Source of the DNA: Acidobacteriota bacterium
GTDB taxonomy: Bacteria; Acidobacteriota; Vicinamibacteria; Marinacidobacterales; SMYC01
Direction of reading: 5' to 3'
Assembly: GCA_004356105.1 (NCBI GenBank)
Contig: SMYC01000026.1
Location: 11,020 to 75,019, forward strand
Length of the DNA stretch: 64,000 nt
Shown: positions 1 through 64,000 of the stretch, piece after piece
How positions within the stretch are numbered: the stretch's first letter is position 1
How the letters are laid out: every line of letters begins with the position of its first letter
The notes under the pieces: generated by a model
The model's input: only the letters and a program-made list of their open reading frames with translations
The model's database searches: none
What the model was told of the DNA's origin: nothing
Position numbers and translations under genes: made by a program

Positions 1-143
1 GTTACGGCCATCGGGTGAGATCGCCATCCGCTCCCTTTCCCTCTGTTGGTGGCCTTCCTGTAGAGGAAGGGCCAGTCGTGTGACGACAGGCGGGCTGGGA
101 CGTGCCAGCCACCAGACCGCCAAGCCGGTGACGAGTATCGCCA

Positions 144-530
144 TTACCCACGCGATCCGCTCTCGGGCTCGACTCGACGGGGGGGCGGCGCACCGTTCCC
201 GCCGACGCGACGGCGGGCTCGTCGAGGATTTATGTCCCAATCGACTGACGACGGTTCTTGCGATCCTTCCTGAGGCATCGGCCCAAGAGGTTCAAGACCC
301 GTGGGTCGAGCCCCGCCGGAAGCGCGTTCCAATCCGGGCACGAGCTCGAGCGCGAGATATTGCGTGCCTTCGAACTGTTCGAGACCGTAGATCGCAGCAA
401 TGTTCGGGTGGTTCAGTGACGCCAGCACCTTCGCCTCGCGCTGGAAGCGTCTCAACCTTTCCGTGTCCTGGGCGAATTCATCGGGAAGTACTTTGATTGC
501 CACGTCCCGGCTGAGCTTTCCATCCCTCGC
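144..530 (-). pseudogene. Ser/Thr protein kinase fragment (N-lobe subdomains I-V only)
   Basis: The translation VYRARDGKLSRDVAIKVLPDEF...RFQREAKVLASLNHPNIAAIYG matches Hanks kinase subdomains II-V. An in-frame TAG lies immediately upstream of VYRA. No Gly-loop and no C-lobe are present. Confidence 0.5.
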
Positions 531-600
531 CCGATAGACCTATCCATGTCGTCCACGGTTTGTCAGGAACGCGTGGCGGCCATAGCCTCGCTTCGTATCT

Positions 601-795
601 TCAAAAAACTTCACGTGAGGGTTGTGTGTCAAGTTCACCGGGCTCCATCGGCGATGGTGCGAGCCTCGTCCACAACACGATGGACGTTTGTGTCGGCTCG
701 CCGGAAGCGACCCCGAGTGTGAACGGGCTTTCGCGAAACCGCGGTCTCGACATGATCGCGGCTGAGACGGCTTTCAAGAAGGCTCGCCGACGCAT
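601..795 (-). pseudogene. PhoD-like alkaline phosphatase N-terminal fragment (Tat signal only)
   Basis: MRRRAFLKAVSAAI...PFTLGVASGEPTQTSIVLWTRLAP matches a Tat signal plus the conserved PhoD N-terminus. Only 64 aa remain before the ORF runs into the kinase fragment. Confidence 0.4.
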
Positions 796-869
796 GGCAA
801 ATAGTATATATGCTGCCCGTGGATGACTAGATAACTTGTATACTGGCGCCCATCTGGGAGGGAGAAGCG

Positions 870-1724
870 ATGAACTCGAAGCATTTCGTTGTGGTTACTG
901 GGCTAGTTGCCGGGCTGGTTGTCGGGCTCGTCACGATGCATGGCTCGCTGAACGCGTCGTCCACGGAAGCTCCGCCGGACGGGGAGCTGTACAACGTGGT
1001 GAAGCAAAAGCTAGCGGACGGCAAGCCCGTCGTCGGGGGCACGGTGTACACGTCGGATCCGAACATCTATTGCGCGATGGCGGATGCCGGGTTCGACTTT
1101 CTGTGGATCGAGATGCAGCACAGCCCGCTCAGCTTTTCCGAGGTCGCGAGGATGATTTGGGCGTGCAAGGACGCGCCGGCGATCCCGTTCATACGCGTGC
1201 CCGATGCGACAGAGGGTGACATTCAAAAAGCGGTCGATATCGGCGCTCTCGGGATCATCGTCCCGATGGTCGATACGGTAGAGGAAGCCGAAGCGGCCGT
1301 ACGTTACGCGAAATATCCGCCCATCGGCCGCAGAAGTCAGGGCGGCGGCCAGTACCGCGCGCTCTGGGGGAAAGATTATCGCCCGACGGCCAACGACAAC
1401 ATCATGATCGTCGTCATGATCGAGACACCTGACGGGATCGCGATCGCGGATCAGATCGCGGCGGTTCCCGGTATCGACGTCGTCTTTGCCGCGAGCGGCG
1501 ACATTGGCAGCTTTACAGGTTACAAGCAGGACGACCCGCGTTACGAAAAGCTCATCGCGAAGATCCACGACGACGTGCTGAAGGCGGGAAAACGACTCGG
1601 TGGCCCGTTCGGGTGGCACGATCGCGAGGGATTCCAGTTCTTTCAAGCTTCGAGCGAGGCCGGCCTCATCAGGGCGGGCGCCAAGAGTCTGCTCGAGACG
1701 ATGAAAGGCGAGTACGAGTACTGA
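870..1724 (+). CDS. HpcH/HpaI family aldolase (2-keto-3-deoxy-acid aldolase), N-terminal TM/signal
   Basis: 284 aa with typical HpcH/HpaI blocks (DFLWIEMQHSP, GIIVPMVDTVEEAEAAV, IMIVVMIETPDGI). A GGGAGGG RBS sits 6 nt upstream of the ATG. Confidence 0.7.
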   Translation: MNSKHFVVVTGLVAGLVVGLVTMHGSLNASSTEAPPDGELYNVVKQKLADGKPVVGGTVYTSDPNIYCAMADAGFDFLWIEMQHSPLSFSEVARMIWACKDAPAIPFIRVPDATEGDIQKAVDIGALGIIVPMVDTVEEAEAAVRYAKYPPIGRRSQGGGQYRALWGKDYRPTANDNIMIVVMIETPDGIAIADQIAAVPGIDVVFAASGDIGSFTGYKQDDPRYEKLIAKIHDDVLKAGKRLGGPFGWHDREGFQFFQASSEAGLIRAGAKSLLETMKGEYEY

Positions 1725-1763
1725 TTGTTGATGCGATATACTCTCGCTCGAGAGGACTAGCAG

Positions 1764-2021
1764 GTGGCGAGGACTTCTAAAGTTGGGCGCAACGATCCCT
1801 GCCCTTGCGGGAGTGGCAAGAAGTACAAGAATTGCTGCGAAGGGAAACGGGGAAAGTTGACGCCTCTCCAATGGGGCGGGCTCGGCTTGCTGGCGGTTGT
1901 CGCGGGAATCCTCGTCTACGTGATGCTCAACGCGGCGACGGGAAGTGCGGGCGGTCTAAGGGGAGCGCGCCGTTGTCCCGCGGGCCAGGTCTGGTCCTCC
2001 CAGCACGGGCATTGCCACTGA
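1764..2021 (+). CDS. SEC-C motif domain small membrane protein
   Basis: [15 protein letters not shown] is the SecA-type SEC-C metal-binding motif. It is followed by one hydrophobic helix. Confidence 0.5.
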
Positions 2022-2045
2022 ACTAGAAACTAGACAGAGAGCTCG

Positions 2046-3443
2046 TCAGGCGCGTCTGCGAATACGTACCGCGCTCTCGAGCTGAAAGCTCGTCTGGGGC
2101 CTCATCGAAGAAAGCCAGTCGTGCAGGCGGTCGATGCCGTCGGTAACGCGGGAGCAATAGCGACGCAAGAACGCTTCGTCGAGCGCTGCTTCTTTCGGTA
2201 ACGCATCGGCGGCGCGCATGGCTTCCGCGCCATCGAAGTCCACATAGGCGAGCCGCAAGGTGAGCTCGTCCTTGCTACGACCGAACGCGGAGCCCGGCAC
2301 GGTGGCGACCCCCGTCTTGTCCAGCAGATGCGTGCAAAGCTCTTCGCTCGAGCTTACGCCGCTCTCCCTGAGCTCGTACTCGAAGGCGCCAAAATCGGGG
2401 AAGAGGTAGAAGCCGCCATCTGGAGTTCCGAGCCGCAAGCCCGCGTCACGGAGCTTGGCCGCGCAGTGCTGGCCGAGAGCGCTCAAGATGCGTCGCGACG
2501 TGCTCAAATAGGATTCGATCTCGGGCCCACCCACGAAAGCCTTGATGGCCGCGAATTGAATCGGAGCACTCGTCGCCGTGAAGGTCTCACTCGCGACCGC
2601 CGCCATGGCATCGAGAAGCCAATGGAGGTTGTCGGGGAAGGTAAACGTCCCGAGTCTCCACCCGCCCGCACCGCACCATTTGCTCAGCCCTGAGCTGATG
2701 ATCGTGCCCTCGGGGTAGTACTCCGCGATGGACGTATGTTTTCCGGCGTGGTGGAGCTCGCCGTAGATCTCGTCCGACAGCAGGACGACGCGATAGCGCC
2801 GGGCAACCTCGGCGAGCTGGCGTAGTTTGTCCTTGCCGTAAGAATATCCCGTCGGGTTGTGCGGGTAGTTGAGAATGACCAGTCGCGGGCGGTCCGGATC
2901 GTCCGCGCAGAGCTCCTCGAGCTCCGCGGGCATCAGGCCCCAATTGTTGTCGGCTTGGGTGCGAAGCCATCGGACTGGGCGCCCGATGATGTGAGCCTGT
3001 GGCTCGTAGGACACCCACGACGGCGTGGGAATACAGAGGTCCCCGTAATAGACGAGCTGAATCAGAAACATCAGCTCTTTGGAGCCGGGACCGACGAGTA
3101 CGTTGTCGCCCGTGCACTGAATGGAGTGCTTGCGCCCATGATATTGCGCCACCGCGTCGCGCAATTCGCGAAGCCCTTTGACCGGGAGGTAGTCCTTCTG
3201 GTGGGCGTTCTCCTTCAGCGCCTCGACGACGGAGCGCGGCACGGGGAACGGCGATTGCCCGAGGCCGAATTTGAAGATGTCACGGCCCTGTGCGATGAGC
3301 TCGGCGCTGAGCTCGTTGATGGCGAGGGTCGCGGACGGCGTGAGGCCGCGAACATTCAGGTTCAAGTTGACGGATGGGTAACTTGTTTTGCCTGGGTTGT
3401 TTGTCTCGGTCGTCATGGCTTGAGGCTCAGTGTTTGGGGACAC
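2046..3443 (-). CDS. PLP-dependent aminotransferase, class I/II
   Basis: 465 aa. It has the NYPHNPTG and SKWCGAGGWRLG blocks of fold-type I aminotransferases. A long antisense ORF overlaps and is ignored. Confidence 0.8.
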   Translation of the reverse strand: MSPNTEPQAMTTETNNPGKTSYPSVNLNLNVRGLTPSATLAINELSAELIAQGRDIFKFGLGQSPFPVPRSVVEALKENAHQKDYLPVKGLRELRDAVAQYHGRKHSIQCTGDNVLVGPGSKELMFLIQLVYYGDLCIPTPSWVSYEPQAHIIGRPVRWLRTQADNNWGLMPAELEELCADDPDRPRLVILNYPHNPTGYSYGKDKLRQLAEVARRYRVVLLSDEIYGELHHAGKHTSIAEYYPEGTIISSGLSKWCGAGGWRLGTFTFPDNLHWLLDAMAAVASETFTATSAPIQFAAIKAFVGGPEIESYLSTSRRILSALGQHCAAKLRDAGLRLGTPDGGFYLFPDFGAFEYELRESGVSSSEELCTHLLDKTGVATVPGSAFGRSKDELTLRLAYVDFDGAEAMRAADALPKEAALDEAFLRRYCSRVTDGIDRLHDWLSSMRPQTSFQLESAVRIRRRA

Positions 3444-3629
3444 TCGGGAGCTGTCACGACGCCTCTCGCGACGACTCGATGGTCATCTTTGGCCTCCCGA
3501 AAGAACAGGACGTAGAGAAACGCTATATGAGTCCTGCTTCAAGTATAGAAACGGGTCCTGCTTCTGTCAAAAACAGCGCCCATCGACAGGCGTACCGTCT
3601 AAAATTCTCAAGTGAAGTAGAATTCCGCG

Positions 3630-5285
3630 ATGGAATGCCCAAAGTGCCTCGCCCCGCTCGCTCTCGCGGCGTTCTTGCCGGCCTGTGCGCCCGACGAGCG
3701 CCCGGTCTTGCGCATCGTCTCTGACGCGACCTTCGCACCGTTCCACTTCATCAGCGACGGGGGCACGCCGACAGGCTTTGATATCGAGCTCGTACGGCTC
3801 ATCGCCGAGCGCGTGGGACTCGAGCCCACCGTCGAAGTTCTTCCTTATGGAGAGCTTTTCGAAGGGCTTTCCGCGAAGGCGCACGATGTGGTCGCGGCGA
3901 CCACGGGGTGGACCGCGGAACGCGCGGCGGCCTACCTCTTCACCGAACCCTATTTCGTGACCTGTCAGGTCGCGCTCGTGCGCGTAGGCTCCGATGAGCC
4001 CGCCACGCTTGCGGAGCTCTCGGGACGGCGAGTCGGGGCTTCAGGGTCGGGGACAGCCGCACGTGCGATGCGGAGCATCGAAGGAGCCACGCCGGTTACC
4101 CTCGAGGAGGGCGCCGGGCTCGAGCCGCTCTTGACGGGTGCCGTTGATGCGATCATCGTCGACGAGTTCGATGCGGTCGAGGCGGCCCGGGAATCCGATG
4201 GACAGCTCCGCGTGTTGGCGCAGCCTGTCGCGAGCGAACGTTATGCTTTTGTTCTTGCTCGAGACAGGCATGCGCTGAAAGCGCAATTGGATCAAGCGCT
4301 CGCGACGCTCGAAGCAGAAGGTGAAGTTGCGGCGCTGCGTGCACGCTTCGGCGTCGAGAGGGACGCCGAGTGGCCCGTACAGATTGTACAGATAGGCTCC
4401 GGCATGGTCGTGACCGAAGGCGTCGCACAGAAAAGCGGGCCGTGCTCGGTCACCATCGACTGTCCGGTCGACGGGAACGTTCGCGAAGCGTTCTGCGGCG
4501 AGATCACGGCCGCGGACGGAAGTGTGTGGGAGGTCCCGGGTCCTATCACCGACGGCGCCGCACTCGTCGACGTCTACAACGAATGTACCGTAGGCGGCGA
4601 CAATCCTGACTTCGAGTCGGAGCTCGCGACTATCGTCGTGGACGAAGACGGCTCCGAGGTGACCGCCTACCTGTTCGGCGACAACTATTTCGAGCTCTAT
4701 GCGAACGGGCGCTTTATCGGCCGAGACGCCGTGGGCTTCACGCCATTCAATGCGCACGCGGCGCGCTATCGGGCCGCCTATCCGATCACCTATGCGGTTC
4801 TGCTCGTCGATTGGGAAGGCTATCTCGGGGTGGGGCTCGAGGATACGCGCAATCGCTTCCATATCGGTGACGGCGGATTCATCGCAAGCTTCAGCGACGG
4901 CGCCAGGACCGGCACCGAATGGAAGTGCAAAGTGTTCTATATCTCGCCCCTCGACGATGCGAGCTGCATCGAGGTGGACGCCGCCGGAAACCCCGACTCT
5001 TCCGGTTGTCCGAGCAGCGACGACACCGTGGCCTGCATCAGTTCGGACCCGACGAGCACGTGTCGCGGCGCGCATTTCGAGCTCCCCAGCCTTTGGATGA
5101 GCCCAGATTTCGACGACTCGGCCTGGCTTCAAGCGAAGACTTACACCGCCGACGAGGTCACCGGCTCCCCGGGTTTCCGCAATTACGAACACACTTTGTT
5201 CAAAGACGCCGCGTTCATTTGGACACAGAACCTGAGGTTGGATAATCTGGTCGCGTGCCGCGTGACGGTGGCCGCACCTCCCTGA
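3630..5285 (+). CDS. lipoprotein: family-3 solute-binding protein (amino-acid ABC type) fused to a ~300 aa Cys-rich domain of unknown function
   Basis: The N-terminus has a lipobox-like LAAFLPACAP followed by SBP_bac_3 blocks (DIELVRLIAERVG..., AAYLFTEPYF). The C-terminal 300 aa carry many Cys and Asp/Gly-rich stretches with no recognisable family. Confidence 0.65.
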   Translation: MECPKCLAPLALAAFLPACAPDERPVLRIVSDATFAPFHFISDGGTPTGFDIELVRLIAERVGLEPTVEVLPYGELFEGLSAKAHDVVAATTGWTAERAAAYLFTEPYFVTCQVALVRVGSDEPATLAELSGRRVGASGSGTAARAMRSIEGATPVTLEEGAGLEPLLTGAVDAIIVDEFDAVEAARESDGQLRVLAQPVASERYAFVLARDRHALKAQLDQALATLEAEGEVAALRARFGVERDAEWPVQIVQIGSGMVVTEGVAQKSGPCSVTIDCPVDGNVREAFCGEITAADGSVWEVPGPITDGAALVDVYNECTVGGDNPDFESELATIVVDEDGSEVTAYLFGDNYFELYANGRFIGRDAVGFTPFNAHAARYRAAYPITYAVLLVDWEGYLGVGLEDTRNRFHIGDGGFIASFSDGARTGTEWKCKVFYISPLDDASCIEVDAAGNPDSSGCPSSDDTVACISSDPTSTCRGAHFELPSLWMSPDFDDSAWLQAKTYTADEVTGSPGFRNYEHTLFKDAAFIWTQNLRLDNLVACRVTVAAPP

Positions 5286-5523
5286 GAACACGACGACCGC
5301 CGGCCTCCGTGTGCGGTAAGATTCGGCCATGGGTCGAGCATGGGGGGTGCCGCCTGGAGCACCGCTGCGGATATTCCTCGTCGCTTGGATCGCCGGCGCC
5401 TTCTTTGCCCGTGCTCCCATCGGTGAACGAGACAATCGTGGAAGGCGCGGCCGTCTGCGCCTTTTTTCGAACGCGTGATGCGAGCTTCCTGCGAGACCGA
5501 TTTCGCGTATTACGCACCGCACA

Positions 5524-5832
5524 GTGCTGTGGGACGGCTCCGCACGGGCGTCATCCGTACGGGAGACATCTGTTTCCGTGGAGCTCGCGGGCGAGCTCGA
5601 CCTTCAGGGGTTTCTCGCCTTGAACGACGCGATTCGTCCCGGCTACCAGAAGATTCGGGGCCGGGTGAAAATCAAGTCTGACGCGGACCCCGAGACGCTC
5701 GAGAAGCTCCGACAAGCCGTCAACGCGCACTGCCCGGTTCTCGACATCATCTCGAACCCGGTACCCCTGTGGAGCTCGAGCTCGTCCACGAAACGGCCGA
5801 GGATGCCGAGCGCGTGCCATCGGCCGGATAAT
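5524..5832 (+). pseudogene. OsmC/Ohr family protein, truncated and frameshifted
   Basis: KIKSDADPETLEKLRQAVNAHCPVLDIISNPVPL matches the OsmC C-terminal block with the conserved CP. The expected ending (ELELVHETAEDAERVPSAG-stop) is in another frame from about 5770. The N-terminal half is missing. Confidence 0.4.
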
Positions 5833-5922
5833 ATCGGGCTTCTGTCCCGCCGGCACTCCATGCGCTTCCAATCCTTCGCATAAGCCGATACCATCCCGCC
5901 GCAAGCACAAGGAGGCTTTCGA

Positions 5923-7095
5923 ATGCGAAGAATTACCCTGACCCTCGTTCTGTTGGTATCGCTGGTCACGCCGGCCGCGGCCGAGGACCACAAAATCATC
6001 GCCCCGCCCGGATCGAGAACCGACCTGCCCTTCAGCCCCGCCGTGATGGCGGGCGACTTTCTCTACTTGTCGGGCTCGCTCTCCGCGGAATCGACGGATA
6101 TCAAGGAGCAGGTCAAGCAGACGCTCGAGAATCTCAAGGCCACGTTGAAAGCCGCGGACATGGATCTTTCACACGTTGTGAGCTCAACCGTTTATTTGTC
6201 CGATGCCCGGTACTTCAGCGCCATGAACGAGGTCTACCGGAGCTACCTCCCCGATGCGCCGCCGGTGCGGGCCACGGTCCAGGCCGACATTGCCATCCCC
6301 GCGGCACTCGTCGAGATCGCCATGATCGCCGTCAAGCCCGGCGTCGAACGTAAAGTCGTGATGCCCGCGGGGGTAACGGAGTGGACCGCGCCCTACAGTC
6401 CGGGGATTATGGCGGGCGACACGTTGTTTACCGCGGGTATGGTGGGACGCAAGCGCGGCGCACCCGCTTCGGAGCAGCCGATGGATGTCGCGGGGCAGAC
6501 GAGACAGGCTCTGGCAAACGTCGAGGCCGTGCTGACCGCGGCGGGCATGAGCAAGACCGACGTGACGTCCTGCAATGTCTATCTCCCGGACGCCCGCCAT
6601 TTCCAGGACATGAACGGCGCTTACCGCGCTTTTTTCTCCGAAGCGCCGCCCGCGCGCGCCACCGTTCGCGCTGGCCTTATGGGCACAGGCCTCCATGTCG
6701 AGATCATGTGTGTCGCCGTCAAGGGCGGAGACCGCCGCATCGTTGGGCCGAGCCGCCCCAATGCCACTCTTTCGCGGGGCATTCGCGTGGGCGACCGCCT
6801 GTTTCTCTCCGGCATTACCGGGCGCGGTCCCGACGGCTACGCGCCCGGCGATGTCAAAGCGCAGACCCGTCAGGCCCTCGAGACCATCAAGGGGCTTCTC
6901 GCGGAAGAGGGGATGGACTTTACCAACGTGGTTCAGGGCCTCGTGTGGGTCACCGATATCCGGGACTTCCAGTCGATGAACGAGATTTACCGCGAGTTTC
7001 TACCCTCGCCTGCGCCCGCCCGCGCGACGGTGGGCTCGCCTCTCATGTCATCGAGCGCTCTCGTGGAAATCATGATGATCGCGGTCGAGCACTAG
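5923..7095 (+). CDS. secreted protein with three tandem RidA/YjgF/TdcF (L-PSP) domains
   Basis: Signal peptide MRRITLTLVLLVSLVTPAAA. There are three ~125-aa repeats, each with the RidA signature (AGDFLYLSG, AGDTLFTAGMVG, VGDRLFLSGITG ... ARATV...VEI). A GGAGG RBS precedes the ATG. Confidence 0.75.
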   Translation: MRRITLTLVLLVSLVTPAAAEDHKIIAPPGSRTDLPFSPAVMAGDFLYLSGSLSAESTDIKEQVKQTLENLKATLKAADMDLSHVVSSTVYLSDARYFSAMNEVYRSYLPDAPPVRATVQADIAIPAALVEIAMIAVKPGVERKVVMPAGVTEWTAPYSPGIMAGDTLFTAGMVGRKRGAPASEQPMDVAGQTRQALANVEAVLTAAGMSKTDVTSCNVYLPDARHFQDMNGAYRAFFSEAPPARATVRAGLMGTGLHVEIMCVAVKGGDRRIVGPSRPNATLSRGIRVGDRLFLSGITGRGPDGYAPGDVKAQTRQALETIKGLLAEEGMDFTNVVQGLVWVTDIRDFQSMNEIYREFLPSPAPARATVGSPLMSSSALVEIMMIAVEH

Positions 7096-7149
7096 CGCCA
7101 GCCGACAAGTCAAACCGCGCCGTGGTGCGGGCTCGTGCATCCATCGGAA

Positions 7150-7330
7150 AAGTAGGTATCGCACCGCGGGCCAACACGGAGACTGCGGAAGACATCTGGA
7201 TGCTAGGTAAGGATGGCGAGCCTCAGCCGTTTGTCGTTACGCGTTTTCGTGAATGGGCCCCGCGTTTTTCTCCCGACGGGCGTTTCCTGGCTTACGTTTC
7301 CAACGAGTCGGGCCGGCACGAGGTGTCCTG
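7150..7330 (+). pseudogene. PD40/TolB-like propeller blade remnant
   Basis: EPQPFVVTRFREWAPRFSPDGRFLAYVSNESGRHEV is a single WD40-like beta-propeller (PD40) blade with no gene context. It ends abruptly where the HNH frame begins. Confidence 0.4.
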
Positions 7331-7659
7331 GTGTGCGCGGCATCGCTGCCGCGGTGAAGCGTTTCGTGTGGAGGCGAGATGGCGGGCAGTGCACATTCGT
7401 TGCGGATGATGGCAGACGATGTCCCGAGCGCAACCGGCTCGAGTACCATCACGACGATCCGTACGGAAAGGGTGGCGATCGTAGTGCGAGCAATGTTCGG
7501 CTCCTATGCAAATGCCACAACCTGTACATGGGCGAGCTGGACTTCGGCAAAGAGAAAATGGACGCGTACCGTCGTTCAGCCGACCGGGTCGGTGAACCGG
7601 TGCCGTCGTTTGAGCTCTGTCCGGGGAGAGTTGAACCTCGCCCACTTGTTGCGATGTAG
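7213..7659 (+). CDS. HNH endonuclease domain protein (DUF222/13E12-type HNH C-terminus), probably a fragment
   Basis: WRRDGGQCTFVADDGRRCPERNRLEYHHDDPYGKGG...NVRLLCKCHN is a canonical HNH motif. The N-terminal 40 aa have no similarity and the true start is uncertain. Confidence 0.5.
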   Translation: MASLSRLSLRVFVNGPRVFLPTGVSWLTFPTSRAGTRCPGVRGIAAAVKRFVWRRDGGQCTFVADDGRRCPERNRLEYHHDDPYGKGGDRSASNVRLLCKCHNLYMGELDFGKEKMDAYRRSADRVGEPVPSFELCPGRVEPRPLVAM

Positions 7660-7783
7660 CTCCCGGCCAAAATCGCCGCAAGAAAGCCATCTCGTTGGCG
7701 GAACAAAGCCACACCCGTGGTGTCTTATATAAGGAATAAGTTGTATCCGGCCGGGGTAGCTCAGATAGAACGAAGGAGGCACT

Positions 7784-9066
7784 ATGCACCCTTTCAGGAC
7801 CACCTGGCTTCTGGCAGGCTCGATCATCATCATTCTTATCGCCGTCTCATCGGCGTTCAGTCATAGGGGCCACAAAACGCCCGAGAAAGCCGCGGTTGCG
7901 GCGATCGAAACCGAAGGCGCGTCGCCGGCCGGTGCTATCGCCCCGTTCGTGCAGAAGGGCATCGATTGGCTGGCCGCCGCGCGCAGCACGCGGACGGAGG
8001 CTGGGGCGCCGGCTCCCATGCCGCGCAGCGCATCCGCGACCCGCACGCGGTGAAAACCGACCCGGCCACGACGGCGTTTGCGGGGCTTTCACTTCTCCGC
8101 GCCGGTGCGCACCCGGAAGCCGTCAAGCGTGCGACGGACTACGTGGTCCGCGCGGTCGAAGCTGCTCCCGAGGCCGGTCCGCTCATCACCGACATTACCC
8201 GCACGCAGCCCCAGACGAAGCTCGGGCCTTTCATCGACACCGTCCTGACCGTTCAATTCCTTTCGCGCGTTGTCGAGAACCTGCCGGAGGGCAGCGATCG
8301 GATGAAACGGGTTCGCGGCGCGCTCGAAGGATGCGTGAGGAAGCTCCAAGCCGCGCAGCTCACGGACGGAAGCTGGGGTGCCAACAGAGGCTGGGCCCCC
8401 GTGCTCCAGTCTTCGCTGGCCACGTCGGCGCTCGAGATGGCGAGCGTTGCCGAGACCGACGTGAACCCGAAGTCCTTGAGCCGCGCGCGTGATTATCAGA
8501 AAAGCCTCTTCGATGTCGCCACGGGACGCGCTTCGGGCGAGGGGGCCGCGGGCGTCGAGCTCTATTCTCTCGCAAGCGCGAAACGCGCGAACGCAGCCGG
8601 CGCGCGCTACGCGGTGAGAGCGATCGAGGAGGCGATAGCGAAGGGAGACCTTCCCGCCGACGCCGAAGTGAGCGAAGCGAATTTGGACGCCGCCGGAGTA
8701 CCCGCGGGTGTCGCAGGCGGTGTCGCCGAGTCGTTTTTTGCAGCCGACCTGCAAGGGGACAGGCTCGCGAACGACGACGCCCTCTTGCGTGGTTTCGGCT
8801 CGAACGGGGGCGAGGAATATCTCAGTTATATGCAGACGAGCGAGGCGCTCGTGATTGAAGGTGGAGACGCGTGGCTGCAGTGGAAAGAGAAGATGCACTT
8901 CAAGCTCGAGAAGATCCAGAGCCCGGATGGCAGCTGGACCGGACACCACTGCATCACGAGCCCGGTCTTCAGCACGTCGGCGGTGGTACAGACTCTCACC
9001 GCGGACCTCGACGAAGAGCTTCTTCGGAAGGCGGCTACGCTTCTGAGAGAAATGAACGAGCCATGA
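7784..9066 (+). CDS. prenyltransferase/squalene-oxidase repeat (QW-motif, alpha-alpha toroid) protein, TM-anchored, with a frameshift near 7980-8050
   Basis: The N-terminal TM is followed by QKGIDWLAAA. The protein continues in another frame as HADGGWGAGS..., and further QW motifs follow (QLTDGSWGAN, IQSPDGSWTGHH). It can only be read as one protein by changing frame. Confidence 0.6.
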
Positions 9067-10222
9067 GAACGCGCTTGCTCGCGTTCGTGCCGCTTCTGCT
9101 CGCGGGGTGCGGTGTGGGGTCGTCTACCGAGCCGGCGGATCCGGAGGGCATGCTTGGCCGCGCGTGCGCCTACCTCACGAGTCAGCAGGCGGAGGACGGC
9201 GGGTGGCACAGTCAGACCTACGGCCTGGCCCGATCGGGCCAAGCCTGGACTCCGTTCGTCCTGCACGCGCTCCTCGAAGCTTCCGAGAGCCATCCGTCGG
9301 TGCCTCGACCGGACGTCGGGCGCGCACTCGACTTCATTCGTCGACATATTAACGAGGAGGGGGTTCTCGGCCTGGCGGATCCCGACGTGCCTGAATACCC
9401 CAACTACGCGACGGCTTTCGCGCTTCGTTCTGTGGTTCGCGTCGGACGTGAAGAGGACCAACCGCTTGTCGAGCGGATGCGCAGCTTTCTGGCGGCGGAA
9501 CAGTTTCAGGCAGAAAACGGCTACGATGAGACGTCGCTGGCATATGGGAGTTGGGGATTCGGTGGCCCTCGCCCCGAGGGCTCGCCCGGCCACCTGGGTC
9601 TCTCCACACCCGGCACGTTCTCCAGGCGCTCCGGGAGGCGGGGCTTTCCGATCCCAACGTGTACGAACGGGCGCAGGCGTTCTTGCGGCTCGTCCAGCGA
9701 CACCCCGCCGATACGCGACCTCAACCTCCGGTCACCGAAGTCGCCAACGAGAACGTCCCGTACGATGGCGGGTTCTATTTCTCGCCCGTCGTTCTCGAGG
9801 CCAACAAGGGCGCGCTCGTCGAAAGCGAGGACGGCTCGTACTTCGAGAGTTACACCAGCGCTACTTGCGACGGTGTGCTCTCGCTCCTGGAAGCAGGGGT
9901 AGCGAAAGAAGACGAGCGCGTGCTCGCGGCGCGTGAGTGGCTTCAGAGCCATCCGCGTCTCGACTACCCTGAAGGGATCCCGGAAGATGACCCCGAGGCC
10001 TTCGGTGACGCGATCTTCTTCTATCACCTTGCCGCTCGCGCCGAGGTATACGAAGCGCTCGATTGGCCCGGAGACTGGCGCGACGCCATGTCCACGGAGC
10101 TTGCGCCTAGACAGCTCCTGGACGGGAGCTTCGTCAACACGCGAAACCACCTCATGAAGGAGGATGACCCGCTGTTGGCGACCGCACTTGCGGTCATCGC
10201 GCTGACCCGCGCCGCGAGGTGA
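9063..10222 (+). CDS. prenyltransferase/squalene-oxidase repeat lipoprotein (paralog of the upstream gene), with a frameshift near 9580
   Basis: ATGA start/stop overlap with the upstream gene. Lipobox LLLAGCGV. QW motifs QQAEDGGWHSQ and RQLLDGSFVNT. The reading frame changes between SWGFGGPRPEGSPGH and LHTRHVLQALREAGL. Confidence 0.6.
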
Positions 10223-10267
10223 AGAAGTCTTTGGTCGTGCCGATTCGCGATCGGATGCGGTACTGTT

Positions 10268-10840
10268 ATGTCTATGGCGAACTGGGTTCGATATGCCATT
10301 GTACTGTCCGGCCTCGTCGCAGGCGTCACCTGCCGCGACTATCGCGCCATGTGGGAGGGGCGCTACGTGGAGGCGTTGGCGGAGCTTGGCGCAGCGAAAG
10401 GGGACCAAGAGCGCTTCTACGCCCTAACCGACGCCGCGACAGCGAGCTTTGAGTTAGGGAAGGCAGAGGAGGCACGTAGTTACGCGAACGAGCTGCTGAA
10501 TCTGGCGCCGCGCTTCCCTCGCGACTGGAACTACGGCAACGCGATCCACGACGGGCACATGGTGCTCGGTAGGGTTGCTCTCAGCGAGGGCGCCGTCGAG
10601 ACGGCGGAGAAGGAGCTGCTGCTCGCAGGTGGGACGCCCGGCTCCCCCCAGTTGGACAGCTTCGGACCGAACATGAGCCTCGCGAAGGATCTGCTGGAAC
10701 AGAATCACAGGGACGCTGTCGTGGAGTACTTTGGTCTGTGTGCCAAGTTCTGGAAACAGGAGCGCGGGAAGCTCCGCCGATGGACGGAGCGCGCCGAGGC
10801 CGGTCGGGTTCCGGACTTTGGCGCGAACCTGCTCTACTGA
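10268..10840 (+). CDS. hypothetical membrane-anchored protein
   Basis: 190 aa ORF with an N-terminal hydrophobic helix and good coding-like composition. No recognisable domain. Confidence 0.4.
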   Translation: MSMANWVRYAIVLSGLVAGVTCRDYRAMWEGRYVEALAELGAAKGDQERFYALTDAATASFELGKAEEARSYANELLNLAPRFPRDWNYGNAIHDGHMVLGRVALSEGAVETAEKELLLAGGTPGSPQLDSFGPNMSLAKDLLEQNHRDAVVEYFGLCAKFWKQERGKLRRWTERAEAGRVPDFGANLLY

Positions 10841-10896
10841 GGTTGCTCTCGACCCCCCAGATTGACTGGGTCCTGATGTAGTGCGCGATCTCTCTC

Positions 10897-11094
10897 TCAC
10901 TCGTAACGCAACGCGACGATCGGATCGACACGCATGGCGCGGCGTGCCGGCACGAAGCTCCCAAGTATCGCCACCACCAGCAGCAATACGATCGGTACGA
11001 CTAGACTAGATGCTTTCTGCCAGCACGGGCCGTTGATCCAGGTAATCTGTGGCAGCTTCGTACGCCATCGCAAACTCGAGCACTTCGCGGTCAT
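10897..11094 (-). pseudogene. ADOP/FtsX-family permease C-terminal remnant
   Basis: LLLVVAILGSFVPARRAMRVDPIVALRYE is the characteristic last TM plus C-terminus of MacB-like ADOP permeases. Only about 35 aa remain. Confidence 0.45.
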
Positions 11095-12559
11095 GCCCCA
11101 TTCGCCCCATGAACTGCATGCCCATGGGTCGACCCCGTCCGTCGAACCCGGCCGGCAGATTGACGACGGGCAACCCCGCTAGCGTTCCGCCAATGACCAC
11201 CTCCATCCATCGATGATACGTGTCCATGGCCCGACCGTTGATCGACTTCGGCCAGTGGAGATCGGCCGAGAACGGAAACACCTGAGCCGTCGGTAATGCC
11301 AGAACGTCATAGCGCTCGAACAGCTCGTGCAAAGCCCTGTACCAGTCAGCCCGTGCAATAGCCGCCTCTGCGACCCGCGATGCCGACATGTCGAAGCCGC
11401 CCTCGATCTCCCAGATGAGCTCCGGCTTGAGTAGCTTCCTCGTCTCCGGATCGTCGTAAAGCGCTTTGGAACTGCTCAGTGCCCAGTGGCGAAGCGTAAG
11501 CCACGTTTGCCAGAGCCGCGCCATGTCATAGGCGGGCATACAGTCTTCAACAATCACGCCGTGGGTCGAAATGCCCTCGAGGCTGCGCTCGCACAGATCC
11601 AGCAAACCCGGTTCGGTCGCCAGGTAACCCTCGTAGTCACCCATCCACCCGACGCGCAAGCCGGCGAAGTCGGCTTGTCGGAACGCGTCATACGCGGGAA
11701 TCTCATCTCTCAGACTCAAAGGCGCGCGGGAATCGTAGCCAGCCATGGTTCCAAGAAGGCGAATGGTGTCTTCGACATTCCGTCCCAACGGCCCGTCGGT
11801 GGCCAGTTGCTGGTAGTAGAGGTCATTGCTCGGCAAGCCGGGAACGCGTCCCTGGCTCGGGCGAAAACCGATGAGGTTATTGAAGGCTGCGGGGTTTCGC
11901 AGCGAGCCCATCATGTCGCTGCCGTCAGCGGTCGGCAACATGTGCGACGCCATGCCGGAGGCCGCGCCGCCGCTGCTGCCCCCAGCCGTCAAGGCCGGGT
12001 CGTAAGCGCACTTCGTCGTACCGTGGACATCGTTGTAGCTCTGCGAGCCCAGCCCGAATTCCGGTGTATTGGTTTTGCCGATGAAAATGGCTCCCTGCGC
12101 ACGCATGCGGGCGATGTGAAGATCGTCCTCCTCGGCAATCGTCCCCGCGAAGATTCTCGAGCCGGAGCTCGTCTCCAAACCCTTCGCGTTGGCTAGGTCT
12201 TTGACGGCATGCGGCATACCGTGCATCCATCCCCAATATTCATCTTCGTCCAGCGCCCGATCGGCGCGCTCTGCTTGCCTAACCAGCTCATCGTCATCGA
12301 CCATGCTGACGATGGCGTTGTAGACCGGGTTGTAGCGGTGAATTCTTGCCAGGTACGCCCGCATCACTTCAACGCAACGGACCTGCCGCTTCCGAATGGC
12401 CGCCGACAACTGTGATGCGCTCAAGCTGGTAATGTCAGCAGGCAAGTCCTGCGCAAACGCGGTACCGGTGCGCAGGAAGGGCAGCGCCAGCGCTGCTCCG
12501 AGACTCGAAGTGCTTTCTAGAAACTGGCGCCGGTTCAAGCTTGTTTTTGATGTGCTCAC
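11006..12559 (-). CDS. amidase (amidase-signature family), Tat-secreted
   Basis: Twin-arginine signal (NRRQFLESTSSLGAALALP...AFA). Amidase signature GGSSGGAASGMAS. 517 aa. Confidence 0.85.
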   Translation of the reverse strand: MSTSKTSLNRRQFLESTSSLGAALALPFLRTGTAFAQDLPADITSLSASQLSAAIRKRQVRCVEVMRAYLARIHRYNPVYNAIVSMVDDDELVRQAERADRALDEDEYWGWMHGMPHAVKDLANAKGLETSSGSRIFAGTIAEEDDLHIARMRAQGAIFIGKTNTPEFGLGSQSYNDVHGTTKCAYDPALTAGGSSGGAASGMASHMLPTADGSDMMGSLRNPAAFNNLIGFRPSQGRVPGLPSNDLYYQQLATDGPLGRNVEDTIRLLGTMAGYDSRAPLSLRDEIPAYDAFRQADFAGLRVGWMGDYEGYLATEPGLLDLCERSLEGISTHGVIVEDCMPAYDMARLWQTWLTLRHWALSSSKALYDDPETRKLLKPELIWEIEGGFDMSASRVAEAAIARADWYRALHELFERYDVLALPTAQVFPFSADLHWPKSINGRAMDTYHRWMEVVIGGTLAGLPVVNLPAGFDGRGRPMGMQFMGRMGHDREVLEFAMAYEAATDYLDQRPVLAESI

Positions 12560-12655
12560 GTCAATGCCCCTTTAGAGAACGTCCTCTCTCAGACCGTTTG
12601 TCATGACGTTTATACAGCTCTACCTGTCGGTTTGCCACAAGAGGGGGGCGCGGTT

Positions 12656-14476
12656 CTATTCGTGCCTGAGAGCGAGCATCGGGTCGAGGCGCGTGGCGCG
12701 CCGGGCGGGCCAGTAGACGGCTCCGAGGGCGACCGTGGCGAGAACGATCGTCGCGAGAAGCAACGTCGTCGCATCGGTCGGCTCGACCCCGTAGAGCGAG
12801 CTCGCAAGAAAGCGGGTCAGCAGGACCGCGCCCACCAGCCCGCCGGCGAGTCCGAGCCAGACCTTCTTCATGGCTTGGCTGACGATGAGCGACACGACGT
12901 TCGCTCGCGAGGCGCCGAGCGCCATGCGAAGGCCCATCTCCCGCGATCGGAGACCCACCGCGAAGGCGATGACACCGTAGATCCCGATCGAGGCCAGTGC
13001 GAGGGCGGCGTCGGCGAACGCTCCCAGGATGATGAGGCTGAAGCGATTCGCTGCCATCGACCCCGCGACCTGGGCGTCGAGCGTGTCGACCGCGTGGATG
13101 GGAAGCTCCGCGTCGGCGAGCTTGAGCTCGTTGCGCACGCGCGGCAACAAAGCCAGCAGGGAATGCTGCGCCTGGCCGGTGCGCAGAATAAATGTTCTCC
13201 AGCTCATCCAGCGCCAAGTGCGTTGGAGCGAAGGCGCGTACATCGCACCTCGCGCCGGCTCGTCGAGCCCGTAATGTTTCGTATCGGCGGCGACGCCCAC
13301 GACTTCGTGCCACGGACCATCCTCTGCGAACGCAATACGCCGTCCCAGCGGATTCTCGTCCGACCAGATGCGCCGCGCCATGGTCTCGTTGATCACGAGA
13401 ACCGGCGTGGACTCCGCGCGGTCGCGCTCGTCGAACGCCCTTCCTTTCAGAAGCGCAATGCCTGTGGCGCGAAAGTAGTCCGGCGATATCGCGCGATAAG
13501 GCATGAGGGTGCGCTCACCTGGCGCGGGTGCGGCTCGTCCTTCGACGAGAAAGCTGCCTGTTGATTCGTTCGTGTTCAGCGGGAGGCTCGTTGTCGCCCC
13601 CACGGTTCGAACCCCGGGGATGGCGCCAAGCTTCTCTTCTAGCTCGCCGTAGAACTGCTCCTGCTGCTGGATGTCTGGGTATCGCGATGGTGGAAGGTAA
13701 AACGACACGGCGAGCGCACCCCTGGGATTGAACCCTGGGTCGACTTGGAGAAGACGCCAGAAACTGTTGAGCAAGAGCCCGGCTCCTGCGAGAAGAACGA
13801 GCGACAGTGCCACCTCGGCGATGACGAGACCACTCCGGACACGCTCTCATAGAACGTGAGGCTCATGCCCAAAGCTCCACCCACGAGCGCCAGGAGAGTG
13901 CTTTCGACGAGAAACTGCTTCAGAAGCTGGTGCCTTCCCGCGCCCATGGCGACCCGGATGGCGGTCTCCCGCTCCCGCGAGCTCGCGCGCGCGAGGAGAA
14001 GATTCGCGACGTTGACGTAGGCAATGAGAAGCACGAGGGCGACCGCACCGAGAAGCACCAGGAGGCGCGTTCGCTCTTGGCGTACGAGATCTTCGTGGAG
14101 TGAGACGACGTTGACACTCCACCCCGTCATCCATTCCGGATGGTCCTCACTCAGGCGCGCCGCGATCGTCGTCATGTCGGCGCGCGCCTCGTCGAGGCTC
14201 ACGCCCGGGCGCCGCCGGCCAACGACACGCAGCATGTGCGCCTTCCGGTTATGCCGGTCGTCGCTGTCGAAACGGCGGGGGAACCCACAGGTCGGCATCA
14301 GACATCACCAGCCGAGACGTGGGCGGAAGCACGCCTACGATCGTGACCGCATCCCCGTCGATGCGAATCGTGCGTCCGATGGCACCGGGGTCAGCGCCGA
14401 AACGGGACGTCCAGAGATCATGGCTCAAGACCGTAACGTAAGGCGCGCCCGTTTCGTGATCCGACTCCACGAACAA
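12656..14476 (-). pseudogene. ADOP/MacB-like ABC transporter permease (FtsX + MacB periplasmic domain), N-terminally truncated with at least two frameshifts
   Basis: Three overlapping ORFs (12656-13813, 13639-14298, 14249-14476) together give the MacB_PCD and both FtsX halves. The C-terminus is RLDPMLALRHE. The first TM/N-terminus is absent. Confidence 0.6.
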
Positions 14477-14585
14477 CCGTCCGTGAGCCGGCCGTGCAAT
14501 AGCTCAGAAGAGAGGCCTTGTCAAGCAGCCCACGACTTTCCCGCGGATGAAAAGAAACTCACCCGCCGTCGGCTACGCGCGTTTG

Positions 14586-14918
14586 TTAGGCTCCGATAAT
14601 CTCATTGAGCCCCTCTACAACGTGAGCCAGTTCCTCGGGACTCGCTCGGGCAATTCGCCTGCCGACTCTTTCGAGCGCCAACGTCCGTATTTGACTGATC
14701 TTTATCCACGACTTCTTCGGGAGACCCTTGGCGTCACACTTCAGAGTGAGCGGGAAATGCGCGCGCTGAGGTACGCTCGTCAGGGCGACGGCAATGATGG
14801 TCCCTGATCGCTCGTTGAACACATCTTGACTAAGAACAAGAATCGGGCGACTGCCGGCTTGCTCTCGTCCCCGGGTTGGGTTTAGGTCCGCCCAACGAAT
14901 GTCGCCCCTTAATATTCG
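14586..14918 (-). CDS. MazF/PemK-family type II toxin (mRNA interferase)
   Basis: RGDIRWADLNPTRGREQAGSRPILVLSQDVFNERSGTIIAVALTS is the PemK/MazF core. The likely start is the internal Met MARILRG. Confidence 0.7.
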   Translation of the reverse strand, partial: RILRGDIRWADLNPTRGREQAGSRPILVLSQDVFNERSGTIIAVALTSVPQRAHFPLTLKCDAKGLPKKSWIKISQIRTLALERVGRRIARASPEELAHVVEGLNEIIGA

Positions 14919-15151
14919 GGCCATTCCGCCGAATCCGCTGACACGCCTTCTTCCGCGAGGCCCTTTTCGAAATCCCGATCGAGCTTGGCGCACTCTCGTG
15001 CTAGACGACTTCGCTCCAGGCGTTCAAGCTTTTCGAAGACAGCCTCTTCGATCGCCTGGCTGCGATTGGGGTAGAATTCTTCCGCAACGAGCCTGTCCAA
15101 ACGTTCGAGCGTCGCTACATCCAAAGAAATCGCGATTTTCGCTCGAGGCAT
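14909..15151 (-). CDS. RHH/CopG-type antitoxin partner of the MazF-like toxin
   Basis: 80 aa. The N-terminal MPRAKIAISLDVATLERLD is a ribbon-helix-helix motif. It overlaps the toxin start by a few nt. Confidence 0.6.
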   Translation of the reverse strand: MPRAKIAISLDVATLERLDRLVAEEFYPNRSQAIEEAVFEKLERLERSRLARECAKLDRDFEKGLAEEGVSADSAEWPEY

Positions 15152-15379
15152 CCTCGTTCCCTTACGGTGATAGTATGACGATACTTCATACCGATAACGC
15201 CGTCAAGTGACATTTTGAGCCTAGCCGTGTAGAAGAACGGCGTGGCCGGCGCTGCTCTTGGCAGCGCCGCGACTCGATCAGTGCTCGGCTCGACATGAGG
15301 AAGGGAAGAGAGAGCGCCGGCAGTAAACGGGCGGTCATCTTGGATAGCTTTTGGAGAAATGATCGTGCTGAGCTCGCCT

Positions 15380-15793
15380 TTAGTTCGACGGACCGCCTTC
15401 GAGCTCGGCGGACCAGTTTTCCACGACGACGAGCACAGCTTCCTCAGCCGCGGCAATCATCACGAGACGGTCCCCATCGGGATGGACGTCGTAGGGTGGC
15501 GCGTCAAAAGTGCCGCTAACCGACGACAAGAACACGTCCGCTTCTTCAGCAGTAAAACGCGGCTCAGGCTTGTCCGCTTGGAACACTGACCCGGTGGTCA
15601 CGGGAACTCGCATCAACCGGTTCTCCTCCACGTAGAACAGCGCCGCTTCGTCTTCTTCGATGGAGTGGATCGTCGCAATATTGGGATGATTCAACTTCGC
15701 GGCCGCCTCGGCTTCCGTTCGAAAGCGGCGCAGGCGCTCGGGATCGTGGCGCAGATCCTCGGGCAGGAACTTGATCGCTACCTCGCGCTTCAT
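15380..15793 (-). pseudogene. internally deleted Ser/Thr kinase-PD40 propeller gene remnant
   Basis: Kinase subdomains II-IV ([10 protein letters not shown]...[11 protein letters not shown]) are joined directly to the last propeller blade and the family C-terminus ([12 protein letters not shown]...[11 protein letters not shown]). Confidence 0.55.
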
Positions 15794-15940
15794 CTTGGTG
15801 TCTTCGGCGAGGTAGACCTCACCCAGGCCACCGCTTCCTAGCTTTCGAAGGATTTGTAGTGCGAGAGCGTGCGACCCATCATAGCGAGGAGAAGCTATTG
15901 CACCAGCGCAGGAATGTAAAGCGACCCTCCTGGTCGTCGA

Positions 15941-16431
15941 CTACCGGACCGCACGCTCGGCAGGGAAGTACCAAACTCTCTTGATCAGGTTGCAACGCAC
16001 TTCGTAGACGGCAAGCGAAGATTGCCCACCAACGATTTGCTCTCGAAGGGAAACAAAGACAGGACCGTCGACAGCCCCGACGATCGTAGAGCGGACCGAA
16101 GGACGTTGAGCGAGTAGCCGGCCATCTCTTTCGAAAGCTGCTCCGGGCCTTCTGTGGCCAGGCTTGACTTGGAGCAGCTTGGCAGGATCCACCGCGACGA
16201 CGGTTGCCCAAAGAATGCCGCCGCCACCCTCCCAGGTTTCGTACATCCGTCCACCGGGTTCGGGCTCCAGGTAATAGCGCCGTTTCTCCGGCTCACCCCG
16301 GCGAAGAACGTCTCCGGCCACCACGCCCCGATGTCATCCGTGAGGGCCTTCCAGACCGCCTCCACGGATCCGGTGATGCGGACCTCCATGTGCGCATCGA
16401 GAACCGCGGCCGCGGTAGATGTCGTGCTCAT
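15941..16431 (-). CDS. SRPBCC/AHSA1-family protein (frameshift near 16300)
   Basis: The N-terminus VRITGSVEAVWKALTDDIGAWWP is in one frame. The rest (YLEPEPGGRMYETWEGGGG...VFVSLREQ) is in an overlapping ORF. It is co-oriented with arsR, as is typical. Confidence 0.5.
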
Positions 16432-16799
16432 ACTCTCCCCTTTCTTTCTTCGATCGTTGCTTTCAGTCGCAGTAAGTGGCTAGCGCTCAGCCGCTCGAAT
16501 GGCTTGATCCAGCGACGATGGATCGCTTGGATCGGAACGGGATTCAGGTGATTGACGCGCTCGCGACCGCGACGCTCAACGAAGACGAGATTCCCTTTCT
16601 CGAGCGCCTTGAGGTGCTTCATCACGGCGAAGCGAGAGAACGCGAAGCATTGGCAGAGCTCTCCTGTCGTCATGGAGCGCTGGCGAAGCAGATCGAGCAT
16701 GCGTCGCCTCGAAGGGTCGTTCAGCGCTCGCCAGATCAGATCCTCGCCGTCTTTATCCGGTGCGGCGTCGTCTTCTGGAGCGATGGTCCGTCGAGTCAT
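16428..16799 (-). CDS. ArsR/SmtB-family transcriptional regulator
   Basis: RRRMLDLLRQRSMTTGELCQCFAFSRFAVMKHLKALEKGNLV is the ArsR wHTH core. A perfect palindrome sits directly at its start codon. Confidence 0.75.
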   Translation of the reverse strand: MTRRTIAPEDDAAPDKDGEDLIWRALNDPSRRRMLDLLRQRSMTTGELCQCFAFSRFAVMKHLKALEKGNLVFVERRGRERVNHLNPVPIQAIHRRWIKPFERLSASHLLRLKATIEERKGRV

Positions 16800-16800
16800 A

Positions 16801-16820
16801 ATGTGACCATATGGTCACAT
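16801..16820. promoter_or_regulatory. perfect 20-bp palindrome ATGTGACCATATGGTCACAT abutting the arsR start; putative ArsR operator
   Basis: Seen directly in the sequence. ArsR/SmtB operators are imperfect 12-2-12 inverted repeats overlapping their own promoters. Confidence 0.5.
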
Positions 16821-16932
16821 AAAGGAAGGCTAGAGTCAAGGCACTGGCTGTAGAAAAGCGGTGTACTATGACGTTGGCGTGGCCGCCAGCGCGCGCCTCG
16901 AACCCACGTCACGATCTTCAAAGGAATCTGCA

Positions 16933-18942
16933 ATGAGAACTTCGCCCCTACTCCGCCGAGTCCCCCTGAATCTAGTTGTCGTACTCACCGTCGTCCTGAC
17001 GAGTGCGCCGAGCATCGTTCTCGCCCAGGGACGTACGCTCGAGATCGACGACCTACGTCTCGAGGTCGGCGTTTCGACCCCCGTCCTGTCTCCCGACGGC
17101 AGTCAGGCCATCGTGACAACGAGCACTCCGAACTATGAAGACAACCGTTTCGATCGGACGCTCGTTCTCGTCGATGTCGCGACGGGCGCGCAGCGAGAGC
17201 TGACGCCGCACCGGCCAGGCGTGCGCCAGCCGCGTTGGTCGCCCACAGGCGATAGGCTCGCGTTCACCGACTCTAGCGAGGATGACGAAGACCGCCAGGT
17301 CTTCATGCTGCCGATGGGTGGAGGCGAGGCTCGCCAAGTGACGCATGCTGAAGAGGGCATCAAGGGCTTCGAGTGGACGATGGACGGAGCGCACATCCTC
17401 TATACGAGCCCCGACGTTGCCGTGGAGCTCGAGGGGGAGGAGCGGCACAACAAGTCTTTCGAAGTGGGAGACAACAGCTACTTGACGCTCGCGGCTCCCA
17501 GATCCGCCCACCTGTGGCGTGTTTCGGTGGAAGGCGGTGACGCCGAGCGGCTCACCGAGGGCGCCGAGAGCATTGACGGGTTCGTGGTCTCCTCGGACGG
17601 CCACACCGTGGCACTCGAAGTTCTTCCGCTGCCGCATAGCGGCGAGGGTATTCGGAGCACGATCCGCCTGATCGACCTGGAGTCGGGCGAGACGCGCGAT
17701 CTGGTTGGCGATCGCCCGGTCTCTCCGTGGAAATTCTCGCCCGACGGACGCTACCTTGCCTTCGGCCGGTCGCGAGGTCCTGAGCCGGGCTTCAACCCCA
17801 ACGGAATCTTTCTAAAGCCCGTCGACGGTGCCGAGACGATCGACGTGACGGCGCAGATCGACCGTAGCCTGCGCGGCATGGCGTGGATGCCGGACGGCCA
17901 GTCCATATTGGTGAGCGGCACCGATCTGACGGCGCGGGCCTTGTGGCATCAACCGCTCGACGGTGCGCCGCAGCGGCTCGATCTCGGAGACATCCATCCT
18001 GGGAGTCCCGTTGTGGCACCGAACGGCACGGTTGTGTTTGTTGGCCGAGAGGATCATCGGGCCTCCGAGCTTTACGCCATGAGCGCGGGCCAGTGGGAGC
18101 CGCGTCGCCTCACGAGCTTCAACGATGCCTTAGCCGAGATGCATCTCGGCCATGTCGAGACGGTGATCTGGAGCGGTCCCGACGGGTTCGAGCAGAACGG
18201 TGTCTTGGTTTATCCGCCAGAATATGAAGCGGGACGCCGCTACCCGCTCGTCCTCAGCATCCATGGCGGTCCCATGGGCGCTTCCGTTGAGGCATTCAGC
18301 ACCTTCAACCAGATCATGGCCGCGCGGGGGTGGCTCGTGTTCAGTCCCAACTATCGCGGAAGCAGTACCCAGGGGAAGGCGTTCCAAAGCGCGGTGATCA
18401 ACGACGCGGGCGAGGGTCCGGGTCGTGACGTCATGTCGGGCGTCCAGGTTCTGAAGGAGCGAGGGATCGTGGACGAGTCGCGCGTGGCCGTGTCGGGCTG
18501 GTCGTACGGAGGCTACATGACAGCCTGGCTCACCGCTCACTACGACGGGTGGGCCGTCGCGATGGCTGGTGCCGCCGTTACCGACTGGTTCGACTGGTAC
18601 AGCATGGCGGACATGAACACTTGGGCGGGCTACGGTCTCGGCGGATCTCCGTGGCTCAACGACAACGCGATGAACTACTGGCGGCAATCACCCATGGCCT
18701 ACGCCCACCAGATCCGGACCCCGACCCTAATCCTGTCAGACACCGGCGACGAGCGCGTGACGGTCAGCCAGTCGTACAAGCTCTACCACGCGCTCAAGGA
18801 TAACGGCGTAGAGGTGAAGTTCGTCGTCTATCCCGTGCCGGGACACTTTCCGGCCGATCCCGTCCACCGGCGGGACTTGAGGCGTCGCTGGGTAGAATGG
18901 ATCGCTCAGCACTTTGATCGAATCGCGGCGACGAGCGAGTAG
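16933..18942 (+). CDS. S9 family serine peptidase (prolyl oligopeptidase/acylaminoacyl-peptidase type) with N-terminal beta-propeller, secreted
   Basis: Signal peptide. PD40-like propeller. Catalytic GWSYGGYM (GxSxGG) and the Asp/His region in the C-terminal alpha/beta hydrolase fold. Confidence 0.85.
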   Translation: MRTSPLLRRVPLNLVVVLTVVLTSAPSIVLAQGRTLEIDDLRLEVGVSTPVLSPDGSQAIVTTSTPNYEDNRFDRTLVLVDVATGAQRELTPHRPGVRQPRWSPTGDRLAFTDSSEDDEDRQVFMLPMGGGEARQVTHAEEGIKGFEWTMDGAHILYTSPDVAVELEGEERHNKSFEVGDNSYLTLAAPRSAHLWRVSVEGGDAERLTEGAESIDGFVVSSDGHTVALEVLPLPHSGEGIRSTIRLIDLESGETRDLVGDRPVSPWKFSPDGRYLAFGRSRGPEPGFNPNGIFLKPVDGAETIDVTAQIDRSLRGMAWMPDGQSILVSGTDLTARALWHQPLDGAPQRLDLGDIHPGSPVVAPNGTVVFVGREDHRASELYAMSAGQWEPRRLTSFNDALAEMHLGHVETVIWSGPDGFEQNGVLVYPPEYEAGRRYPLVLSIHGGPMGASVEAFSTFNQIMAARGWLVFSPNYRGSSTQGKAFQSAVINDAGEGPGRDVMSGVQVLKERGIVDESRVAVSGWSYGGYMTAWLTAHYDGWAVAMAGAAVTDWFDWYSMADMNTWAGYGLGGSPWLNDNAMNYWRQSPMAYAHQIRTPTLILSDTGDERVTVSQSYKLYHALKDNGVEVKFVVYPVPGHFPADPVHRRDLRRRWVEWIAQHFDRIAATSE

Positions 18943-18967
18943 CGTGACGCTCAAGTAGTTCGGCGTC

Positions 18968-19363
18968 TCACCAAGATATGAGGTCTAGACCTGGAACGCG
19001 TTGAAACTGGCCGAGGTTTCGGCTTACCAGCGTAACGTTTGCCGAGAGCGCGATCGACGCGATCAAGAGATCGTTCGCGCCGATTGGACGGCCTTCGCGT
19101 TTGAGCTGCGCTCTAACACTGCTGTAATGCGCCGCGGCGGCATCATCGAATGGAAGCGATTCGAAAACGTCGCAAAACCGTTCGACACGGTCGAGGTTCT
19201 CCGCGACTCTCCCCGAATTTCGAGCACCGAAGTAGAGCTCGGCCTTGACGACACTACAAAGAACGACCGCGCTTGGCGTCTCTTCGAGAAGGCGCTCAGC
19301 CAGATCCTGATCGGTTCGATTGATCAACGGAATGCACACGCTGGTCTCGAGGAGTAAGCTCAA
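18968..19363 (-). CDS. vapC: PIN-domain toxin VapC
   Basis: 131 aa with PIN acidic residues (LLETSVCIPL...D, ...NDLLIAS). It overlaps the upstream small ORF by 4 nt. Confidence 0.7.
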   Translation of the reverse strand: MSLLLETSVCIPLINRTDQDLAERLLEETPSAVVLCSVVKAELYFGARNSGRVAENLDRVERFCDVFESLPFDDAAAAHYSSVRAQLKREGRPIGANDLLIASIALSANVTLVSRNLGQFQRVPGLDLISW

Positions 19364-19584
19364 GTGATCGCCTCGATATTCTCCGGCGGCGGGTCGTCCG
19401 GCTCAACAAGATCGCCTCGGCCGTGGGTCAGCAGGTCCACTAGACTCTTCGGCCACTCTACTGCGGTTGTCTCGCGTCGAACCAGCTCTGCAACCCATGA
19501 AGAGAGGCTCCGCTCAGCGCCTCTCGCTTGTTTGCGAGCCTCCTCTATCAATGCATCCGGGAGATATATCGTTACCTGTGCCAT
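19360..19584 (-). CDS. vapB: VapB-type antitoxin
   Basis: 74 aa, MAQVTIYLPDALIEEARKQA..., typical antitoxin N-terminus. Translationally coupled to vapC. Confidence 0.55.
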   Translation of the reverse strand: MAQVTIYLPDALIEEARKQARGAERSLSSWVAELVRRETTAVEWPKSLVDLLTHGRGDLVEPDDPPPENIEAIT

Positions 19585-19677
19585 AGCCTATTTATAAGTG
19601 GCACGTATACTTGTATCAAATCCACGACTCATCGAGAGGCCCACAGGCGAAGTATGTGTTGGGAAGAGAACGCCGGG

Positions 19678-20424
19678 TCAGGCCGTATGGGCGATCCTGA
19701 CGCCGGTCTCGGCCGGGAGCCACCGGTCCAGAATCGCCGTCAGTTCCTCCTGGCGGACTGGTTTGGACAGGAAGTCGTCCATCCCGACCGCCAGACAGCG
19801 CTCGCGGTCGCCGGCCATCGCGCTGGCAGTCAGGGCGATGATCGGCAGGTGCCTCTCCGTCGCCGCCGCGCGAATCCTCCGGGTCGCTTCGAGCCCATCC
19901 ATCGTCGGCATCTGGCAGTCCATGAAGATCAGATGGCTGAAGTAAAAGTTGGAGCCCTGGCGGGGCTCACTTTCAACCGACAGCAAGCCGCACAACTGCT
20001 TCGAGATCGTGAGTCCGAGTCCGCTTCCTCCATATTTGCAGGTTGTCGAGGTGTCGGCCTGCGAGAACGATTCGAACAACTTGTCCTGCCTGTCGAGAGG
20101 AGTCCCGATCCCGCTGTCGATGACCTCGAAGCGGATCGTCACGTGGGAGTCGGTCTCCCCGTCGACGCTCGCCAGGACTCGCACCTCGCCGTCCGCGGTG
20201 AACTTGATCGCGTTGCCGATCAGGTTGAGCAGGATCTGCCGCAGCCGCACGGAGTCGACCCGGACCCAGGCAGGGCATGCCGGGTCGATCTTGGCGACGA
20301 GACCGAGGCCCTTCGCCTCGGCCTTGACTCCAACGACCTTGATCGCGTTGTCAATCAGGGTTCGCGGGCTGACCTCGATGGGGTCGAGCTCGATTTTGCC
20401 CGCCTCGATTTTGGTGAAGTCCAA
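19678..20424 (-). pseudogene. hybrid histidine kinase remnant (HisKA tail + HATPase_c + partial receiver)
   Basis: It begins inside the HisKA end (DFTKIEAGK). The HATPase_c domain is complete (NLIGNAIKFT...GGSGLGLTISKQL). The receiver lacks its first ~50 aa (HLIFMDCQMPTMDG...). It is a paralog of the 47.6-52.2 kb kinase. Confidence 0.6.
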
Positions 20425-21078
20425 GATGTCGTTGATGGTATCGGCCGGGCTACGATTGTCTTTAGTCGTGTTCCGCCGGACGCATTGAGAGTAGGCGCGA
20501 GTCGCTCATCATTATTAATGAGAGCCACGATCCGGTGCTAGAATTGTGAGCTTGCTCCGCGGCCGCGTTACCAGATTGCTGCTCGAGCATGGCGCCCGAC
20601 GTTCCAATCCGAGACGCTCAGGGCGCGCCCGTAATTCGGCCGAGCACAGCATTGGCAGTGTGACAATAATAATATTCGATAAGAATCTCGTTCGAACGAG
20701 ATTTCAAAGAACAGGTCGGTGCTCCCGCTGCGAGCAATCGGAACGGACCGCGGTTGCCGCGTCACCGTCTTTACCCTCCACGGACCGCGTGAGAGCTCCT
20801 TGTCTTCGTGATTGATCACTTCGGTGACGTGTGCCCAGTGCGGCATCGGCACTGGGCGTTCGTTAGGTGTATCATCCCGCGATGTTACCGGCCTGCTCAC
20901 GGCTATCGCGTGCTTGTGGCGGCTCGGGATCATGGGGCGGGTAGTTCCTCCGCCCCCTAGTTTCGTCGAGACGTTAGTCGTCTCCTGGAGGTTTCATGGC
21001 GACGAAGCACCGAGAAGGAAAAAGCGACGCAGGCGTGCAAGACCGAGGCGGCAAGGGCACGACCATCGGGCAGGCGTC

Positions 21079-22629
21079 ATGAGGCGCGCGGTCGTCCTTC
21101 TCGGCGCTGCGCTCTCCTTGGGCCCCGTAAGAGCTACAGCGCAATCCGGGCCTGAGGTCGCGCGCGCCTATCGTGAGGCCAACGAAGCTTCACTCGTGCG
21201 TGACTTCGCGGAAATGCTCAGCTACCCGAACCGGGCTCACACGCCCGAGATCCGCAGGGCGGCGCTCTATATCCGCGACCAGATGCGCGGTGTGGGTGTT
21301 CGTACCGAGCTCCTCGAGATCGACGGTGTCTCTCCGCTCATCCTCGGAGAGCTGAGGGTTCCCGGGGCGACACGCACGTTGGGCATCTACGTTCACTATG
21401 ACGGGCAAGCGGTCGACCCCACGAACTGGACGCACGACCCGTTCCATCCAACGCTCTACTCGGCTGCGATGGAAGCAGGGGGTGAGCCGATCCCGCTGCC
21501 GGAAGACGGTCAGGCGGTCGATCCCGAGTGGCGCCTCTACGCGCGATCGGCGGGCGACGACAAAGCTCCCATCGCAGCGATCCTCCCCGTGTTGCGGTCG
21601 TTCCGAGAGTCTGGTGTGGTGCCGACGTCGAACCTGGTGTTCATGTTCGATGGAGAAGAAGAGGCGGGCTCCAGGAACCTGCGGACCTATATGGAGATGG
21701 CGTCGGAGACGCTCGATGACATCGACATCTGGCTCTTCTTCGACGGCCCGGCCCACCCCAGCGGCCGGCCGCAGATCACCTTCGGCGTCCGCGGTTCTGT
21801 CGGCATGGAAGTGACGGTGTACGGCGCGACCCGGAACCTCCACTCCGGTCACTACGGCAACTGGGCGCCTGACACCGGGAACATTCTGGCTCATCTGTTG
21901 GCATCGATGAAGGACCTGGACGGCAACGTCCTCGTCGAGGGATGGTACGACACGGTCGAGCCGATCGGTGAGGAAGAGCGGGCAGCGCTTCGAGCCATGC
22001 CGGACTGGGATGCCGAGCTCCGCAGGGAGCTCGGCATCGTAAAGACGGAGGGTGAGCCACAATCTCTCCCGGAGCGTCTGCTCGTTCCGGCGCTCAACGT
22101 CCGCGGCATCACGAGCGGCAATACCGGCTCGCTCGCCCGCAACGTGATTCCCAACACGGCCGTCGCCGCGCTCGGGATCCGGATGGTGAAGGGCAACACG
22201 TCGGAATATTTGCGCCAGCGCATCATCGATCATATCGTGCGCCAGGGCTTCCACGTCGTCGAGGAAGACCCGGACATGGAGACGCGCCTGCGCTATCCAC
22301 GCATCGCCAAGGTTACGGGCGGACACGGCGGGTCTATAGCTGCGCGCACGTCGATGTCCGATCCTTTCGCTCAGAGTGTGATGGAGGCCGCGTCGGCCGC
22401 TGCTGACCGCGCGTTCGGAGAGGGCGCCCTGGTGCTCGCGCCGGGCATGGGCGGAACCCTTCCGCTCTATCTGTTCACGGAGGTCGCAGGCAAGCCGGCG
22501 ATCGTCGTGCCGGTCGCCAACCACGACAACAACCAACACGCGCCCGACGAGAATCTGCGCATCGCGAACCTTTGGTACGCGATCGACCTTTATGCAGCTT
22601 TGATGACGATGCCGAAAACGGTCTTTTAG
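21079..22629 (+). CDS. M20/M25/M40 family peptidase (dipeptidase-like), secreted
   Basis: Signal peptide MRRAVVLLGAALSLGPVRATAQ. The DDKAPIAAIL and FMFDGEEEAGS metal-binding blocks are typical of M20. Confidence 0.8.
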   Translation: MRRAVVLLGAALSLGPVRATAQSGPEVARAYREANEASLVRDFAEMLSYPNRAHTPEIRRAALYIRDQMRGVGVRTELLEIDGVSPLILGELRVPGATRTLGIYVHYDGQAVDPTNWTHDPFHPTLYSAAMEAGGEPIPLPEDGQAVDPEWRLYARSAGDDKAPIAAILPVLRSFRESGVVPTSNLVFMFDGEEEAGSRNLRTYMEMASETLDDIDIWLFFDGPAHPSGRPQITFGVRGSVGMEVTVYGATRNLHSGHYGNWAPDTGNILAHLLASMKDLDGNVLVEGWYDTVEPIGEEERAALRAMPDWDAELRRELGIVKTEGEPQSLPERLLVPALNVRGITSGNTGSLARNVIPNTAVAALGIRMVKGNTSEYLRQRIIDHIVRQGFHVVEEDPDMETRLRYPRIAKVTGGHGGSIAARTSMSDPFAQSVMEAASAAADRAFGEGALVLAPGMGGTLPLYLFTEVAGKPAIVVPVANHDNNQHAPDENLRIANLWYAIDLYAALMTMPKTVF

Positions 22630-23465
22630 TCGTTCGTCTCTTTTCCGATCGACCAGGTGACGCTGCCTTCGATCTCACCATCGCGAGTCACCTCGTACTC
22701 TCCGTTGGCGACGGGCTCGGCGGGGTGGCGCGGTAGCAGATCCTTCGTCGGAAAGTGCTCCAGCTCCCAGCGGTAAGTATCGTTCTCCGAGGACCAACGC
22801 AGAAGCGTCCCATCGTCGTCCACCCAGTGGTAGGTGGCCCCGAAACGCTCGGTGCGAAAACGGTTCGCCTCTGCCTCACCTGCGGGGACACGGATGACTT
22901 CTTTTCCCAATTTTTCGATGGTCACCGTCAAGAGCCGGTGGTGAGTGTCTTCGACATCGACAGCCTCGACACGTTGCTCTCGGGGACCTTCGGGGTCGAA
23001 GGCAGAGAGAAGAAGCGATTCGAGGGGACCCCAGAAGCCGAGAAGGGGACTCTCGGGTGACGCGGGAACCTCCGTCCGTCCGCTTCCAACGACGTCACCC
23101 TGCCAGTCGCCGCGAATGACGCGCCCGTCGTGGCGAAAGGTATAGCTGAAGTGAGGCGAATATGCCGACGTCGCCACCCAGTGGCCGCTATCGAAGCCAC
23201 CTCGCGCGTCGAAGGTGAGAACGACGAAGCGGTCCAACACCGGCCCCCAGAACTCCATACGCTCACGGGCGAGGTAGCTCACCGAGCCGTCGTGGCGGCG
23301 AAACTCGGTAAGCTCGGTATAGCCGAGAGGTCCCGCCTCTCCGGAGAGCACATAGCGGGACCGCAGGATCGTTTGTTCGGTGGCGCCTTCTTCCGCTGCA
23401 GATGCGAAGGGAACGCAGACGAGGACCATCAGGGCTGGCGTGAATTGCCGAAGGAACCAAAGCAT
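22626..23465 (-). CDS. hypothetical secreted protein
   Basis: The ORF has a signal-like MLWFLRQFTPALMVLVCVPFASA and no recognisable domain. Confidence 0.4.
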   Translation of the reverse strand: MLWFLRQFTPALMVLVCVPFASAAEEGATEQTILRSRYVLSGEAGPLGYTELTEFRRHDGSVSYLARERMEFWGPVLDRFVVLTFDARGGFDSGHWVATSAYSPHFSYTFRHDGRVIRGDWQGDVVGSGRTEVPASPESPLLGFWGPLESLLLSAFDPEGPREQRVEAVDVEDTHHRLLTVTIEKLGKEVIRVPAGEAEANRFRTERFGATYHWVDDDGTLLRWSSENDTYRWELEHFPTKDLLPRHPAEPVANGEYEVTRDGEIEGSVTWSIGKETND

Positions 23466-23848
23466 TACCGGCACATTCTGCCATTTATTTTTCAAACTCG
23501 CGATAGGCGTGTCTTTGCTGCGCAAGATTGGGACGCGATTGGGTAAGGGCGGAAGCGAAATTTACCATGGCGCTCAAAGTGATCGCGCGCGGGCTTGCCC
23601 ATGACGCGGAACGGCGATTCGAGGAGATATTGGCGATGTGCGTAGAGGCCGGTTCTTCCCGCAGCGGGCACTGTGCTTCGGCCGAGAGCCACACCGCAAC
23701 ACGAGGGGACGTACAACTCTCCCCGGGGAGAGTTGTACAGCGCGTGTGCCAAGTTCCGAACGTATTCCGAGTCGAGGTGACACTGGAGCTTGACGGCTAG
23801 CGTTCCATCCGCAAAAGCACCACGTCAAACATTCACCCTCAACGACTC

Positions 23849-24951
23849 CTATCGGTCGAAGCGGTAGACGGTGCCGCCCTTCATGACGAAGTGCACGCGC
23901 TCGAGCTCGGTGATATCGGCGAGCGGATTGCCCTCGACGGCGATGATGTCGGCGAGCTTCCCGACCGTGATCGTGCCGATCCGATCCTCCCAGCCGAGAA
24001 GATCGGCCGCGTGCTGCGTCGCCGACAGGATCGCGTCCATGGGCTCCATGCCCCACGCCACGAGATCGCGGAACTGCTTGGCGTTGTCGCCGTGCGGGAT
24101 GACGCCGGCGTCGGTTCCGAAAGCGATCTTGACGCCATGGCGGCTCGCGAGCTTGAGTGCCGCTTCGTGGCCTTCGACGATCAAGCCGAGCTTCTCGATG
24201 ATGATCGGCGGGTATCCCCAGCCGGGAGCACGCTCGAGAAACCAGCGATCTTCGAACGAGTCCTTCACGAGATAGGTCCCGTGCTCGACCATCAAGCGCG
24301 CGGCTTCCTCGTCGAGGAACGTACCGTGCTCGATCGATGCCACACCCGCACGCACGGCACGTTTGATCCCCTCGGCGCCATGGGCGTGGGCGGCGACACG
24401 GCGGCCCCACATCGATGCTTCGTCGACGAGCGCGTCGAGCTCTTCTTGCGTATAGAGCGCCCGGTCGACCGAGTCTTCCTCCGACATCGCTCCGGCCGTC
24501 GCGGTCACTTTTATGACGTCGGCGCCGTACTTGACCTCGAAACGCACTTTCTTACGAATCTCGTCGACGCCGTCGGCAATCCCGGAGAGCTCGTGGAGCT
24601 CGACGAAGGGCGAGTAGCCGTTGATGTCCGCATGTCCGCCGGTGGCGCTGATCGACATCGTGGCCGCTTGGATGCGCGGGCCGGGAATGTCCGTGTGGCA
24701 ATCGATGAGCCCTGGAAGGACGGTGGCTGTTGAAAGATCGATCACTTCCGCGCCGGCGGGGATCTCAACGTCCGCGCCGACTGCGACAATGTGCTCGCCT
24801 TCGTCAGGATGACCGCGGGAGATACGGGCGGGCCACCGAGGCCGTCGATGAGTGTGCCGACTCGGAGCGCGATTCCTTCAGCGCCGACGACCGACGCACC
24901 GGCGATGCATGAGCCGAGTGCGATAGTGAGCGTGGCCGTGCGAAGTTTCAT
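23849..24951 (-). CDS. metal-dependent amidohydrolase (frameshift near 24745-24790)
   Basis: The signal peptide and RVGTLIDGLGGP are in ORF 24742-24951. The body (VLPGLIDCHTDIPG ... amidohydrolase_1 blocks) is in ORF 23849-24745. Confidence 0.6.
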
Positions 24952-24990
24952 TGCGAACGCTGGCCTAATGTTCGCCTAACGTGCTTATGA

Positions 24991-26748
24991 TCAGCAGCTG
25001 ACGCACTTGTGGTTGTTTGTAGCACCCAGGCTCTCGAGCAGCGCAACCGTCTCCGGATAAGGCTGGACGCGCTGCACGGGGCCATTCGCCATGTCGGCTG
25101 TCGTCTGACCTTTGCGGCTGACGAAGGTCACATCCGCGCCTTTCGACACCAGATACTGGATGAGCTCGTTGTCTCCACGAGCGGCTGCATGGTGTACGGT
25201 GTTGTAGCCCTTGTAGTCTCTCACGTTCACCTCGGCGCCGAGCTCTTCCACGAGAAACTTCACGGCGGGGAGCCATCCATCGGGCACGTGGCGATGCGAA
25301 TTGCCGGCGAAGCCTTGACCGTGGCCCACGCCCGAAGCGGCGTGGATCGGGTAGACCGCGGGGCCGCCCATCGGAACGGGCGGCAAGCCCGAGTGGTCTG
25401 TATTGTCCCCGTCTCGGCGCTTTCGTTCGGGAATTTTGAGCGTCGGCATGTTCGGGTCCGCGCCATGGGCGAGCAAGAGGCGCATCGCGTCGATGTCGAG
25501 TGCGTGTGCCGCGCGCCAGAAAGGTGTCGCGCCGGCCCGGTTGACGCCGAGCAGATCGCGGTTATAGGTCGTATACCAGAGCGTCTTCTTCAGACGGACG
25601 TTCGGGTCGACGCCTGCCTTCAGGAGTGTTTCCATCACTTCGAGATAGGTGAGCTCTTGCTGCATATAAGCAACGGGCTGTGGGTGGCGCGCTTTCGGGG
25701 CCCAGTGCATGTTGAGCGCGGCGTAGAGCGGTGTGGCTCCCGCGTCGCTCGCGACGCTCGGGTCGGCGCCGCGCTCGAAAAGCTGCATGGCGAGGTCGAA
25801 ATGTCCGTTGAACATCGCGATGAGCATCGGGCTCGTGTTGTCGGCAGCGCTCACTTGGTTGATGTCGGCCGTGCCCTTTATGAGTGCGAGGGCGGTGCCG
25901 ACATGTCCTTCGCGCGCGGCGAGAAGAAGAGGGGTGAGGCCGCCATGGGTCGCGATCAGAGCGGCGTAGTCGAGCGGCACGGGCTCGCCCCCGCGGCGGA
26001 GCGCTTCGTCTCTGTCTTCGGGCTCGGTTTCCGTTTCGCCTGGCGTGTTACTGTCTATGGGCGCGTTCTTCATTGCTGCCGCGCGGAGCTTCGCGATGCG
26101 CTTGTTGCGCTCGCGGCGCTCGGACTGGTCGTACTCGTTCCGCTCGACAAGGTCCACGACCTTGGCTGCGATCGACGGGTCCGCCTCGCCTTCGAGCAAG
26201 ACCTCGACGACCTCGGTCCGTCCCGCCGCGGCCGCAAACATGAGTGCTGTCTGTCCCCAATGAGGCTCGGCTGCGTTCACCTTCGCTCCGTGCTCGACCA
26301 AGGCGGCGACGGCCAGAGCACTTCCGGAGGCCGCGGCGAAGTGAAGCGGGGTCGCTCCTGTGGTCGTGATCGCGTTCGCGTTGGCGCCTGCCAGAAGGAG
26401 CCCCTTCACGACGGAAGCGCGGCCCGCGGCGCTCGCGACGTGGAGCGGTGTATGCGCTCCAATGCGCGTCGTCGCTTCGAGATCGGCGCCGGCACCGATC
26501 AAGACTTCAGCGATCGCCGCGTTGCCCTTGCGCGCCGCCCAATGGAGGCCGGTCATCCCGTCGCCGAAGCGCGCGTTCACATCGGAGCCTTGCTCGAGAA
26601 GCGCGCGCAGCGTGACAACATCGCCGCCCATCGCGGCGTCAGCAACAGAAGCGCCACTAGCGACAGGGGCTTTGGGAGCCGCGACCGTCCCGGCGGTTGC
26701 CACCCAGAAGAGTGCTGCGAGAAGCATAGAAGCCTTCCACATGCGCAT
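24991..26748 (-). CDS. secreted ankyrin-repeat protein
   Basis: Signal peptide, then at least ten ANK repeats (G.TPLH.AA..G......LL..GAD.N). 585 aa. Confidence 0.8.
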   Translation of the reverse strand: MRMWKASMLLAALFWVATAGTVAAPKAPVASGASVADAAMGGDVVTLRALLEQGSDVNARFGDGMTGLHWAARKGNAAIAEVLIGAGADLEATTRIGAHTPLHVASAAGRASVVKGLLLAGANANAITTTGATPLHFAAASGSALAVAALVEHGAKVNAAEPHWGQTALMFAAAAGRTEVVEVLLEGEADPSIAAKVVDLVERNEYDQSERRERNKRIAKLRAAAMKNAPIDSNTPGETETEPEDRDEALRRGGEPVPLDYAALIATHGGLTPLLLAAREGHVGTALALIKGTADINQVSAADNTSPMLIAMFNGHFDLAMQLFERGADPSVASDAGATPLYAALNMHWAPKARHPQPVAYMQQELTYLEVMETLLKAGVDPNVRLKKTLWYTTYNRDLLGVNRAGATPFWRAAHALDIDAMRLLLAHGADPNMPTLKIPERKRRDGDNTDHSGLPPVPMGGPAVYPIHAASGVGHGQGFAGNSHRHVPDGWLPAVKFLVEELGAEVNVRDYKGYNTVHHAAARGDNELIQYLVSKGADVTFVSRKGQTTADMANGPVQRVQPYPETVALLESLGATNNHKCVSC

Positions 26749-26760
26749 CGTCTTTCTCCT

Positions 26761-28179
26761 CTAGACCGAGAGCGAGAACGGAGCGGTGCTGTCTCCGAAG
26801 CTCTCCATCTCCTCGAAGCCGAGCTTCTGCAGGAGGCTCAGCATCACGTTCGCCATCGGGGTTCCGGGCGCGGCGCGGAGGTGCAGGCCGCCATCGAGCT
26901 TTCCGTTTGCGCCGCCGACGATGAAGAGCGGGCAGCGCTTGTGATTGTGCACGTTCGGGTCGCCCATCGGCGAGCCGTAGAGGATCATCGTTTTGTCCAG
27001 AAGCGTCTGCCCGCCCCCGCCCTCGGCTTCGACGTCCTCAATGCTCGCGAGCTTCTCGAGAAAGTACGGGAGCAGACTCACGTGGTAGCGGTTGATGCGG
27101 AAAAAATCCGTGATCTTCTCCTCTTTGTCGCCGTGATGGGACGCGGGGTGGAATCCTTTGTCGACGCCGCTCTCGGGGTAGACGCGACTCGAGGCGTCCC
27201 GGCCCATCTTGAACGAGAACACGCGCGTCATATCCGCTTGGAAGGCGAGCGCCTGGAGGTCGAACATGAGCTTCACGTGCTCGTCGAAGGAGTCGGGAAC
27301 CCCCGCGGGCGCTTGGGGTAGCTCGCGCATCTCGCCGCTCATGTTGCGCTCGACGACTTTCTGTATGCGTCGCTCGATCTCGCGGATGTTCTCGAGATAG
27401 CGATCCACGCGACGGCGGTCGGGAGCGTCGAGCGTGCCCTTCAGCGCGGAGACTTCTCCCGTCACGAAATCAAGAATGCTCCGGCTCGAGCGTCGTCGGG
27501 CGGCGCGCTCTTCGGCCGTGCCTCCGGCGCCGAAGACCATGTCGAAGGCGAGCCTGGGGTCGCGGAGCATGGGAAGCGGCTCCGTTGGAGACTTCCAGCT
27601 AATCGTGTCCGTGTAGACGCACGAGTAGCCATAGGCGCATCCGCCGGCCTGGTCGACGTTCTCGATGCAAAGCTGCATCGAGGGGATGGGGGTGTCCTGG
27701 CCGAAGCGCTGGGCGTAGAGCTGGTCCATGGACGTTCCCGACAAGACGTCCGAGCTCTCGGTCTGCCTGGGATGGGATTGGGTGAGAAAGACCGCGCTCG
27801 AGCGAAAGTGGTCGCCGCCGATCTCCTCGGGGATGAACGCTTCCGCGTTTTGCAGATCGGTGTCGCTAACGATCGTCAGGTATTTTTGAAACGGCTCGAG
27901 GGAGCTCAGAGCTGTCGGGCCGAGATCGAAGTCGCGGCCTTCCGCGGCGGGGGACCATAGGTTCTGTGTCGAGCCCCACTTCGTGCTGCCGGCGGCGCCG
28001 TGCACCATCTCGATGCAGACGAGTCGCGTGCGATCGGCCCCTGTTGCTCTTGTCGCTCTTCTCGCACCGAACGCTTTGCCGGCGGGCACCATTGCCTCGA
28101 GGAAAGGAAGCGCCACGGTGGCTCCCATGCCGCGGAGGAAAGTCCTGCGTGGAAGGTGCTTTCCAGTAATGATCCCCAT
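26761..28179 (-). CDS. DUF1552-family protein (Tat signal)
   Basis: MGIITGKHLPRRTFLRGMGATVALPFLEAMVP is the hallmark DUF1552 N-terminus. It is adjacent to a DUF1592-type gene, as usual. Confidence 0.7.
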   Translation of the reverse strand: MGIITGKHLPRRTFLRGMGATVALPFLEAMVPAGKAFGARRATRATGADRTRLVCIEMVHGAAGSTKWGSTQNLWSPAAEGRDFDLGPTALSSLEPFQKYLTIVSDTDLQNAEAFIPEEIGGDHFRSSAVFLTQSHPRQTESSDVLSGTSMDQLYAQRFGQDTPIPSMQLCIENVDQAGGCAYGYSCVYTDTISWKSPTEPLPMLRDPRLAFDMVFGAGGTAEERAARRRSSRSILDFVTGEVSALKGTLDAPDRRRVDRYLENIREIERRIQKVVERNMSGEMRELPQAPAGVPDSFDEHVKLMFDLQALAFQADMTRVFSFKMGRDASSRVYPESGVDKGFHPASHHGDKEEKITDFFRINRYHVSLLPYFLEKLASIEDVEAEGGGGQTLLDKTMILYGSPMGDPNVHNHKRCPLFIVGGANGKLDGGLHLRAAPGTPMANVMLSLLQKLGFEEMESFGDSTAPFSLSV

Positions 28180-28198
28180 GTCTCTGCTCCTTTTGTGC

Positions 28199-30622
28199 TT
28201 AATGCGATCCTTCGGCAGCGGCTTCCGTCTCGGCTTCGACGGCCACCGACTTCATACGGAATGCGGGACTCGTCACAACGCCCACAATATAAGAAGACAT
28301 TCGCTGGCCGTTCTCGTTCGCCGCGCGCTCGATGATGCGGATCGACGGCATGTCGTAATACTCGACGCGCCGACCCAAGGCATAGGCCATCAGGTTTTCC
28401 GTGAACGTGCGCACGAACGACGTCTGCCGATTGAGAAGCGCCGCTCTCAAATCCTTTGGGCCCGTAAGTGGCGTTCCGTCATAGAGCTCACCGGAGACGT
28501 CGACGAGCACGCCGCGATCTTTGATTCGCCACGCACCCGTCGCGTCGAAATTCTCGAGCGCGAGACCGGGCGGGTCGATCATCCTGTGACAGGAATTGCA
28601 TGCCGGGCTCGCCCGGTGTTTTTCCATTTGCTCTCGCACGGAAAGCAGGCGGCCTCCTTCAACGTCGCCCGTCTCTTCGAGCTCCGGGACGTTTGGCGGC
28701 GGCGGCGGTGGCGGCGACCCGAGTAGGACCTCCATGATCCACTTGCCGCGAAGAACAGGAGACGTGCGGCTTGCGTGCGAGGTCAAGGTCAACACACTGC
28801 CGTGACCCAAAATGCCGCGGCGTTCTTCGTCCGGATAGGAGACGCGGCGGAACTCATTGCCCAGGACGTTCTCGATGCCGTAGTGCTTCGCGAGCCGCTC
28901 GTCGAGGAACGTGTAGTCCGCGCTCAAAAGCTCGAGCACGCTGCGGTCCTCGCGCACGAGGCTGTCGAAGAAAAGCTCGGTCTCGCGATACATCGATCGC
29001 TTGAGCTGGTCGTGATAGTCGGGATAGGTTCGCACGTTCGGATGCATCTTCTCGAGATCCGACAAGCGGAGCCACTGAGCCGCGAAGCGGGTGGAGAGCG
29101 CGAAGGAGCGCGGGTCGGCCAACATTCTCCGTGTTTGCTGCGTCAGGGCGTTCGTCTCCGAGAGGCGGCCTTCACGCGCTACGCGCATGAGCTCTTCATC
29201 CGGGGGCGTTCCCCAGAGAAAATAGGACAAGCGGGAGGCTAGGTCGACATCGGACACGCGATAAGCACCCTCGGATGTGCTCGTCTCGGGCGGCTCCTCG
29301 AAGCGAAAGACGAAATGCGGGCTCGCGAGCATGCCTTCGAGCGCGGTGCGGACGCCGTGCTCGAAGCCCCCGTCTTCGGCGCCGACTTCATAGAGCGTCA
29401 TGAGTGCTGCGAGGTCGTTGTCGGCGAGGGGCCGTCGATAAGCTCGAGCACCCAACCGCGCCACGATGACTTCGGCGCAGGCGGACGCGTCGTCCGGTGA
29501 TTCTGGACGGCACGAGAAGATCTTTCGCCGACTTGGCGTCTCCGAGACGCCGGTCGCGTTGTAGGGGCCGGTGATGGCGAGATCGCGCAAGTGCGGCACG
29601 CTCGTGAAGCCGTAGGAGTCCGCGATGCTCGTGCTGGCGATCGACCAGTCGTGGGGGGACATCAAATCCTGGAGCGGGCCTTCGACCTTGTTGATGAAGG
29701 CGGCGGAGATGCGCTGCGGTCCGGACTGGACGAAGATCGGCTCTGTGCGGAGGTCCATGCCGTCCGGATCGGAAGTGTGCATCCAGCGATCGATGGTGAG
29801 GAGCGCTTTGCGCTCGCCGTTGACGGAGATTTCGATTTGCTCGAGCTCGTCGACCGTGTGCAGTGCCGCGCGGCCGCTCCCGTGGAGCGCGCCCGTGGTT
29901 TCGTGATGGAACGAGACGCGAAAACGGTACTCACCATCGGCGGGGAAGTTATGGATGACGGAGGTGCCGCCTCTCGTTCCGTAGGGAGCGCCTTCGACTT
30001 GCTCTGTTTGCGAGACCCAGCGCGTGACTTTGTACGTGGTTTCTCTCGGGGAGGCCGTAGCGTCACCGACCGCGAGACGGCTGACTTCGCTGGCCGCTCG
30101 CAGGTAGCCTTCCATCAACGTTGCGGACAAGAGCTGCACGTCGGCGATGTTGTCGAAGTTAGCGCTCTTCGTGTCGAGCGGAAGATAGGCCCCTGCGTCG
30201 ATGTCGAGATCGAGAAGCACTTTTATCGACGCGCTGTACTCGGCGCGGTTGAGGCGCTGGAACGTACGCCGTCCGGGGTTCGGATTTTGAGACGCCACTT
30301 GGTCGATACGCGTCTCGAGCGCGACAGCGAGCGCCTGCAAGCTCTCTTCACTCGGCCGCGGCATGCCCGCGGGGGGCATCATGCCCGCTCGGAGCTTGCG
30401 GATGACTTTCTCGGCCAGCTCTTGCGTCTGCTCGGCCGCGGACACGTTGAACGCCTCGAGGGACATATTGCCGAGAAGCGTCACGTCGTTGTGACAGACC
30501 AGACACGTGTCCTCGAGCAGAGCCTGGGCGGCTTCGGTAGCTTCGTTCGGCGACGCAGCGAGGCTCGACGCCAAAGCCACAAAGAAAGTTGCGGCGCCCA
30601 GCCTTGCCGCCATGAAGTTCAT
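28199..30622 (-). CDS. DUF1592/DUF1588/DUF1587/DUF1585/DUF1595 multidomain protein with cytochrome-c-like CxxCH motifs
   Basis: TCLVCHN near the N-terminus and CNSCHRMIDPPG near the C-terminus. About 800 aa. It is the conserved partner of DUF1552. The start is set at the Met before the signal-like MNFMAARLGAATFFVALA. Confidence 0.7.
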   Translation of the reverse strand: MNFMAARLGAATFFVALASSLAASPNEATEAAQALLEDTCLVCHNDVTLLGNMSLEAFNVSAAEQTQELAEKVIRKLRAGMMPPAGMPRPSEESLQALAVALETRIDQVASQNPNPGRRTFQRLNRAEYSASIKVLLDLDIDAGAYLPLDTKSANFDNIADVQLLSATLMEGYLRAASEVSRLAVGDATASPRETTYKVTRWVSQTEQVEGAPYGTRGGTSVIHNFPADGEYRFRVSFHHETTGALHGSGRAALHTVDELEQIEISVNGERKALLTIDRWMHTSDPDGMDLRTEPIFVQSGPQRISAAFINKVEGPLQDLMSPHDWSIASTSIADSYGFTSVPHLRDLAITGPYNATGVSETPSRRKIFSCRPESPDDASACAEVIVARLGARAYRRPLADNDLAALMTLYEVGAEDGGFEHGVRTALEGMLASPHFVFRFEEPPETSTSEGAYRVSDVDLASRLSYFLWGTPPDEELMRVAREGRLSETNALTQQTRRMLADPRSFALSTRFAAQWLRLSDLEKMHPNVRTYPDYHDQLKRSMYRETELFFDSLVREDRSVLELLSADYTFLDERLAKHYGIENVLGNEFRRVSYPDEERRGILGHGSVLTLTSHASRTSPVLRGKWIMEVLLGSPPPPPPPNVPELEETGDVEGGRLLSVREQMEKHRASPACNSCHRMIDPPGLALENFDATGAWRIKDRGVLVDVSGELYDGTPLTGPKDLRAALLNRQTSFVRTFTENLMAYALGRRVEYYDMPSIRIIERAANENGQRMSSYIVGVVTSPAFRMKSVAVEAETEAAAEGSH

Positions 30623-30751
30623 TAATTGCCTCACTTTACGGGCCTTTAGTCCGAGGGGCCCCTCAGCCCTGGCGTTCATCCCTGCGCTATAGCCAGCGTA
30701 GCATACCACCGAGCGGACATCATTAATAACAGCTGGCCGGACGGGTCTGTC

Positions 30752-32635
30752 GTGCTAAAACAGCGCATGCCCCGCGCGCTCATGAAGGAGACCCAAGCTC
30801 TTTTCATTCAGGCAAGCAGGGATTTTGCTGCGACGTGGCCGCGCCTGCTCGGAGCGCATGTCGTCTACCAGAGCGTCGCCTTCGTGTTCCTCACTCCGGT
30901 AGTGGCGCTCGCGTTGCGCGCTTTCGTCTCGTTCTCCGGCGATATCGTGCTCGCCGACGAAGACATCTTGTTCTTTGTCCTCAGCCCATTCGGGTTCGTT
31001 GCTTTCGTGATCGTGGCCTCGGCGAACATCACCCTTTTCACCTTCGAGCAAGCCGCCCTTCTGACCCTCTGCGCCGGTGAGCGTCTCGGCGTGATGGCGG
31101 CGCTTCGCGACGCCACGCGCTATCTCGGCTCCGTCTTTCTTCTTACCGCCCAGCTCGTCGCACGCGTTTTAGTGATAGTGGCCCCTTTTGGGGCGCTCGC
31201 GGCCCTCGTTTACTGGCAGCTTCTCACCGAGTTCGACATCAACTACTACCTGAGCGAAAGGCCGCCTGCGTTTTGGACGGCCGCCGCTATCATCGGCGTG
31301 CTCGTCGCCGGGCTTGCGGGCGTCCTCGTTCCAAAGCTCGTCGGCTGGGCTTTCGCTTTACCGATTCACTTGTTCGAAGGCGTCCGGCCTGCTCTGGCGC
31401 TTCGCGCGAGCGAAACGCGCACGTCGGGCCATCGCGTCGGGCTCGCTGCCGCCTACGTTGCCTGGGCGCTCGGCGGCGCGCTCTTCTCGGCGGTTGCCTT
31501 CGGCATTGGTGCGGGTCTCGGTCGATGGCTCGTCGCGATGTTTCAAAGCTCGATGCTGTTTCTCCCCATTGTCATGGGCGGGCTGTTCCTGCTCGCGAGC
31601 CTCATGAGCCTCGCGCTCACGTGGGTGCAGGCGGCGTTCTTCGTGCTTCTCACGCTACGCCTCTACCAACCAGAGGGGACTTCGTCGCCTTCGTGGGAGG
31701 AGCGAGGCGACGCCAACAGGACCGTCTCTGTGAAATCGCTTCTTGCTGCTCTTGTCGCGGGCACGCTTGTCGCGGGCGTGACCGGGTTCGTGTTGGTCGA
31801 TAGCGTACGGATGGATGACGACGTTCTCGTGATCGCTCATCGCGGAGCCGCCGGGCGTGCTCCGGAGAACACCTTGGCCGCGCTCGCCGCCGCCATCGAA
31901 GACGGCGCCGATCTTCTGGAGATCGACGTTCAGGAAACGATCGACGGCGAGGTCGTCGTCATCCACGACAGCGATTTCATGAAGATCGCCGGCGATCCTC
32001 GCAAAGTCTGGGACATCACCTATGAGGAGACGCGCGCCATAGATATCGGAAGCTGGTTCGCCCCCGAGTTCAGCTCCGAGCGCTTGCCGAGTCTCGAAGA
32101 AGTGCTCGAGCTTGCGCGGGGAAAAGTGCGCGTCGACATCGAGCTGAAATATTACGGGCACGAGGAACAGCTGGAGGAGCGCGTCGTTTCCATCGTGGAA
32201 GATGCGGACATGGTTCCAGAAGTCGTGATCATGTCATTGAGCCAGGCGGCGATTCGCAAAGTACGAACGCTGCGTCCGAGTTGGACGATCGGCCTCCTGA
32301 CGGCGACCGCACTCGGAGACTTGACCCGCGTCGACGCGGACTTTCTCGCGGTGCACACTGGGATGGCGACCTCGCGTTTCGTCCGCGCTGCGCATAAGGC
32401 CGGGAAGGATGTCTTTGTGTGGACCGTGAACGATCCCGTACGCATGTCGAGAATGATCGGCCGGGGCGTTGACGGCATAATCACCGACGAGCCTGCGCTC
32501 GCGAAGCGTGTCCTCGCCGAGCGCGCCGAGCTGAGCTCTCTCGAGCGCTTATTGCTCGAGGCCGCGCTATGGTTGGGAGCGGCCCCGCCCGAGCGGAGTC
32601 CCTCGACCGACGTACCGCCGGAGGCGCTTCTGTGA
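30752..32635 (+). CDS. membrane-anchored glycerophosphodiester phosphodiesterase (GDPD family)
   Basis: About 330 aa polytopic N-terminus, then VIAHRGAAGRAPENTLAA...EIDVQETIDGEVVVIHD (GDPD catalytic blocks). Confidence 0.8.
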   Translation: MLKQRMPRALMKETQALFIQASRDFAATWPRLLGAHVVYQSVAFVFLTPVVALALRAFVSFSGDIVLADEDILFFVLSPFGFVAFVIVASANITLFTFEQAALLTLCAGERLGVMAALRDATRYLGSVFLLTAQLVARVLVIVAPFGALAALVYWQLLTEFDINYYLSERPPAFWTAAAIIGVLVAGLAGVLVPKLVGWAFALPIHLFEGVRPALALRASETRTSGHRVGLAAAYVAWALGGALFSAVAFGIGAGLGRWLVAMFQSSMLFLPIVMGGLFLLASLMSLALTWVQAAFFVLLTLRLYQPEGTSSPSWEERGDANRTVSVKSLLAALVAGTLVAGVTGFVLVDSVRMDDDVLVIAHRGAAGRAPENTLAALAAAIEDGADLLEIDVQETIDGEVVVIHDSDFMKIAGDPRKVWDITYEETRAIDIGSWFAPEFSSERLPSLEEVLELARGKVRVDIELKYYGHEEQLEERVVSIVEDADMVPEVVIMSLSQAAIRKVRTLRPSWTIGLLTATALGDLTRVDADFLAVHTGMATSRFVRAAHKAGKDVFVWTVNDPVRMSRMIGRGVDGIITDEPALAKRVLAERAELSSLERLLLEAALWLGAAPPERSPSTDVPPEALL

Positions 32636-32659
32636 CGCAAGCTTTTCAAGGAGGTAGAT

Positions 32660-34213
32660 ATGCGAACCCTTTACGCCGCGGCGCTTGCCGCGTTATTCGG
32701 ATGGGCCTGCGCTCAAACGCCGATAACGGATACAGACGCGCCCAAGCTGAGGTTCGCGGTGGCGAAGTTTCAGCACGAGACCTGTACGTTTTGTCCAGGC
32801 GGCGACACCGAGATCGCTGACTGGACGAAGCACAGCGAGCCCCTCACGGGCGAAGCGCTTCTCGATTCCGGCAACTATATCCGCGGGTTCACGAAGCGGG
32901 CCCGCGAGCTCGGCGATGTCGAGCTCGTACCGCTGACATCTCCGATCGGGGTCTTCGGCGGCTCATCGCGGAGCTGGAGCACGAAGGAGACGTTCGAGCA
33001 TTTCTTGGATCAGATGATCCGCGAGCTCGAGGCGGCGATGCCGGTTGACGGTGTATACCTCGCGCTTCACGGAGCGATGGCGGTGCGCGACGTGCCGAGA
33101 CCCGAAGCGGAGATCGCACGGCGGTTTCGCGAAGTTGTCGGTCCCGACGTGCCGATAGCGGGCTCGTTCGATCTGCACGGGAACGAGGACGAAGAGTTCC
33201 TGCGCTGGGCGAATTTCGCTTTCGTGACCAAACGCTATCCGCATTACGACGCCTACATTCAGGGAGAGCGTGCGGCGCGCGCGATCCGCCTCGTAGCAAA
33301 GGGCGAGTACACGCCGACGACCGCAACGAGGAAGCCCGGTGTGATCACGGCAACCGTCCACCAATGGACGGGGCAATCGCCATCGATGGACATCATGGAA
33401 CGCGCTCGCCGCTGGGAATCGCGGGAAGACGATGCTTATGTGAGCGTCTTCTACGGCTATCCTTGGTCGGATGTTCCGGACGTGGGTGCGACGGTGCATG
33501 TCATGACGAATGGTAATCAGGCGCTCGCCGATCGCATCGCGGACGACATGGACGCGTTCATCTGGCGCGTGCGCGAGGATTTCGCGGTGGGCGAGTATCC
33601 GCCGCCGGGGCGCGCGGCAGAGCTCGTGAGCGAAGCCGTCGGCAGAGGTGAGACGCCGGTAGCGGTCGGCGATCACAGCGATCGTCCAGGCGACGCGACC
33701 CACATCTTGAAAGCGTTCGAAGCTGCGGGGATCCAGAAAGTTCTGTACGGCACCATCACGTCGCCGCAAACGCTGGACGCGATGGACGAGGCTTCGATGG
33801 CCGAAGGCGATGCGTTCGATATGGAGATTGGCGGTTTCACCCCGTCCGGAGGCACGCCGGCGCGGATTCAGGGAACGGTCGCTTACTTCGGCGAAGGTTT
33901 TGGCTACGAGAAGATCGCGGCTATCGCTTTCGGCGACGGTAACCTCGTCTACATCACACCGACCTACGAGCAAGTGCTCTATCCGGAGGATTTCCGCATC
34001 GGCTCGATCGACCCGGATGCATACGACGTGTTCGTCGTGAAGTCACGCGTCCATTTTCGTAGAGGCTTCGACGAAACGGGCTATGCGAAGACGATAATCG
34101 TGGTCGAAGCCCCGGAGCCTTTCGTCGGAACGACGTTCCTGGACGCGCTCCCTTACGAGCACGTGGACTTAGAGGAGCACTACCCATATGGCGTACCGGC
34201 CCATCGTCGATAG
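32660..34213 (+). CDS. M81 family metallopeptidase (microcystinase MlrC-like; DUF1485+DUF1446)
   Basis: Signal peptide, FAVAKFQHETCTF (MlrC N-terminal motif). 517 aa. AAGGAGG RBS 6 nt upstream. Confidence 0.7.
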   Translation: MRTLYAAALAALFGWACAQTPITDTDAPKLRFAVAKFQHETCTFCPGGDTEIADWTKHSEPLTGEALLDSGNYIRGFTKRARELGDVELVPLTSPIGVFGGSSRSWSTKETFEHFLDQMIRELEAAMPVDGVYLALHGAMAVRDVPRPEAEIARRFREVVGPDVPIAGSFDLHGNEDEEFLRWANFAFVTKRYPHYDAYIQGERAARAIRLVAKGEYTPTTATRKPGVITATVHQWTGQSPSMDIMERARRWESREDDAYVSVFYGYPWSDVPDVGATVHVMTNGNQALADRIADDMDAFIWRVREDFAVGEYPPPGRAAELVSEAVGRGETPVAVGDHSDRPGDATHILKAFEAAGIQKVLYGTITSPQTLDAMDEASMAEGDAFDMEIGGFTPSGGTPARIQGTVAYFGEGFGYEKIAAIAFGDGNLVYITPTYEQVLYPEDFRIGSIDPDAYDVFVVKSRVHFRRGFDETGYAKTIIVVEAPEPFVGTTFLDALPYEHVDLEEHYPYGVPAHRR

Positions 34214-34227
34214 GTGTCGAGGGTAGG

Positions 34228-34509
34228 TCAAGTTGTCGAATCGTCCGATGCACGGAGTTCCTCTTCGACCTGGAGAAGTCGAGATGCAAAGCCTCGAGGG
34301 TTGGTGACGATGACGCCTTCTCGTGTGAACTCCTGGTCGCCGCCGTGGACGAGCATCCGCGCGGAGAGCGGCGTGGAAAGTGTTTCTGAGAGCTTCTGAA
34401 GTCCCTCGAAGAAGCTGCTTCGGACCGTGGCTCCGGCCTTGATCTCGACTCCGACCCGACGATCTGCGAAGGCGCAAACGAGGTCCACTTCGTTGAATGT
34501 AGTATGCAA
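34228..34509 (-). pseudogene. DUF4143 (AAA-ATPase C-terminal domain) fragment
   Basis: EVDLVCAFADRRVGVEIKAGATV matches the DUF4143 core. It is only 93 aa with no ATPase part. Confidence 0.4.
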
Positions 34510-34567
34510 ATAGTACTTTCATATTACATGAACGTGCGTAACGTGTTGAAACTAGGGACCAATTCGC

Positions 34568-36223
34568 TTATCGTGGTAGCGCTGTCGTCCAGTCCATCAC
34601 GACGTTAAGCTCCGGGGGCTCAGGGAGAGGGACGTTCACGAGGATACGCCGGTCCGGGGCCACGTCGTAGCTGACGGCACCATCGAGGTCGAACAAAGCT
34701 ACCGGCTCGCCCGAGCTGAACGTCACGCCGGTATCGACGGGAACCGTGTAGAGGAATCCATCGGTGCCGATGTAGAAGAGCTCGTTGCCGTCGGCGGTCC
34801 ATCGCGGCCGGAGGCCTCCGCCTGTAGAGACCGCCCATTGCCGGCCGCGCTCGGGAAACGAGGTGACGTAGACTTCGTCGCGGCCGCTCTCTCTCGCCCG
34901 GTACGCGATCCACTTGCCGTTCGGCGAGACGAGCGAGATCCATTGGCTTACGCTCGTGTTGTCGGCCACGAGCCGGGGCTTCCAGGCGCCGTCGAGGTGA
35001 TAGATCCTCAGATTCGAGCAGCATCGGACGATGGCTCGCTCGCGCTCCACGACGTCCAAAACGATGCCACTGTTCGGGAAAACGAGCTCGGGCTCCTCGC
35101 CGTCGAAAGCCCGAATCCGGTAGAGCTCATAAGACGAACCGCTGCGTTGCGATGAGAAGAACAGCTCCTGCCCGTCGTCGCTCCAGATGCCGTTGACGTC
35201 GTTTGCCAGGGACGAGGTCAGGCGCACCGGTACGCTCCCGTCGGCGTCGATGAGCCACACGTTTGCTTCTTGCTGAACACGGGTTATCGCTACCTGTGAG
35301 CCATCCGGAGAAATACGGAAGCTGTAGTGCTGTCGGGGTGGGCCGAGCGGGCCCAACGCTCGCCCGTCGCGACCGTACCAGGTGAGCTGCTGGCGGAGGC
35401 CGCCCGACGAGAAGACCATCGTATAGATCCGCGGAGACACTTGCCGCGAGTTGATTGAACCGCGTCACCTCGACTTCGTACGGGAGAGAGACGACGTCAC
35501 CCGATAGGGATAGCGTTCTCGCATCGAAGCGTTGCGCGCGCAGACCCCCGTCACGATGGAAGAGCAAGTAGCCGGGCGCCGCGAGATGGCGTTTGACTCT
35601 GATGGGAGCAGCAAGCGATGCGACATCTCACCGAGATTCCCTAAATACACGCCTCGTGCGCCCTTCTTCACCGAGCGCACGAAAAAGAGGTAGTGCTTGC
35701 CGTCAGGCAGAAACTCAGGAAACAAATGCTCGGTTTCGCTCTCTTCGCGGATGGTGGCCGCCCGCGGTTCGCCGTCGGAGGCATCGAGGCGTTGGATCTC
35801 GGGCCTGTTTCTGGCCCATAGAATGACCCCGTCGGTGTTCCAAGATCCTCCGCGGGACTGAACTGCTAGCTCGCTTACCGTCTCGGCCGCCCCATCGTCA
35901 GCGCTGACTCGCTTGATCTTTCCGTCGGCGAAAAAGCCGACGTAGTCGCCCGACGGAGCCCAGAAGGGAAAAATCGCTCTCTCGGTGCCGTCTACGCGTC
36001 GCATCGAAGAGCCCGAAAGCTCGCGAATCCACAGCCGGACCTCTCCATCCGACTCGTCTTTTGCGACAAAGGCGAGACGGGAGCCGTCGGGAGAAATCGA
36101 GAACGACGGTTGCCTGGCCCAACGGAGCCGATCTTGATCCAGTGGTGTTGTATGCGAAGGCGTCCGGGCGGACCATTGAAGAACTGCTATCCAGAGACGC
36201 CGAGGTCGCGCGGTAGCAGGCAA
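34568..36223 (-). pseudogene. TolB-like PD40 beta-propeller protein (propeller part of the kinase-propeller family), at least two frameshifts, no kinase domain
   Basis: Three overlapping ORFs (35465-36223, 35127-35567, 34568-35440) read through successive PD40 blades and end with the family C-terminus ...ELNVVMDW. Confidence 0.6.
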
Positions 36224-36274
36224 GGTCGTATTGAGGTGGGGTCCTTTCCTGGGACCCGCAGGTAGCGCCGGCGC

Positions 36275-37372
36275 TCAGCTCACGCTTGTCGCGAACCCGG
36301 CCGGGAGCGCGACCTCGAGTAGCTCGAGGTCGTCGGTGCAGTCTGCGAAAGCTGTGCTCATCGATGCGGGCACCACGAAGGCATCGCCCGCGCCGAGGCG
36401 TTCGTCGTCGCCCTCGCTGCGGCGAAGGGTCATCCCGCCCTCGAGCACGAACGTGAAGAGGAACACCGCGTCGTGGCGGACGAGCTCGCCCGAGGGCTTA
36501 CCCGAAAGACGCGCCACCCGGACACTGGCAAGGCCGTTGGTCGCGGCACCAATGCCGATATCTCGAGACTCGAAGCCTTCGATACGGAAGGGCTCCCACG
36601 TCGCCTTGGCGACGTAATGGCAGACCCACTGCTGCCCGCTGAAATCACGCTTCGGGTCTTCTGTCGGTTTCGGCAGCTCCATCTGGTGATCCGCGAAGGT
36701 TTCATGAACGGCGGGGTGGCCGATCTCGATCACTTCGAACGCGCCCGAAGTCTCGAGAACGCGATGCCGGATGAACGGTGGCTGCAACACGCAATCGCCC
36801 GCCTGCATGACGAAGGCTGGCCCCTGGTCTTCATAAAGGACGCGAACCCATCCCTTGTAAATGTAGATCATCTGAAAGCGGATCTTGTGGAAGTGCACGT
36901 AGTCCGGGACCGGACCGGCGTCCGGGACCTGGATGTGAGAAGCGATGAAGGCGCCACCGAGCCGATCAGGAATCAGGTCGCGGTAGCGCATGCCGGCACG
37001 ACCCGCGTGCCAGGGGGCCTCGTCGTCGTTCCGACTCAAGACGAAAGAGGATTTCGTGGGCGGTACGACGAGCGGTGGATTGGCCTCGACGAGCTCGATG
37101 CGGGTCCCGTTCGGAGCCGCGAGCTCGGTGGCACCGTCGGCGACCTTTGAAGGGTCGTCGCACAGAAGGCGAAGCACGCCCGGCGCGCCGTCGCCCCCGC
37201 GCGCCAGCTCGAGACGCACGCCGTATCCTGAGATCACCGCTACCGACGGATCGTCGGCGGGGTGAATCGTCTCGAGGCGAAAGCCCAGCCGGTCGGTGAA
37301 AAAGGCCAGCGTGGCGTCCAGGTCCTTGCAGGGCAATACGATCTGTGCGGCTTCGACTGTTTCTGTAGTCAT
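36275..37372 (-). CDS. VOC (glyoxalase-like) + bicupin domain protein
   Basis: N-terminal AQIVLPCKDLDATLAFFTDRLGFRLE (VOC fold), then two cupin-like beta-barrel segments. Confidence 0.55.
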   Translation of the reverse strand: MTTETVEAAQIVLPCKDLDATLAFFTDRLGFRLETIHPADDPSVAVISGYGVRLELARGGDGAPGVLRLLCDDPSKVADGATELAAPNGTRIELVEANPPLVVPPTKSSFVLSRNDDEAPWHAGRAGMRYRDLIPDRLGGAFIASHIQVPDAGPVPDYVHFHKIRFQMIYIYKGWVRVLYEDQGPAFVMQAGDCVLQPPFIRHRVLETSGAFEVIEIGHPAVHETFADHQMELPKPTEDPKRDFSGQQWVCHYVAKATWEPFRIEGFESRDIGIGAATNGLASVRVARLSGKPSGELVRHDAVFLFTFVLEGGMTLRRSEGDDERLGAGDAFVVPASMSTAFADCTDDLELLEVALPAGFATSVS

Positions 37373-37453
37373 AGTCTCCCGTGCGTCTAGTTCTAGCGCG
37401 CGAAGCCAAGGGTAAGGCTTAGCGGCGGGCTTCCGCAACGATCAAGCCCCAGC

Positions 37454-37873
37454 TCAAGTCGAAGCGTGCGAGATATTATCGCAGGCGATCGGCGTCGTTT
37501 TTCGAGCGTCGTTTTTGTTGCGAGACGGCATAGAAGTCGCGAAGCTCAGAAGACGACTGCGCGCTTCTCGTATGAAGCGAACGCGGCGTGAATGCGTTTG
37601 TGCGAAGAGCTCGAGCTTGTAATCGACGTTGGGCTTGATGTCCTCGGGAGGTTCGGAGGGCCCGGGAAGAGTAAACGTCCAAAGGTCGATCCGTGCGAGC
37701 AGGTCTTCGCGAAAGCGTCCCTCGCGAACGCGTGCGCCGAGACCCCCTGTTGATAAGATTAAGTTACTTGTATTTGAGGCGCTGGCACGGGCTTCGTAAT
37801 AAGGTCTGGCGATAGAAGAAACGCGCGTAACGTGAGAAGGGGAGGCCGTCGGGGCCTCCCCGATTTGCGGCAA
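37454..37873 (-). pseudogene. rtcR: RtcR (sigma-54-dependent regulator of rtcBA) C-terminal remnant
   Basis: GRFREDLLARIDLWTFTLPGPSEPPEDIKPNVDYKLELF aligns almost residue-for-residue with E. coli RtcR (GKFREDLYARINLWTFTLPGLRQRQEDIEPNLDYEV). The CARF and AAA+ sigma-54 interaction domains are absent. Divergent from rtcB as in E. coli. Confidence 0.6.
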
Positions 37874-37884
37874 GGAGAAACGTC

Positions 37885-39126
37885 ATGAGCAAGCGATACG
37901 TCACTATCGATCCTCCGAAAAACGCTCCCGCCGGCCACCCGGTCAAAGCGTGGGTCCGCGGCGTGCCCTTGGATCCCAAAGCGAAGGACCAACTCCTGCG
38001 AACGTCGCAGCTTCCGTTCATCCACCGCTGGGTAGCGGCGATGCCTGACGTGCACTGGGGGCTGGGCGCAACGATCGGAAGCGTCATCCCGACGAAAAAG
38101 GCCATCATCCCCGCGGCCGTGGGTGTTGATATCGGCTGCGGCATGGCCGCCATGCACACGAGCCTCACGGCCTCCGACTTGCCGGATAATCTTGCGCCGC
38201 TCCGCAGCGCGATCGAAAAAGCCGTCCCGCATGGCCGCTCGCATCGCGGTGGCCGTGGCGACCGCGGTGCGTTCGGCAACGTTCCTAAGCGAAACGTCAA
38301 AGCATGGGAAGGTCTGCGAGAAGGCTACGCGCGCATCGTCGCAAAGTATCCGAAGCTCGACCGCAACAACCCGCCAGCGAGCCAGCTCGGCACGCTGGGC
38401 TCGGGAAACCACTTTATCGAGATCTGCTTGGATGAAGAAGAAGACGTTTGGTTCATGCTGCATTCGGGATCCCGCGGTGTCGGAAACCGAACGGGCATGC
38501 ACTTCATTCAGCTTGCACAAAAGGACATGGGGCGTCATCTGCAGAAGCTTCCCGACAAAGACCTCGCTTATTTCGAGGAGGGGAGCGAGCATTTCGACGA
38601 CTACTGGTTCGCGGTGGACTGGGCGCAGCGTTACGCCGCGACCAATCGAGATCTCATGATGGCGGCGGTAACCGAAGCGGTGCGCGACACGAAGCTCGTG
38701 CCGGCTTTCCGTGCGAAAGAGCAAGTCGTGAACTGCCATCACAACTACGTGGCGCGCGAGCGTCACTACGGGGACGATGTCCTGGTGACGCGCAAGGGCG
38801 CGGTCCGAGCCGGGCTCGGCGATCTCGGGATTATTCCTGGCAGCATGGGCGCGCGCTCTTTTATCGTTCGCGGCAAGGGAAACCCCGAGAGCTTCGAGTC
38901 GTGCAGCCACGGCGCCGGCCGCGTCATGTCGCGAACCGCGGCCAAGAAGACGTTCACGCTCGACGATCACGCCAAAGCAACCCAGGGCGTCGAGTGCCGC
39001 AAGGACGCGGGCGTCATCGACGAGACGCCGGCGGCGTACAAGGACATTGACGCGGTGATGGAAGCGCAGAGCGATCTCGTCGAGATCGTCCACCGCCTGA
39101 AGCAGATCGTTTGCGTGAAGGGTTGA
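37885..39126 (+). CDS. rtcB: RNA-splicing ligase RtcB
   Basis: 413 aa. GSGNHFIE and the His/Cys metal ligands are present. AAGGAGA RBS. Confidence 0.92.
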   Translation: MSKRYVTIDPPKNAPAGHPVKAWVRGVPLDPKAKDQLLRTSQLPFIHRWVAAMPDVHWGLGATIGSVIPTKKAIIPAAVGVDIGCGMAAMHTSLTASDLPDNLAPLRSAIEKAVPHGRSHRGGRGDRGAFGNVPKRNVKAWEGLREGYARIVAKYPKLDRNNPPASQLGTLGSGNHFIEICLDEEEDVWFMLHSGSRGVGNRTGMHFIQLAQKDMGRHLQKLPDKDLAYFEEGSEHFDDYWFAVDWAQRYAATNRDLMMAAVTEAVRDTKLVPAFRAKEQVVNCHHNYVARERHYGDDVLVTRKGAVRAGLGDLGIIPGSMGARSFIVRGKGNPESFESCSHGAGRVMSRTAAKKTFTLDDHAKATQGVECRKDAGVIDETPAAYKDIDAVMEAQSDLVEIVHRLKQIVCVKG

Positions 39127-39131
39127 GTACG

Positions 39132-40154
39132 ATGGTACGCCCCATCATGATTGATGGTTCCCAGGGAGAGGGCGGAGGACAGATTCTCCGCTCTTCCTTG
39201 GCGCTTTCGATTGTGACGGGAGAGCCGCTCACGATCGAGAACATCCGGGCGGGTCGCAAGAAGCCCGGGCTTCTCCGCCAGCACCTCACGGCCGTGAAGG
39301 CGGCCGCTCGTATCTCGAACGCGCATGTAGAAGGCGACGCGATCTCTAGCATGGAGCTTTCATTCCACCCGCAAGCTGTGCAGTCGGGTACCTATCACTT
39401 TGCCGTCGGCACCGCGGGCAGCGCGATCCTCGTTCTCCAAACGATTTTGCCAGCCTTGATGTTGGCGGACGGTCCTTCTGAGTTGACGCTCGAAGGCGGC
39501 ACGCACAATCCCTGGGCTCCGCCCTTCGAGTTTCTCACGCGAGCCTTCGCACCCACGATCGAGCGCATGGGGCCGCGACTGCATCTCGAGCTCGTGAAGC
39601 CCGGCTTCTATCCCGCAGGGGGCGGCCGGTTCACCGTGCGCATCGAGCCCGTGGCCGAGCTCAAAGGGCTCACGCTCCTTACGCGCGGCCAGGAAACGCG
39701 CCGTTCCGCGGAAGCGTTACTCGCGCACCTACCCGAGAAGATTGGCGAGCGCGAGCTCGACGTCTTGAAGCGCCGCCTCTCACTTCCCGCCGACGCGGCA
39801 ACCTGCCGCGTCTTGTCCAACTCGGTGGGACCCGGCAACGCGCTCGTACTCACGCTCGAGTTCGAGCGCGCGGTCGAAGTGGTCTCGACGATTGGGCGCA
39901 AAGGCGTGAGTGCGGAGAAGGTCGCCAGTGAAACGGCCGATGTCGCCGAGGCGTTCCTAGCTTCAGAAGCCCCGGTTGGTGTGCATCTCGCGGATCAGTT
40001 ACTGCTCCCGATGGCGATCGCGGGCGGCGGGGCGTTTCGTACCTTGGCGTTGAGCGAGCACGCGCGCACGAATATCGATGTCATCAAGCGCTTTCTCGAC
40101 CGTCCCATCCGTGTACAAGAAGAAGGCGCAACGGTCGTCCTGCGCTTCGATTAG
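39132..40154 (+). CDS. rtcA: RNA 3'-terminal phosphate cyclase RtcA
   Basis: IMIDGSQGEGGGQILRSSLALS N-terminal motif. Immediately downstream of rtcB. Confidence 0.9.
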   Translation: MVRPIMIDGSQGEGGGQILRSSLALSIVTGEPLTIENIRAGRKKPGLLRQHLTAVKAAARISNAHVEGDAISSMELSFHPQAVQSGTYHFAVGTAGSAILVLQTILPALMLADGPSELTLEGGTHNPWAPPFEFLTRAFAPTIERMGPRLHLELVKPGFYPAGGGRFTVRIEPVAELKGLTLLTRGQETRRSAEALLAHLPEKIGERELDVLKRRLSLPADAATCRVLSNSVGPGNALVLTLEFERAVEVVSTIGRKGVSAEKVASETADVAEAFLASEAPVGVHLADQLLLPMAIAGGGAFRTLALSEHARTNIDVIKRFLDRPIRVQEEGATVVLRFD

Positions 40155-40158
40155 AACG

Positions 40159-42060
40159 CTAGAGAAGCCAGGCGGAGGCCGCTCGGAAGGTGACGAAGCT
40201 TGCCAGATAGGCGAGAGCGAACATGTAGCTGAAAGCGAATGCCGGCCACTTCCACGAGCCGGTCTCTTTCGCCATGATGACGATTGTGGAGGTGCATTGG
40301 AGCGCGAACACGAAGAACACGAGCAGCGACAACGCCACTGCGATGTTGAACACGGGCTCTCCCGTTTCGGGGTTGATGTCGCTTCGCAGCGCGCCGCGCA
40401 AACCGTCGAAATCGTCGGGGTCCCCCACGGCGTAGATCTGAGCGAGCGTCGCGACGATGACTTCGCGCGCCGCCAAGCTCGCGATGAGGCCGACTCCAAT
40501 TTTCCAATCGTAGCCGAGAGGCTTGATGGCTGGCTCGATGGCGTGGCCGATATGTCCCGCGACGCTGACCTCGAGCTGCGTTTGCGCCGCCGCCTCGGGC
40601 GTCATCCCGGTTGTATCCGCACGCGGAAAGTTGAGAAGCGCCCAGACGACGATGGACGCGGCAAAGATGATGGTCCCCGCCCGTTTGATGAAGGCGCGCG
40701 CGCTATGCGCGACCTGCGTAGCCAATAGCTTCAACGTCGGCATGCGGTAAGGAGGAAGCTCCATGTAAAACGTGGAGATGTTGCCGCGCACGACCGTGGC
40801 CTTGAGAACGGCTGCCGCGCCGAGCGCCGTGATGGCTCCAAGAAGATAGAGCGCGAACATCACGAGGCCTTGCACGCCGATGAAGCCGCCGATAGTTGCC
40901 GCGGGGATGAAAGCCGCGATCAGAAGCGTGTATACGGGAAGCCGCGCGGAGCACGTCACGAAAGGCGCCACGAGGATCGTGGCGAGACGGTCCCGTGGTG
41001 ACGGGATCGTGCGCGCTGCCATGATCCCCGGAACGGCGCAAGCCGAGCAGGAGAGCAGCACGACAAAGGAGCGGCCCTGGAGGCCCACCCACCCCATGAT
41101 CCGGTCGACCACGAAAGCGGCCCGCGCCATGTAGCCCACGTCTTCGAGAAAGTGGATGAGCGTAAACAAGATGATGATCTGCGGCAGGAAAACGAGGACG
41201 GAGCCGACTCCAGCGACGATGCCGTCCGCCCAAAGATCTGTCAGAAGGCCCGGCGGCAGCACGGTACGGGAGAGCCGCCCCACTCCACCGAAGAAAGTCT
41301 CGATCCCGTCCATTGCGGGGACGGCCCAGGTGAAGATGCTCTGGAAGATGAGCACCATGACGGTGATGAAGACCAGGACGCCGACGAACGGATGGAGCAG
41401 CCAGCGATCGACGCGGTCGCTTCGGGTGTCGGGCTTGATCTTCGTCGCGCCTATGTCAGCGCAGACTTTGTCGACCCACAGATAGCGCGCCTCGGGCCCT
41501 TCACTTCGTGGAAACGTCTTTGAGCGCGACCAACTTTCCGGCTTTTCGAGTGCGCGGAAGACCGCGTCGATCCCCACACCGCGGTGACCGACCACGGGGA
41601 AGACCGGGGTTCCGAGCGTCTTGCTCAGCTTGTTGAAATCGATCTTGCCGCCGCGGGCGCGCATCTCGTCGATCATCGTGACGACGAGCGCCGAAGGAAG
41701 CTCGGCATGCGCTTCGAGCGCTTCGAGCACCATCGAGAGGCTTCGCTGAAGCGTGGTCGCGTCGACCACGATGAGAAGCGCGTCTGGCTTGCTGTCGAGC
41801 TCACCCTCGAGCACGCGCGCGACGACTTGCTCGTCGAGGGTCTCGCCCCGCAAGCTGTAGCTTCCCGGCAGGTCGAGTACGCTCACCGCACGGGCGCTCT
41901 TCCGCATCGCGCCTTCGCGACGCTCCACGGTGACGCCCGGATAGTTCCCGACTTTGGCGCGCGCGCCCGTCAGGGCATTGAAAATGGTGGTTTTTCCCGA
42001 GTTGGGCGCTCCGACCAACGCCACGCATATCGGCGAGACAGGGACGGCCGCGGTGGACAT
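40159..42060 (-). CDS. feoB: ferrous iron transporter FeoB
   Basis: N-terminal G-domain (GAPNSGKTTIFNALTG). Polytopic C-terminal permease with Gate motifs. 633 aa. Confidence 0.9.
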   Translation of the reverse strand: MSTAAVPVSPICVALVGAPNSGKTTIFNALTGARAKVGNYPGVTVERREGAMRKSARAVSVLDLPGSYSLRGETLDEQVVARVLEGELDSKPDALLIVVDATTLQRSLSMVLEALEAHAELPSALVVTMIDEMRARGGKIDFNKLSKTLGTPVFPVVGHRGVGIDAVFRALEKPESWSRSKTFPRSEGPEARYLWVDKVCADIGATKIKPDTRSDRVDRWLLHPFVGVLVFITVMVLIFQSIFTWAVPAMDGIETFFGGVGRLSRTVLPPGLLTDLWADGIVAGVGSVLVFLPQIIILFTLIHFLEDVGYMARAAFVVDRIMGWVGLQGRSFVVLLSCSACAVPGIMAARTIPSPRDRLATILVAPFVTCSARLPVYTLLIAAFIPAATIGGFIGVQGLVMFALYLLGAITALGAAAVLKATVVRGNISTFYMELPPYRMPTLKLLATQVAHSARAFIKRAGTIIFAASIVVWALLNFPRADTTGMTPEAAAQTQLEVSVAGHIGHAIEPAIKPLGYDWKIGVGLIASLAAREVIVATLAQIYAVGDPDDFDGLRGALRSDINPETGEPVFNIAVALSLLVFFVFALQCTSTIVIMAKETGSWKWPAFAFSYMFALAYLASFVTFRAASAWLL

Positions 42061-42067
42061 TCCGGGC

Positions 42068-42331
42068 TCAGGACATCAGGGGCTCGACGTCGATGGCAGC
42101 GATGTCGTTTCTGCGCAAGCAGATACGATAACCGCGGAGCTCGACCTCGAACGGACCGCCTAAAGGACCGCGCCGTAGCACGGAAACCGCCGTGCCCGCG
42201 ACAAACCCGAGCTCCCGGAGCCGCAAAGCGACACCGCCATTCTTGTGAGCGAGGATCCGGCCCCGAAACCCGGGAGATTGGTCGCCCAGGGACACGGACG
42301 CGGCGGGTGCTCTGTCGTAGGTGGTGCTCAT
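42068..42331 (-). CDS. feoA: FeoA
   Basis: 87 aa SH3-like FeoA (LRELGFVAGTAVSVLRRGPLGGPFEVELRGYRICLR). Directly upstream of feoB. Confidence 0.75.
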   Translation of the reverse strand: MSTTYDRAPAASVSLGDQSPGFRGRILAHKNGGVALRLRELGFVAGTAVSVLRRGPLGGPFEVELRGYRICLRRNDIAAIDVEPLMS

Positions 42332-42370
42332 AAGTTAAACATGAAACCCAATTTCATATTCATAATGTAC
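42332..42370. promoter_or_regulatory. AT-rich feoA upstream segment with CATATTCATAAT hexamer repeats; possible Fur box
   Basis: A locally AT-rich 39 bp in a roughly 65% GC contig. It contains ...TTTCATATTCATAATG..., resembling GATAAT-type Fur hexamers. Inference only. Confidence 0.3.
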
Positions 42371-42444
42371 CGCGATCGGCTACCGGTGTCAACGCCGAAC
42401 TGAAGATCGTCTGGAGCGGTCGTAGAGTGTTAATGTAGGGACGC

Positions 42445-45060
42445 GTGCACGTTCAGATGTCACCGAAACACCGCCTCACCCTGGTGCTCCCCGGAAGAAT
42501 CAAACTGTTACTGGTTTGTCTATGGGTTGCCGGAGTGTCCGCAGCCGCGGCTGAGCAAAACATTGTGTTTGTCGACGGCAGCCGCATGGCGGTTCAGTCC
42601 TACGAACTCAACGGTGGAACCGTTGAGTTCACGACTACCGACGGGAAGCTCCGCGTGGTGCCGAGCACATACGTCGATCTCGCGGCCACCGGAGAGGCCA
42701 ACGGCGGTGGCGCCTCACCTTTCGCGTCCCCCGCACCGGCACCGTTGCCACCATCACGCGCGCCTGAGCCGAAATCCTTGCCAACCGACACCCTGACGTC
42801 CGTGCCACTCATAACCGCTCCGGGCCCTGTGCGCGAGAGGCCTGCCGCCGCCGCACCAGATCTTCTGATCGACGGGCCCCCGGCACCGGAGCATCCGGAG
42901 GTCCTGACGCGCGACGGGCGAGGGCGAGCCACCCTGCGCGCGGTTCGTCTGAGCGAACCGCTCGACCTCGATGGGCGCCTCGAAGAACGCGTCTATACGA
43001 CAACACCGGCCATTTCCGGTTTCATTCAGCAGGAACCTCTCGAAGGGCGACCCGCGACCGAGCAGACCGAGGTGTGGGTCTTTTACGACGAGTCGAATGT
43101 CTATTTTTCCGCGCGGCTCTGGGACTCGCATCCGGAACGCATCATTGCCAACGAGATGCGGCGCGACAACCGGAACATCGAGTTCAGCGGTTCTAGCTTC
43201 GCCGTCATCCTGGACACGTTCTACGATCGCCGAAACGGCTTTCTCTTCCAGACAAATCCCCTCGGGGCGCTCTACGACGCGCAGGTCACGGACGAGCGCA
43301 ATACGAACAGCGACTGGAACACGATCTGGTATGTGAAATCGGGCCGCTTCGCCGAGGGCTGGACGGTCGAGATGGCGATCCCGTTCAAGTCGCTTCGATA
43401 TCGCGCCGGCGCGACACAGATCTGGGGCATCAACTTCCGGCGCAACATCAAATGGAAGAACGAGCGAAGCTACTTGACCCCCATGCCGGCGGCCTTCAAT
43501 CGCGAGGGGATCAAGAAGCTGTCCGTGGCGGCCGCCCTGGTTGGCATCGAGCCGCCGGCGAATTCGATGAACCTTGAAGTCAAGCCGTACGTGACGGGGT
43601 CCTCTTCCACCAACTTGGCGGCGGATGTTCCTTTCGAGAACCAGGGTGACGTGGACCTAGGCTTCGACGTCAAGTACGGGGTGACCAAGAGCCTCGTGGC
43701 TGATGTCACTTACAACACGGACTTCGCACAGGTGGAGGACGACGAGTCGCAAGTGAACCTCACGCGATTCGGTCTGTTCTTTCCCGAGAAGCGCGAGTTC
43801 TTTCTCGAAGGCCAAGGGATATTCAATTTTGGTGGCCGCCAATCCGGTCGGCGCGGAGGCTTCGGTGGTGGCGGCCAGACGGACACGCCGATCCTATTTT
43901 TCAGTCGGCGCATCGGTCTGAGCGGGAGCCGCGAGGTCCCCATTCTTACGGGTGGTCGACTCACCGGTAGAGCCGGTCCCTACAGCCTCGGGCTCTTGAA
44001 CATCTCGACGCGTTCCGTCGACGAGGCGGGGATTCCGCAGACGAACTTCTCCGTCGTGCGGATCAAGCGGGACGTGCTCAGGCGAAGCACCATCGGCTTC
44101 ATCGGAACCTACCGAAACAATAACCTCGACGGAACCGGGGCCAATTCAGCCTACGGGCTCGACGGAAATTTCTCCTTTTACGAGAATCTCAACATCAACG
44201 CCTTCTACGCGCGTACGGATACACCAAACGCGGTAGGAGGTGACACGAGCTATCGCGCTGCCGTTCGCTATCGGAACGACCTATACGGCTTCGACGCGGA
44301 ACACCTCTTGATCGATCCGAGCTTCAATCCGGAGGTTGGGTTCGTCCGTCGCGACGATATCCGCAAGACGTCCGGATCGCTTCGCTATAGTCCACGGCCG
44401 CGAGGCATCGCCGCCATCCGCCAGTTCGAGTTCGAGGTAAAGTACAACTACCTCGAGACGACGGCCGGCGACCTCGAAACCAAGAAGTTCGAGCTCGAGG
44501 CGCGCACCCGCTTCGAGAGTGGCGACTTTTCGAACATCACTTACGACCGGAACTTCGAGTTTCTCTTCGAGTCCTTCGAGATTAGCGATGGCGTGACGAT
44601 CCCGGTCGGCGGGTACAATTTCGATCGGCTTCGGGCCGGAGTCTTTTTCAGCAGCCACCGCCCCGTGTCCGGCTGGGTAGGAGCTGAGGTGGGAAGCTTT
44701 TTCGGCGGTACGAGAACCGAGCTCACCTGGCGCGGCCGCATCAACGTCTCCTCACGTTTCTCTCTCGAGCCAAACCTGTCCTTGAACTGGATCGATCTCG
44801 CTGAAGGTGCCTTCAAGACGAATCTGATTCGACTTCGCGCCACCTACACCATGTCGCCACGAAGTTTCGTGGGCGCGTTAGTCCAATACAACTCCGAAGC
44901 GAACAGCCTTTCGACGAACGTTCGTTTCCGCTGGGAGTACAGACCGGGGAGCGACCTCTTCGTCGTCTATAGCGACGGGCGCAACACCTTAACTCCTGGT
45001 TACCCGGGCCTCGAGAACCGCAGCATCGTCTTCAAAGTCACGCGTCTCTTCCGCTTCTAG
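42445..45060 (+). CDS. DUF5916-family outer-membrane protein with CBM9-like N-terminal domain
   Basis: Signal peptide. The CBM9-like block (VWVFYDESNVYFSARLWD...NFRRNIKW). A long beta-rich C-terminus ending in an aromatic residue (...RLFRF). Confidence 0.6.
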   Translation: MHVQMSPKHRLTLVLPGRIKLLLVCLWVAGVSAAAAEQNIVFVDGSRMAVQSYELNGGTVEFTTTDGKLRVVPSTYVDLAATGEANGGGASPFASPAPAPLPPSRAPEPKSLPTDTLTSVPLITAPGPVRERPAAAAPDLLIDGPPAPEHPEVLTRDGRGRATLRAVRLSEPLDLDGRLEERVYTTTPAISGFIQQEPLEGRPATEQTEVWVFYDESNVYFSARLWDSHPERIIANEMRRDNRNIEFSGSSFAVILDTFYDRRNGFLFQTNPLGALYDAQVTDERNTNSDWNTIWYVKSGRFAEGWTVEMAIPFKSLRYRAGATQIWGINFRRNIKWKNERSYLTPMPAAFNREGIKKLSVAAALVGIEPPANSMNLEVKPYVTGSSSTNLAADVPFENQGDVDLGFDVKYGVTKSLVADVTYNTDFAQVEDDESQVNLTRFGLFFPEKREFFLEGQGIFNFGGRQSGRRGGFGGGGQTDTPILFFSRRIGLSGSREVPILTGGRLTGRAGPYSLGLLNISTRSVDEAGIPQTNFSVVRIKRDVLRRSTIGFIGTYRNNNLDGTGANSAYGLDGNFSFYENLNINAFYARTDTPNAVGGDTSYRAAVRYRNDLYGFDAEHLLIDPSFNPEVGFVRRDDIRKTSGSLRYSPRPRGIAAIRQFEFEVKYNYLETTAGDLETKKFELEARTRFESGDFSNITYDRNFEFLFESFEISDGVTIPVGGYNFDRLRAGVFFSSHRPVSGWVGAEVGSFFGGTRTELTWRGRINVSSRFSLEPNLSLNWIDLAEGAFKTNLIRLRATYTMSPRSFVGALVQYNSEANSLSTNVRFRWEYRPGSDLFVVYSDGRNTLTPGYPGLENRSIVFKVTRLFRF

Positions 45061-45086
45061 CTCTCTTCGATCCAAAGGAGGTTGCC

Positions 45087-45584
45087 ATGATGGCCTGCCA
45101 CGCCCTGCTCGTACTCGTCGCCGCAACGGCCCTTTCACAAGCGGCGGGGGAGGATCGATCTTTCCCGGGCTTCGTGCTCTGGAAGCCCGACGTATTGGAG
45201 CGATCCATTGCGCGCTTGGACCGCGAGCTTTCTGACAAGGCTCTCGTTTACGAGACGATCGGCAACTACGAGAGGCACTCCGTGTACCTCGTTCTCCGCG
45301 GCAAGACGAGCACGGCGGAGATCCATGAAACGGAGGCGGACCTTTATGTCGTCCGCCGCGGGCGAGCCATTCTTCACTTGGGCGGGGAGCTCGTCGATGC
45401 GGAGCGCTTGCCTCGAAAACAGCTTCGCGGCTCCTCCATCCGCGGTGGCATCCAAAGAGAGCTGGGGCCGGGCGATGTGGTTCACATCCCCGTCGGAGTG
45501 CCCCACCAGCTCGTTTTGCCAGAGGGGGAGAGCTTTCTCTACGATTTGACGAAGTTCAACGAGGAGCCACTCGAATCTCCCTAG
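45087..45584 (+). CDS. secreted cupin-domain protein
   Basis: Signal peptide. A cupin motif-like core (GDVVHIPVGVPHQL). 165 aa. Confidence 0.5.
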   Translation: MMACHALLVLVAATALSQAAGEDRSFPGFVLWKPDVLERSIARLDRELSDKALVYETIGNYERHSVYLVLRGKTSTAEIHETEADLYVVRRGRAILHLGGELVDAERLPRKQLRGSSIRGGIQRELGPGDVVHIPVGVPHQLVLPEGESFLYDLTKFNEEPLESP

Positions 45585-46094
45585 CCTCTCAGCTTTGGAG
45601 AGGAGAACTTGGCGCAGCTTATATCCCTTCGCGAGCGGCGCGATCCTGGCTCTGCTTAGCCTCTTCGTAGGAGCGATATTTTCGTAACCCGGGGGCACGG
45701 CGGTCGCGGTTGAACCGGTGTTCGCGAATTCCATGAGACCAAAGGCTAGACGAAGGTTCTCCGGGTCGAGAGGTTGTCTTGGCGGCGGCCCAGGCATATC
45801 TTCGACCGAGCGGAACTTTCGTACAGCCACTACTCGTCCCCTTCCTCTAGCTTGAATCGCTCTCGAATCGCCTCCGCATCGATCCGATCCTGTGGTCGAA
45901 CAGTGCTCTTCTTCATGCGGTAGAGCTCGATTGTAGTGGCACCAAGGTCGCTGGTCCATCGTCGCTCGCCCAACCCCAGCGAGCAGGGTGCGATGGCTCG
46001 GTCCGGGCATCTTGTCGGCAAAGATCCGCTTGCCTCCGCATGCTCCCCAGTTGCAGGCCATCGGGGGTAAGATGCCCAGACTTGGGAGGTTCTG

Positions 46095-47402
46095 ATGTAT
46101 CGACTTAAGATTGATTTGCACTGCTCGAACATCACCGCCGGGCTGCTGCTGGCGCTGTTGGCCCTGTTGGTAATGTCAGCTTGCTCGGGCCCGGCTCCCG
46201 AACAAGCGGCTGAAGAGCCGGTGACCGTCACCGTGTACGAGGGCGCGCGGCTCATCGTGGGCGACGGGCAGGTCATCGAGAACGCCACCTTCGCCGTCGA
46301 CAACGGTCAGTTTGTGGCCGTCGGCGCGGCCGGCGAGGTGGACGTGCCCGCGGGCGCGAAACGCGTAGATCTGACCGGCATGACCGTAATGCCTGCCATC
46401 GTGGATGCCCACACGCACCTTAGCACCACGCGTGAGGCGCTCATCGAGGATCTAGAGCGTCGCGCGTATCATGGCGTTGGCGCGGCCATGAGCTTGGGGC
46501 ATGATGGCGAGGGTGCGCCGCTCGAACTACGCGGCGAGGTCATACCAGGCGCGGCGCAGTACCGGTCGGCCGGGCGCGGCATCACGTCGCTCGAGCCGGG
46601 ACGCTCGGAGGTGCCCCACTGGGTCACCACCGAGGAAGAGGCCCGGCAGGCCGTTCGCGACGAAGCGGCCCGGGGCGTTGACATTATTAAGATCTGGGTC
46701 GACGACCGGAACGGGCAGTACGAGAAGTTGAGTCCCGAGCTCTACGGCGCGATCATCGACGAGGCGCACCAGAACGGCTTGCGGGTCACCGCCCATATCT
46801 TCGCCCTCGAGGACGCGAAAGGACTCCTGCGAGCGGGCATCGATGCTTTTGCGCACGGCGTCCGCGACCAGGACGTCGACGACGAGTTTGTGGCGCTCGT
46901 CAAAGAGCGCCCGGATGTGGTGTTGGTGCCGAATATGCCCAATCGCGGCGTGCCCACGGACCTCGATTGGTTGAGTGGCTCGATGCCAGCCGCCGAGCTA
47001 GCTGAAATGCAGGCCGCGGCTACCGAGCGGCCGGAGGCGCAGGCTGCGTTCGCCATTCAAGCGCGCAATCTAGTGCGGCTCAGCGAGGAGGGTATGCGCA
47101 TCGCCTTCGGTACCGACGGCAATAATCCCTGGGCCCCGCACGTCGAGATGGAGGATATGGTCGCGGCCGGGATGACACCCGAGCAGGTGCTCGTTGCTGC
47201 CACGCGCAACGCTGCAGACGTGGCGGGCCTAACCGGTATCGGTACGGTTGAGGTTGGCAAGAGCGCAGACTTCGTTGTGCTCGAGGCGAACCCACTTGAC
47301 GACATCACTAACACGCGGCGAGTCTCGGCGGTGTACTTGCGCGGGGAAGAGGTTGACCGCGACGCCTTGAGCGATCGTTGGACGGCCCAGAGCGCGGAGT
47401 AA
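46095..47402 (+). CDS. amidohydrolase-family lipoprotein (Xaa-Pro dipeptidase/aryldialkylphosphatase-like)
   Basis: Lipobox LLVMSACSG. TGMTVMPAIVDAHTHL and the His/Asp metal ligands of amidohydrolase_1. Confidence 0.75.
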   Translation: MYRLKIDLHCSNITAGLLLALLALLVMSACSGPAPEQAAEEPVTVTVYEGARLIVGDGQVIENATFAVDNGQFVAVGAAGEVDVPAGAKRVDLTGMTVMPAIVDAHTHLSTTREALIEDLERRAYHGVGAAMSLGHDGEGAPLELRGEVIPGAAQYRSAGRGITSLEPGRSEVPHWVTTEEEARQAVRDEAARGVDIIKIWVDDRNGQYEKLSPELYGAIIDEAHQNGLRVTAHIFALEDAKGLLRAGIDAFAHGVRDQDVDDEFVALVKERPDVVLVPNMPNRGVPTDLDWLSGSMPAAELAEMQAAATERPEAQAAFAIQARNLVRLSEEGMRIAFGTDGNNPWAPHVEMEDMVAAGMTPEQVLVAATRNAADVAGLTGIGTVEVGKSADFVVLEANPLDDITNTRRVSAVYLRGEEVDRDALSDRWTAQSAE

Positions 47403-47670
47403 CGCCACGGCGGGCCGACGCCGGAGCTCAATACTCGTAATCAAGCGTCGCGGCTGTTCGATTCCGTATGGCTAGCATGCCGCCCAGGCGGATAGGACCG
47501 CTATATCTCTCATGATTTCATATGCTTGAGGAGACCCGCCAACGGCGAACGAGGCTGCGTAATTTTCAAGGATGAGGCCTCATGCCGCCGATTATCTTGC
47601 CGATTGTAGCTTCAGGAGCCGTGTACGAGCTCGCGGTCCCGGGACCGGTTTGAAGAAAACAAGCAAGAGC

Positions 47671-52168
<4,498 letters not shown>

Positions 52169-52221
52169 GCCTGGGCGCGGCTCTCCGGAGCTCCCAATTC
52201 TTTGTGGATTGGTGGGTCCTA

Positions 52222-53550
52222 CTATTTCCAGCCGATGCGTTTCAGAAAGGGCTCGAAGCGGGGATCTTCGGCAAGCGGACCGCCATAGGTTTGCGGCCAG
52301 ACTCGCGTCGTCACCAGGACGGGGTCGCGGTCCTCGTACCCTTGCTCGAGGAGAGCGAAAGCCTCGTCATTTCTGCCCAAAGCACATTGAATGAACGCGA
52401 GGCAGCAGGGAGATACGTAGTGTTGTTTCATCCGCGCCATCAGCTCTTTGAGGATGGTCTCTGCCGCTTCAGTGTTCCCGGACGACGCCTGGATCCAGGC
52501 GAGCTCCATGACGACCACGACATCTCGCCGTGACAAAACGGCCGCGTGCTCGAGGGCCGTAATGGCTTCCGGATAGTTAGATTCGGCCGCGAAGGCAAGG
52601 CCGCGGCAACGGTGCAAGAGGAAATAGGTCGGATCGCGCTCGATCGCAGCCTCGAGAAGAGGGATCGCTTCGGGCGATCGCCCTGTGGCCCATAGAATGA
52701 AGCAGAGCATGCCCGTGGCGTGGCCGTCCAACGGATCGATGGCCACTGCACGCTGGGCTTCGCTGACGGCCTTGTCGGCTTTGCCCTCCACCAGCATCAA
52801 ATAGAAGCCGTACATGTAGTGAGCGGCGACGTAGCTCGGGTTGAGCTCGATGGCCCTCTCGAACGCACGCGCGGCTTCTGGCCAATCGCGGTCGTACACG
52901 AAATTGACGTAAGAGAACGAGTAGTGCGCTTCGGCGAGGGTGCTGTCGAGCTCGAGAGCTCGCATCGCGGCCGTTTTTGCTTTCGGCATGATCACGCGTG
53001 GATCTCCGCCATAACCGAAGCCCAGCATCCCATAGGCATCCGCCGCTCCGGCGTGGGCAAGCGCATAGCCTGGGTCGACGGAGACGGCTTTCTCGAAATA
53101 TTCGAGCGCGCGATGAAGCTCGCGACGGTTCCAAAAGAAACGTCCCTGCAGGTAGAGCTGATAGGCATCGAGATTCTGCGTCGTCGGTTTGACGAGCGGC
53201 CCGTCCTGCTGAACGAGAATCACTTTCAACCGCTCGACAATCGTCGTGGCAATCTCGTCTTGTATCCCGAAGACGTCGCCCACGTCCCGATCGTATCGCT
53301 CGGACCACAAATGGTATCCGTCAGCCACGTTGATGAGCTGTGCGGTGATGCGAAGCTTGTTCCCCGCTTTTCGAACGCTACCCTCGAGCACCGCGTCGAC
53401 GTGGAGCTTCGCGCCGACACGGCGGCGGCGACTAGCACGGAGCGCTGGGTCGAGATTCCCGAGCCCGTTCTCGACGTGTACAAGCTCTGGCGCCCCACGC
53501 CACTCATTCGGGCTCGACGCCTGGAAAAACAGCTCGATACGCCTGCGCAT
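52222..53550 (-). CDS. TPR-repeat protein with TolB_N-like/'bacterial transcriptional activator'-type N-terminal segment
   Basis: VLEGSVRKAGNKLRITAQLINVADGYHLWSERYDRDVGDVFGIQDEIA is a family signature. The rest is TPR helices. The annotated start overlaps the divergent TrpB-like gene, so the true start is uncertain. Confidence 0.6.
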   Translation of the reverse strand: MRRRIELFFQASSPNEWRGAPELVHVENGLGNLDPALRASRRRRVGAKLHVDAVLEGSVRKAGNKLRITAQLINVADGYHLWSERYDRDVGDVFGIQDEIATTIVERLKVILVQQDGPLVKPTTQNLDAYQLYLQGRFFWNRRELHRALEYFEKAVSVDPGYALAHAGAADAYGMLGFGYGGDPRVIMPKAKTAAMRALELDSTLAEAHYSFSYVNFVYDRDWPEAARAFERAIELNPSYVAAHYMYGFYLMLVEGKADKAVSEAQRAVAIDPLDGHATGMLCFILWATGRSPEAIPLLEAAIERDPTYFLLHRCRGLAFAAESNYPEAITALEHAAVLSRRDVVVVMELAWIQASSGNTEAAETILKELMARMKQHYVSPCCLAFIQCALGRNDEAFALLEQGYEDRDPVLVTTRVWPQTYGGPLAEDPRFEPFLKRIGWK

Positions 53551-54633
53551 ATTTATTACAAGTACGAGGGCGTCTCGCCGGTCGGCTCACACAAGCCTAA
53601 TACTGCCGTGCCCGAGGCTTTCTACGTGAAAGAAGAAGGCGCTACCGGTATGGCCACTCTGACGGGAGCGGGGCAATGGGGCAGCGCCCTTGCTATGGCA
53701 TGTCGATTTTTCGACCTGGAATGCCATGTCTACATGGTGCGGGTGTCCTACGACCAGAAGCCTTATCGGCGGATTCTCATGGAATCGTACGGCGCCCACG
53801 TCTTTCCGAGTCCTTCCGATTCGACCGAGTACGGGCGTAAACTGCTCGCCGAAAACCCGAACCATCCCGGGTCTCTTGGTATCGCTGCTTCCGAATCGAT
53901 GAATGCCGCCGCGAGTCTGGGAGGGAAGTTCAAGTTGGGTGCGGGCTCCCTCCTGGGGCCCGTATTGATGCACCAGACGGTCATCGGGCTCGAGGCGCTC
54001 GAGCAGTTCGAGCTGGCCGGTGAATACCCGGATGTGGTGATTACGTGCAATGGCGCCGGAAGCAATGTCGGCGGCATGACGTTCCCTTTTCTCCACAGAA
54101 ACTTCACCGAAGGAAAGAACACGCGTGTCGTCGCCGTGGAACCAACGGCTTGCCCGTCACTGACCAAAGGCAAATATGCGTTCGACTACGGTGATACCGG
54201 CAAAACGTTTCCTATAATGAAAATGCACACGCTCGGCAGCAACTTCCTGCCGCCGAGTATCCACGCCGGTGGACTTCGCTATCACGGCATGTCCCCCCAC
54301 GTGAGCGCTCTCTACGAGCACGGTGACATCGAAGCCGTCGCCGTCCCCCAGCTCGCGACGTTCGAGGCCGCGCTCCAGTTCGCGGGAGCGGAAGGGATCC
54401 TGCCGGCTCCGGAATCCGCGCATGCCGTGCGGGCAGCGATCGACGAGGCACTGCGATGCAAGGAGAGTGGAGAGACAAAGGTCATCGCGTTTCTGCTCTC
54501 GGGACACGGTCACTACGATCTTGCAGCCTACGACGCGTACTTGAACAAAGAGCTGGAGGATTACGAATATCCGGAGGCGGCAGTCCGAGAAGCCATGGAG
54601 CAGCTACCAGAAGTGCAAGTGCATGCGAGGTAG
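53401..54633 (+). CDS. TrpB-like PLP-dependent enzyme (tryptophan synthase beta-like, TrpB2-type)
   Basis: STERWVEIPEPVLDVYKLWRPTPLIRARRLEK...IYYKYEGVSPVGSHKPNTA (PLP Lys). GAGSN. Total length about 410-450 aa. The N-terminus is unresolved: a GTG at 53401 is assumed, and there is no in-frame ATG. Confidence 0.65.
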   Translation: MELRADTAAATSTERWVEIPEPVLDVYKLWRPTPLIRARRLEKQLDTPAHIYYKYEGVSPVGSHKPNTAVPEAFYVKEEGATGMATLTGAGQWGSALAMACRFFDLECHVYMVRVSYDQKPYRRILMESYGAHVFPSPSDSTEYGRKLLAENPNHPGSLGIAASESMNAAASLGGKFKLGAGSLLGPVLMHQTVIGLEALEQFELAGEYPDVVITCNGAGSNVGGMTFPFLHRNFTEGKNTRVVAVEPTACPSLTKGKYAFDYGDTGKTFPIMKMHTLGSNFLPPSIHAGGLRYHGMSPHVSALYEHGDIEAVAVPQLATFEAALQFAGAEGILPAPESAHAVRAAIDEALRCKESGETKVIAFLLSGHGHYDLAAYDAYLNKELEDYEYPEAAVREAMEQLPEVQVHAR

Positions 54634-54835
54634 CGCGCTCTAGGACGAAACGCGCGCGGTCCGTTTGGCGGGCTGAAGGTCGAGCCCTTCAGCCCGCCGC
54701 GTAGAAAATGGACTCAGTAGCGTGATGACGTAAACATGACGTCGGCGAGAGCCCAGGCTTTACGAAATCGCCCTTCGACGGCGCGTTGTGGGCGTAGGAC
54801 GGCATCATGTAATTGTCAGCGCCCCTCTCCGCGAT

Positions 54836-55290
54836 TTAGCGCTCGTAGACCACGACCGCATCAATATTAGAGTCGACGGCCTTCTTGTATTGCCCCACCT
54901 GGAGATAAATGTGTCCCGGCATGTGCTGTAAGTGGGCGACGCCAGGCATCGAAGCGCCGAGTCGATCCGCGAACGGGACGGCACGGTCGGGATTCGGCGA
55001 GGCTTCGACGGTGTGGATGTAGTAGTGGGTCGCGCCCGAGTGGTCGGGATTGCGCGCGCGCACCGATTCGAGGCGCTCCACCGTTTCTTGGGTGCCCTTG
55101 CGTGGATCGCCCTGTTCATCCCAGTAGTTCTACCGGTGGGTGTTCATGATGGATGCGGCCGATAGAGTCGCCGCATCGAGATCGTCGTAAAGCTTGACGT
55201 CCGGCGCCGTCGTCGCTTCCGAACCGTTGGCGATGGTACCTGCCAACAGCAGACCAAAAGTTGCCACGAGTACTGTGCGTGGTCGCATGG
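54836..55290 (-). pseudogene. small secreted protein fragment (signal peptide + conserved HxYxHxxExSxxP...HMPxHIY segment), frameshifted and truncated
   Basis: The signal ORF MRPRTVLVATFGLLLAGTIANG (55288 downward) ends at a stop. The +1 frame continues ...NPDHSGATHYYIHTVEASPNPDRAVPF...HLQHMPGHIYLQVGQY and then stops. Confidence 0.35.
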
Positions 55291-55344
55291 ATCGAAGCTT
55301 TCTTCTGATTGGAACGAAGACGACGCGCCTTCGTCACCGCACTT

Positions 55345-56046
55345 TTACAGCAGGTTTTTGAAGTGCTTGCTCTTGACTTTGAATCTCTTGGTTTCGCCAT
55401 TGTCAGCGACGATCGTGACGAAGAACTCTCCTTTTTTGTCGCGCGCCGATAGCTGCATCAACTGGCCCAAATCGAAGCTCGCGACTAGAGGACCCATGTC
55501 GACGAGCTCTCCCGACGGCGCACGAATTTTGTCCGAGATGCGCCTCGTGCGCAACGGTTCGATCTGCGCGGTCACTTTCTTGTTTGCAGAGACCATGCTC
55601 ACCGTTAGGACAGCATTCCCGTAGGCACCTTCCCTGACCTCTTGCGGAACGCTCGAGTGACAAACCACACGAACGACCGGTTCGAGGAGCCGCTCGGTCA
55701 GATGTCGAGGCAGCAACTCCTTCCCTCTCATCGCTGCGTCCCGAGACAGTTTTGCGATCCACCCATAAGGTGTGTAGATCTCGACGCCGAAGCCGGTATT
55801 CTTGAGGTTCGTCTGATGCTGCATGAAGTTGTTATTGCGGTTCGAATCGTCCCGCATCCCGCCGAAATTGGAGCCCGCCGCTCCCAAATACAATCGGGGT
55901 AGTTTCTTGGAAACGTCTTTACCGACAGCAAGCGCCTGAGCGATGTCCTCGTCACTGAGGGGGTGGGTAATTGCGAGCTCGTCTTTCGCGACTGGTGGCA
56001 CGACGATCATAACGGCGAGGGCAATGGGGACGATCAAGGAGAGCAT
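55345..56046 (-). CDS. hypothetical secreted protein
   Basis: A perfect AGGAGG lies 6 nt upstream of ATG. Signal peptide MLSLIVPIALAVMIVVPPVA. 233 aa. No known domain. Confidence 0.5.
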   Translation of the reverse strand: MLSLIVPIALAVMIVVPPVAKDELAITHPLSDEDIAQALAVGKDVSKKLPRLYLGAAGSNFGGMRDDSNRNNNFMQHQTNLKNTGFGVEIYTPYGWIAKLSRDAAMRGKELLPRHLTERLLEPVVRVVCHSSVPQEVREGAYGNAVLTVSMVSANKKVTAQIEPLRTRRISDKIRAPSGELVDMGPLVASFDLGQLMQLSARDKKGEFFVTIVADNGETKRFKVKSKHFKNLL

Positions 56047-56049
56047 GCT

Positions 56050-56643
56050 TAACCTCCTGTGTCGCAAATTAGCAAACACCGAGCTAAGACGCAAATTTTC
56101 TTCTCCTTGGTGATTTGTCCCGGTACCATAGCCACGACCGCTACCGCTGCTAGGACTTTCTACTCGGTCTGGACTAAGTTGGACTCGCGAAGACGATCCG
56201 CCGAAACGTAGTAAACGGGAAAGGCTCGGAGACATGATCATCGGAGCGTCGGTATTGATCCATGACTCCCTTCCCAAAGCCGCGGGCTTCACCGGAGTGG
56301 TCTTGGGCGGAGCCGCAGCTTCAACTGCGTCTGGACGCAGTTCCACCGCGGGCACCGGCTTGGACGGTTCACGAGGTACCGGCAGCTTGCGCATGGTCGA
56401 TGGGACGTCCGGCTTGGGTGCAATCTCGGCAACCAGCTCCTCGATCTTCCGTTTGGTCTTATGCTTCGCCCGAGCCAGGAGGTCATCGCGATTCGCCTCG
56501 GTGAGAACAGGCGCCAGCTTGGCAATGACGCTCAAGTGTAGGCGACCATCCTGAAGCATCGGTAAAATCGCCGGATGCTTACGCGGCACGAGCAACCCCG
56601 ATGCGCAAATAAGTTTCGGCCTCCGACAAGTGCAGCCTGTCAT
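56050..56643 (-). other. in-frame upstream extension with weak DUF222-like (13E12-repeat/HNH family N-terminus) resemblance; probable remnant
   Basis: LQDGRLHLSVIAKLAPVLTEANRDDLLARAKHKTKRKIEEL resembles DUF222 helical repeats. It is continuous with the downstream ORF by chance of frame. No RBS of its own. Confidence 0.25.
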
Positions 56644-57015
56644 CTCTCAGTGCAGTAGACGAACATCGACGGCGACGCCTCGGTGCGAGCATATAACCGA
56701 CGCCGGTCGACTTCGCCGATATGCGCGACCAGCTCGGCCTCGACGCGCCGCGACTCTTTCAAAATCTGCGACAGCTTCGCCGACGTCCGTATCGCGTGAC
56801 GGTCGCCTCGTTGCGTTCAGGGGAAACGCATCCAGAGACCCGAAGTGAACGTCCCATGAGAGAGGCAACCAGAACGACGCATCCGGGTCTTGGTCGAACG
56901 GCTGGAGCTCGACATTCTCGATACCGGCCCGACGATAGTGGTCGACCGCCCATCGGATCGTCTCGCTGCTCGAAGGAAAACATGAGCGTCGTGGACACGG
57001 CTCTCCGCCGCGAAG

Positions 57016-58116
57016 CTATTTGGGCGGCCCCCGAGCCTCGTCCTCGAGAATCCGGGCGCCTCGCAGAATCCCGCCCATGGCGTAATTGGCCTCGTGGCAA
57101 GCGTATTCGTACATGCGGTCGCTCGTCGCTGGCCACACATACTCGCCGCTCCACTTCGTCGACCAAATTGCCGGGTCGTCGACCGTGAACTGATAGAGCA
57201 GCGTGTCTGCGTCGAGGCGTGTGAAACGCTCGACAATATGTAGGTCGCGGGACGCGCCATTGAGCGCAGGCGTGTCGTTGAAATTCGTCGTGTCGACGAC
57301 CAGTGTGTCTTCTTCCCAATGGCCGACCGAGTCGCCCATCCAGCCCCGGATCTCGGGCGGTGCATGCTCCGCGTTCATCCGCACGATGCGCGCATCGTGC
57401 ACCATCTCCACGAGGATCATCACGTAGTCCTCGGTCTGCACGATCCGCTTGAGGTTGTTGTATAGCACCGGCAGCATGGGGGGACCGGACGTGGAACCGA
57501 ACCCCAGCAGGCAGCGTTCGGCGAGGGGTCGAATCTCGGGGTCATCGTAGGGGCCCGGTGCGTCCGGGCCGTTCTCTTCGACCCACCAGGCGGTGCCCGT
57601 GTTCTCTCGAAAGAGGGCTAGACGCGCCATCGCAGCCTTACGACCCGACGGCGTCAAGGGCGGCCGTCGTCCGTTTGGCGGATCGACGATGATCGACGTC
57701 CGGAACCGCCCGTCGATCTGAAACGCCGCGGTCCCGCGGTCCATCCAGAAGGTGTTGTAAGCACCGACATTCCCAGCTGCGCCGCTGGAGCCGTCCCCTC
57801 CTACTGGGGGGGCCTCATTCGGTACGGCGTTGATATCGTTTCGCTCGGCGGGGATATCGAACGACTCAGCGATGGCTTGAGGCTCCCGTTCTTCGATCGC
57901 CGCCGCTTCTTCCTCGGTCAGGAACAGCGTGTTGCCGTAGCGTTCGGGGCGCTGCAGGGGAGTTAGCGTGGCCGTGTCATAGATGCCTGAGAGATCTGGC
58001 CGACCATCTGCCATCCGGGGAATGTCGGCGCCTGTTTGCTGCGCGAGCGCCGCCGGAGCCACCCAAACGAGCGCGACCGTGAAAGCACCCATGAACGCGA
58101 GGACTCGATTGCGCAT
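57016..58116 (-). CDS. hypothetical secreted protein
   Basis: Signal peptide MRNRVLAFMGAFTVALVWVAPAALAQQ. 366 aa. Coding-like, no recognisable domain. Confidence 0.5.
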   Translation of the reverse strand: MRNRVLAFMGAFTVALVWVAPAALAQQTGADIPRMADGRPDLSGIYDTATLTPLQRPERYGNTLFLTEEEAAAIEEREPQAIAESFDIPAERNDINAVPNEAPPVGGDGSSGAAGNVGAYNTFWMDRGTAAFQIDGRFRTSIIVDPPNGRRPPLTPSGRKAAMARLALFRENTGTAWWVEENGPDAPGPYDDPEIRPLAERCLLGFGSTSGPPMLPVLYNNLKRIVQTEDYVMILVEMVHDARIVRMNAEHAPPEIRGWMGDSVGHWEEDTLVVDTTNFNDTPALNGASRDLHIVERFTRLDADTLLYQFTVDDPAIWSTKWSGEYVWPATSDRMYEYACHEANYAMGGILRGARILEDEARGPPK

Positions 58117-58334
58117 CACACCCTCCATCTCTTCTCCACGCCACGTCGCATTCTACCCCCGATCGGGCCCGGGCGGCGAGCGCATGCTCTATCCCGAGTT
58201 CCGAGAAGCTGGGTGACATAGCCTGACGACAAATATCTCGCTCCGGCAGGCGTTCTCGAAAGCGTGGTCAGGTCCGATTGCTCGCAGCGGAGTACTTGAA
58301 AGGGCCGAGCAAATCGCGTTCGAAGGGGGAGCGA

Positions 58335-58446
58335 CCACGATGACGCTGCACGTGTTCCAGACGAACCAGCGCGCGGTAGCGTTGTATGAACGCAGGGGCT
58401 ATTCCGCGGAGTGGATCCGCTACATCAAACCGCTTCGCGGAGGGTA
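58335..58446 (+). pseudogene. GNAT acetyltransferase C-terminal fragment
   Basis: ...TLHVFQTNQRAVALYERRGYSAEWIRYIKP matches the GNAT motif B / C-terminal beta strand. Only about 37 aa remain. Confidence 0.35.
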
Positions 58447-58574
58447 GAGCTCCTAATTCCGGTGATTCGCAGCTACGACATCTCCCTGGACGGTGAGAAG
58501 CAGCACGTGCCTGCCGAAGACTGACCCAGTCGCTCCGGTCGGCGCCCTTGGACCACTCCCAATATCGCCGGTTT

Positions 58575-59753
58575 TCACTCCGCGCTGGCCACCGTCACCG
58601 CAAACGGCACCGACAATGCTTTTTCTAACGTGAAGCGCCTCTCCGCCTTGAACCACGCGCCGGTGCTCGATTGAGCTTCTCTCTCGATCTTGAGCGTATC
58701 GCCGTCACGGGTCACTTCACGGGAGCCGGTCACGGACGCACCACTTCGTCCGGTGATGGTCGTGTCGGTGGTGCGTTGATTCCCTTCGGTCCGTTGCGTC
58801 GAGTCGACGGTGCGGCCGCGCCGGGTCGTGCCACTCACGTTGCCGTCCGGCCGTGAGTAGCGCACCGAGCCGCGTGAGCGGTTCCTCCTCCGCTGGGCAA
58901 GGGAAGGGCGTGAACCAGGCGCTGTTCTCGTACAGGTAGCTTCCCGACTCACGGGTTCGGAATAGCAGGCCCCTGGCGGTGGCCTTGCCGACGGCCACCG
59001 CATCTTCGAGGATTACTTGCATCCACGCATCGGGCTCGAAGGGTTTGCCCTTCTGAATGCCGATGCTGGCGAGAGAGCCCCGCAGCTCTGGGTCGATAAA
59101 GCCTATAGCTCACGATCGATCACCGTATGAAGCTCCTCGTAGAACTGGGAATTATTCGCATGGATGGTATTGAACGCGACCGTGGAGCCGTTGATGAACT
59201 CCATCGCGCGCGGGTTTTGCGCCTGCGATAAAGGATAAACTTTCAGGCTCTCGCGAAACATCTGCGATGCCACGTCAGGCTTACCGTCCACCAGGAAGCC
59301 CCTGAGGATGAGCCAGTTGATGTAAGACGGCGAGCTCGCGGTGAAGTAGCCTTCCGGAACCTCGCCCACGTATCCGAGCGGAAGGATCAGATAATTGCCA
59401 CCTTAACCCTTATCCGGTCCTGGGAAGCCCATGACGAACCGAAAGAACGCATCGTTCACGGTGCCCGGACCGCTTCCAGGCGGGATCTCCACCACGGTCG
59501 GTCCATCGCGGTCTAGATCCAGGACCACCGAGGCGTACACGGTGTCTGTGTTGCCGGTGAGGAAGAGGGGGTTCGAATCCATCAAGCGGTCCAGGAGCAC
59601 GACCTGGTTGGACCGCGTCGCGCCCATCTCCACCATGCCGCGTCGTATGGCCTCGATCGACGAGGCAGGAATGAAATTCAGAAATGCTTCGACCCCGCGC
59701 ATGAAATCCAAGTTGTCATAGACTTTCCACCGTCTCGTCGCTGGGTAGCCCAT
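58575..59753 (-). pseudogene. DUF1254/DUF1214 family protein, fragmented (multiple frameshifts, N-terminus missing)
   Basis: ORF 59403-59753 has the DUF1254 core (GNTDTVYASVVLDLDRDGPTVVEIP). ORFs 59103-59369 and 58717-59022 give the DUF1214 part in different frames. Confidence 0.5.
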
Positions 59754-59962
59754 CGAAAAACTCCAGAGTTCCGATCCGGGTCTCCACCTTGTCCGGCGTC
59801 ATGATCTCGGGGGGGATTCTGTTGTTGTAGCCGTCCGTCGGCTGCGCATTGGCGTCATCCATCGTGCACCCGACGGAAAACCACAACGCTGCCGCTAGGC
59901 TAGAGTCAGAACGAAAACCATCGTGCCTGCCAAAGCATTTTCTTGTCTCCCAGAATCATTAC

Positions 59963-60682
59963 CTACATTGGCTCAAAGGTGGCGACGACCCAAGTGTAAT
60001 AGATGCGCGTCGTGGCCTCGAAGCCCGAATCGGTGCCTACGAAGAGCCACACCGACCCGCTGCCATCGGTCTCAACTTGGAGCGCCTCGAGTCCGCTGGA
60101 TAGTTGCTTCAGCTCCCACCGCCGAGGCTCGCCGCATGGGACCGTGTTCGCCACATCGCCGATAGCGAGGGCGTTCTCGCCACCGTTGGTTTGCATTCCC
60201 TTGGCGACGTTCATGCGCCAGTCCGCGCCGACCATCACGGCTTGAGGCTCGCTTGTGGAGGCGCCGGCCTTGACGGTCACGCCTTCGCCGGGTGCGCCGC
60301 CGACTCCGACGCATCCGTTCTCGACGTTGGTCGCGATCTCGACGTCGAAGCGCACCGCGTAGCGCCGATTGGCGTCCAGCCCCGCCACTTGACCCTTGTA
60401 GTACATCCAAAGGTCGTCGCTGTGGTTGTTCCCCGAAATGTATTGAGCGTTCTGGGATGTATTCAAGGGCGCGCGCAGGGCGCGATAATCCGCTTCGAGC
60501 TCGAAGAAGGCTTCCTCGCCGATGGGATAATCCGCGAAGCCGCCAACCCAACCTTGGGTGCTCTGCGTGAAGTCGATGCGCACCGTGTGAGGGTCATCGT
60601 TTTTGCAGCCTGCGAGGAGTGTAAGAAGAGACAGACAAAAGGGCCAGCCATGTAACACCATTGAGTAGAACCTACCGACCAT
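59963..60682 (-). CDS. hypothetical lipoprotein
   Basis: Lipobox LLTLLAGCKND. About 230 aa. No known domain. Confidence 0.45.
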   Translation of the reverse strand: MVGRFYSMVLHGWPFCLSLLTLLAGCKNDDPHTVRIDFTQSTQGWVGGFADYPIGEEAFFELEADYRALRAPLNTSQNAQYISGNNHSDDLWMYYKGQVAGLDANRRYAVRFDVEIATNVENGCVGVGGAPGEGVTVKAGASTSEPQAVMVGADWRMNVAKGMQTNGGENALAIGDVANTVPCGEPRRWELKQLSSGLEALQVETDGSGSVWLFVGTDSGFEATTRIYYTWVVATFEPM

Positions 60683-60688
60683 GACGAA

Positions 60689-61477
60689 CTACTTCGGGAA
60701 AAGAAATTGCAGCTGGAGTCTGAGCTGCCACTCGGGTCCGAAATCTGGTTTCACAACGTTTGCATAGGCACTGACTTGTGCGTTCAACGGTTGATTCCCA
60801 ACCCTGAAAATCTTGCCCACACCACCACCAAATGGCACCGTCCACCGGTTATCACTATCCGCTTCCCAATTGGCTGTGATGATGGGCGCGAATGTCAGGT
60901 ACCATCCTCCCGGCATGTTGTAGTTAACAAAATACTGCCACGTAAAAACGTTGACATCATTGTCACCTGAGCCCGCAACCGACCATACATTGCTGAACAA
61001 CGAGCCGATAACCCAAGGGCCGCGCATGGTCAGGAGAACCGTCGATGGACCCACTCCCCACTTGTTCGACCCGAGTGCGTCGTCTGTTGCCGTAGGAAAA
61101 AGGAGTACCGGACCGGCGCCCCAAATAATCTTCCCCGCTTTCTTGGGCGACATAAATGCGCTGAATGTCGTGTCCCCCAGTCCGGTGGCCCGATCCGGCT
61201 CAGCGGTCAGGGGAGGTTGTGAGGTCACCGGCACAATCGTGCGGGTAACGAGATTCCAGTTTTCGCCTAGCGAGAGGGGCCAAACGGGCTGGATATTGAG
61301 AATGTTCTGGGTTTCGTCGGCCGGGCCAAAGTTGAAGTTGGTGTTGTTTTGAAAGGGAAGGCTGATTAGATCGCTAATCGGGTTTTGTGAGGCCTTGGCG
61401 AGGTCTTCCTGGCTGTAGACCAGACTCGTCACCGAGACCAGGAATACCAACAGTGAGGCGATAGTGATTCTTTGCAT
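60689..61477 (-). CDS. outer-membrane beta-barrel protein (resembles the MetA-pathway/phenol-degradation-like OMP transporter family)
   Basis: Signal peptide. Alternating amphipathic beta strands rich in G/N/W/Y. Terminal ...LQFLFPK aromatic-rich C-terminus. The family assignment is tentative. Confidence 0.5.
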   Translation of the reverse strand: MQRITIASLLVFLVSVTSLVYSQEDLAKASQNPISDLISLPFQNNTNFNFGPADETQNILNIQPVWPLSLGENWNLVTRTIVPVTSQPPLTAEPDRATGLGDTTFSAFMSPKKAGKIIWGAGPVLLFPTATDDALGSNKWGVGPSTVLLTMRGPWVIGSLFSNVWSVAGSGDNDVNVFTWQYFVNYNMPGGWYLTFAPIITANWEADSDNRWTVPFGGGVGKIFRVGNQPLNAQVSAYANVVKPDFGPEWQLRLQLQFLFPK

Positions 61478-61772
61478 TTCCTACTTTACTTCTTTCACTT
61501 CACGGGGATCACGCTGCTTCCCCGAGCAAAAAAGAAGGATGCGTTGAGCCAGTGGCTTCTCACGCTCGAGCAGGACTACGCGGAGCGCATCCGGCCGGTC
61601 GACACAGAGACCGCACGAGTCCGGGGCTCGCAGTGAAGCTGCCACCAGCGGCCGTTGACGTAGGGACGCACCGATGTGGGCGTGATTGTGCCATTGATAC
61701 TTTCGACACAGAGCATAGACTCTGTACCCGAGTACCAGGTCAACCAACCTTTAGGCTAGAATTGCAGCGATC

Positions 61773-62210
61773 ATGGGACAAAAGGAGCGCTTTCTAGCCG
61801 GAGAGCTGGCCGCTCGAGTAGGGGTCAACCGCGAGACGCTGCGCTATTACGAGCGCCGCGGGCTTTTGAAACCGGCACGCCGCACCGCGGCCGGCTATCG
61901 AATCTACGATGAGGAATCGGCGGCTCGGCTGCTCTTTATCAAACGAGCGCAAGGGTTCGGGTTCTCGCTGGAGGAAATCCGCGGCCTACTCAGGATGAAA
62001 CCTGCGAGTCCTCGGAGCTGCACACGGGTCATGAAGATGCTCGACAGCAAGCTCGAAGAGCTCGCCGCGAAGATGCAGGAAATGGCGCACTTCCACCGGC
62101 AACTTACGGGATATCGGAAACAGTGCGACGAGGCTTTGGCTGAAGGTGAGTGCTGTCCGGTCATCGTTTCGGTCGGCCGCTCCAGCGAATCGGAGCCTGA
62201 TAAAAACTGA
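61773..62210 (+). CDS. merR: MerR-family metal-responsive regulator, Hg(II)-type
   Basis: N-terminal HTH (LAGELAARVGVNRETLRYYERRGLL). Cys at positions 83, 118 and 127/128 reproduce the Cys82/Cys117/Cys126 spacing of Tn501 MerR. Confidence 0.75.
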   Translation: MGQKERFLAGELAARVGVNRETLRYYERRGLLKPARRTAAGYRIYDEESAARLLFIKRAQGFGFSLEEIRGLLRMKPASPRSCTRVMKMLDSKLEELAAKMQEMAHFHRQLTGYRKQCDEALAEGECCPVIVSVGRSSESEPDKN

Positions 62211-62274
62211 CGATTGGGACTTGACCCGGTAGGCGGGTACAGGGTGTATATTAGGATGCGGAGTTAGAGAAACC

Positions 62275-62937
62275 ATGAGCTCAGAAGAAATCAGCAAAGC
62301 ATCCCCAGGAGGCGACGCCAGTTGTTGCGAGGTCGGCGCCGAACCGAAATCGCGCGCGGGCACCCTGGGGGCGGTTTCCGCGGCGTTCGCGTCCGTATGC
62401 TGTGGCCTTCCCCTTTTGTTGATTGCCTTCGGGCTGGGCGGGCTGGGTTTCGGAAGTGTCCTCGGGAAGTATCACTGGTATTTCACCGGCGTGGGCATCG
62501 TGCTTCTCACCGCCGCGTGGTTCGTTTTCTTGAGAGAGCAGTCCCGGCTGCGAGCCGCGGGTTCCGAGATACGAAACGCGCGCCTCACACCGGTCCTTCT
62601 CGGTATCGCGACGGTTGCGGTTCTCGGATTCGGTGCGCTCAACGTTTCGAGCGCTCTTGGGCTCGGGTCGAAAGCCCGAGAGGTTGCCCAGGCCGCGTCG
62701 AGCTCATCCGGCGAGATGGCGCAAGTCGTCCTGTCCGTTGAGGGCATGACTTGCGTCACGTGCGAGTGGGGTATCGAGAAAGCCCTCGGGAAGCTCAACG
62801 GCGTGATCGAAGCGAAAGCGAGCTCCTCGGAACATAAGGTTCTCGTGCGCTATGAGCCGGGGGAAGTGACCTTCGAACAAATGATTGAAGCGGTGGACTC
62901 CACAGGATACAAGGCCTCGATGCCGAACCCGTCGTAG
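62275..62937 (+). CDS. merT: MerT-like membrane transporter fused to a C-terminal MerP-like HMA domain
   Basis: TM1 carries the vicinal Cys pair (ASVCCGLPLLLIAFG) like MerT ACCLGPLVL. The C-terminus is VLSVEGMTCVTCEWGIEKALGKLNGV (HMA, GMTCxxC). Confidence 0.65.
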   Translation: MSSEEISKASPGGDASCCEVGAEPKSRAGTLGAVSAAFASVCCGLPLLLIAFGLGGLGFGSVLGKYHWYFTGVGIVLLTAAWFVFLREQSRLRAAGSEIRNARLTPVLLGIATVAVLGFGALNVSSALGLGSKAREVAQAASSSSGEMAQVVLSVEGMTCVTCEWGIEKALGKLNGVIEAKASSSEHKVLVRYEPGEVTFEQMIEAVDSTGYKASMPNPS

Positions 62938-62951
62938 AACCGTAGACAACG

Positions 62952-63464
62952 ATGAGCGATTGCTGCAGGACAGCCGAACCTTCGGCCGCCGCGAACGACC
63001 GATGCCAGCGCTGCGGTGAGAAAGGACGCAGGGTACTCCGCGAGACCATGGAGAGTCTGTTGAAGCCGGAAGCTCTCGAGCGTTTCGCGGACGAGCCCTA
63101 TTTTTTTGACCGCACCCCCTCATGCGACGTCGTCTACTTCTCCAATGAAGCCCAGTCCTATTTCGACAAGGACGAGCTTTCCGTGCGCGTAGGCTTGAAA
63201 GAGACAGAGTCTCCCATCGCGCTGTGCTACTGTTTTGGCCATACTGCGGAGTCTGTCCGCGAGGAAATCGTGGCCAAAGGTCGCTCGACCACTGCCGAGA
63301 GGATCACGGCAGAGGTCCAGGCGGGGAACTGTTCCTGCGAGACGAAAAATCCGTCGGGCAAGTGCTGCCTCGGCGAAGTGTATGGGGCGGTCCAACGGAT
63401 CCAGAAAGAGCTATCGCCGGAAGAGCTGCAGGAAGAGCCCGTGACTCTAATGGAGAGAGGATAA
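62952..63464 (+). CDS. Cys-rich putative metal/FeS-binding protein
   Basis: MSDCCRTA...CQRCGEKG at the N-terminus. ALCYCFGHTAESVREEI...AGNCSCETKNPSGKCCLGEV resembles a BFD-like [2Fe-2S] CxC...CxxC arrangement. Family unknown. Confidence 0.45.
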   Translation: MSDCCRTAEPSAAANDRCQRCGEKGRRVLRETMESLLKPEALERFADEPYFFDRTPSCDVVYFSNEAQSYFDKDELSVRVGLKETESPIALCYCFGHTAESVREEIVAKGRSTTAERITAEVQAGNCSCETKNPSGKCCLGEVYGAVQRIQKELSPEELQEEPVTLMERG

Positions 63465-63470
63465 GAATTA

Positions 63471-63767
63471 ATGATAAAAAAGAGCGTTCTCTTGTTCTTG
63501 GTAACGCTTGTAGCGTTCTCCATGAGTCTCGCGTTCGGGGCCGAGGGGCCCAAGGAGGTCGAGCTCGAAATCAGCGGCATGACGTGAACCGGCTGCGCCG
63601 CGGCGGTCAAAGCCGCGCTCGAGAAAGTAGAAGGCTGCGAAGAAGCGAAGGCTGATTGGGAAAAGGGCTTAGCCTGGGCGAAGTACGATCCCGACAAGAC
63701 CAACCCGGAAGAGCTCGTCAAAGCCGTAAACGAGAACACCGCGTTCGAAGCCAAGCTCCCCTAGCTG
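63471..63767 (+). CDS. merP: periplasmic MerP-like HMA protein with in-frame TGA at the first Cys of the metal-binding motif (candidate selenoprotein or pseudogene)
   Basis: Signal peptide MIKKSVLLFLVTLVAFSMSLAFGA. EVELEISGMT-[TGA]-TGCAAAVKAALEKVEGC continues in frame for 60 more codons to a TAG. The TGA at 63585-63587 replaces the first Cys of GMTCxxC. Confidence 0.5.
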
Positions 63768-63803
63768 GGTAGGTTCGTCGAAGAAGAGCCACAGGCCACA
63801 GGA

Positions 63804-64000
63804 ATGACACGTCTCTCTCTGCTCGTCACCATCGCCATCGCGGTCGCGTTCGGAAGCTCGCCGCTCGAAGCCCATCCGGGCCACAAACATCTCGTGGCCG
63901 CTTCAGCCGTTGCTGCGTCCGGCGCTCGGTCCGCAGTTCCCGGCGGGATAAGCGGCCAGGGGGCCATGCGCTTCCGGGTTCTCTACACGAGCGAGCGACT
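63804..64000 (+). CDS. secreted His-rich protein, 5' partial (continues beyond window)
   Basis: MTRLSLLVTIAIAVAFGSSPLEAHPGHKHL... is a signal peptide. The ORF is open to the window end. Confidence 0.3.
   Translation, partial: MTRLSLLVTIAIAVAFGSSPLEAHPGHKHLVAASAVAASGARSAVPGGISGQGAMRFRVLYTSER

What the first reader, a model, noticed from the sequence alone, without database searches (positions are those of the whole stretch)
1..64000. Exceptional density of frameshifted genes and short gene remnants
At least ten recognisable genes need one or more frame changes to be read. These are the prenyltransferase-repeat paralogs, ADOP permease, SRPBCC, amidohydrolase, PD40 propeller, hybrid kinase, OsmC, DUF1254/1214, and the small TPR-like protein. 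At least ten more are bare fragments: kinase, PhoD, HNH, ADOP tail, DUF4143, RtcR, GNAT, HK paralog, and the kinase-propeller mini-fusion. This is either ongoing pseudogenisation of large paralogous families (kinase-propeller and ADOP families are massively expanded in Acidobacteria) or indel-prone sequencing. The two explanations have very different biological meaning.
Basis: seen in the sequence. Interest (0 to 1): 0.55.

Follow-up and report, generated by a model that had tools for sequence, protein, structure and literature searches.

The report
Real gene decay, not sequencing error
About a third of the recognisable genes in this 64-kb stretch of a deep-sea-trench acidobacterium are truly broken or reduced to scraps; the same breaks appear in four other independent short-read assemblies, and related genomes have broken the same genes in different ways, so this is real ongoing gene decay, not a sequencing artefact.

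Summary
Against about 36 intact genes I count 10 multiply or singly disabled genes and 12 confirmed gene fragments. That is roughly 38% of recognisable loci, compared with the 1-5% usually reported for prokaryotes.

The sequencing-error reading is rejected. Four public assemblies (two JGI samples, one ENA MEGAHIT assembly, one Logan assembly of an Illumina 2x150 oceanic-trench run) reproduce window 1-63751. They differ by 32 SNPs and have no indel at all. Only one of about 11 mapped small frameshifts lies in a homopolymer of 5 or more. The lesions also include three nonsense codons and many deletions of 100 nt to kb scale.

Related genomes are Candidatus Marinacidobacterales (Vicinamibacteria), one with a 10.2-Mb chromosome. 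One relative keeps both prenyltransferase-repeat genes intact, which pins the window's lesions to a 2-nt insertion at 7978-7979 and a 1-nt deletion at 9603/9604. Other relatives break the same genes, and genes that are intact here, at different positions. Broken genes still show a third-codon-position excess, so most inactivations appear recent.

This is a known kind of phenomenon at an unusual density in an unexpected organism. I could not test whether the decay is genome-wide. One in-frame TGA (63585-63587) is probably selenocysteine rather than a lesion.

The parts
7784..9066 (+). Prenyltransferase/squalene-cyclase-repeat gene 1, pseudogene. One 2-nt (CG) insertion at 7978-7979 splits it into 89-aa and 338-aa ORFs.
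   Evidence: The Pfam hit rises from 35 to 50 bits after repair and crosses the junction.
9063..10222 (+). Prenyltransferase-repeat gene 2, pseudogene. One 1-nt deletion at 9603/9604 (CCC to CC).
   Evidence: The intact 383-aa orthologue in L103 maps to two window frames. DNA alignments to L103 and L014 place the missing base.
12656..14503 (-). ADOP-type (MacB_PCD/FtsX) permease pseudogene. It is 5'-truncated, has a frame change ~14278 in a C5 run, and has a ~200-nt deletion at 13846/13849 that removes half of the first FtsX domain.
   Evidence: tblastn with homologues P0010, P0018, P0047 and P0070 gives three pieces in frames -1, -2, -1. P0123 retains the deleted 68 residues. Pfam FtsX covers only 3-67/120 and MacB_PCD only 110-206/207.
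15944..16431 (-). SRPBCC/AHSA1-like pseudogene. Frame change ~16295; the C-terminal half is no longer alignable.
   Evidence: There is a weak AHSA1 hit. Neither ORF alone hits anything.
23849..24951 (-). Amidohydrolase pseudogene. Frame change ~24805, an internal loss of about 65 profile positions, and the metal-binding HxH motif reads HTD.
   Evidence: Pfam Amidohydro_1 covers only 75-344/345, before and after repair. L022 and L103 keep only the last 189 nt of this gene.
34568..36274 (-). PD40 beta-propeller half of a kinase-propeller gene. The kinase half is missing, and two frame changes (~35587 and ~35426) bracket a 150-nt out-of-frame stretch that contains a TGA.
   Evidence: Three-frame reading and junction coordinates. 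It aligns only to residues 353-896 of the 902-aa kinase-PD40 protein of L103. Four other assemblies have the same sequence.
47671..52168 (+). CHASE3 x5 / HAMP / HisKA / HATPase / receiver / receiver hybrid histidine kinase. One extra nucleotide at 51622 cuts the first receiver at profile position 84/111.
   Evidence: Pfam. Junction reconstruction. Homologues align over 84-98% of the repaired C-terminus. JGI calls a 1391-aa and a 113-aa gene here.
58903..59862 (-). DUF1254/DUF1214 pseudogene. Frame changes ~59720 and ~59106, an in-frame TAA at 59403-59405, and 3' truncation.
   Evidence: Two same-frame ORFs hit DUF1254 at 2-71 and 75-133.
54692..55288 (-). TPR-like ('HYYIH...HMPGHIY' motif) pseudogene. 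In-frame TAG at 55130-55132 and TAA at 54836-54838; the length suggests internal and 3' loss.
   Evidence: One reading frame carries a signal peptide and conserved motifs, interrupted by two stops. Family assignment is weak: only marginal TPR hits.
56181..56777 (-). HNH-family pseudogene. Four frame changes, and residues 232-371 are lost.
   Evidence: tblastn with the intact 444-aa homologue from L103 gives five pieces in three frames. Gene callers fuse it to the downstream secreted-protein gene as one 416-aa ORF.
221..596 (-). Ser/Thr kinase fragment: residues 7-94, plus 242-279 in another frame.
   Evidence: Pfam Pkinase 15-82/263; tblastn with the L103 kinase.
637..795 (-). PhoD fragment: the first 53 of 390 residues.
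   Evidence: tblastn with the intact PhoD of L022, 89% identity.
5423..5546 (+). Last ~41 codons of a 400-aa gene that is intact in relative L014.
   Evidence: DNA and tblastn matches to L014 ORF 8177-9379.
5566..5883 (+). OsmC-like remnant, C-terminal two thirds only.
   Evidence: Pfam OsmC 36-98/100. L014 carries the same remnant with three further deletions of 1, 17 and 2 nt.
7091..7201 (-). 2'-5' RNA ligase tail: the last 37 residues.
   Evidence: tblastn with L022 and L014 proteins.
7172..7326 (+). PD40 propeller fragment of about 50 residues.
   Evidence: 96% DNA identity to L022 and L103; tblastn.
7327..7659 (+). HNH-family C-terminal fragment: residues 302-396 of 444.
   Evidence: Pfam HNH, weak; tblastn with the L103 444-aa homologue, 63% identity.
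10900..11013 (-). ADOP permease tail: the last 19-38 residues.
   Evidence: tblastn with four ADOP homologues and P0123.
15398..15889 (-). Kinase-propeller deletion remnant: residues 2-90 fused to 817-895 of a ~900-aa protein.
   Evidence: Pfam Pkinase 2-78/263; tblastn with the L103 902-aa protein.
19678..20505 (-). Histidine-kinase remnant: HATPase_c plus receiver positions 44-110 only. No HisKA and no sensor domain.
   Evidence: Pfam; paralogous to the hybrid kinase.
37454..37873 (-). RtcR fragment upstream of intact rtcB-rtcA.
   Evidence: NCBIfam NF038308 RtcR positions 330-400/530, E 1e-22; PDB NtrC1 alignment.
58217..58447 (+). GNAT acetyltransferase tail.
   Evidence: Pfam Acetyltransf_1 80-116/116.
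34231..34518 (-). Family not confirmed.
   Evidence: No Pfam or NCBIfam hit at E <= 0.1. Codon bias is positive.
63471..63764 (+). Not a pseudogene: a secreted HMA-domain gene with an in-frame TGA at 63585-63587 in place of the first Cys of GMTCxxC. Probable selenoprotein.
   Evidence: Codon and context. A hairpin with a GGUCAAA loop starts 11 nt after the TGA. The best NCBIfam hit is 'metal-binding (seleno)protein' NF041115.

Best explanation
The breaks are real mutations fixed in the genome of a hadal-trench population of Candidatus Marinacidobacterales (Acidobacteriota, Vicinamibacteria). The window records ongoing gene decay in a rearrangement-prone stretch of a large genome.

Shown: genes are disabled by three kinds of event. 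These are small indels in short repeats (a CG duplication, CCC to CC, one C5 run), nonsense substitutions (TAA, TAG), and deletions of about 100 nt to several kb that leave N- or C-terminal stubs.

Shown: the same region in four related genomes is also littered with broken genes. The lesions there are mostly at different sites, and sometimes in genes that are intact here.

Inferred: purifying selection on many accessory genes is weak in this clade, and DNA removal is slow enough that all stages of decay coexist, from single-lesion genes through multi-lesion genes to stubs. Because broken genes still carry an excess of third-codon-position differences, most inactivations appear younger than most of the 6-12% divergence from the relatives.
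For: 1. Reproducibility. JGI 3300009030, JGI 3300024431, ENA ERZ27251149 (k141 = MEGAHIT naming) and Logan SRR6057749 together cover window 1-63751 at 99.95-99.99% identity with 0 gaps. The 32 SNPs show at least three distinct consensus sequences, so these are not copies of one assembly. SRR6057749 is a 150-bp paired-end trench metagenome (PMC11136905).

2. Lesion types that indel-prone sequencing cannot produce. TAA at 59403-59405, and TAG and TAA in the TPR-like gene. A ~200-nt deletion in ADOP. Stubs of PhoD, RtcR, kinase and HNH genes.

3. Only 1 of about 11 mapped frameshift sites contains a run of 5 or more; none contains a run of 6 or more.

4. Intact orthologues exist. L103 has prenyl1 (412 aa) and prenyl2 (383 aa) whole, differing from the window by one frameshifting indel each.

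5. Independent lesions in relatives. The ADOP deletion in L022 has different end points, and L022 has two further frame changes. Prenyl1 is broken differently in P0249 and P0250. L014 has a 128-nt deletion in the aminotransferase and a 4-nt deletion in the triple-RidA gene. L022 has a split HpcH gene. L022 and L103 keep only 189 nt of the amidohydrolase.

6. Third-position share of substitutions is 0.49-0.73 in broken genes and 0.67-0.80 in intact ones, against 0.33 expected under neutrality.
Against: - I could not see raw reads. Site-level support and within-population polymorphism at the lesions are untested.
- The four public assemblies may share samples or reads. The ENA, JGI 3300024431 and Logan consensus sequences share SNPs.
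- Some 1-nt differences in the long-read relative L014 sit in G6-G8 runs and could be its own errors. For that reason I rely on its larger deletions and on L022 and L103.
- Whether the decay is genome-wide or confined to this plastic region is unknown. Only about 4 kb beyond the window was available.
- The timing argument from codon positions is rough. Intact but fast-evolving genes, such as the TPR-like gene, also give 0.49.
Confidence: 0.87

Rival explanations
1. Sequencing or assembly artefact: an indel-prone platform or poor consensus introduced the frame changes.
For: Metagenome-assembled sequence. One frameshift (~14278) lies in a C5 run. The long-read relative L014 shows possible homopolymer errors.
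Against: Zero indels between the window and four other short-read assemblies made with different assemblers, across 63.7 kb. The reads of at least one are Illumina 2x150. Nonsense codons, large deletions and gene stubs are not indel errors. Ten of about 11 mapped sites are not in homopolymers of 5 or more.
Confidence: 0.03
2. A local 'junkyard': the decay is confined to a variable, island-like region built from failed horizontal transfers and rearrangement scars, while the rest of the genome has an ordinary pseudogene load.
For: Gene order differs among the window, L014, L022 and L103. A 10-kb block (10852-20871) is absent between the TPR-like and M20 genes in all three relatives. Two toxin-antitoxin pairs and HNH remnants lie in the window, and a transposase lies in L022. 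The 4 kb upstream of the window holds only intact-looking genes. Liu et al. link many prokaryotic pseudogenes to failed transfers.
Against: Dead loci are spread over the whole 64 kb, from 0.2 to 59.9 kb, and are interleaved with conserved syntenic housekeeping-type genes (rtcBA, feoAB, DUF1552/1592). Most broken genes have the host's codon bias. Relatives also break syntenic core-like genes (aminotransferase, HpcH, triple RidA).
Confidence: 0.3
3. Functional recoding: the interrupted genes are still expressed whole, through programmed frameshifting, stop-codon read-through or selenocysteine insertion, or they work as split proteins.
For: One in-frame TGA (63585-63587) replaces the first Cys of a CxxC metal site and is followed by a hairpin. 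This is very probably selenocysteine. The hybrid kinase has a single lesion, and its downstream receiver has its own ATG.
Against: No shared slippery motif at the junctions. Most genes carry several lesions plus deletions of essential parts (half an FtsX domain, the HxH site, the kinase domain). The lesions are not conserved in relatives, which have the genes either intact or broken elsewhere. TAA and TAG stops are not selenocysteine codons.
Confidence: 0.04
4. Chimeric consensus of co-existing strains: assemblers stitched together strain variants that differ by indels, creating frames that no single cell has.
For: SNP-level microdiversity exists among the assemblies.
Against: Five consensus sequences from different samples and assemblers agree on every indel state. 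Only 32 SNPs in 64 kb means very low diversity. Large deletions and stubs cannot arise this way.
Confidence: 0.03

Closest known systems
Pseudogene-rich genomes of recently host-restricted bacteria (Mycobacterium leprae, Sodalis glossinidius, Serratia symbiotica, Shigella); established knowledge, e.g. PMC3056288 and PMC3218036 listed
   Same: A high share of disabled genes. The lesions are a mix of small frameshifts, nonsense codons and deletions. All stages of decay coexist. Related lineages lose the same genes in parallel and independently.
   Different: The organism comes from hadal-trench metagenomes, and no host is known. The relatives' genomes are very large (a 10.2-Mb chromosome), not shrinking. 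No IS expansion is visible in the window. The genome-wide extent was not measured here.
Ordinary background of prokaryotic pseudogenes (Liu et al. 2004, PMC522871; Kuo and Ochman 2010, PMC2916853)
   Same: The same kinds of disabling events. Large families such as ABC-type transporters and kinases contribute many pseudogenes.
   Different: The density is roughly ten-fold higher: about 38% of loci here against 1-5%. Older stubs persist beside young single-lesion genes. By my recollection of Kuo and Ochman, which I did not re-read here, bacterial pseudogenes are usually removed quickly.
Expanded ADOP permease and kinase-propeller paralog families of Acidobacteria (established knowledge from Acidobacteria genome papers; not re-verified here)
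   Same: Members of both families are present, and several of the dead loci belong to them.
   Different: Family expansion alone does not explain the pattern. At least half of the dead loci are from small or single-copy families.
Bacterial selenoproteins with a UxxC metal site (HMA domains of ZntA-type ATPases, mercuric reductase, MerT, CopZ-like proteins; PMC9312934)
   Same: For the single locus 63471-63764 only: TGA aligned to the first Cys of CxxC, a downstream hairpin, and a mer/cop-like operon context.
   Different: This applies to that one locus and not to the finding as a whole. Selenocysteine machinery was not looked for.

Membership tests
Bacterial pseudogene (disabled copy of a functional gene) | Clear homology to a protein family or to an intact orthologue | tested here: met
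   Pfam, NCBIfam or PDB hits, or tblastn with intact homologues, for 22 of 23 candidate loci. The 'DUF4143' ORF failed.
Bacterial pseudogene (disabled copy of a functional gene) | A disabling lesion relative to an intact orthologue (frameshift, nonsense codon, truncation) | tested here: met
   Mapped to the exact base for prenyl1 and prenyl2 against L103. ADOP was mapped against P0123. The others are mapped to within a few nt by frame junctions.
Bacterial pseudogene (disabled copy of a functional gene) | The lesion is present in the DNA of the organism, not only in one assembly | tested here: met
   Zero indel differences across four other assemblies. Raw reads were not available.
Bacterial pseudogene (disabled copy of a functional gene) | Loss of function, or no full-length product | not testable with these tools
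   Needs transcript or protein data. It is inferred from the loss of essential parts: the FtsX half, the HxH site, the receiver beta5 Lys region, and the kinase domain.
Sequencing artefact (homopolymer indel errors) | Frameshifts concentrated in long homopolymers | tested here: not met
   One of about 11 sites is in a run of 5; none is in a run of 6 or more. The window has only 20 runs of 6 or more.
Sequencing artefact (homopolymer indel errors) | Frameshifts not reproducible between independent assemblies or platforms | tested here: not met
   All are reproduced.
Programmed ribosomal frameshift | A slippery motif at the shift site, and conservation of the shift in orthologues | tested here: not met
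   No common motif. Orthologues are unshifted (L103) or shifted elsewhere.
Genome decay of a host-restricted or bottlenecked lineage | A genome-wide pseudogene share well above 10% | not testable with these tools
   Only this region, in five related genomes, could be read.
Genome decay of a host-restricted or bottlenecked lineage | A known host association or recent change of lifestyle | not tested
   The window's population comes from trench metagenomes. The origin of the relatives' samples was not retrievable. No literature exists on the order.
Selenoprotein gene (locus 63471-63764 only) | In-frame UGA aligned to a redox or metal-binding Cys in homologues | tested here: met
   GMT-TGA-TGC versus the GMTCxxC of HMA domains. 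With Cys substituted, the best hit is NF041115, 'metal-binding (seleno)protein'.
Selenoprotein gene (locus 63471-63764 only) | A bacterial SECIS hairpin just downstream of the UGA | tested here: inconclusive
   A 6-bp GC stem with a GGUCAAA loop starts 11 nt after the UGA. Its folding energy is not better than shuffled sequence (z = -0.12).
Selenoprotein gene (locus 63471-63764 only) | selA/selB/selC/selD present in the genome | not testable with these tools
   Not in the window: no tRNA was found and there was no Rfam hit.

The most novel reading that the evidence does not exclude
The decay is genome-wide and clade-wide. On this reading, Candidatus Marinacidobacterales are marine acidobacteria with very large genomes (a 10.2-Mb chromosome) that carry a pseudogene load comparable to recently host-restricted symbionts. 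Closely related lineages are inactivating the same genes in parallel. That would imply either a recent lifestyle shift or bottleneck (for example an unrecognised host or particle association; a conserved secreted ankyrin-repeat protein sits in the window), or an unusually weak deletion bias and low effective population size in the deep sea.
Probability: 0.35. Interest if true: 0.65.

Novelty: new member of a known kind. Interest (0 to 1): 0.45.

Why it matters
The result settles the practical question. These frameshifts should be annotated as pseudogenes, not 'polished' away. Gene-content or metabolic inferences for this lineage that count ORF fragments as genes will be inflated.

Biologically, a roughly ten-fold excess of dead genes is not what is expected of a free-living bacterium with a large genome, particularly when it is reproduced in several related genomes with independent lesions. 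If it holds genome-wide, this clade would be a natural system for studying early gene decay, deletion bias and effective population size in deep-sea microbes. The many orthologous loci caught at different stages of decay would support that.

The work also shows that not every in-frame stop here is a lesion: one is a probable selenocysteine codon.

Tried and rejected
- ORF-length coverage as a proxy for pseudogene load in the window, relatives and unrelated loci did not discriminate. High GC content creates long spurious ORFs.
- The metagenome scan with the conserved unknown protein 57019-58128 returned only distant relatives (64% identity or less), so it gave no orthologous locus for the right half of the window.
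- The protein search with the repaired kinase C-terminus found no close orthologue. It only confirmed that the HATPase-receiver-receiver architecture is common.
- P0001 could not be located on a contig. The source MAG is known only through accession TDI47937.1.
- L012 and L013 are not syntenic beyond the triple-RidA gene.
- Window paralogs were too distant to map lesions, for example the two amidohydrolases at 29% identity.
- Rfam found nothing in the window.
- Literature searches for the order name, the JGI sample number, and pseudogenes in hadal Acidobacteriota returned nothing.
- An alternative genetic code was considered and rejected. All three stop codons end long, full-length conserved genes, and the in-frame stops are TAA, TAG and TGA.
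- The idea that the ADOP deletion is ancestral was considered and rejected, because the end points differ between the window and L022.

Full report
**What the window is.** The sequence has 62% G+C, no tRNA gene and no Rfam match. I trained a codon-bias model on the long ORFs and listed the best-scoring stop-to-stop ORFs. I then scanned 60 of them against Pfam.

About 36 genes look complete. They include an HpcH aldolase, an aminotransferase, a solute-binding protein, a triple-RidA fusion, an amidase, an S9 peptidase and an M20 peptidase. They also include an ankyrin-repeat protein, DUF1552 and DUF1592-family proteins, GDPD, an M81 peptidase, RtcB and RtcA, FeoA and FeoB, DUF5916, a second amidohydrolase, a TPR protein, a PALP enzyme and a MerR/MerT-HMA/CopZ cluster. 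Two toxin-antitoxin pairs and several proteins of unknown function complete the list.

**Checking the observation.** Between the intact genes lie many ORFs that match only part of a family profile, or whose continuation is in another frame. I mapped each case by three-frame reading and by junction coordinates.

Ten genes are disabled but largely present:
- Prenyltransferase-repeat gene 1: 2-nt insertion at 7978-7979.
- Prenyltransferase-repeat gene 2: 1-nt deletion at 9603/9604.
- ADOP permease: 5' truncation, a frame change ~14278, and a ~200-nt deletion at 13846/13849.
- SRPBCC protein: frame change ~16295, with the rest unalignable.
- Amidohydrolase: frame change ~24805, about 65 residues missing, and the HxH motif degraded.
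- PD40 propeller: kinase half missing, with frame changes ~35587 and ~35426.
- CHASE3 hybrid kinase: one extra base at 51622.
- DUF1254/1214 gene: two frame changes, a TAA, and 3' truncation.
- A TPR-like gene: in-frame TAG and TAA.
- An HNH-family gene: four frame changes and an internal deletion.

Twelve further loci are stubs: a kinase, PhoD, the tail of a 400-aa gene, OsmC, an RNA ligase, a PD40 piece, HNH, an ADOP tail, a kinase-propeller deletion remnant, a histidine-kinase remnant, RtcR and GNAT.

OsmC is a truncated remnant, not a frameshifted gene. The small TPR-like gene at 10268-10840 is intact. The 'DUF4143' label could not be confirmed.

Roughly 22 dead loci against 36 intact is about 38%. 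A survey of 64 prokaryotic genomes found 1-5% (PMC522871).

**Artefact or real.** Exact-protein look-ups found the same locus in four public assemblies: JGI 3300009030, JGI 3300024431, ENA ERZ27251149 (contig k141_1791923, 74.7 kb) and Logan SRR6057749. Aligned to the window, they cover positions 1-63751 at 99.95-99.99% identity with no gap at all.

The 32 SNPs fall into patterns that show at least three different consensus sequences. At three sites every public assembly covering the site disagrees with the window, so the window is a fifth assembly. It probably comes from the NCBI MAG that carries protein TDI47937.1.

SRR6057749 is listed among public oceanic-trench metagenomes with 150-bp paired-end reads (PMC11136905). 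That is short-read chemistry, which is not indel-prone.

Only one of about 11 mapped frameshift sites contains a homopolymer of 5, and none contains a longer one. Three lesions are nonsense substitutions, and many are deletions of hundreds of bases or more. Indel-prone sequencing cannot explain this.

**Relatives.** A genome-collection scan with the triple-RidA protein found three close relatives. These include two Candidatus Marinacidobacterales MAGs (class Vicinamibacteria), one of which is a 10.2-Mb chromosome (OZ253507.1, locus L014). Two further relatives came from protein hits: L022 (a 0.5-Mb contig) and L103 (a 1.28-Mb contig at 36x). They share 86-94% nucleotide identity with the window in syntenic blocks, but gene order differs among all four.

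L103 keeps both prenyltransferase-repeat genes intact and adjacent (412 and 383 aa). Against it the window differs by exactly one frameshifting indel in each gene.

The relatives are themselves full of broken genes, mostly at other positions:
- L022 has an independent ADOP deletion with different end points, and two further frame changes. A fifth population (P0123) still has the deleted segment.
- Two other relatives break prenyl1 at other sites (P0249 and P0250).
- L014 has a 128-nt deletion in the aminotransferase, a 4-nt deletion in the triple-RidA gene, and three extra deletions in the shared OsmC remnant.
- L022 splits HpcH and truncates the aminotransferase by a different lesion from L014's, although the two are 97% identical.
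- L022 and L103 retain only the last 189 nt of the amidohydrolase, which is merely frameshifted here.
- L103 has amidase and ADOP fragments and a split kinase-propeller gene.

Some single-base differences in L014 lie in G6-G8 runs and may be its own errors, so I give weight to the larger lesions and to L022 and L103.

**Timing.** For pairs of orthologous sequences I counted substitutions by codon position. Intact genes give a third-position share of 0.67-0.80. Broken genes give 0.49-0.73 (ADOP 0.63-0.73, prenyl2 0.59-0.64, prenyl1 0.49, OsmC remnant 0.43). Neutral evolution would give 0.33.

Most broken genes therefore spent most of the divergence time under selection, which points to recent and still ongoing inactivation. 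The stubs and the OsmC remnant look older. This is a rough measure, because one intact gene (the TPR-like gene) also gives 0.49.

**How it most likely works.**
- Shown: the lesions are real, fixed or nearly fixed in the sampled populations, heterogeneous in type, and independent between related lineages.
- Inferred: selection on many accessory genes in this clade is weak. Small slippage events in short repeats, point mutations, and deletions (at least one between short direct repeats) disable the genes. Removal of dead DNA is slow enough that all stages of decay coexist.
- Unknown: whether this reflects a genome-wide state or a local plastic region. In favour of a local effect are the extensive rearrangements, a 10-kb block peculiar to the window, the toxin-antitoxin pairs, and the mobile-element remnants. 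Against a purely local effect, dead loci are spread across the entire 64 kb among conserved syntenic genes, and they mostly have host-like codon usage.

**Comparison with what is known.** The pattern resembles the early genome decay of recently host-restricted bacteria. Here the source is a trench metagenome, no host is known, and the relatives' genomes are very large. It is a known kind of phenomenon at an unusual density in an unexpected organism. I found no literature on this order or on pseudogenes in hadal Acidobacteriota.

**A caveat found on the way.** The in-frame TGA at 63585-63587 replaces the first cysteine of the GMTCxxC motif of a secreted HMA-domain protein in the mer/cop-like cluster. 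It is followed by a GC hairpin with a GGUCAAA loop. With Cys substituted, the protein's best NCBIfam match is 'metal-binding (seleno)protein'. UxxC selenoproteins of this type are known (PMC9312934). This locus is probably a selenoprotein gene and is not counted as decay.

**Verdict.** The sequencing-error reading is rejected. Real, ongoing pseudogenisation is the best explanation (confidence about 0.87). Interest is moderate, and it would rise if a genome-wide census showed the same load across the clade.

Noticed in passing
window 63471-63764 (+): A secreted HMA-domain gene has an in-frame TGA (63585-63587) exactly where the first Cys of GMTCxxC should be, followed by a GC hairpin with a GGUCAAA loop. 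With Cys substituted, the best NCBIfam hit is 'metal-binding (seleno)protein' NF041115. It is probably a UxxC selenoprotein that gene callers truncate to 38 aa.
   Followed up: partly
window 10852-20871: A 10-kb block lies between the TPR-like and M20 genes, which are directly adjacent in L014, L022 and L103. The block holds an amidase, the ADOP pseudogene, PemK/RHH, the kinase remnant, the SRPBCC pseudogene, ArsR, an S9 peptidase, VapBC and the HK remnant. Gene order differs among all four genomes.
   Followed up: partly
window 47609-48561; L001 and L002 19724-19844: Two short-read contigs end by jumping from 47609 to 48561, skipping 951 nt inside the five-fold CHASE3 repeat of the hybrid kinase. 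The JGI contig L011 spans the region without a gap, so this looks like a repeat-induced contig-end artefact, not a real deletion.
   Followed up: partly
L022 9560-9590 versus window 13846-13869: The ADOP deletion in L022 lies between two near-identical short direct repeats (GCACTG(C)TGTCGCTCG, encoding ALLSLA and ALSLVL). That suggests slippage or illegitimate recombination. The window's deletion in the same gene has different end points.
   Followed up: partly
L014 13665 and 14542 (equivalent to window 9895 and 10801): The 10.2-Mb chromosome has 1-nt insertions in G6-G8 runs that are absent from its 97%-identical relative L022 and from the window. These may be long-read consensus errors, so single-base lesions in that record should be treated with caution.
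   Followed up: partly
window 5923-7095 (+): A single 390-aa protein is made of three tandem RidA/L-PSP domains behind a signal-like N-terminus. It is conserved at 92-95% in three relatives; L014 has a 4-nt deletion in it.
   Followed up: no
window 24991-26748 (-): A 585-aa ankyrin-repeat protein with a signal-like N-terminus is conserved and intact in L022 and L103 (about 95% nt identity). Eukaryote-like repeat proteins of this kind are often discussed in host-associated bacteria, which might bear on lifestyle.
   Followed up: no
window 57016-58128 (-): A 370-aa protein with no Pfam or NCBIfam family has hundreds of relatives (41-64% identity) in soil, freshwater and marine metagenomes. It appears to be a widespread uncharacterised family.
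   Followed up: no
window 14586-15151 (-) and 18968-19587 (-): There are two toxin-antitoxin pairs: PemK-like with RHH, and a VapC PIN domain with a DUF6364-like antitoxin. The PemK call is only 78 aa, and the PIN motif reads LLET instead of the usual LLDT.
   Followed up: no
window 55345-56595 (-): Gene callers report one 416-aa ORF here. It is a chance in-frame fusion of the HNH-family pseudogene remnant with a real secreted-protein gene of about 230 aa that starts near 56046.
   Followed up: partly

Follow-up and report, generated by a model that had tools for sequence, protein, structure and literature searches.

The window analysed here is a stretch of 64,000 nucleotides from an Acidobacteriota bacterium (GCA_004356105.1 SMYC01000026.1:11020-75019), in which a gene for a protein of 390 amino acids, identical to NCBI TDI47931.1 and labelled there "RidA family protein", has as its neighbours genes for an HpcH aldolase, a class I/II aminotransferase, an SBP_bac_3 lipoprotein, an OsmC-like fragment, a prenyltransferase-like protein and an amidase with a Tat signal (Table 1). 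We refer to the gene as 3x-RidA. Its ATG is the earliest possible start past the preceding stop, and the ORF list of the window contains no in-frame start 5′ of it. The strong ribosome-binding site and the lack of an upstream alternative fix the start codon, which means that the hydrophobic N terminus is translated.

Table 1. Features of the 3x-RidA locus in window coordinates, with the basis of each assignment and, for the Rid domains, the key residues
Feature	Position	Strand	Basis	Key residues
HpcH/HpaI aldolase	870..1724			
SBP_bac_3 protein	3630..5285			
OsmC-like ORF	5524..5883	+	C-terminal OsmC profile match, positions 36-98 of 100	
Shine-Dalgarno AAGGAGG	5909..5915	+	direct sequence reading; 7 nt 5′ of ATG	
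3x-RidA gene, 390 aa + stop	5923..7095	+	ORF list; PF01042 matched three times	
Predicted Sec-type signal peptide, residues 1-20 (MRRITLTLVLLVSLVTPAAA, then ED)	5923..5982	+	rule-based n/h/c regions, A-x-A site	
Rid domain 1, residues 21-140	5983..6342	+	repeat alignment to E. coli RidA; best PDB sequence match 2dyy, residues 35-138	F37 (Tyr17 equivalent), G51, N102, R116, T118, E131
Rid domain 2, residues 141-269	6343..6729	+	repeat alignment; PDB sequence match 7kgc, residues 153-267	Y158, G172, N231, R245, T247, E260; co-varying pair Cys217/Cys263
Rid domain 3, residues 270-390	6730..7092	+	repeat alignment; PDB sequence matches 8qok, 1nq3, residues 271-389	L283, G297, N353, R367, T369, E382
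PD40 repeat fragment with overlapping HNH-like ORF	7113..7659	+	PD40 match, E=4.6e-6	
HNH-endonuclease-like ORF	7213..7659		Pfam HNH 19.6 bits, below the cutoff of 21.4	
Amidase	11006..12559		Tat-type SLNRRQFL signal	
MacB/FtsX-type permease	12656..14298	-	overlapping ORFs 12656-13813 and 13639-14298	
MazF/PemK toxin ORF with overlapping antitoxin ORF	14586..15151	-	MazF/PemK match, E=6e-27	

Several of the neighbouring genes have features of their own. The OsmC-like open reading frame, 40 nt upstream of the 3x-RidA gene, matches only the C-terminal part of its profile, and its last ~35 residues look out of frame, with an alternative frame from ~5769 reading VELELVHETAEDAERVPSAG up to a stop at 5831; this suggests a truncated or frameshifted OsmC-like gene. 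Directly 3′ of the 3x-RidA stop, a lone PD40 β-propeller repeat fragment is overlapped by the HNH-endonuclease-like open reading frame, an arrangement that resembles what remains of a PD40-containing gene after its interruption by a small mobile HNH gene. At the related locus L003, an open reading frame of a Ser/Thr kinase cluster starts ~770 nt downstream of the RidA gene, approximately in the place that the PD40 fragment occupies in the window. The aldolase, the SBP_bac_3 protein and the amidase look exported like the 3x-RidA product. An N-terminal extension of the HpcH/HpaI aldolase is hydrophobic (MNSKHFVVVTGLVAGLVVGLVT...), and export would be unusual for an HpcH aldolase; the SBP_bac_3 protein combines a lipobox-like FLPAC with a ~290-aa C-terminal extension that has no Pfam match. 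Further downstream, the division of the MacB/FtsX-type permease into two overlapping open reading frames suggests that its gene is frameshifted or a pseudogene, or that the sequence contains an error, and the MazF/PemK toxin open reading frame overlaps one for a ribbon-helix-helix antitoxin, the two forming a type II toxin-antitoxin pair.

As the initial annotation had proposed, the 3x-RidA product consists of three RidA domains fused in one chain. PF01042 (Ribonuc_L-PSP, the Rid/YjgF family) matches it in three stretches (E=1.1e-76; 255 bits against a cutoff of 27.3), as does TIGR00004 (NCBIfam), and each repeat alone matches Rid models with E values of 1e-21 to 1e-23. A sequence search of the PDB returned only single-domain chains of ~125 amino acids, each covering one of three segments of the query. 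The repeats abut without a spacer, and each begins with an N-terminal strand motif of its own (DHKIIAPPG, ERKVVMPAG and DRRIVGPS). The three-domain Rid architecture is thus virtually certain.

Residue conservation was assessed by aligning the three repeats of 65 full-length homologues (195 repeats) to E. coli RidA. The equivalent of Gly31 is kept in 65 of 65 proteins in each of the three repeats. For repeats 1, 2 and 3, respectively, the Arg105 equivalent is kept in 65, 65 and 63 of the 65 proteins, the Glu120 equivalent in 63, 64 and 65, and the Asn88 equivalent in 57, 65 and 63; position 107 is Thr in all three. The position equivalent to Tyr17 is mostly Phe in repeat 1, mostly Tyr in repeat 2 and Leu or Phe in repeat 3 (F, Y and L in the query), and position 109 has diverged by repeat (E/Q, R and G in repeats 1, 2 and 3, respectively). 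In A. thaliana RidA, R165 and T167 hold pyruvate, with E180 contributed by the adjacent subunit at 3.3 Å from C2 (PMC4960622). The R-A-T of the query corresponds to this R165/T167 pair, and the motif therefore matches the experimentally defined RidA site. The conserved Arg sets the imine-hydrolysing Rid subfamilies apart from others and is essential for imine hydrolysis, and Arg-bearing Rid proteins have proved to be imine deaminases (PMC4433059; PMC5619798). This Arg, which marks the imine-hydrolysing group (RidA and Rid1-3) and which the initial annotation had singled out for a check in each repeat, is present in all three repeats of the query (R116, R245 and R367).

An AlphaFold2 model computed from a 65-sequence alignment has a mean pLDDT of 92.9 and a pTM of 0.91. 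In this model, the protein is predicted to be a single compact, confidently packed body rather than three beads on a string. Single repeats superpose on RidA, UK114 and RutC chains (TMt 0.81-0.93; Foldseek), and the seven best Foldseek matches in the PDB are chorismatases (4bps, 5ag3 and 5a3k), aligned over ~350 columns with TM values of 0.52-0.64. Chorismatases are reportedly single chains with pseudo-threefold YjgF-like symmetry, a description that is said to go back to Juneja et al. in 2014. The pTM value and the whole-chain alignment to chorismatases support a compact body of three domains, which may pack like a RidA trimer, as in the covalent pseudo-trimer that had been put forward initially. 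Although the chorismatases FkbO, Hyg5 and XanB2 are the best whole-chain structural matches, they share only 17-18% sequence identity with the query and act in the cytoplasm, in natural-product metabolism, through one chorismate site, whereas the query keeps RidA-type residues in all three repeats. An assignment as a chorismatase of the FkbO/Hyg5 type was rejected on the model TIGR04444, which gives 22.7 bits (E=5e-5) where its cutoff requires 325; the resemblance is limited to structure.

In repeat 2, Cys217 and Cys263, which map to T74 and A123 of the E. coli protein, co-vary among the 65 homologues, with 48 C/C, 0 C/non-C, 10 non-C/C and 7 with neither, in raw counts that ignore phylogeny. 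From the 1-4-2-3 strand order of the fold, the two residues would lie on neighbouring antiparallel strands, and the pair would fit a disulfide and an oxidising compartment.

Within one protein, the repeats have 41-43% identity to each other, as against an average of 55-59% between same-position repeats of different proteins and ~29% between any repeat and E. coli RidA. Each of the 195 repeats has as its nearest neighbour a same-position repeat of another protein. This clustering by position indicates that the triplication predates the radiation of the family and is ancient. A recent tandem duplication or an assembly artefact was considered and rejected, given that the repeats share no extended DNA identity with one another and that orthologous repeats cluster by position. 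In A. thaliana RidA, the K136-E182 salt bridge (K73/E122 in E. coli) is critical for trimer assembly, as established by mutagenesis (PMC4960622). This type of inter-subunit salt bridge is kept in only one of the 195 repeats, the other 194 having non-complementary residues, a loss that would be expected if the covalent joining of the domains now did the work of assembly.

Residues 1-20 are extra to the RidA domain, which starts at about residue 21, and they have the make-up of the signal peptide that the initial annotation had suspected. The segment is laid out as MRR (n-region), ITLTLVLLVSLV (h-region) and TPAAA (c-region), followed by EDHK. Sec/SPase I signals were recognized by a positive n-region, a hydrophobic h-region of 7-15 residues and a c-region with small residues at -3 and -1; by these rules the query has an export-type N terminus, with a positive n-region, an h-region of ~12 residues, a helix-breaking Pro, and Ala at both -3 and -1. 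The signal-peptide call was based on these rules and on conservation across the family, and the family pattern was weighted as the stronger evidence. A strongly hydrophobic 10-residue window is found near the N terminus in 114 of 121 proteins (the query and its 120 closest homologues), and the remaining seven are visibly truncated. The sequence of the segment diverges among homologues, yet it always precedes a conserved (E/D)(K/R)K-I-I-A-P motif, and such divergence at constant character ahead of a conserved motif is how a cleaved signal peptide would be expected to behave. Residues 1-20 are also the sole low-confidence part of the AlphaFold2 model (pLDDT 52-55, as against >87 elsewhere). Judged from sequence, an extracytoplasmic location of the protein is likely.

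Two other export routes were considered and rejected. Tat signals were taken to have a conserved S/T-R-R-x-F-L-K and a long, weakly hydrophobic signal. The query does have RR, but among its homologues this gives way to RK, KR, KK or one R, and the short signals are strongly hydrophobic, which argues for Sec rather than Tat. A lipoprotein signal would end in a lipobox of the form [LVI][ASTVI][GAS]C, and the query has no Cys in residues 1-40.

With respect to subfamily, the three repeats score 79.4, 82.0 and 76.7 bits against the TIGR00004 cutoff of 106.25, the whole-protein score of 227.7 being the sum over three domains. The single repeats thus fall below the cutoff, which suggests domains that have diverged from archetypal RidA. 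The RutC equivalog TIGR03610 was rejected (58-67 bits per repeat against a cutoff of 169.1, with a whole-protein score of 177 bits that is again a three-domain sum), and no rut genes lie near the query gene. The PRK11401 equivalog was likewise rejected, with a score below its curated cutoff. We classify the protein as an Arg-containing 3x-RidA of the Rid superfamily and do not file it as a verified archetypal RidA.

The same architecture, which the initial annotation had suggested looking for in other genomes, is found in Acidobacteriota, Gemmatimonadota and Planctomycetota. A word-indexed search gave 1744 matches, the best 120 of which are all three-domain proteins of ~390-410 aa with 47-96% identity. 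A genome scan places relatives in Gemmatimonadota, Planctomycetota and, within Acidobacteriota, in Ca. Marinacidobacterales (92-95% identity), Thermoanaerobaculia, Aminicenantes and Vicinamibacteria. An exhaustive phmmer search against 1.84 billion representatives yielded 12,841 matches at E<=1e-3 and 164 at E<=1e-30. Among 101 full-length three-domain cluster representatives, 61 pass a strict signal-peptide rule (12 of them lipobox-like), ~9 are borderline and ~30 begin directly with the Rid domain, so that ~60-70% of the related three-domain clusters have signal peptides or lipoboxes. The signal-less representatives are more distant from the query and include Bryobacterales and a diplonemid eukaryote; no Enterococcus was seen among the cluster look-ups. 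The presence of signal-bearing and signal-less representatives indicates that both exported and cytoplasmic 3x-RidA proteins exist, and the query appears to belong to a large exported group.

Some of the relatives have peculiarities of their own. The diplonemid protein (P0226, from the EukProt transcriptome of Lacrimia lanifica) is a signal-less 3x-RidA of 384 aa, which means either that the triple fusion may extend beyond bacteria or that the transcriptome is contaminated. One acidobacterial metagenome-assembled genome (CAMYKY01) encodes two 3x-RidA paralogues (L001 and L026) with identities of 93% and 47% to the query, so that two diverged exported copies would be retained in at least some genomes. 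A protein of 803 aa (P0205) has six Rid-domain matches and is a possible 6x fusion. Larger architectures among the relatives also include P0159 (673 aa), P0165 (524 aa) and L032 8549-11197, with three-domain proteins that have extra N- or C-terminal regions of 145-300 aa. At L003 (OZ253507.1, the closest complete genome), the orthologous 3x-RidA (9881-11169) is represented by overlapping open reading frames, 9881-10819 and 10753-11169, probably owing to a frameshift or indel in a long-read assembly. At another locus (L049), a single-domain Rid of 143 aa (4967-5398, plus strand) lies 600 nt 5′ of a 3x-RidA. Its N terminus is short and hydrophobic (MKLAMFLLLAGANA), its catalytic Arg is replaced by Ser (PPASTLV), and the protein may be an exported, Arg-less Rid paralogue.

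The genomic neighbourhood was surveyed by tblastn of the window's neighbours against 43 related loci, by de novo clustering of flanking open reading frames with Pfam searches on the recurrent clusters, and through the called genes of six diverse homologues; the survey comprised 98 flanking proteins in 18 de-replicated lineages. The neighbouring aminotransferase, aldolase, amidase and peptidase genes had been taken by the initial annotation to fit an extracytoplasmic deaminase role, a view that the survey does not support. Across the 43 loci, the neighbours seen in the window are common only to L003, a near-identical genome of essentially the same species, and the supposed peptidase is only the PD40 fragment. 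A locus whose 3x-RidA is 92% identical to the query (L002) already has different flanks, with the upstream gene on the opposite strand, and the called-gene contexts of the six diverse homologues differ from one another. No enzyme family flanks the gene in more than three of the 18 lineages, and neither an imine-generating exported enzyme nor any other partner is conserved next to it; a search of the window for a DAO-type oxidase gave no match. The sole recurrent block, made up of an Orn/DAP decarboxylase, an amino-acid permease, a class-V aminotransferase and GCV_T, occurs in three related acidobacterial lineages, and the PLP enzymes that do lie near 3x-RidA genes look cytoplasmic. At L046, a 3x-RidA is flanked by a peptidase M28 and YjeF_N, and downstream follow hydantoinase A/B and a DAO-family oxidoreductase, a suggestive arrangement in a single case. 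In the absence of a partner, and with only clade-restricted synteny, a functional argument from context is rejected; the 3x-RidA gene behaves as a stand-alone unit.

The name 3x-RidA was given by Niehaus et al. (BMC Genomics 16:382, 2015; PMC4433059), who read the architecture as a covalently linked trimer and gave EF_0115 of Enterococcus faecalis as the example. The core idea of a single-chain triple RidA that acts as a covalent trimer is thus already published, and the initial annotation overstated this point; only the export aspect appears to be undescribed. The query shares with the proteins of Niehaus et al. the three tandem Rid domains per polypeptide, the covalent-trimer reading and the essential Arg, and differs from them in that it and a large clade of its relatives bear Sec or lipoprotein signals. 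Signal peptides, secretion, membranes, localisation, per-repeat divergence and genomic context are absent from that paper (PMC4433059), and in the searchable literature on fused or exported Rid proteins we found fusion only there and export nowhere. Predicted export, the lost trimer salt bridge and the asymmetry of the sites appear to be new in silico observations. With homotrimeric RidA/YjgF/TdcF/UK114 (1qu9, 2uyn and A. thaliana RidA, 5hp7), the query shares the fold of each repeat and the Arg105/residue-107/Glu120 active-site constellation, which in RidA is situated at inter-subunit clefts. Whereas those proteins are ~125 aa long, cytoplasmic or organellar, and held together non-covalently via the K-E salt bridge, the query has covalently joined domains, has lost the salt bridge, has three non-identical sites and has a predicted export signal.

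On balance, we think it somewhat probable that the query is a Sec-exported, single-chain pseudo-trimer of the Rid/YjgF fold that hydrolyses imino/enamine acids. The chain would be exported unfolded by Sec and cleaved at about Ala20/Glu21 to give a mature protein of ~40 kDa, which would fold in the periplasm into the barrel normally built from three separate RidA subunits, with three non-identical inter-domain clefts. In each cleft, the Arg-Ala-Thr of one repeat (R116/T118, R245/T247 or R367/T369) would bind the carboxylate and C2 of a 2-imino/enamine acid, the conserved Glu supplied by the adjacent repeat (E131, E260 or E382) would sit beside C2, and hydrolysis would release a 2-oxo acid and ammonium. 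One plausible reason for fusing the domains is that assembly after export in unfolded form would then be independent of subunit concentration. Imine/enamine deaminase chemistry is itself favoured, with modest assurance, by the conserved residues, and our confidence in any specific physiological substrate is low. The most plausible substrates are imino acids from extracytoplasmic FAD-dependent amino-acid oxidases or dehydrogenases, although no such partner is linked to the gene.

The lack of a linked imine source is one of several observations that would suit an exported pseudo-trimer with a different function, whether another hydrolysis or deamination, the binding of 2-oxo acids or carboxylates, or a stress-activated holdase role like that of N-chlorinated RidA. 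The per-domain scores below the curated RidA-subfamily cutoff, the systematic differences among the three sites at positions 17 (F, Y and L/F) and 109, and the varied chemistries that the Rid fold supports (chorismatase, RutC and 2-aminomuconate deaminase) point the same way. We nevertheless regard a different function as unlikely: none of the three repeats shows more than slight variation in the Arg/Thr/Glu constellation that defines the imine-hydrolysing Rid subfamilies, and the chorismatase (TIGR04444) and RutC models both score below their cutoffs.

The remaining alternatives to a cleaved, Sec-exported deaminase concern where the protein resides. Its N terminus might act as an uncleaved signal-anchor that keeps the pseudo-trimer attached to the inner membrane, on its outer face, instead of releasing it into the periplasm; a positive n-region (MRR) followed by a hydrophobic stretch is what such an anchor would have, and the relatives with lipoboxes imply that membrane tethering occurs in the 3x-RidA family. 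However, the ~12-residue h-region is too short for a membrane-spanning helix, the Pro and A-A-A motif that follow it are typical of SPase I cleavage, and the same n/h/c layout is found throughout the clade, all of which makes an anchor improbable. Alternatively, the protein could be an ordinary cytoplasmic 3x-RidA that protects PLP enzymes, its N-terminal extension being no working export signal, in line with the ~30 of 101 three-domain cluster representatives that lack any signal and with the three lineages in which the gene lies beside a PLP-dependent decarboxylase and a class-V aminotransferase, the classic RidA context. We consider this very improbable for the query, as its start codon is fixed by a strong ribosome-binding site with no upstream alternative, the character of the extension is kept despite sequence divergence in 114 of 121 proteins, and lipobox variants exist; kept character and lipobox variants alike would be hard to explain without selection for export.

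A Sec-exported, Arg-containing pseudo-trimer would leave the basic classification unchanged, as a Rid-family member of a previously named architecture; the query appears to be an exported variant of this architecture, which has been named but is uncharacterised. A broader reading, which we put forward tentatively and think less probable than not, is that exported 3x-RidA proteins represent an unrecognised extracytoplasmic enamine/imine metabolism in Acidobacteriota, Gemmatimonadota and Planctomycetota, with the fusion as an adaptation to export. Periplasmic or surface-tethered deaminases would finish the reactions of exported amino-acid or amine oxidases, release ammonium and prevent imine damage, and the triple fusion would let an obligate trimer pass unfolded through Sec and still assemble. 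Such an adaptation would explain both the export signals in most 3x-RidA relatives and the lost trimer salt bridge. To our knowledge, RidA biology has been framed entirely around the shielding of cytoplasmic or organellar PLP enzymes from 2-aminoacrylate. The three non-equivalent sites would make the protein well suited to studies of the number of sites that a Rid trimer requires, and a Rid clade built for export, if real, would show cleanly, in a natural case, how a gene fusion can take the place of oligomer assembly, with the trimer salt bridge gone and the three sites diverging independently. It would also mean that reactive imines and enamines are handled outside the cytoplasm as well, for example during extracellular amino-acid oxidation for nitrogen scavenging.

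What the first reader, a model, noticed from the sequence alone, without database searches (positions are those of the whole stretch)
60689..64000. Compact mer-like metal resistance locus: OMP - merR - merT::merP fusion - Cys-rich protein - merP(UGA) - secreted His-rich protein, with no merA in view
The MerR has the Hg(II)-type three-Cys spacing and MerT-like vicinal cysteines are present, which argues for mercury or a soft thiophilic metal. The gene content departs from canonical operons: a fused MerT-HMA, an extra Cys-rich putative FeS protein, and an outer-membrane beta-barrel encoded divergently. merA is either beyond the window end or absent, in which case the locus would be an uptake/sequestration system rather than a reductive one.
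Basis: partly seen in the sequence, partly recalled or inferred. Interest (0 to 1): 0.6.

Follow-up and report, generated by a model that had tools for sequence, protein, structure and literature searches.

The report
Mercury-type operon with selenocysteine MerP
This is a compact, mercury-type metal-handling gene cassette from an acidobacterium whose periplasmic metal-binding protein carries selenocysteine in place of a metal-binding cysteine and which has no mercury reductase gene at the locus, making it an unusual but recognisable variant of the classical mercury-resistance operon.

Summary
The core is a four-gene cassette: merR, merT-HMA fusion, CopZ-N-terminal-type Zn/[2Fe-2S] protein, and exported MerP-like protein. 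merR is flanked by two MerR-type operator-promoters.

The in-frame TGA in merP (63585-63587) is very probably selenocysteine.
- It replaces the first Cys of GMT-C-x-x-C.
- It is TGA in all 33 orthologous loci recovered.
- A hairpin downstream meets all four published bacterial SECIS criteria, and its codons show almost no synonymous change.
- merR in the same operon ends with TGA, so the code is not reassigned.

Mercury is the best-supported metal. The MerR cysteines align with the Hg ligands of a solved MerR. Close relatives of the cassette carry a divergent merB and a MerA-like reductase directly after merP. More distant relatives carry canonical MerA.

The 64-kb window has no reductase homologue. 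The syntenic slot holds an unrelated secreted protein that is not His-rich.

The outer-membrane gene belongs to a neighbouring chromosomal cluster, not the cassette. A VapC remnant marks the junction.

The four genes are under purifying selection, with dN/dS 0.09-0.30. Selenoprotein MerP and CopZ-N-terminal families are already catalogued. I rate this a new variant of a known kind.

The parts
60689..61477 (-). Outer-membrane beta-barrel-type protein (262 aa). It is a chromosomal neighbour, not a conserved part of the cassette, though it may lie downstream of the leftward MerR-type promoter.
   Evidence: There is no Pfam or NCBIfam hit for the protein itself. It has more than 7800 homologues at 65-99% identity, named 'transporter' or 'neuromedin U', and a few carry PF13557 Phenol_MetA_deg. 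In L166 it is syntenic with the 239-aa and DUF1254/DUF1214 genes and there are no mer genes.
61505..61651 (+). Remnant of a VapC/PIN toxin gene, marking the left edge of the acquired segment.
   Evidence: tblastn gives 73% identity to residues 47-95 of the 140-aa PIN protein that precedes merR in L003. That protein matches VapC models.
61712..61743 (-). Operator/promoter O1: TTGACC, 20-nt spacer, TATGCT, with a GTAC-N4-GTAC dyad. It faces away from merR.
   Evidence: It is one of only two matches in the window to the operator pattern, against 0.01 expected by chance. The site is conserved upstream of merR in L003, L004, L005 and L011, and in L004 and L005 it faces merB.
61773..62210 (+). MerR-family metal sensor (145 aa) with C83, C118 and C127/C128. 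The gene ends with TGA.
   Evidence: Pfam gives MerR_1 and MerR-DNA-bind. The best NCBIfam match is TIGR02051 MerR at 113.6 bits, below the cut-off of 150.85. The best PDB match is Hg-MerR 4UA1 at E = 1.8e-23, with the three ligand cysteines aligned.
62221..62252 (+). Operator/promoter O2: TTGACC, 20-nt spacer, TATATT, with dyad ACCCgGTA-N6-TACAGGGT. It drives merTP-copZnt-merP.
   Evidence: Found. It is conserved in L003-L006, and in L003 it is a perfect 9-bp inverted repeat with a 4-nt centre. It forms a 29-nt inverted pair with O1.
62275..62937 (+). MerT-like three-helix inner-membrane protein fused to a C-terminal, periplasm-facing HMA domain (GMTCVTC). It has an N-terminal cytosolic CC pair and a TM1 CC pair.
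   Evidence: Pfam HMA scores 51 bits. Pfam MerT scores 25.8 bits, below the gathering score of 32.9. NF033556 MerTP_fusion scores 84 bits, below the cut-off of 180. Topology is inferred from the Arg-rich TM2-TM3 loop.
62952..63464 (+). Cytoplasmic CopZ-N-terminal-type Zn/[2Fe-2S] protein (170 aa) with conserved N-terminal CC and a C138-C139 pair.
   Evidence: NF047645 CopZ_Nterm_CC scores 131 bits, above the cut-off of 100. Pfam gives zf_CopZ. PDB 2HU9 matches at E = 7.5e-16 by sequence and is the only fold match, with TM 0.73. Sixteen columns are invariant, including C58, C92, C94, C127, C129, C138 and C139.
63471..63764 (+). Exported MerP-like HMA protein (97 aa) with metal site GMT-U-T-G-C. 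The Sec codon TGA is at 63585-63587.
   Evidence: The HMA match spans the TGA. The codon is TGA in 33 of 33 orthologous loci, 27 of them unique. All 32 database hits are post-UGA fragments and none is a full-length Cys orthologue. dN/dS against L003 is 0.09.
63599..63617 (+). SECIS-like hairpin CGCGGC/GGUCAAA/GCCGCG, starting 11 nt after the UGA.
   Evidence: Its free energy is -11.2 to -11.9 kcal/mol. It meets the four published bSECIS criteria (PMC13188914). Codons +4 to +10 have mean synonymous entropy 0.03 bit, against 0.61 for the gene; only 0.27% of shuffles give a run as low.
63804..64000 (+). 5' part of a secreted protein of unknown family: signal peptide, then HPGHKH. It occupies the position where relatives carry the reductase gene.
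   Evidence: A full-length 371-aa homologue (L087:1493-2608) has no Pfam or NCBIfam family and only a weak NHL-like match. It is linked to merP only in the window, L011 and L087.

Best explanation
The locus is an acquired, MerR-controlled Hg(II)-type trafficking cassette. It lies in a marine acidobacterium of class Vicinamibacteria, close to Candidatus Marinacidobacterales.

Proposed mechanism (inferred unless stated):
- MerR binds two near-identical operators that flank its own gene.
- With metal bound, it activates the 20-bp-spacer promoter O2 and so drives merTP-copZnt-merP.
- It also activates the leftward promoter O1. In relatives O1 drives merB. Here it now faces a VapC remnant and the OMP gene.
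- The exported MerP is a selenoprotein. A SECIS hairpin 11 nt downstream recodes the UGA, giving a Sec-x-x-Cys site that should capture Hg(II), or organomercury, more tightly and faster than a Cys-x-x-Cys site.
- The metal is passed to the tethered periplasmic HMA domain of MerTP and through the vicinal cysteines of TM1 to the N-terminal cytosolic CC pair.
- It then reaches the cytoplasmic CopZ-N-terminal-type [2Fe-2S]/Zn protein, whose CC motifs are the sites that are Sec in sister families.
- In most close relatives the metal would next reach a MerA-like flavoprotein encoded immediately downstream. This lineage lacks that gene at the locus. Here the cassette either feeds a reductase encoded elsewhere or ends in binding, and possibly redox chemistry, on the FeS protein.

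Shown: gene identities, the UGA and hairpin conservation, the operators, the comparative contexts, and purifying selection.

Inferred: the metal, the direction of transfer, Sec insertion in vivo, and the fate of the metal.
For: Selenocysteine reading:
- The codon is TGA in 33 of 33 orthologues, and the sequence after it is conserved at the amino-acid level while varying synonymously.
- No Cys orthologue appears among the 32 protein hits.
- The hairpin has a 6-bp stem and a 7-nt loop GGUCAAA, lies 17 nt from the UGA to the loop, and folds at -11.9 kcal/mol. These fit the bSECIS criteria quoted.
- Synonymous variation is suppressed in the hairpin codons; 0.27% of shuffles match it.
- merR uses TGA as its stop codon.
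- Independent Sec-HMA genes lie next to CopZnt/MerT cassettes in three other phyla.
- A MerP selenoprotein is listed in PMC2398784.

Mercury as the metal:
- The MerR ligand cysteines align with Hg-MerR 4UA1.
- The operators occur exactly twice in the window, against 0.01 expected by chance.
- merB is adjacent in L004, L005, L092, L097, L100, L109 and L110.
- The reductase is adjacent in 14 of 27 close loci.
- Canonical MerA lies next to CopZnt homologues in L032, L036, L041, L050 and L072.

Function is retained without the reductase: dN/dS against L003 is 0.09-0.30 for all four genes.
Against: - No curated equivalog cut-off is reached for MerR, MerT, MerTP or MerP.
- ZntR and CadR/PbrR models score close to MerR, at 106 and 99 bits against 114. 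PbrR and CadR use a similar Cys triad; that point is from memory.
- Distant CopZnt homologues sit with P-type ATPases or a multicopper oxidase, and the only characterised relative is a copper chaperone.
- No reductase gene is present in the window.
- The selenocysteine machinery (selA, selB, selC, selD) could not be checked for this organism. No tRNA gene lies in the window.
- The hairpin stem is invariant, so there is no compensatory covariation.
- The whole-region fold is not more stable than shuffles, with z = 0.74.
- Rfam reports nothing there.
- An IS-riddled copy in L011 shows that the cassette can decay.
Confidence: 0.6

Rival explanations
1. The cassette handles another soft metal (Cu(I)/Ag(I), or Zn/Cd/Pb(II)) rather than mercury. 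On this reading it is a CopZ-type chaperone system with a MerT-like channel and a divalent-metal MerR-family sensor.
For: - The FeS protein's only solved relative is the A. fulgidus copper chaperone domain.
- Both HMA domains score as well against CopZ models as against MerP.
- The ZntR and CadR/PbrR models score within 15 bits of MerR, and PbrR-like and CadR structures are the second and third PDB hits.
- Distant homologues of the FeS protein lie beside P-type ATPases and a multicopper oxidase.
Against: - The top family and structure hits are Hg-MerR.
- Cys, not Ser, sits at the start of the dimerisation helix. This argues against a +1 ion sensor of CueR type; the rule is from memory of Changela et al. 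2003.
- merB, which acts only on organomercurials, is the divergent partner of the same operator in several orthologous loci.
- Canonical MerA follows CopZnt homologues in other phyla.
- There is no efflux ATPase, CusF or multicopper oxidase in this locus.
Confidence: 0.2
2. The locus is a decaying remnant of a fuller mer operon (merB, merR, merTP, copZnt, merP, reductase). It has lost both enzymes and no longer has a selected function.
For: - Close relatives carry merB and the reductase, and the window has neither.
- A VapC remnant and a decayed DUF1254/DUF1214 gene flank the locus.
- The nearest genome copy, L011, is broken by several insertion sequences.
- Integrases follow the cassette in L003.
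Against: - All four genes are intact.
- dN/dS against L003, which also has no reductase, is 0.09-0.30.
- Both operators are intact and conserved.
- The UGA and its hairpin are unchanged.
Confidence: 0.15
3. The TGA in merP is an ordinary stop codon, so merP is a pseudogene or encodes only a 38-residue peptide.
For: - Gene callers truncate the ORF at 38-41 aa in every public contig.
- TGA is used as a stop codon by merR.
- Rfam reports no SECIS family here.
Against: - The TGA sits exactly at the first metal-binding Cys of the HMA motif.
- The 59 codons after it keep their amino acids while varying synonymously across 27 unique sequences.
- There is no in-frame start codon after the TGA in the window.
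- A hairpin fitting the SECIS model follows the TGA at the canonical distance.
Confidence: 0.03

Closest known systems
Tn21/Tn501-type mer operon (merR, merT, merP, merA, with or without merB)
   Same: - A MerR sensor with three ligand cysteines.
- An operator dyad with a GTAC-N4-GTAC core inside a long-spacer promoter.
- A MerT-like channel with vicinal TM1 cysteines.
- An exported HMA protein.
- merB and reductase genes in orthologous cassettes.
   Different: - merR is co-directional with the transport genes and is flanked by two operators.
- MerT is fused to an HMA domain. It lacks the cytoplasmic-loop Cys pair and has an N-terminal CC instead.
- MerP has Sec in place of the first Cys.
- An extra [2Fe-2S]/Zn protein is present.
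- There is no merA in this locus. Close relatives carry a MerA-like enzyme without the C-terminal Cys pair.
Selenoprotein MerP and HMA-domain selenoproteins: 'Mercuric transport protein MerP' in the GOS selenoproteome (PMC2398784); NCBIfam NF041115 UxxU metal-binding (seleno)protein; UxxC cation-transporting ATPase
   Same: - Sec replaces a Cys of the HMA CxxC metal site.
- The evidence is an in-frame UGA plus a downstream hairpin.
- No family member has been characterised experimentally.
   Different: - The motif here is U-x-x-C, not U-x-x-U.
- The score against NF041115 is 64.7, below the cut-off of 95.
- This clade is from Acidobacteriota and is embedded in a defined four-gene operon.
- I could not compare it with the two GOS sequences.
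Archaeoglobus fulgidus CopZ N-terminal domain (PDB 2HU9) and NCBIfam NF047645 CopZ_Nterm_CC / NF045877 CopZ_Nterm_CU
   Same: - The fold is the same.
- The Zn-site and [2Fe-2S]-site cysteines are conserved.
- The protein scores above the NF047645 cut-off.
   Different: - It is a stand-alone protein, not fused to an HMA domain.
- It has an additional conserved N-terminal CC.
- It is encoded between MerT-HMA and MerP under a MerR operator, not beside a Cu-ATPase.
MerTP fusion of Gram-positive mer operons (NCBIfam NF033556)
   Same: A MerT-like membrane part is followed by an HMA domain, and the match runs end to end (profile positions 2-185 of 186).
   Different: The score is 84 bits against a cut-off of 180. 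The Cys arrangement differs. The host is a diderm acidobacterium that also encodes a separate soluble MerP.

Membership tests
Bacterial selenoprotein gene (bSECIS consensus as quoted in PMC13188914) | In-frame UGA at a position where homologues have Cys, with a conserved ORF on both sides. | tested here: met
   The UGA corresponds to the first Cys of the HMA GMTCxxC motif. Amino acids are conserved before and after it in 27 unique sequences.
Bacterial selenoprotein gene (bSECIS consensus as quoted in PMC13188914) | [quoted passage not shown] | tested here: met
   The stem is 6 bp, the loop is GGUCAAA (7 nt), the UGA-to-loop distance is 17 nt, and the free energy is -11.2 to -11.9 kcal/mol.
Bacterial selenoprotein gene (bSECIS consensus as quoted in PMC13188914) | Compensatory base changes supporting the hairpin. 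| tested here: inconclusive
   The stem is invariant in all 33 sequences, so there is no covariation. Synonymous sites in it are frozen instead.
Bacterial selenoprotein gene (bSECIS consensus as quoted in PMC13188914) | selA, selB, selC and selD present in the same genome. | not testable with these tools
   Only a 64-kb window is available. It holds no tRNA gene and no Sec genes among the ORFs scanned.
Hg(II)-responsive MerR (TIGR02051) | Score above the curated equivalog cut-off. | tested here: not met
   The score is 113.6 bits against a cut-off of 150.85. It is still the best-scoring model.
Hg(II)-responsive MerR (TIGR02051) | Three metal-ligand cysteines (C79/C114/C123 in B. megaterium MerR). 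| tested here: met
   C83, C118 and C128 align to them in the phmmer alignment with 4UA1.
Hg(II)-responsive MerR (TIGR02051) | Dyad operator inside a promoter with a 19-20-bp spacer. | tested here: met
   Both O1 and O2 have a 20-nt spacer and are conserved in relatives.
Hg(II)-responsive MerR (TIGR02051) | Activation by Hg(II). | not testable with these tools
   This needs a reporter assay.
MerT (PF02411) / MerTP fusion (NF033556) | Score above the curated cut-off. | tested here: not met
   PF02411 scores 25.8 against 32.9. NF033556 scores 84.2 against 180.
MerT (PF02411) / MerTP fusion (NF033556) | Vicinal Cys pair in the first transmembrane helix. | tested here: met
   'ASVCCGLPLL' is present in the window protein and conserved in L003-L005.
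MerT (PF02411) / MerTP fusion (NF033556) | Second Cys pair in the cytoplasmic TM2-TM3 loop. | tested here: not met
   The loop REQSRLRAAGSEIRNAR has no Cys. A conserved N-terminal CC is present instead.
MerP (TIGR02052) | Score above the cut-off, plus a signal peptide and an HMA domain with GMTCxxC. | tested here: not met
   The score is 50.4 bits against 92.55. The signal peptide and HMA fold are present, but the first Cys is encoded by UGA.
UxxU metal-binding (seleno)protein (NF041115) | Score above the cut-off and a U-x-x-U motif. | tested here: not met
   The score is 64.7 bits against 95. The motif is U-T-G-C.
CopZ N-terminal-type FeS metallochaperone (NF047645; fold of 2HU9) | Score above the cut-off, the same fold, and conserved Zn-site and [2Fe-2S]-site cysteines. 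| tested here: met
   The score is 131.3 bits against 100. 2HU9 is the only significant fold match. C18, C21, C58, C92, C94, C127, C129, C138 and C139 are invariant or nearly invariant.
Canonical mer operon | MerA with a redox CxxxxC and a C-terminal vicinal Cys pair (criteria quoted in PMC8261052). | tested here: not met
   No homologue occurs in the window. The reductase of close relatives has the CxxxxC but no C-terminal Cys pair.
Phenol_MetA_deg outer-membrane barrel (PF13557) | Pfam match. | tested here: inconclusive
   The window protein has no hit even at E <= 1. Two homologues at 67-68% identity carry a precomputed PF13557 hit.

The most novel reading that the evidence does not exclude
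The cassette may be the core of a selenium-assisted mercury pathway that does not depend on canonical MerA. It is widespread in uncultured Acidobacteriota and other soil and sediment phyla.
- A Sec-containing periplasmic MerP would scavenge Hg(II) or methylmercury at trace levels.
- A CopZ-N-terminal-type [2Fe-2S] protein would take over the metal-delivery role, and possibly an electron-transfer role. In canonical MerA that delivery role is played by the NmerA domain and the C-terminal Cys pair.
- Where present, the protein would serve a MerA-like flavoprotein that lacks those cysteines.
- Lineages such as this one, or the merB-only L005 type, would detoxify or retain Hg without any MerA.

This would bear on the open question of how MerB-positive, MerA-negative organisms cope with the Hg(II) they produce.
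Probability: 0.2. Interest if true: 0.8.

Novelty: new variant of a known kind. Interest (0 to 1): 0.55.

Why it matters
Mercury resistance is understood almost entirely from Tn21-type operons of cultured Proteobacteria and Firmicutes. This cassette recurs in dozens of metagenomic contigs from Acidobacteriota, with relatives of its FeS protein in many other phyla.

It combines three departures from that model:
- a selenocysteine in the periplasmic metal-binding site;
- a cytoplasmic [2Fe-2S]/Zn protein inserted in the transfer chain;
- either a non-canonical reductase or none at all.

If Sec is inserted and mercury is the substrate, this would be a natural case of a selenol used to capture a metal with very high selenium affinity. 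It would also link selenium availability to mercury handling in sediments.

The work gives concrete candidates for the 'alternative Hg(II) mitigation' postulated for MerB-positive, MerA-negative genomes (PMC8261052).

A practical point follows for annotation. Gene callers truncate this MerP to 38-41 residues in every public contig examined, so mer gene surveys will miss it.

Tried and rejected
- **Extending the contig.** The only public contigs carrying these exact proteins are L001 (Logan) and L002 (JGI 3300009030). Both stop at window position 63751, before the window end, so merA beyond the end could not be checked directly.
- **Rfam.** A permissive scan of 60000-64000 found no SECIS or other relevant family.
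- **Whole-region folding.** The 65 nt after the UGA fold no better than shuffles, with z = 0.74. The argument for SECIS therefore rests on the local hairpin, its spacing and the frozen synonymous sites.
- **Covariation.** This was not possible because the stem is invariant.
- **OMP as part of the system.** Rejected on synteny with L166 and on the size of the family. A direct comparison with the Phenol_MetA_deg protein near the L005 cassette showed no similarity.
- **The last ORF as the NHL-repeat protein near L005.** No support was found.
- **A merB remnant between the OMP gene and merR.** None was found. The remnant there is VapC.
- **The reductase of relatives as canonical MerA.** Rejected. 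It scores below the MerA cut-off and lacks the C-terminal Cys pair.
- **Genetic-code reassignment of TGA.** Rejected because merR ends in TGA.
- **Sazinsky et al. 2007.** The paper is not held. Statements about Cu(II) reduction by A. fulgidus CopZ and its ligand numbering are from memory.

Full report

Yes. ORF listing and direct reading of the sequence give six ORFs.
- A 262-aa ORF at 60689-61477 (-).
- merR at 61773-62210 (+).
- A 220-aa MerT-HMA fusion at 62275-62937.
- A 170-aa Cys-rich ORF at 62952-63464.
- A 97-codon ORF at 63471-63764 with an in-frame TGA at 63585-63587.
- An ORF from 63804 that runs off the window.

Pfam and NCBIfam assign them as follows.
- **Regulator:** MerR_1 and MerR-DNA-bind. 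The best NCBIfam model is Hg-MerR TIGR02051 at 113.6 bits, with ZntR at 106, CadR/PbrR at 99 and CueR at 83. All are below their cut-offs.
- **Transporter:** an HMA domain plus a sub-threshold MerT match. MerTP_fusion NF033556 scores 84 bits against a cut-off of 180.
- **Cys-rich protein:** zf_CopZ, and NF047645 CopZ_Nterm_CC at 131 bits against a cut-off of 100.
- **TGA-containing ORF:** an HMA match that runs straight across the TGA.
- **First and last ORFs:** no family.

No tRNA gene lies in the window. The rest of the window encodes ordinary chromosomal genes, including aminotransferase, amidases, peptidases, FeoB and a CHASE3 histidine kinase.

**2. The UGA is best read as selenocysteine.**

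The TGA replaces the first Cys of the HMA motif, giving GMT-U-T-G-C. I recovered orthologous loci from protein look-ups, a genome scan and a metagenome scan.

- All 33 loci, 27 of them unique over 201 nt, have TGA at this codon. The residues between it and the Cys vary (TG, AS, AG, TS, VS, GG).
- The protein database holds 32 clusters related to this MerP. Every one is a fragment that begins after the UGA, and none is a full-length Cys form.
- After the UGA the amino acids are conserved while third positions vary freely, so the region is translated. The window has no in-frame start codon after the UGA.
- merR in the same operon ends in TGA, so the code is not reassigned.

Eleven nucleotides after the UGA lies the hairpin CGCGGC-GGUCAAA-GCCGCG (63599-63617), with a free energy of -11.2 to -11.9 kcal/mol. 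A 2026 review quotes four criteria for bacterial SECIS elements (PMC13188914).
- An upper stem of 4-16 bp.
- A distance of 16-37 nt from the UGA to the loop.
- A free energy of -7.5 kcal/mol or lower.

All four are met.

The stem never varies, so covariation cannot be scored. Instead the seven codons that form the hairpin have a mean synonymous entropy of 0.03 bit, against 0.61 for the gene. Only 0.27% of shuffles give any seven-codon run that low. Where the encoded residues differ (KAA, RRA, RAA), the same stem is still formed.

Independent Sec-HMA genes with their own hairpins lie near CopZnt/MerT cassettes in a Fervidibacter, a Latescibacterota and a Planctomycetota MAG.

Sec-containing MerP, MerT-like and CopZ-N-terminal-like proteins are already listed as predicted selenoprotein families (PMC2398784; bioRxiv 10.1101/2022.07.06.499078; PMC13188914).

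Weak points remain.
- Rfam finds nothing here.
- The wider 65-nt region folds no better than shuffles.
- The Sec machinery of this organism could not be examined.

**3. What the cassette is.**

The order merR, merTP, copZnt, merP(U) is conserved, at 61-94% protein identity, in three looked-up contigs. It is also conserved in a Vicinamibacteria MAG, a Candidatus Marinacidobacterales chromosome (taxonomy) and 27 metagenome contigs.

In these close relatives two further genes recur.
- **A divergently transcribed merB.** It scores 187-188 bits against alkylmercury lyase NF009710, just under the cut-off of 193. It is present in L004, L005, L092, L097, L100, L109 and L110.
- **A 449-451-aa flavoprotein directly after merP.** It is present in 14 of 27 close metagenome loci.

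The flavoprotein has the redox motif GGTCA[LV]RGCDPKK. It has a Tyr where glutathione reductase has its catalytic His, and this Tyr aligns with the MerA Tyr. It has no C-terminal Cys pair. It scores equally against glutathione reductase and MerA models, below both cut-offs. It therefore fails the field's MerA definition as quoted in PMC8261052.

More distant homologues of the FeS protein (40-55% identity) come from Nitrospira, Myxococcota and others.
- 44 of 80 genome loci have a MerR homologue within 3 kb.
- 59 of 80 have a MerT or HMA gene within 3 kb.
- 5 of 80 have canonical core MerA ending in SCCA. One of these scores 560 bits against a cut-off of 454.

Still more distant plasmid-borne homologues (33-38% identity) lie with a P-type ATPase or a multicopper oxidase. 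The protein family as a whole is therefore not restricted to mercury.

**4. The regulator and its sites.**

The regulator's best solved relative is the Hg-bound MerR of Bacillus megaterium (4UA1, E = 1.8e-23). A PbrR-like protein, CadR, Tn501 MerR and CueR rank behind it. C83, C118 and C128 align with the three Hg ligands.

A 25-nt operator-promoter pattern occurs exactly twice in the 64-kb window, against 0.01 expected by chance.
- **O2 (62221-62252, + strand).** It lies between merR and merTP and reads TTGACC, 20 nt, TATATT.
- **O1 (61712-61743, - strand).** It lies upstream of merR, faces left, and reads TTGACC, 20 nt, TATGCT.

Both carry a GTAC-N4-GTAC-centred dyad, which is a perfect 9-4-9 palindrome in L003. 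Both are conserved in relatives. As I recall the Tn21/Tn501 merO sequence, its core is the same.

In L004 and L005, O1 faces merB. In the window it faces a 147-nt remnant of a VapC gene and then the OMP gene.

**5. What is not part of it.**

The OMP gene belongs to a family with more than 7800 database relatives at 65% identity or more, from many phyla. They are annotated 'transporter' or, wrongly, 'neuromedin U', and a few have a Phenol_MetA_deg hit.

In the contig holding its closest long-contig relative (83% identity), it is followed by the same lipoprotein and DUF1254/DUF1214 genes as in the window, and no mer genes are nearby. It is a chromosomal neighbour of an inserted segment.

The last ORF has a 371-aa homologue in L087 with no known family and ordinary His content. 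It is linked to merP only in the window, L011 and L087.

In L011 the locus is broken by several insertion sequences. In L003 it is followed by three integrase genes. L001 and L002 both end at window position 63751. In L087 and L011 a Uma2 gene is inserted there with a duplicated merP 3' end. The region is mobile and heterogeneous between strains.

**6. How it most likely works.**

The proteins have the following properties.
- **MerTP.** The Arg-rich TM2-TM3 loop places the N-terminus in the cytoplasm and the C-terminal HMA domain in the periplasm. This topology is inferred.
- **MerP.** It has a standard signal peptide.
- **The FeS protein.** It has no signal peptide. Its model has mean pLDDT 80.6, and its only structural relative is A. 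fulgidus CopZ-NT. It keeps the Zn-site and [2Fe-2S]-site cysteines and adds a conserved N-terminal CC. The C138-C139 pair is the position that is Sec in the 'GxUC' and 'CU' sister families.

The simplest chain of transfer is therefore:
1. MerP(Sec-x-x-Cys).
2. The tethered HMA domain of MerTP.
3. The TM1 CC pair.
4. The N-terminal CC pair.
5. The FeS protein.
6. The reductase, where one is present.

The window and L003 both lack merB and the reductase. Even so, all four genes show dN/dS of 0.09-0.30 between them, so the short form is maintained by selection.

I cannot decide whether it feeds a reductase encoded elsewhere or ends in sequestration or chemistry on the FeS protein. In Tn21 systems, transport genes without merA cause Hg hypersensitivity; this is established knowledge recalled from memory. 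A pure importer with no cytoplasmic sink is therefore unlikely to be kept.

**7. Comparison and verdict.**

The locus works like a mer transport and regulation module. It fails the curated membership thresholds for MerR, MerT, MerTP and MerP, and it lacks MerA. The one family it clearly belongs to is CopZ_Nterm_CC.

Selenoprotein forms of all three metal-handling components are catalogued, but none has been studied experimentally. I found no description of this operon architecture in the searched literature.

I rate it a new variant of a known kind, with moderate interest (0.55). My confidence is about 0.9 that the UGA encodes Sec and about 0.6 in the whole mechanism with mercury as substrate.

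Noticed in passing
L004:10863-12212 (also L091, L096-L099, L101-L103, L105-L107, L007, L014, L015, L062, L063, L069, L072, L075, L076, L081, L085): A conserved 449-451-aa glutathione-reductase/MerA-like flavoprotein lies next to the cassette. It has the motif GGTCA[LV]RGCDPKK and a Tyr in place of the GR catalytic His, aligned to the MerA Tyr. It has no C-terminal Cys pair. It directly follows merP(U) in 14 of 27 close loci and lies next to the FeS protein in 11 of 80 genome loci. It could be a non-canonical Hg(II) reductase that relies on the FeS protein for metal delivery.
   Followed up: partly
L004:10495-10863, L091, L097, L100, L106, L107: In loci that carry the reductase, the Sec-MerP often has a C-terminal tail ending in ...FRIDxxPCC. 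This is a Cys-Cys carboxy-terminus on an exported protein. The window's MerP lacks this tail.
   Followed up: no
window 61505-61651 (+): A remnant of a VapC/PIN toxin gene, 73% identical to residues 47-95 of the protein encoded at L003:8259-8681. It lies between the OMP gene and merR and marks the left junction of the acquired segment.
   Followed up: yes
window 58903-59753 (-): The DUF1254/DUF1214 gene is intact (454 aa) in L166. In the window it is broken into frameshifted pieces, so it is probably a pseudogene.
   Followed up: partly
window 63751; L087:786-1480; L011:10902-11600: Two independent public contigs (Logan SRR6057749, JGI 3300009030) end at exactly window position 63751, 13 nt before the merP stop codon. 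In L087 and L011 a Uma2-family endonuclease gene is inserted there, flanked by a duplicated merP 3' end. This points to strain-level heterogeneity that breaks assemblies.
   Followed up: partly
L011:5400-16500 (OZ253507.1, Candidatus Marinacidobacterales): The nearest genome copy of the locus is riddled with insertion sequences. One IS lies between a merR 5' part and a merTP 3' end, another lies in the secreted-protein gene at about codon 74, and identical IS256-like transposase genes sit on both sides.
   Followed up: partly
L016:12761, L031:9756, L077:5751 and L077 minus strand 7371: Other HMA-domain genes with UGA at the metal-site Cys lie near CopZnt/MerT cassettes in Fervidibacter, Latescibacterota and Planctomycetota MAGs. 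Their motifs are GMT-U-EGC, GMT-U-GGC and two U-x-x-U. Each has its own hairpin 10-16 nt downstream.
   Followed up: partly
L167 (CP036351.1), L168 (NZ_CP033741.1), L169 (NZ_CP085715.1): Plasmids of cultured bacteria carry distant homologues (33-38% identity) of the FeS protein in other metal contexts. One is fused into a 411-aa ORF annotated 'mercuric reductase'. One lies after an ArsR-regulated P-type ATPase. One lies between a PGAP-named Hg(II)-responsive merR and a multicopper oxidase.
   Followed up: no
L004:8780-8835: A third, different MerR-type promoter lies directly upstream of merR in L004. It reads TTGACC, 20 nt, TATCAT, with the dyad CCTTGGA...TCCAAGG. The same contig also carries a MerR-HMA fusion regulator, a P-type ATPase, CusF and RND efflux genes, so it is a metal-resistance island.
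   Followed up: no

What the first reader, a model, noticed from the sequence alone, without database searches (positions are those of the whole stretch)
63471..63767. In-frame UGA exactly at the metal-binding Cys of a MerP-like protein, followed by a hairpin: candidate selenocysteine recoding
The small periplasmic HMA protein reads ...EISGMT-TGA-TGCAAAVKAAL.... The stop codon sits where every HMA protein has the first Cys of GMTCxxC, and the frame stays open for 60 more codons to a normal TAG. A GC-rich hairpin (stem GCGCCGCGGC / GCCGCGCTCG, core six G-C/C-G base pairs, loop GGUCAAA) lies at 63595-63621, 8-34 nt after the UGA. That is the position bacterial SECIS elements occupy, and its apical loop has a G-U. 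A UxxC metal site would be a Sec-for-Cys swap of the kind reported in HMA/thiol-disulfide selenoproteins. A plain nonsense mutation or a base-call error is an equally possible explanation, given the frameshifts elsewhere in the contig.
Basis: partly seen in the sequence, partly recalled or inferred. Interest (0 to 1): 0.8.

Follow-up and report, generated by a model that had tools for sequence, protein, structure and literature searches.

The report
Selenocysteine-containing periplasmic MerP-like metal-binding protein
The in-frame UGA is almost certainly a real selenocysteine codon in a small exported heavy-metal-binding protein of a mercury-type operon; this kind of selenoprotein is already known, but public gene calls for this clade are all cut in two.

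Summary
An ORF runs from ATG 63471 through TGA 63585-87 to TAG 63762-64. It encodes a signal peptide plus an HMA domain reading GMT-U-TG-C.

The TGA is neither an error nor a nonsense mutation:
- All 54 related loci carry TGA at this codon. They come from many metagenomes and from Vicinamibacteria MAGs, and share 67-80% nucleotide identity with the window.
- The two residues between Sec and Cys vary among loci.
- The 57 codons after the UGA are under purifying selection (dN/dS 0.03-0.23).
- Cys-form homologues align Cys to the UGA. One of them sits in the same operon position.

The hairpin CGCGGC-GGUCAAA-GCCGCG (63599-63617) meets every constraint of the published bacterial SECIS model. Its synonymous sites are frozen: entropy 0.10 against 0.96 elsewhere in the gene (p = 3e-4). 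Covariation is almost absent, and the fold energy alone is unremarkable.

No sel genes or tRNA-Sec lie in the 64 kb window, so the Sec machinery of this organism is untested.

HMA-domain selenoproteins are already known (UxxC in P-type ATPases, UxxU NF041115, MerT/CopZ fusions). This protein falls below all their cut-offs, so I class it as a new member of a known kind. Every database gene call found for the clade is truncated.

The parts
63471..63764 (+). Gene for a 97-residue precursor of a MerP-like HMA selenoprotein: MIKK...EISGMT-U-TGCAAAV...EAKLP, including the TAG stop.
   Evidence: HMA, 1.4e-12; best NCBIfam match is NF041115, 64.7 bits against a cut-off of 95. PDB HMA domains, including MerP 1AFI at 9e-8; dN/dS of 0.03-0.23 downstream of the UGA.
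63452..63461 (+). Shine-Dalgarno-like GGAGAGAGGA, 10-19 nt upstream of the ATG. It overlaps the end of the preceding gene, whose TAA is at 63462-64, which suggests translational coupling within an operon.
   Evidence: Read directly. The role is inferred.
63471..63539 (+). Predicted Sec-type signal peptide (MIKKSVLLFLVTLVAFSMSLAFG | AEGP), which implies a periplasmic mature protein of 74 residues.
   Evidence: By inspection: a KK n-region, a hydrophobic core and an A-F-G cleavage motif. No signal-peptide predictor was available. Orthologues all have equivalent N-termini, and one distant member has a twin-arginine motif.
63585..63587 (+). In-frame UGA, interpreted as the selenocysteine codon (residue 39; first ligand of the U-x-x-C metal site).
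   Evidence: TGA is present at the homologous codon in 54 of 54 related loci. It aligns to Cys in Cys-form homologues.
63594..63596 (+). TGC, the second metal ligand (Cys42) of the UxxC motif.
   Evidence: Invariant Cys in all 35 distinct sequences (codon +3).
63599..63617 (+). Candidate bacterial SECIS core: a 6-bp G-C stem (63599-63604 with 63612-63617) and a 7-nt apical loop GGUCAAA (63605-63611). It lies 11 nt after the UGA.
   Evidence: RNAalifold recovers this stem in 26 sequences. The hairpin energy is -11.2 to -12.0 kcal/mol. It meets the four constraints of the model quoted. Four-fold sites of codons +4 to +11 have entropy 0.10 against 0.96 elsewhere, p = 3e-4. 96% of cells are paired, with one compensatory C-G to A-U change.
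63636..63638 (+). TGC for Cys56 in the 'VEGC' motif. This extra Cys is characteristic of the mer-operon Sec clade; Cys-form homologues have Val here.
   Evidence: 35 of 35 distinct Sec-clade sequences have TGC (codon +17). Cys-form homologues read EGV or DGV. Its role is unknown.
61773..62210 (+). MerR-family regulator and first gene of the operon. It has Cys83, Cys118 and Cys127, the same spacing as the Hg(II)-binding Cys82/117/126 of Tn501 MerR (own knowledge).
   Evidence: TIGR02051 MerR, 113.6 bits, below the 150.85 cut-off. One search gives the Cys positions.
62275..62937 (+). MerT-like membrane protein fused to a C-terminal HMA domain with an ordinary GMTCVTC site. It is the likely acceptor of the metal from the periplasmic selenoprotein.
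   Evidence: MerTP_fusion, 84.2 bits, below the 180 cut-off; HMA 1.4e-13. Its HMA domain is 33% identical to the Sec protein, with Cys aligned to U.
62952..63464 (+). zf_CopZ / BFD-like putative Fe-S metallochaperone with an N-terminal Cys-Cys. It belongs to the Cys-Cys sister family of a known Cys-Sec selenoprotein family.
   Evidence: zf_CopZ, 1.6e-17. (NF047645 CopZ_Nterm_CC, 131.3 bits, above the 100 cut-off).

Best explanation
The gene at 63471-63764 encodes a genuine selenoprotein: a small exported HMA-fold metal-binding protein of the MerP type. In it, the first cysteine of the GMTCxxC metal site is selenocysteine, encoded by UGA 63585-87.

Proposed mechanism, in order:
1. During translation, the hairpin 11 nt downstream (stem 63599-604 with 63612-617, loop GGUCAAA) acts as the bacterial SECIS.
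2. SelB-GTP carrying Sec-tRNA(Sec) binds the G-G-U of the apical loop and delivers Sec to the UGA in the ribosomal A site. Translation therefore continues for 58 more codons.
3. The precursor is exported through its N-terminal signal peptide.
4. The mature 74-residue protein binds a soft metal ion, most likely Hg(II), between the selenolate of U39 and the thiolate of C42. It passes the metal to the MerT-HMA fusion protein encoded two genes upstream, under control of a three-cysteine MerR regulator.

Shown here by computation:
- a conserved UGA;
- purifying selection downstream of it;
- HMA homology;
- Sec/Cys pairing with homologues;
- a SECIS-model-compliant hairpin with frozen synonymous sites;
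- the operon context.

Inferred:
- SelB-dependent insertion;
- export to the periplasm;
- the identity of the metal;
- the hand-off partner.
For: (1) TGA is conserved.
- All 50 loci of the mer-operon clade (35 distinct sequences) have TGA at this codon. They come from more than 20 metagenome assemblies plus MAGs of Vicinamibacteria and Ca. Marinacidobacterales, and share 67-80% nt identity with the window over the operon. The codon is never TAA, TAG or a Cys codon.
- The two intervening residues vary: TG, TS, AS, SS, VS, PG, AG, GG.
- Four more distant lineages, about 50-59% identical, also have TGA there.

(2) dN/dS of the 57 codons after the UGA is 0.03-0.23 against 13 orthologues. That stretch is therefore translated in this frame.

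(3) In two protein searches, every close relative (74% identity or more) was a short C-terminal fragment, with no full-length call. This is the classic signature of an unrecognised Sec codon.

(4) A Sec/Cys pair exists.
- Full-length homologues have GM[TDH]CGGC at the site.
- One of them (L053) occupies the same position in a MerR-MerB-MerT-zfCopZ-HMA operon.
- The in-operon paralogue aligns Cys to U.

(5) The hairpin meets all four constraints of the published bSECIS model quoted:
- loop of 3-9 nt: here 7;
- stem of 4-16 bp: here 6;
- G in the first two loop positions followed by G or U: here GGU;
- 16-37 nt between UGA and loop: here 17;
- MFE at or below -7.5 kcal/mol: here -11.2 to -12.0.

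(6) The third positions of the Ala, Val and Leu codons that form the hairpin are invariant or nearly so. Mean entropy is 0.10, against 0.96 at other four-fold sites of the same gene (Mann-Whitney p = 3e-4).
- In L002 and L003 the peptide changed (VKAA to VRRA), yet the same 3' arm GCCGCG is kept in a shifted register.
- L057 shows a compensatory C-G to A-U change in the closing pair.
- The Cys-form L053 encodes the same CAAAV peptide with different codons and has no hairpin.

(7) The Sec-decoding trait is documented in Acidobacteria (PMC1794560).

(8) Sec-for-Cys swaps in HMA and mercury-handling proteins are an established class.
Against: - No selA, selB, selD or tRNA-Sec gene, and no second selenoprotein gene, lies in the 64 kb window or in the fetched flanks. 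The organism's Sec machinery is therefore unverified.
- The stem is almost invariant, so covariation support is minimal: one pair, with 50 of 500 shuffles reaching the same count.
- The 61-nt region does not fold better than shuffled sequence.
- An Ala-rich, GC-rich peptide can give a hairpin by accident. One Cys-form homologue (L052) has one, although its loop lacks the required G.
- No Rfam family matches.
- The metal is inferred. The MerR, MerT-fusion and MerP models all score below their curated cut-offs. The flavoprotein next to the gene in orthologous loci scores below the MerA cut-off and lacks the C-terminal Cys pair of MerA.
Confidence: 0.9

Rival explanations
1. The UGA is decoded, but not as selenocysteine. 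It could be read as Cys by a tRNA(Sec)-like tRNA(Cys) of the SelC* type, or by an acidobacterial allo-tRNA or near-cognate suppressor. That would give a CxxC protein or some other variant.
For: PMC5389517 reports tRNA(Sec)-like opal suppressors that insert Cys in Deltaproteobacteria. It also reports unusual allo-tRNAs in Acidobacteria that may act as nonsense or missense suppressors. Sec machinery was not demonstrated for this organism.
Against: - SelC* genes were not reported from Acidobacteria in that paper.
- A plain Cys codon would achieve the same product at no cost. Yet none of 54 loci has one, while more distant homologues do.
- The conserved SelB-type hairpin with a GGU loop at the canonical distance is what Sec insertion requires.
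- Ser or Ala at a metal-ligand position would destroy the site.
Confidence: 0.05
2. The gene is a pseudogene inactivated by a nonsense mutation, or the TGA is a sequencing or assembly error (TGC or TGT misread).
For: The contig does contain broken genes. A MacB/FtsX-type permease is split over three frames at 12656-14476, and a kinase fragment lies at 15380-15793.
Against: - Those defects are frameshifts, not substitutions.
- The same TGA is present in an independent assembly and in 54 of 54 related loci from unrelated samples.
- There is strong purifying selection downstream.
- Independent identical nonsense mutations or identical errors in dozens of lineages are not credible.
Confidence: 0.01
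3. Translation really stops at the UGA. The locus then yields a 38-residue exported peptide and, separately, a C-terminal 58-residue fragment, as current gene calls imply.
For: Gene callers annotate exactly this split in every database entry.
Against: - There is no conserved start codon or ribosome-binding site after the UGA. The next codon is ACC, ACG, GCG, TCC, GTG, CCT, GGC and others, and the called starts differ between loci.
- The split would cut the HMA fold inside its metal-binding loop and leave the second half without a signal peptide.
- The reading frame is strictly kept across the stop in all loci.
Confidence: 0.02

Closest known systems
NF041115 'UxxU_metal_bind' metal-binding (seleno)protein, listed in reviews as 'putative mercuric reductase' / metal-binding protein with UxxU
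   Same: It is a stand-alone HMA-fold protein whose metal-site cysteines are replaced by selenocysteine. It is the best-scoring NCBIfam model for this protein (6.3e-18) and is listed as a prokaryotic selenoprotein family.
   Different: The score of 64.7 bits is below the curated cut-off of 95. Only the first ligand here is Sec (UxxC, not UxxU). This protein carries a signal peptide and sits in a MerR / MerT-HMA / zf_CopZ operon of Vicinamibacteria.
Sec-containing HMA domain of the E1-E2 cation-transporting P-type ATPase (UxxC; e.g. ABB15669.1)
   Same: The table lists the same UxxC motif for this family. From my own knowledge, not checked here, the Sec sits in the ATPase's N-terminal metal-binding HMA domain.
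   Different: There the domain is the cytoplasmic N-terminal module of a large ATPase. Here it is a free, exported 74-residue protein.
MerP of Tn501/Tn21 mer operons (TIGR02052; PDB 1AFI, 1OSD)
   Same: It is a small periplasmic HMA protein with a signal peptide and a GMTCxxC-type site, encoded in an operon with merR and merT. PDB MerP matches at E = 9e-8 and TIGR02052 at 2.3e-13.
   Different: The score of 50.4 bits is below the 92.55 cut-off. The first ligand is Sec. There is an extra clade-specific Cys (VEGC), and in many orthologues a C-terminal Cys-Cys tail. The gene order differs, with a zf_CopZ gene between merT and merP.
NF045683 MerT/CopZ fusion-like heavy metal transport selenoprotein, and MerT-family selenoproteins (CU / CxxU)
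   Same: These are selenoproteins of mercury-type transport systems, showing that Sec is used elsewhere in Hg trafficking.
   Different: This protein has no MerT membrane domain and scores 37.9 bits against a cut-off of 375. In this operon the MerT-HMA fusion is the all-Cys protein, and the separate periplasmic partner carries the Sec.
E. coli fdhF-type bacterial SECIS and the bSECISearch consensus model
   Same: The hairpin lies immediately downstream of the UGA inside the ORF, has a small apical loop beginning G-G-U, and lies 17 nt from the UGA (model as quoted). The 11-nt spacer equals the spacing I recall for the minimal fdhF element; this is my own knowledge and was not verified here.
   Different: The stem is a short, all-G-C 6-bp helix. 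No bulged U and no extended lower helix could be established. SelB binding has not been tested.

Membership tests
Bacterial selenoprotein gene (Sec-UGA plus SECIS) | In-frame UGA that aligns with Cys in homologues (Sec/Cys pair) | tested here: met
   Pfam and PDB alignments put the UGA on the first Cys of GMTCxxC. Cys-form homologues P0046, P0051, P0068 and P0076 have Cys there. The in-operon paralogue aligns Cys to U.
Bacterial selenoprotein gene (Sec-UGA plus SECIS) | UGA conserved among orthologues, with the downstream frame maintained under purifying selection | tested here: met
   54 of 54 loci have TGA. dN/dS is 0.03-0.23.
Bacterial selenoprotein gene (Sec-UGA plus SECIS) | Downstream stem-loop satisfying the bSECIS model (loop 3-9 nt, stem 4-16 bp, G in the first two loop positions, 16-37 nt from the UGA, MFE at or below -7.5) | tested here: met
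   The loop is 7 nt (GGUCAAA), the stem is 6 bp, the distance is 17 nt, and the energy is -11.2 to -12.0 kcal/mol. The model is as quoted. Synonymous sites are frozen. My own script was used, not bSECISearch itself.
Bacterial selenoprotein gene (Sec-UGA plus SECIS) | Structure supported by compensatory base changes | tested here: inconclusive
   The stem is nearly invariant. There is one compensatory pair (C-G to A-U in L057) and 96% of cells are paired, but 50 of 500 shuffles reach the same pair count.
Bacterial selenoprotein gene (Sec-UGA plus SECIS) | Host genome encodes selA, selB, selC (tRNA-Sec) and selD | not testable with these tools
   None lies in the 64 kb window or in the fetched flanks. 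The trait is known in the phylum.
Bacterial selenoprotein gene (Sec-UGA plus SECIS) | Selenium demonstrated in the protein | not testable with these tools
   This needs an experiment (75Se labelling or mass spectrometry).
HMA domain (Pfam PF00403) | Score above the gathering threshold, with the metal-binding motif at the beta1-alpha1 loop | tested here: met
   48.3 bits against 24.8, residues 32-88. The motif is GMT[U]TGC.
MerP (TIGR02052) | Score above the curated cut-off of 92.55 bits | tested here: not met
   50.4 bits. The protein is MerP-like in architecture (signal peptide plus HMA, mer-type operon), but it is not a member by the curated model.
NF041115 UxxU metal-binding (seleno)protein | Score above the cut-off of 95 bits, and a UxxU (or CxxC) site with both ligands exchangeable for Sec | tested here: not met
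   64.7 bits. The second ligand is TGC (Cys) in all 35 distinct sequences.
NF045683 MerT/CopZ fusion-like selenoprotein | MerT membrane domain fused to HMA; score above 375 bits | tested here: not met
   37.9 bits, with a match to the HMA part only. The protein has no membrane domain.
Canonical mer (mercury resistance) operon | merR with three Hg-binding Cys, merT, merP and merA (with a C-terminal Cys pair) | tested here: inconclusive
   - A MerR-like regulator has Cys83, Cys118 and Cys127.
- A MerT-like CC motif is fused to an HMA domain.
- MerB is adjacent in L002, L003 and L053.
- All of these models score below their cut-offs.
- No merA lies in the window, which ends 236 nt after the gene.
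- The adjacent flavoprotein in orthologues lacks the C-terminal Cys pair.

The most novel reading that the evidence does not exclude
This may be an obligately selenium-dependent clade of exported mercury or soft-metal receptors. No Cys-form member was found among 54 loci. On this reading, the selenolate in the periplasm, together with a clade-specific extra Cys (VEGC) and, in many members, a flexible C-terminal Cys-Cys tail, forms a multi-station relay. The relay would capture Hg(II), or perhaps organomercurials given the MerB neighbours, with far higher affinity or faster ligand exchange than thiol-only MerP. That would tie selenium availability directly to mercury handling in sediment and soil Vicinamibacteria.
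Probability: 0.2. Interest if true: 0.6.

Novelty: new member of a known kind. Interest (0 to 1): 0.4.

Why it matters
1. It is a clean, well-supported case of a selenoprotein gene that the gene calls miss. Every close relative found in the protein collections searched is split or truncated, including entries from NCBI-hosted MAGs. No curated NCBIfam model reaches its cut-off. A dedicated model would correct the annotation in Vicinamibacteria and related metagenomes.

2. It adds a free, exported MerP-type protein to the known set of Sec-containing mercury and heavy-metal proteins: MerT, HMA-ATPase, UxxU proteins, HgcA/B and the SAO system. This strengthens the emerging link between selenium and mercury biochemistry.

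3. Hg-Se bonds are much stronger than Hg-S bonds. A Sec-MerP therefore raises a testable question: how is the metal released to the membrane transporter?

It does not change the known principles of Sec recoding.

Tried and rejected
- Folding energy: the 61 nt after the UGA fold no better than shuffles (z = +0.96). Thermodynamic stability was dropped as evidence.
- Rfam: no meaningful match in 63300-64000.
- Covariation: RNAalifold found none in 26 sequences. Adding distant members gave one compensatory pair, which is not significant.
- A lower helix that includes the UGA (UGA pairing with UCG of CUCGAG) appears in some MFE folds. It is not consistently supported and partly competes with the upper stem, so I do not claim it.
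- Sec machinery:
  - No tRNA is present in the window or in 18 loci.
  - Pfam scans of 30 large ORFs found no SelA, SelB or SelD.
  - A scan for other TGA-split coding ORFs returned only this gene. The other candidates were adjacent genes or non-coding shadows, and the one at 14101 is the antisense strand of a broken permease.
- The exact hairpin motif occurs nowhere else in the window.
The exact-sequence look-up rejects 'U'.
- The 'MerP' selenoprotein listed in the GOS study turned out to be two short reads (…AGTUCQSGV…) with no recognisable GMTUxxC motif. It is not a precedent for this protein.
- L012 and L051 from the collection scans are unrelated false positives.
- A literature check of the 11-nt spacing rule found no usable source. 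That point rests on my own knowledge.
Full report
**1. What is in the sequence**

On the + strand an ORF starts at ATG 63471, 6 nt after the TAA of the preceding gene and behind a GGAGAGAGGA Shine-Dalgarno-like stretch. It reads MIKKSVLLFLVTLVAFSMSLAFGAEGPKEVELEISGMT, then TGA at 63585-87. It continues in frame with TGCAAAVKAALEKVEGCEEAKADWEKGLAWAKYDPDKTNPEELVKAVNENTAFEAKLP, ending at TAG 63762-64.

With the stop replaced by Cys, the product is a clear HMA domain: Pfam PF00403, E = 1.4e-12, 48.3 bits against a cut-off of 24.8, residues 32-88. Solved HMA domains, including NmerA and MerP, align their GMTCxxC motif onto GMT-[UGA]-TG-C.

The N-terminus looks like a Sec-type signal peptide with an A-F-G|A cleavage site. 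I judged this by inspection, because no predictor was available.

- There are 58 sense codons after the UGA, not 60, and the end coordinate is 3 nt too far.
- Only the inner six pairs of the proposed 10-nt stem arms are true pairs (63599-604 with 63612-617, loop GGUCAAA 63605-611).

**2. Context**

The gene is the fourth in a co-directional cluster:
- A MerR-family regulator (61773-62210). Its Cys83, Cys118 and Cys127 have the same spacing as the Hg(II) ligands of Tn501 MerR. That comparison is my own knowledge.
- A MerT-like membrane protein fused to an ordinary GMTCVTC HMA domain (62275-62937).
- A zf_CopZ/BFD-type putative Fe-S metallochaperone with an N-terminal Cys-Cys (62952-63464). It matches NF047645 above its cut-off. 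Its sister family NF045877 is a Cys-Sec selenoprotein family.
- The UGA-containing gene itself.

The window ends 236 nt later.

**3. Is the UGA real and conserved?**

An independent Logan assembly of run SRR6057749 is 99.92% identical over 3,880 nt and has the same TGA.

A word-indexed protein search with the read-through product returned 32 clusters. Every one is a C-terminal fragment that begins just after the UGA position or a few codons later. An exhaustive HMMER search of 1.84 billion representatives gave the same picture: all hits of 74% identity or more are fragments of 52-74 residues.

I then fetched DNA for these hits and ran pattern scans of genome and metagenome collections. This gave 50 loci of the clade, comprising 35 distinct 210-nt sequences. 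They come from many unrelated assemblies and are only 67-80% identical to the window across the operon.
- All 50 have TGA at the homologous codon. None has TAA, TAG, TGC or TGT.
- The two residues between Sec and Cys vary: TG, TS, AS, SS, VS, PG, AG, GG.
- The frame is always preserved.

Two of the loci come from MAGs named Ca. Marinacidobacterales and Vicinamibacteria. Both belong to Acidobacteriota, class Vicinamibacteria.

Four further, much more divergent lineages were found by following truncated hits of 50-59% identity. They also carry TGA in G-M-[TL]-U-x-x-C.

dN/dS of the 57 codons downstream of the UGA, measured between the window and 13 orthologues, is 0.03-0.23. The stretch after the 'stop' is therefore translated and under selection. 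These results exclude a base-call error or a nonsense pseudogene.

**4. Sec/Cys pair**

The nearest full-length homologues are signal-peptide-bearing HMA proteins of 44-66% identity with GM[TDH]CGGC at the site. One of them (P0076, locus L053) lies in the same synteny: MerR, MerB, MerT, zf_CopZ, HMA. The HMA domain of the upstream MerT fusion aligns its Cys to the UGA at 33% identity.

**5. The hairpin**

*Taken alone it is unimpressive.* The 61-nt stretch folds no better than shuffles (z = +0.96). In this 62% G+C window, 8.3% of TGA triplets are followed by some hairpin that fits the consensus model. 1.9% have one as stable, and 0.4% also have a G[G/U] loop start.

*It fits the published bacterial SECIS model on every count.* The model is quoted in PMC13188914. 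The fit is:
- apical loop of 3-9 nt: here 7;
- upper stem of 4-16 bp: here 6;
- G in the first two loop positions followed by G or U: here GGU;
- 16-37 nt from the UGA to the loop: here 17;
- MFE at or below -7.5 kcal/mol: here -11.2 to -12.0.

The 11-nt spacer equals the spacing I recall for the minimal E. coli fdhF element. I could not verify that here.

*The strongest argument is evolutionary.* Among 35 distinct sequences, the third positions of the Ala-Ala-Ala-Val-x-Ala-Ala-Leu codons that build the hairpin are invariant or nearly so. Their mean entropy is 0.10 bit. Four-fold sites elsewhere in the same gene, including five other Ala codons, average 0.96 bit (Mann-Whitney p = 3e-4).

Further observations point the same way:
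- RNAalifold recovers exactly this stem.
- In L002 and L003 the peptide changed from VKAA to VRRA, yet the 3' arm GCCGCG is retained in a register shifted by 2 nt, giving the loop GGUCC.
- The distant L056 keeps the identical hairpin. L057 replaces the closing C-G pair with A-U on both sides.
- The formal pair count gives 96% of cells paired but only that one compensatory pair. This is not significant, so the support comes from frozen synonymous sites rather than from covariation.

*Two Cys-form controls*:
- L053 encodes CAAAV with different codons (TGT GCG GCG GCC GTG) and has no hairpin.
- L052 does form a hairpin from its Ala codons, but with loop AUCAC, which fails the G rule.

So GC-rich Ala runs can make hairpins by accident. 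The frozen, model-compliant version, however, is specific to the UGA forms. With only two controls this is indicative rather than conclusive.

**6. What could not be shown**

The window contains no tRNA. Thirty large ORFs showed no SelA, SelB or SelD domains. No other gene looks TGA-interrupted. The flanks of related loci contain no tRNA-Sec.

With 64 kb of a genome that may be about 10 Mb, this absence is uninformative. The Sec-decoding trait is known in Acidobacteria (PMC1794560).

Acidobacteria also carry unusual allo-tRNAs that might suppress stops, and tRNA(Sec)-like tRNA(Cys) species exist in other phyla (PMC5389517). I therefore keep 'UGA decoded as something other than Sec' as a minor rival.

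**7. Function**

By homology and context, the mature protein is a periplasmic soft-metal chaperone of the MerP type, with a selenolate-thiolate (U39/C42) site. Hg(II) is the most likely ligand for three reasons:
- the MerR regulator has the three-Cys signature;
- the partner is MerT-like;
- MerB lies next to the operon in L002, L003 and L053.

This assignment is not secure. All mer-specific models score below their cut-offs. The flavoprotein that follows the gene in most orthologous loci scores equally well as glutathione reductase, and it lacks the C-terminal Cys pair that MerA has. Cu(I), Ag(I) or Cd(II) cannot be excluded.

**8. Comparison with what is known**

Selenoproteins with Sec in HMA or mercury-handling proteins are catalogued. 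Examples are:
- UxxC in an E1-E2 cation ATPase;
- the UxxU stand-alone protein family (NF041115);
- MerT-family and MerT/CopZ-fusion selenoproteins (NF045683);
- the SAO system and HgcA/B.

This protein scores best against NF041115, but below its cut-off (64.7 bits against 95), and it has UxxC rather than UxxU. It also falls below the cut-offs of MerP (50.4 against 92.55) and NF045683 (37.9 against 375).

The 'MerP' entry in the GOS selenoproteome table is based on two short reads without a recognisable HMA motif.

I therefore classify the gene as a new member of a known kind. It is a well-supported but unsurprising selenoprotein. Its practical value is mainly in correcting annotation, and it is a natural test case for Se-Hg chemistry in metal trafficking.

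**9. Verdict**

- Confidence that this is a genuine Sec codon is about 0.9.
- Confidence in the mercury-chaperone role is about 0.6.
- Interest is 0.4.

Noticed in passing
window 12656-14476 (- strand): A MacB/FtsX-type (ADOP-like) permease gene is broken into at least three overlapping ORFs in different frames: 14249-14476 (MacB_PCD), 13639-14298 (FtsX) and 12656-13813 (MacB_PCD + FtsX). This means frameshifts, from either a pseudogene or indel errors.
   Followed up: partly
window 14586-15151 (- strand): A type II toxin-antitoxin pair: a PemK/MazF-like toxin (14586-14993; 6.3e-27) overlapping an RHH/CopG antitoxin (14909-15151). Next to it lies a truncated protein-kinase fragment (15380-15793).
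   Followed up: partly
window 63636-63638, and the same codon in L001-L050: The mer-operon Sec clade has a conserved extra Cys in 'VEGC' (35 of 35 distinct DNA sequences). Cys-form homologues and the more distant Sec lineages have Val at this position (EGV or DGV). One truncated database entry of the clade (P0029) also has Val. In the HMA fold this position should be far from the metal site, so its role is unexplained.
   Followed up: partly
L002 ~10190-10207; L003, L019, L020, L024, L042 and others (C-termini of orthologues): Many orthologues extend beyond '...EAKLP' with a Lys/Glu/Asp-rich linker that ends in ...FRIDPxPCC-COOH, a C-terminal vicinal Cys pair. This resembles Cys-Cys-COOH proteins and, from my own knowledge, the MerA tail. 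The window's protein and its closest relatives (L010, L013, L014) lack the extension.
   Followed up: no
L002 10210-11559; L004 10375-11724 (immediately downstream of the Sec gene in orthologous loci): A 449-residue pyridine-nucleotide disulfide oxidoreductase has a CAVRGC active site. It scores about equally against the MerA and glutathione-reductase models, below both cut-offs. It ends ...DISYMV without the C-terminal Cys pair of MerA, so it may not be a canonical mercuric reductase.
   Followed up: partly
L056 ~2850-3165: A distant Sec-HMA homologue with the identical hairpin carries a twin-arginine-type signal (MNRRNFLWTLAG...). It lies outside any mer-like operon, next to a Ser/Thr kinase-PD40/Tricorn protein. 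The Sec-HMA design is therefore used beyond the mer context.
   Followed up: no
L054 529-606: The most divergent Sec-HMA member (GGMT-U-VGC-EAPV...) lacks the GCGGCGGUC hairpin. Its only candidate stem-loop (GGGCU-GUGA-GGCCC) lies just 7 nt after the UGA, outside the 16-37 nt range of the consensus model. This may be a different SECIS arrangement.
   Followed up: no
window 47572-51846 (+): A 1,424-residue hybrid histidine kinase with five tandem CHASE3 domains, followed by HAMP, HisKA, HATPase and receiver domains.
   Followed up: no
window 37885-40154 (+): An adjacent RtcB RNA ligase and RtcA RNA 3'-phosphate cyclase gene pair, an RNA-repair operon.
   Followed up: no
window 63804-64000 (+): The gene after the selenoprotein gene starts MTRLSLLVTIAIAVAFGSSPLEAHPGHKH..., a signal peptide followed by a His-rich start. 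It has no family match and is cut by the window end. It replaces the flavoprotein gene found at this position in most orthologous loci.
   Followed up: no
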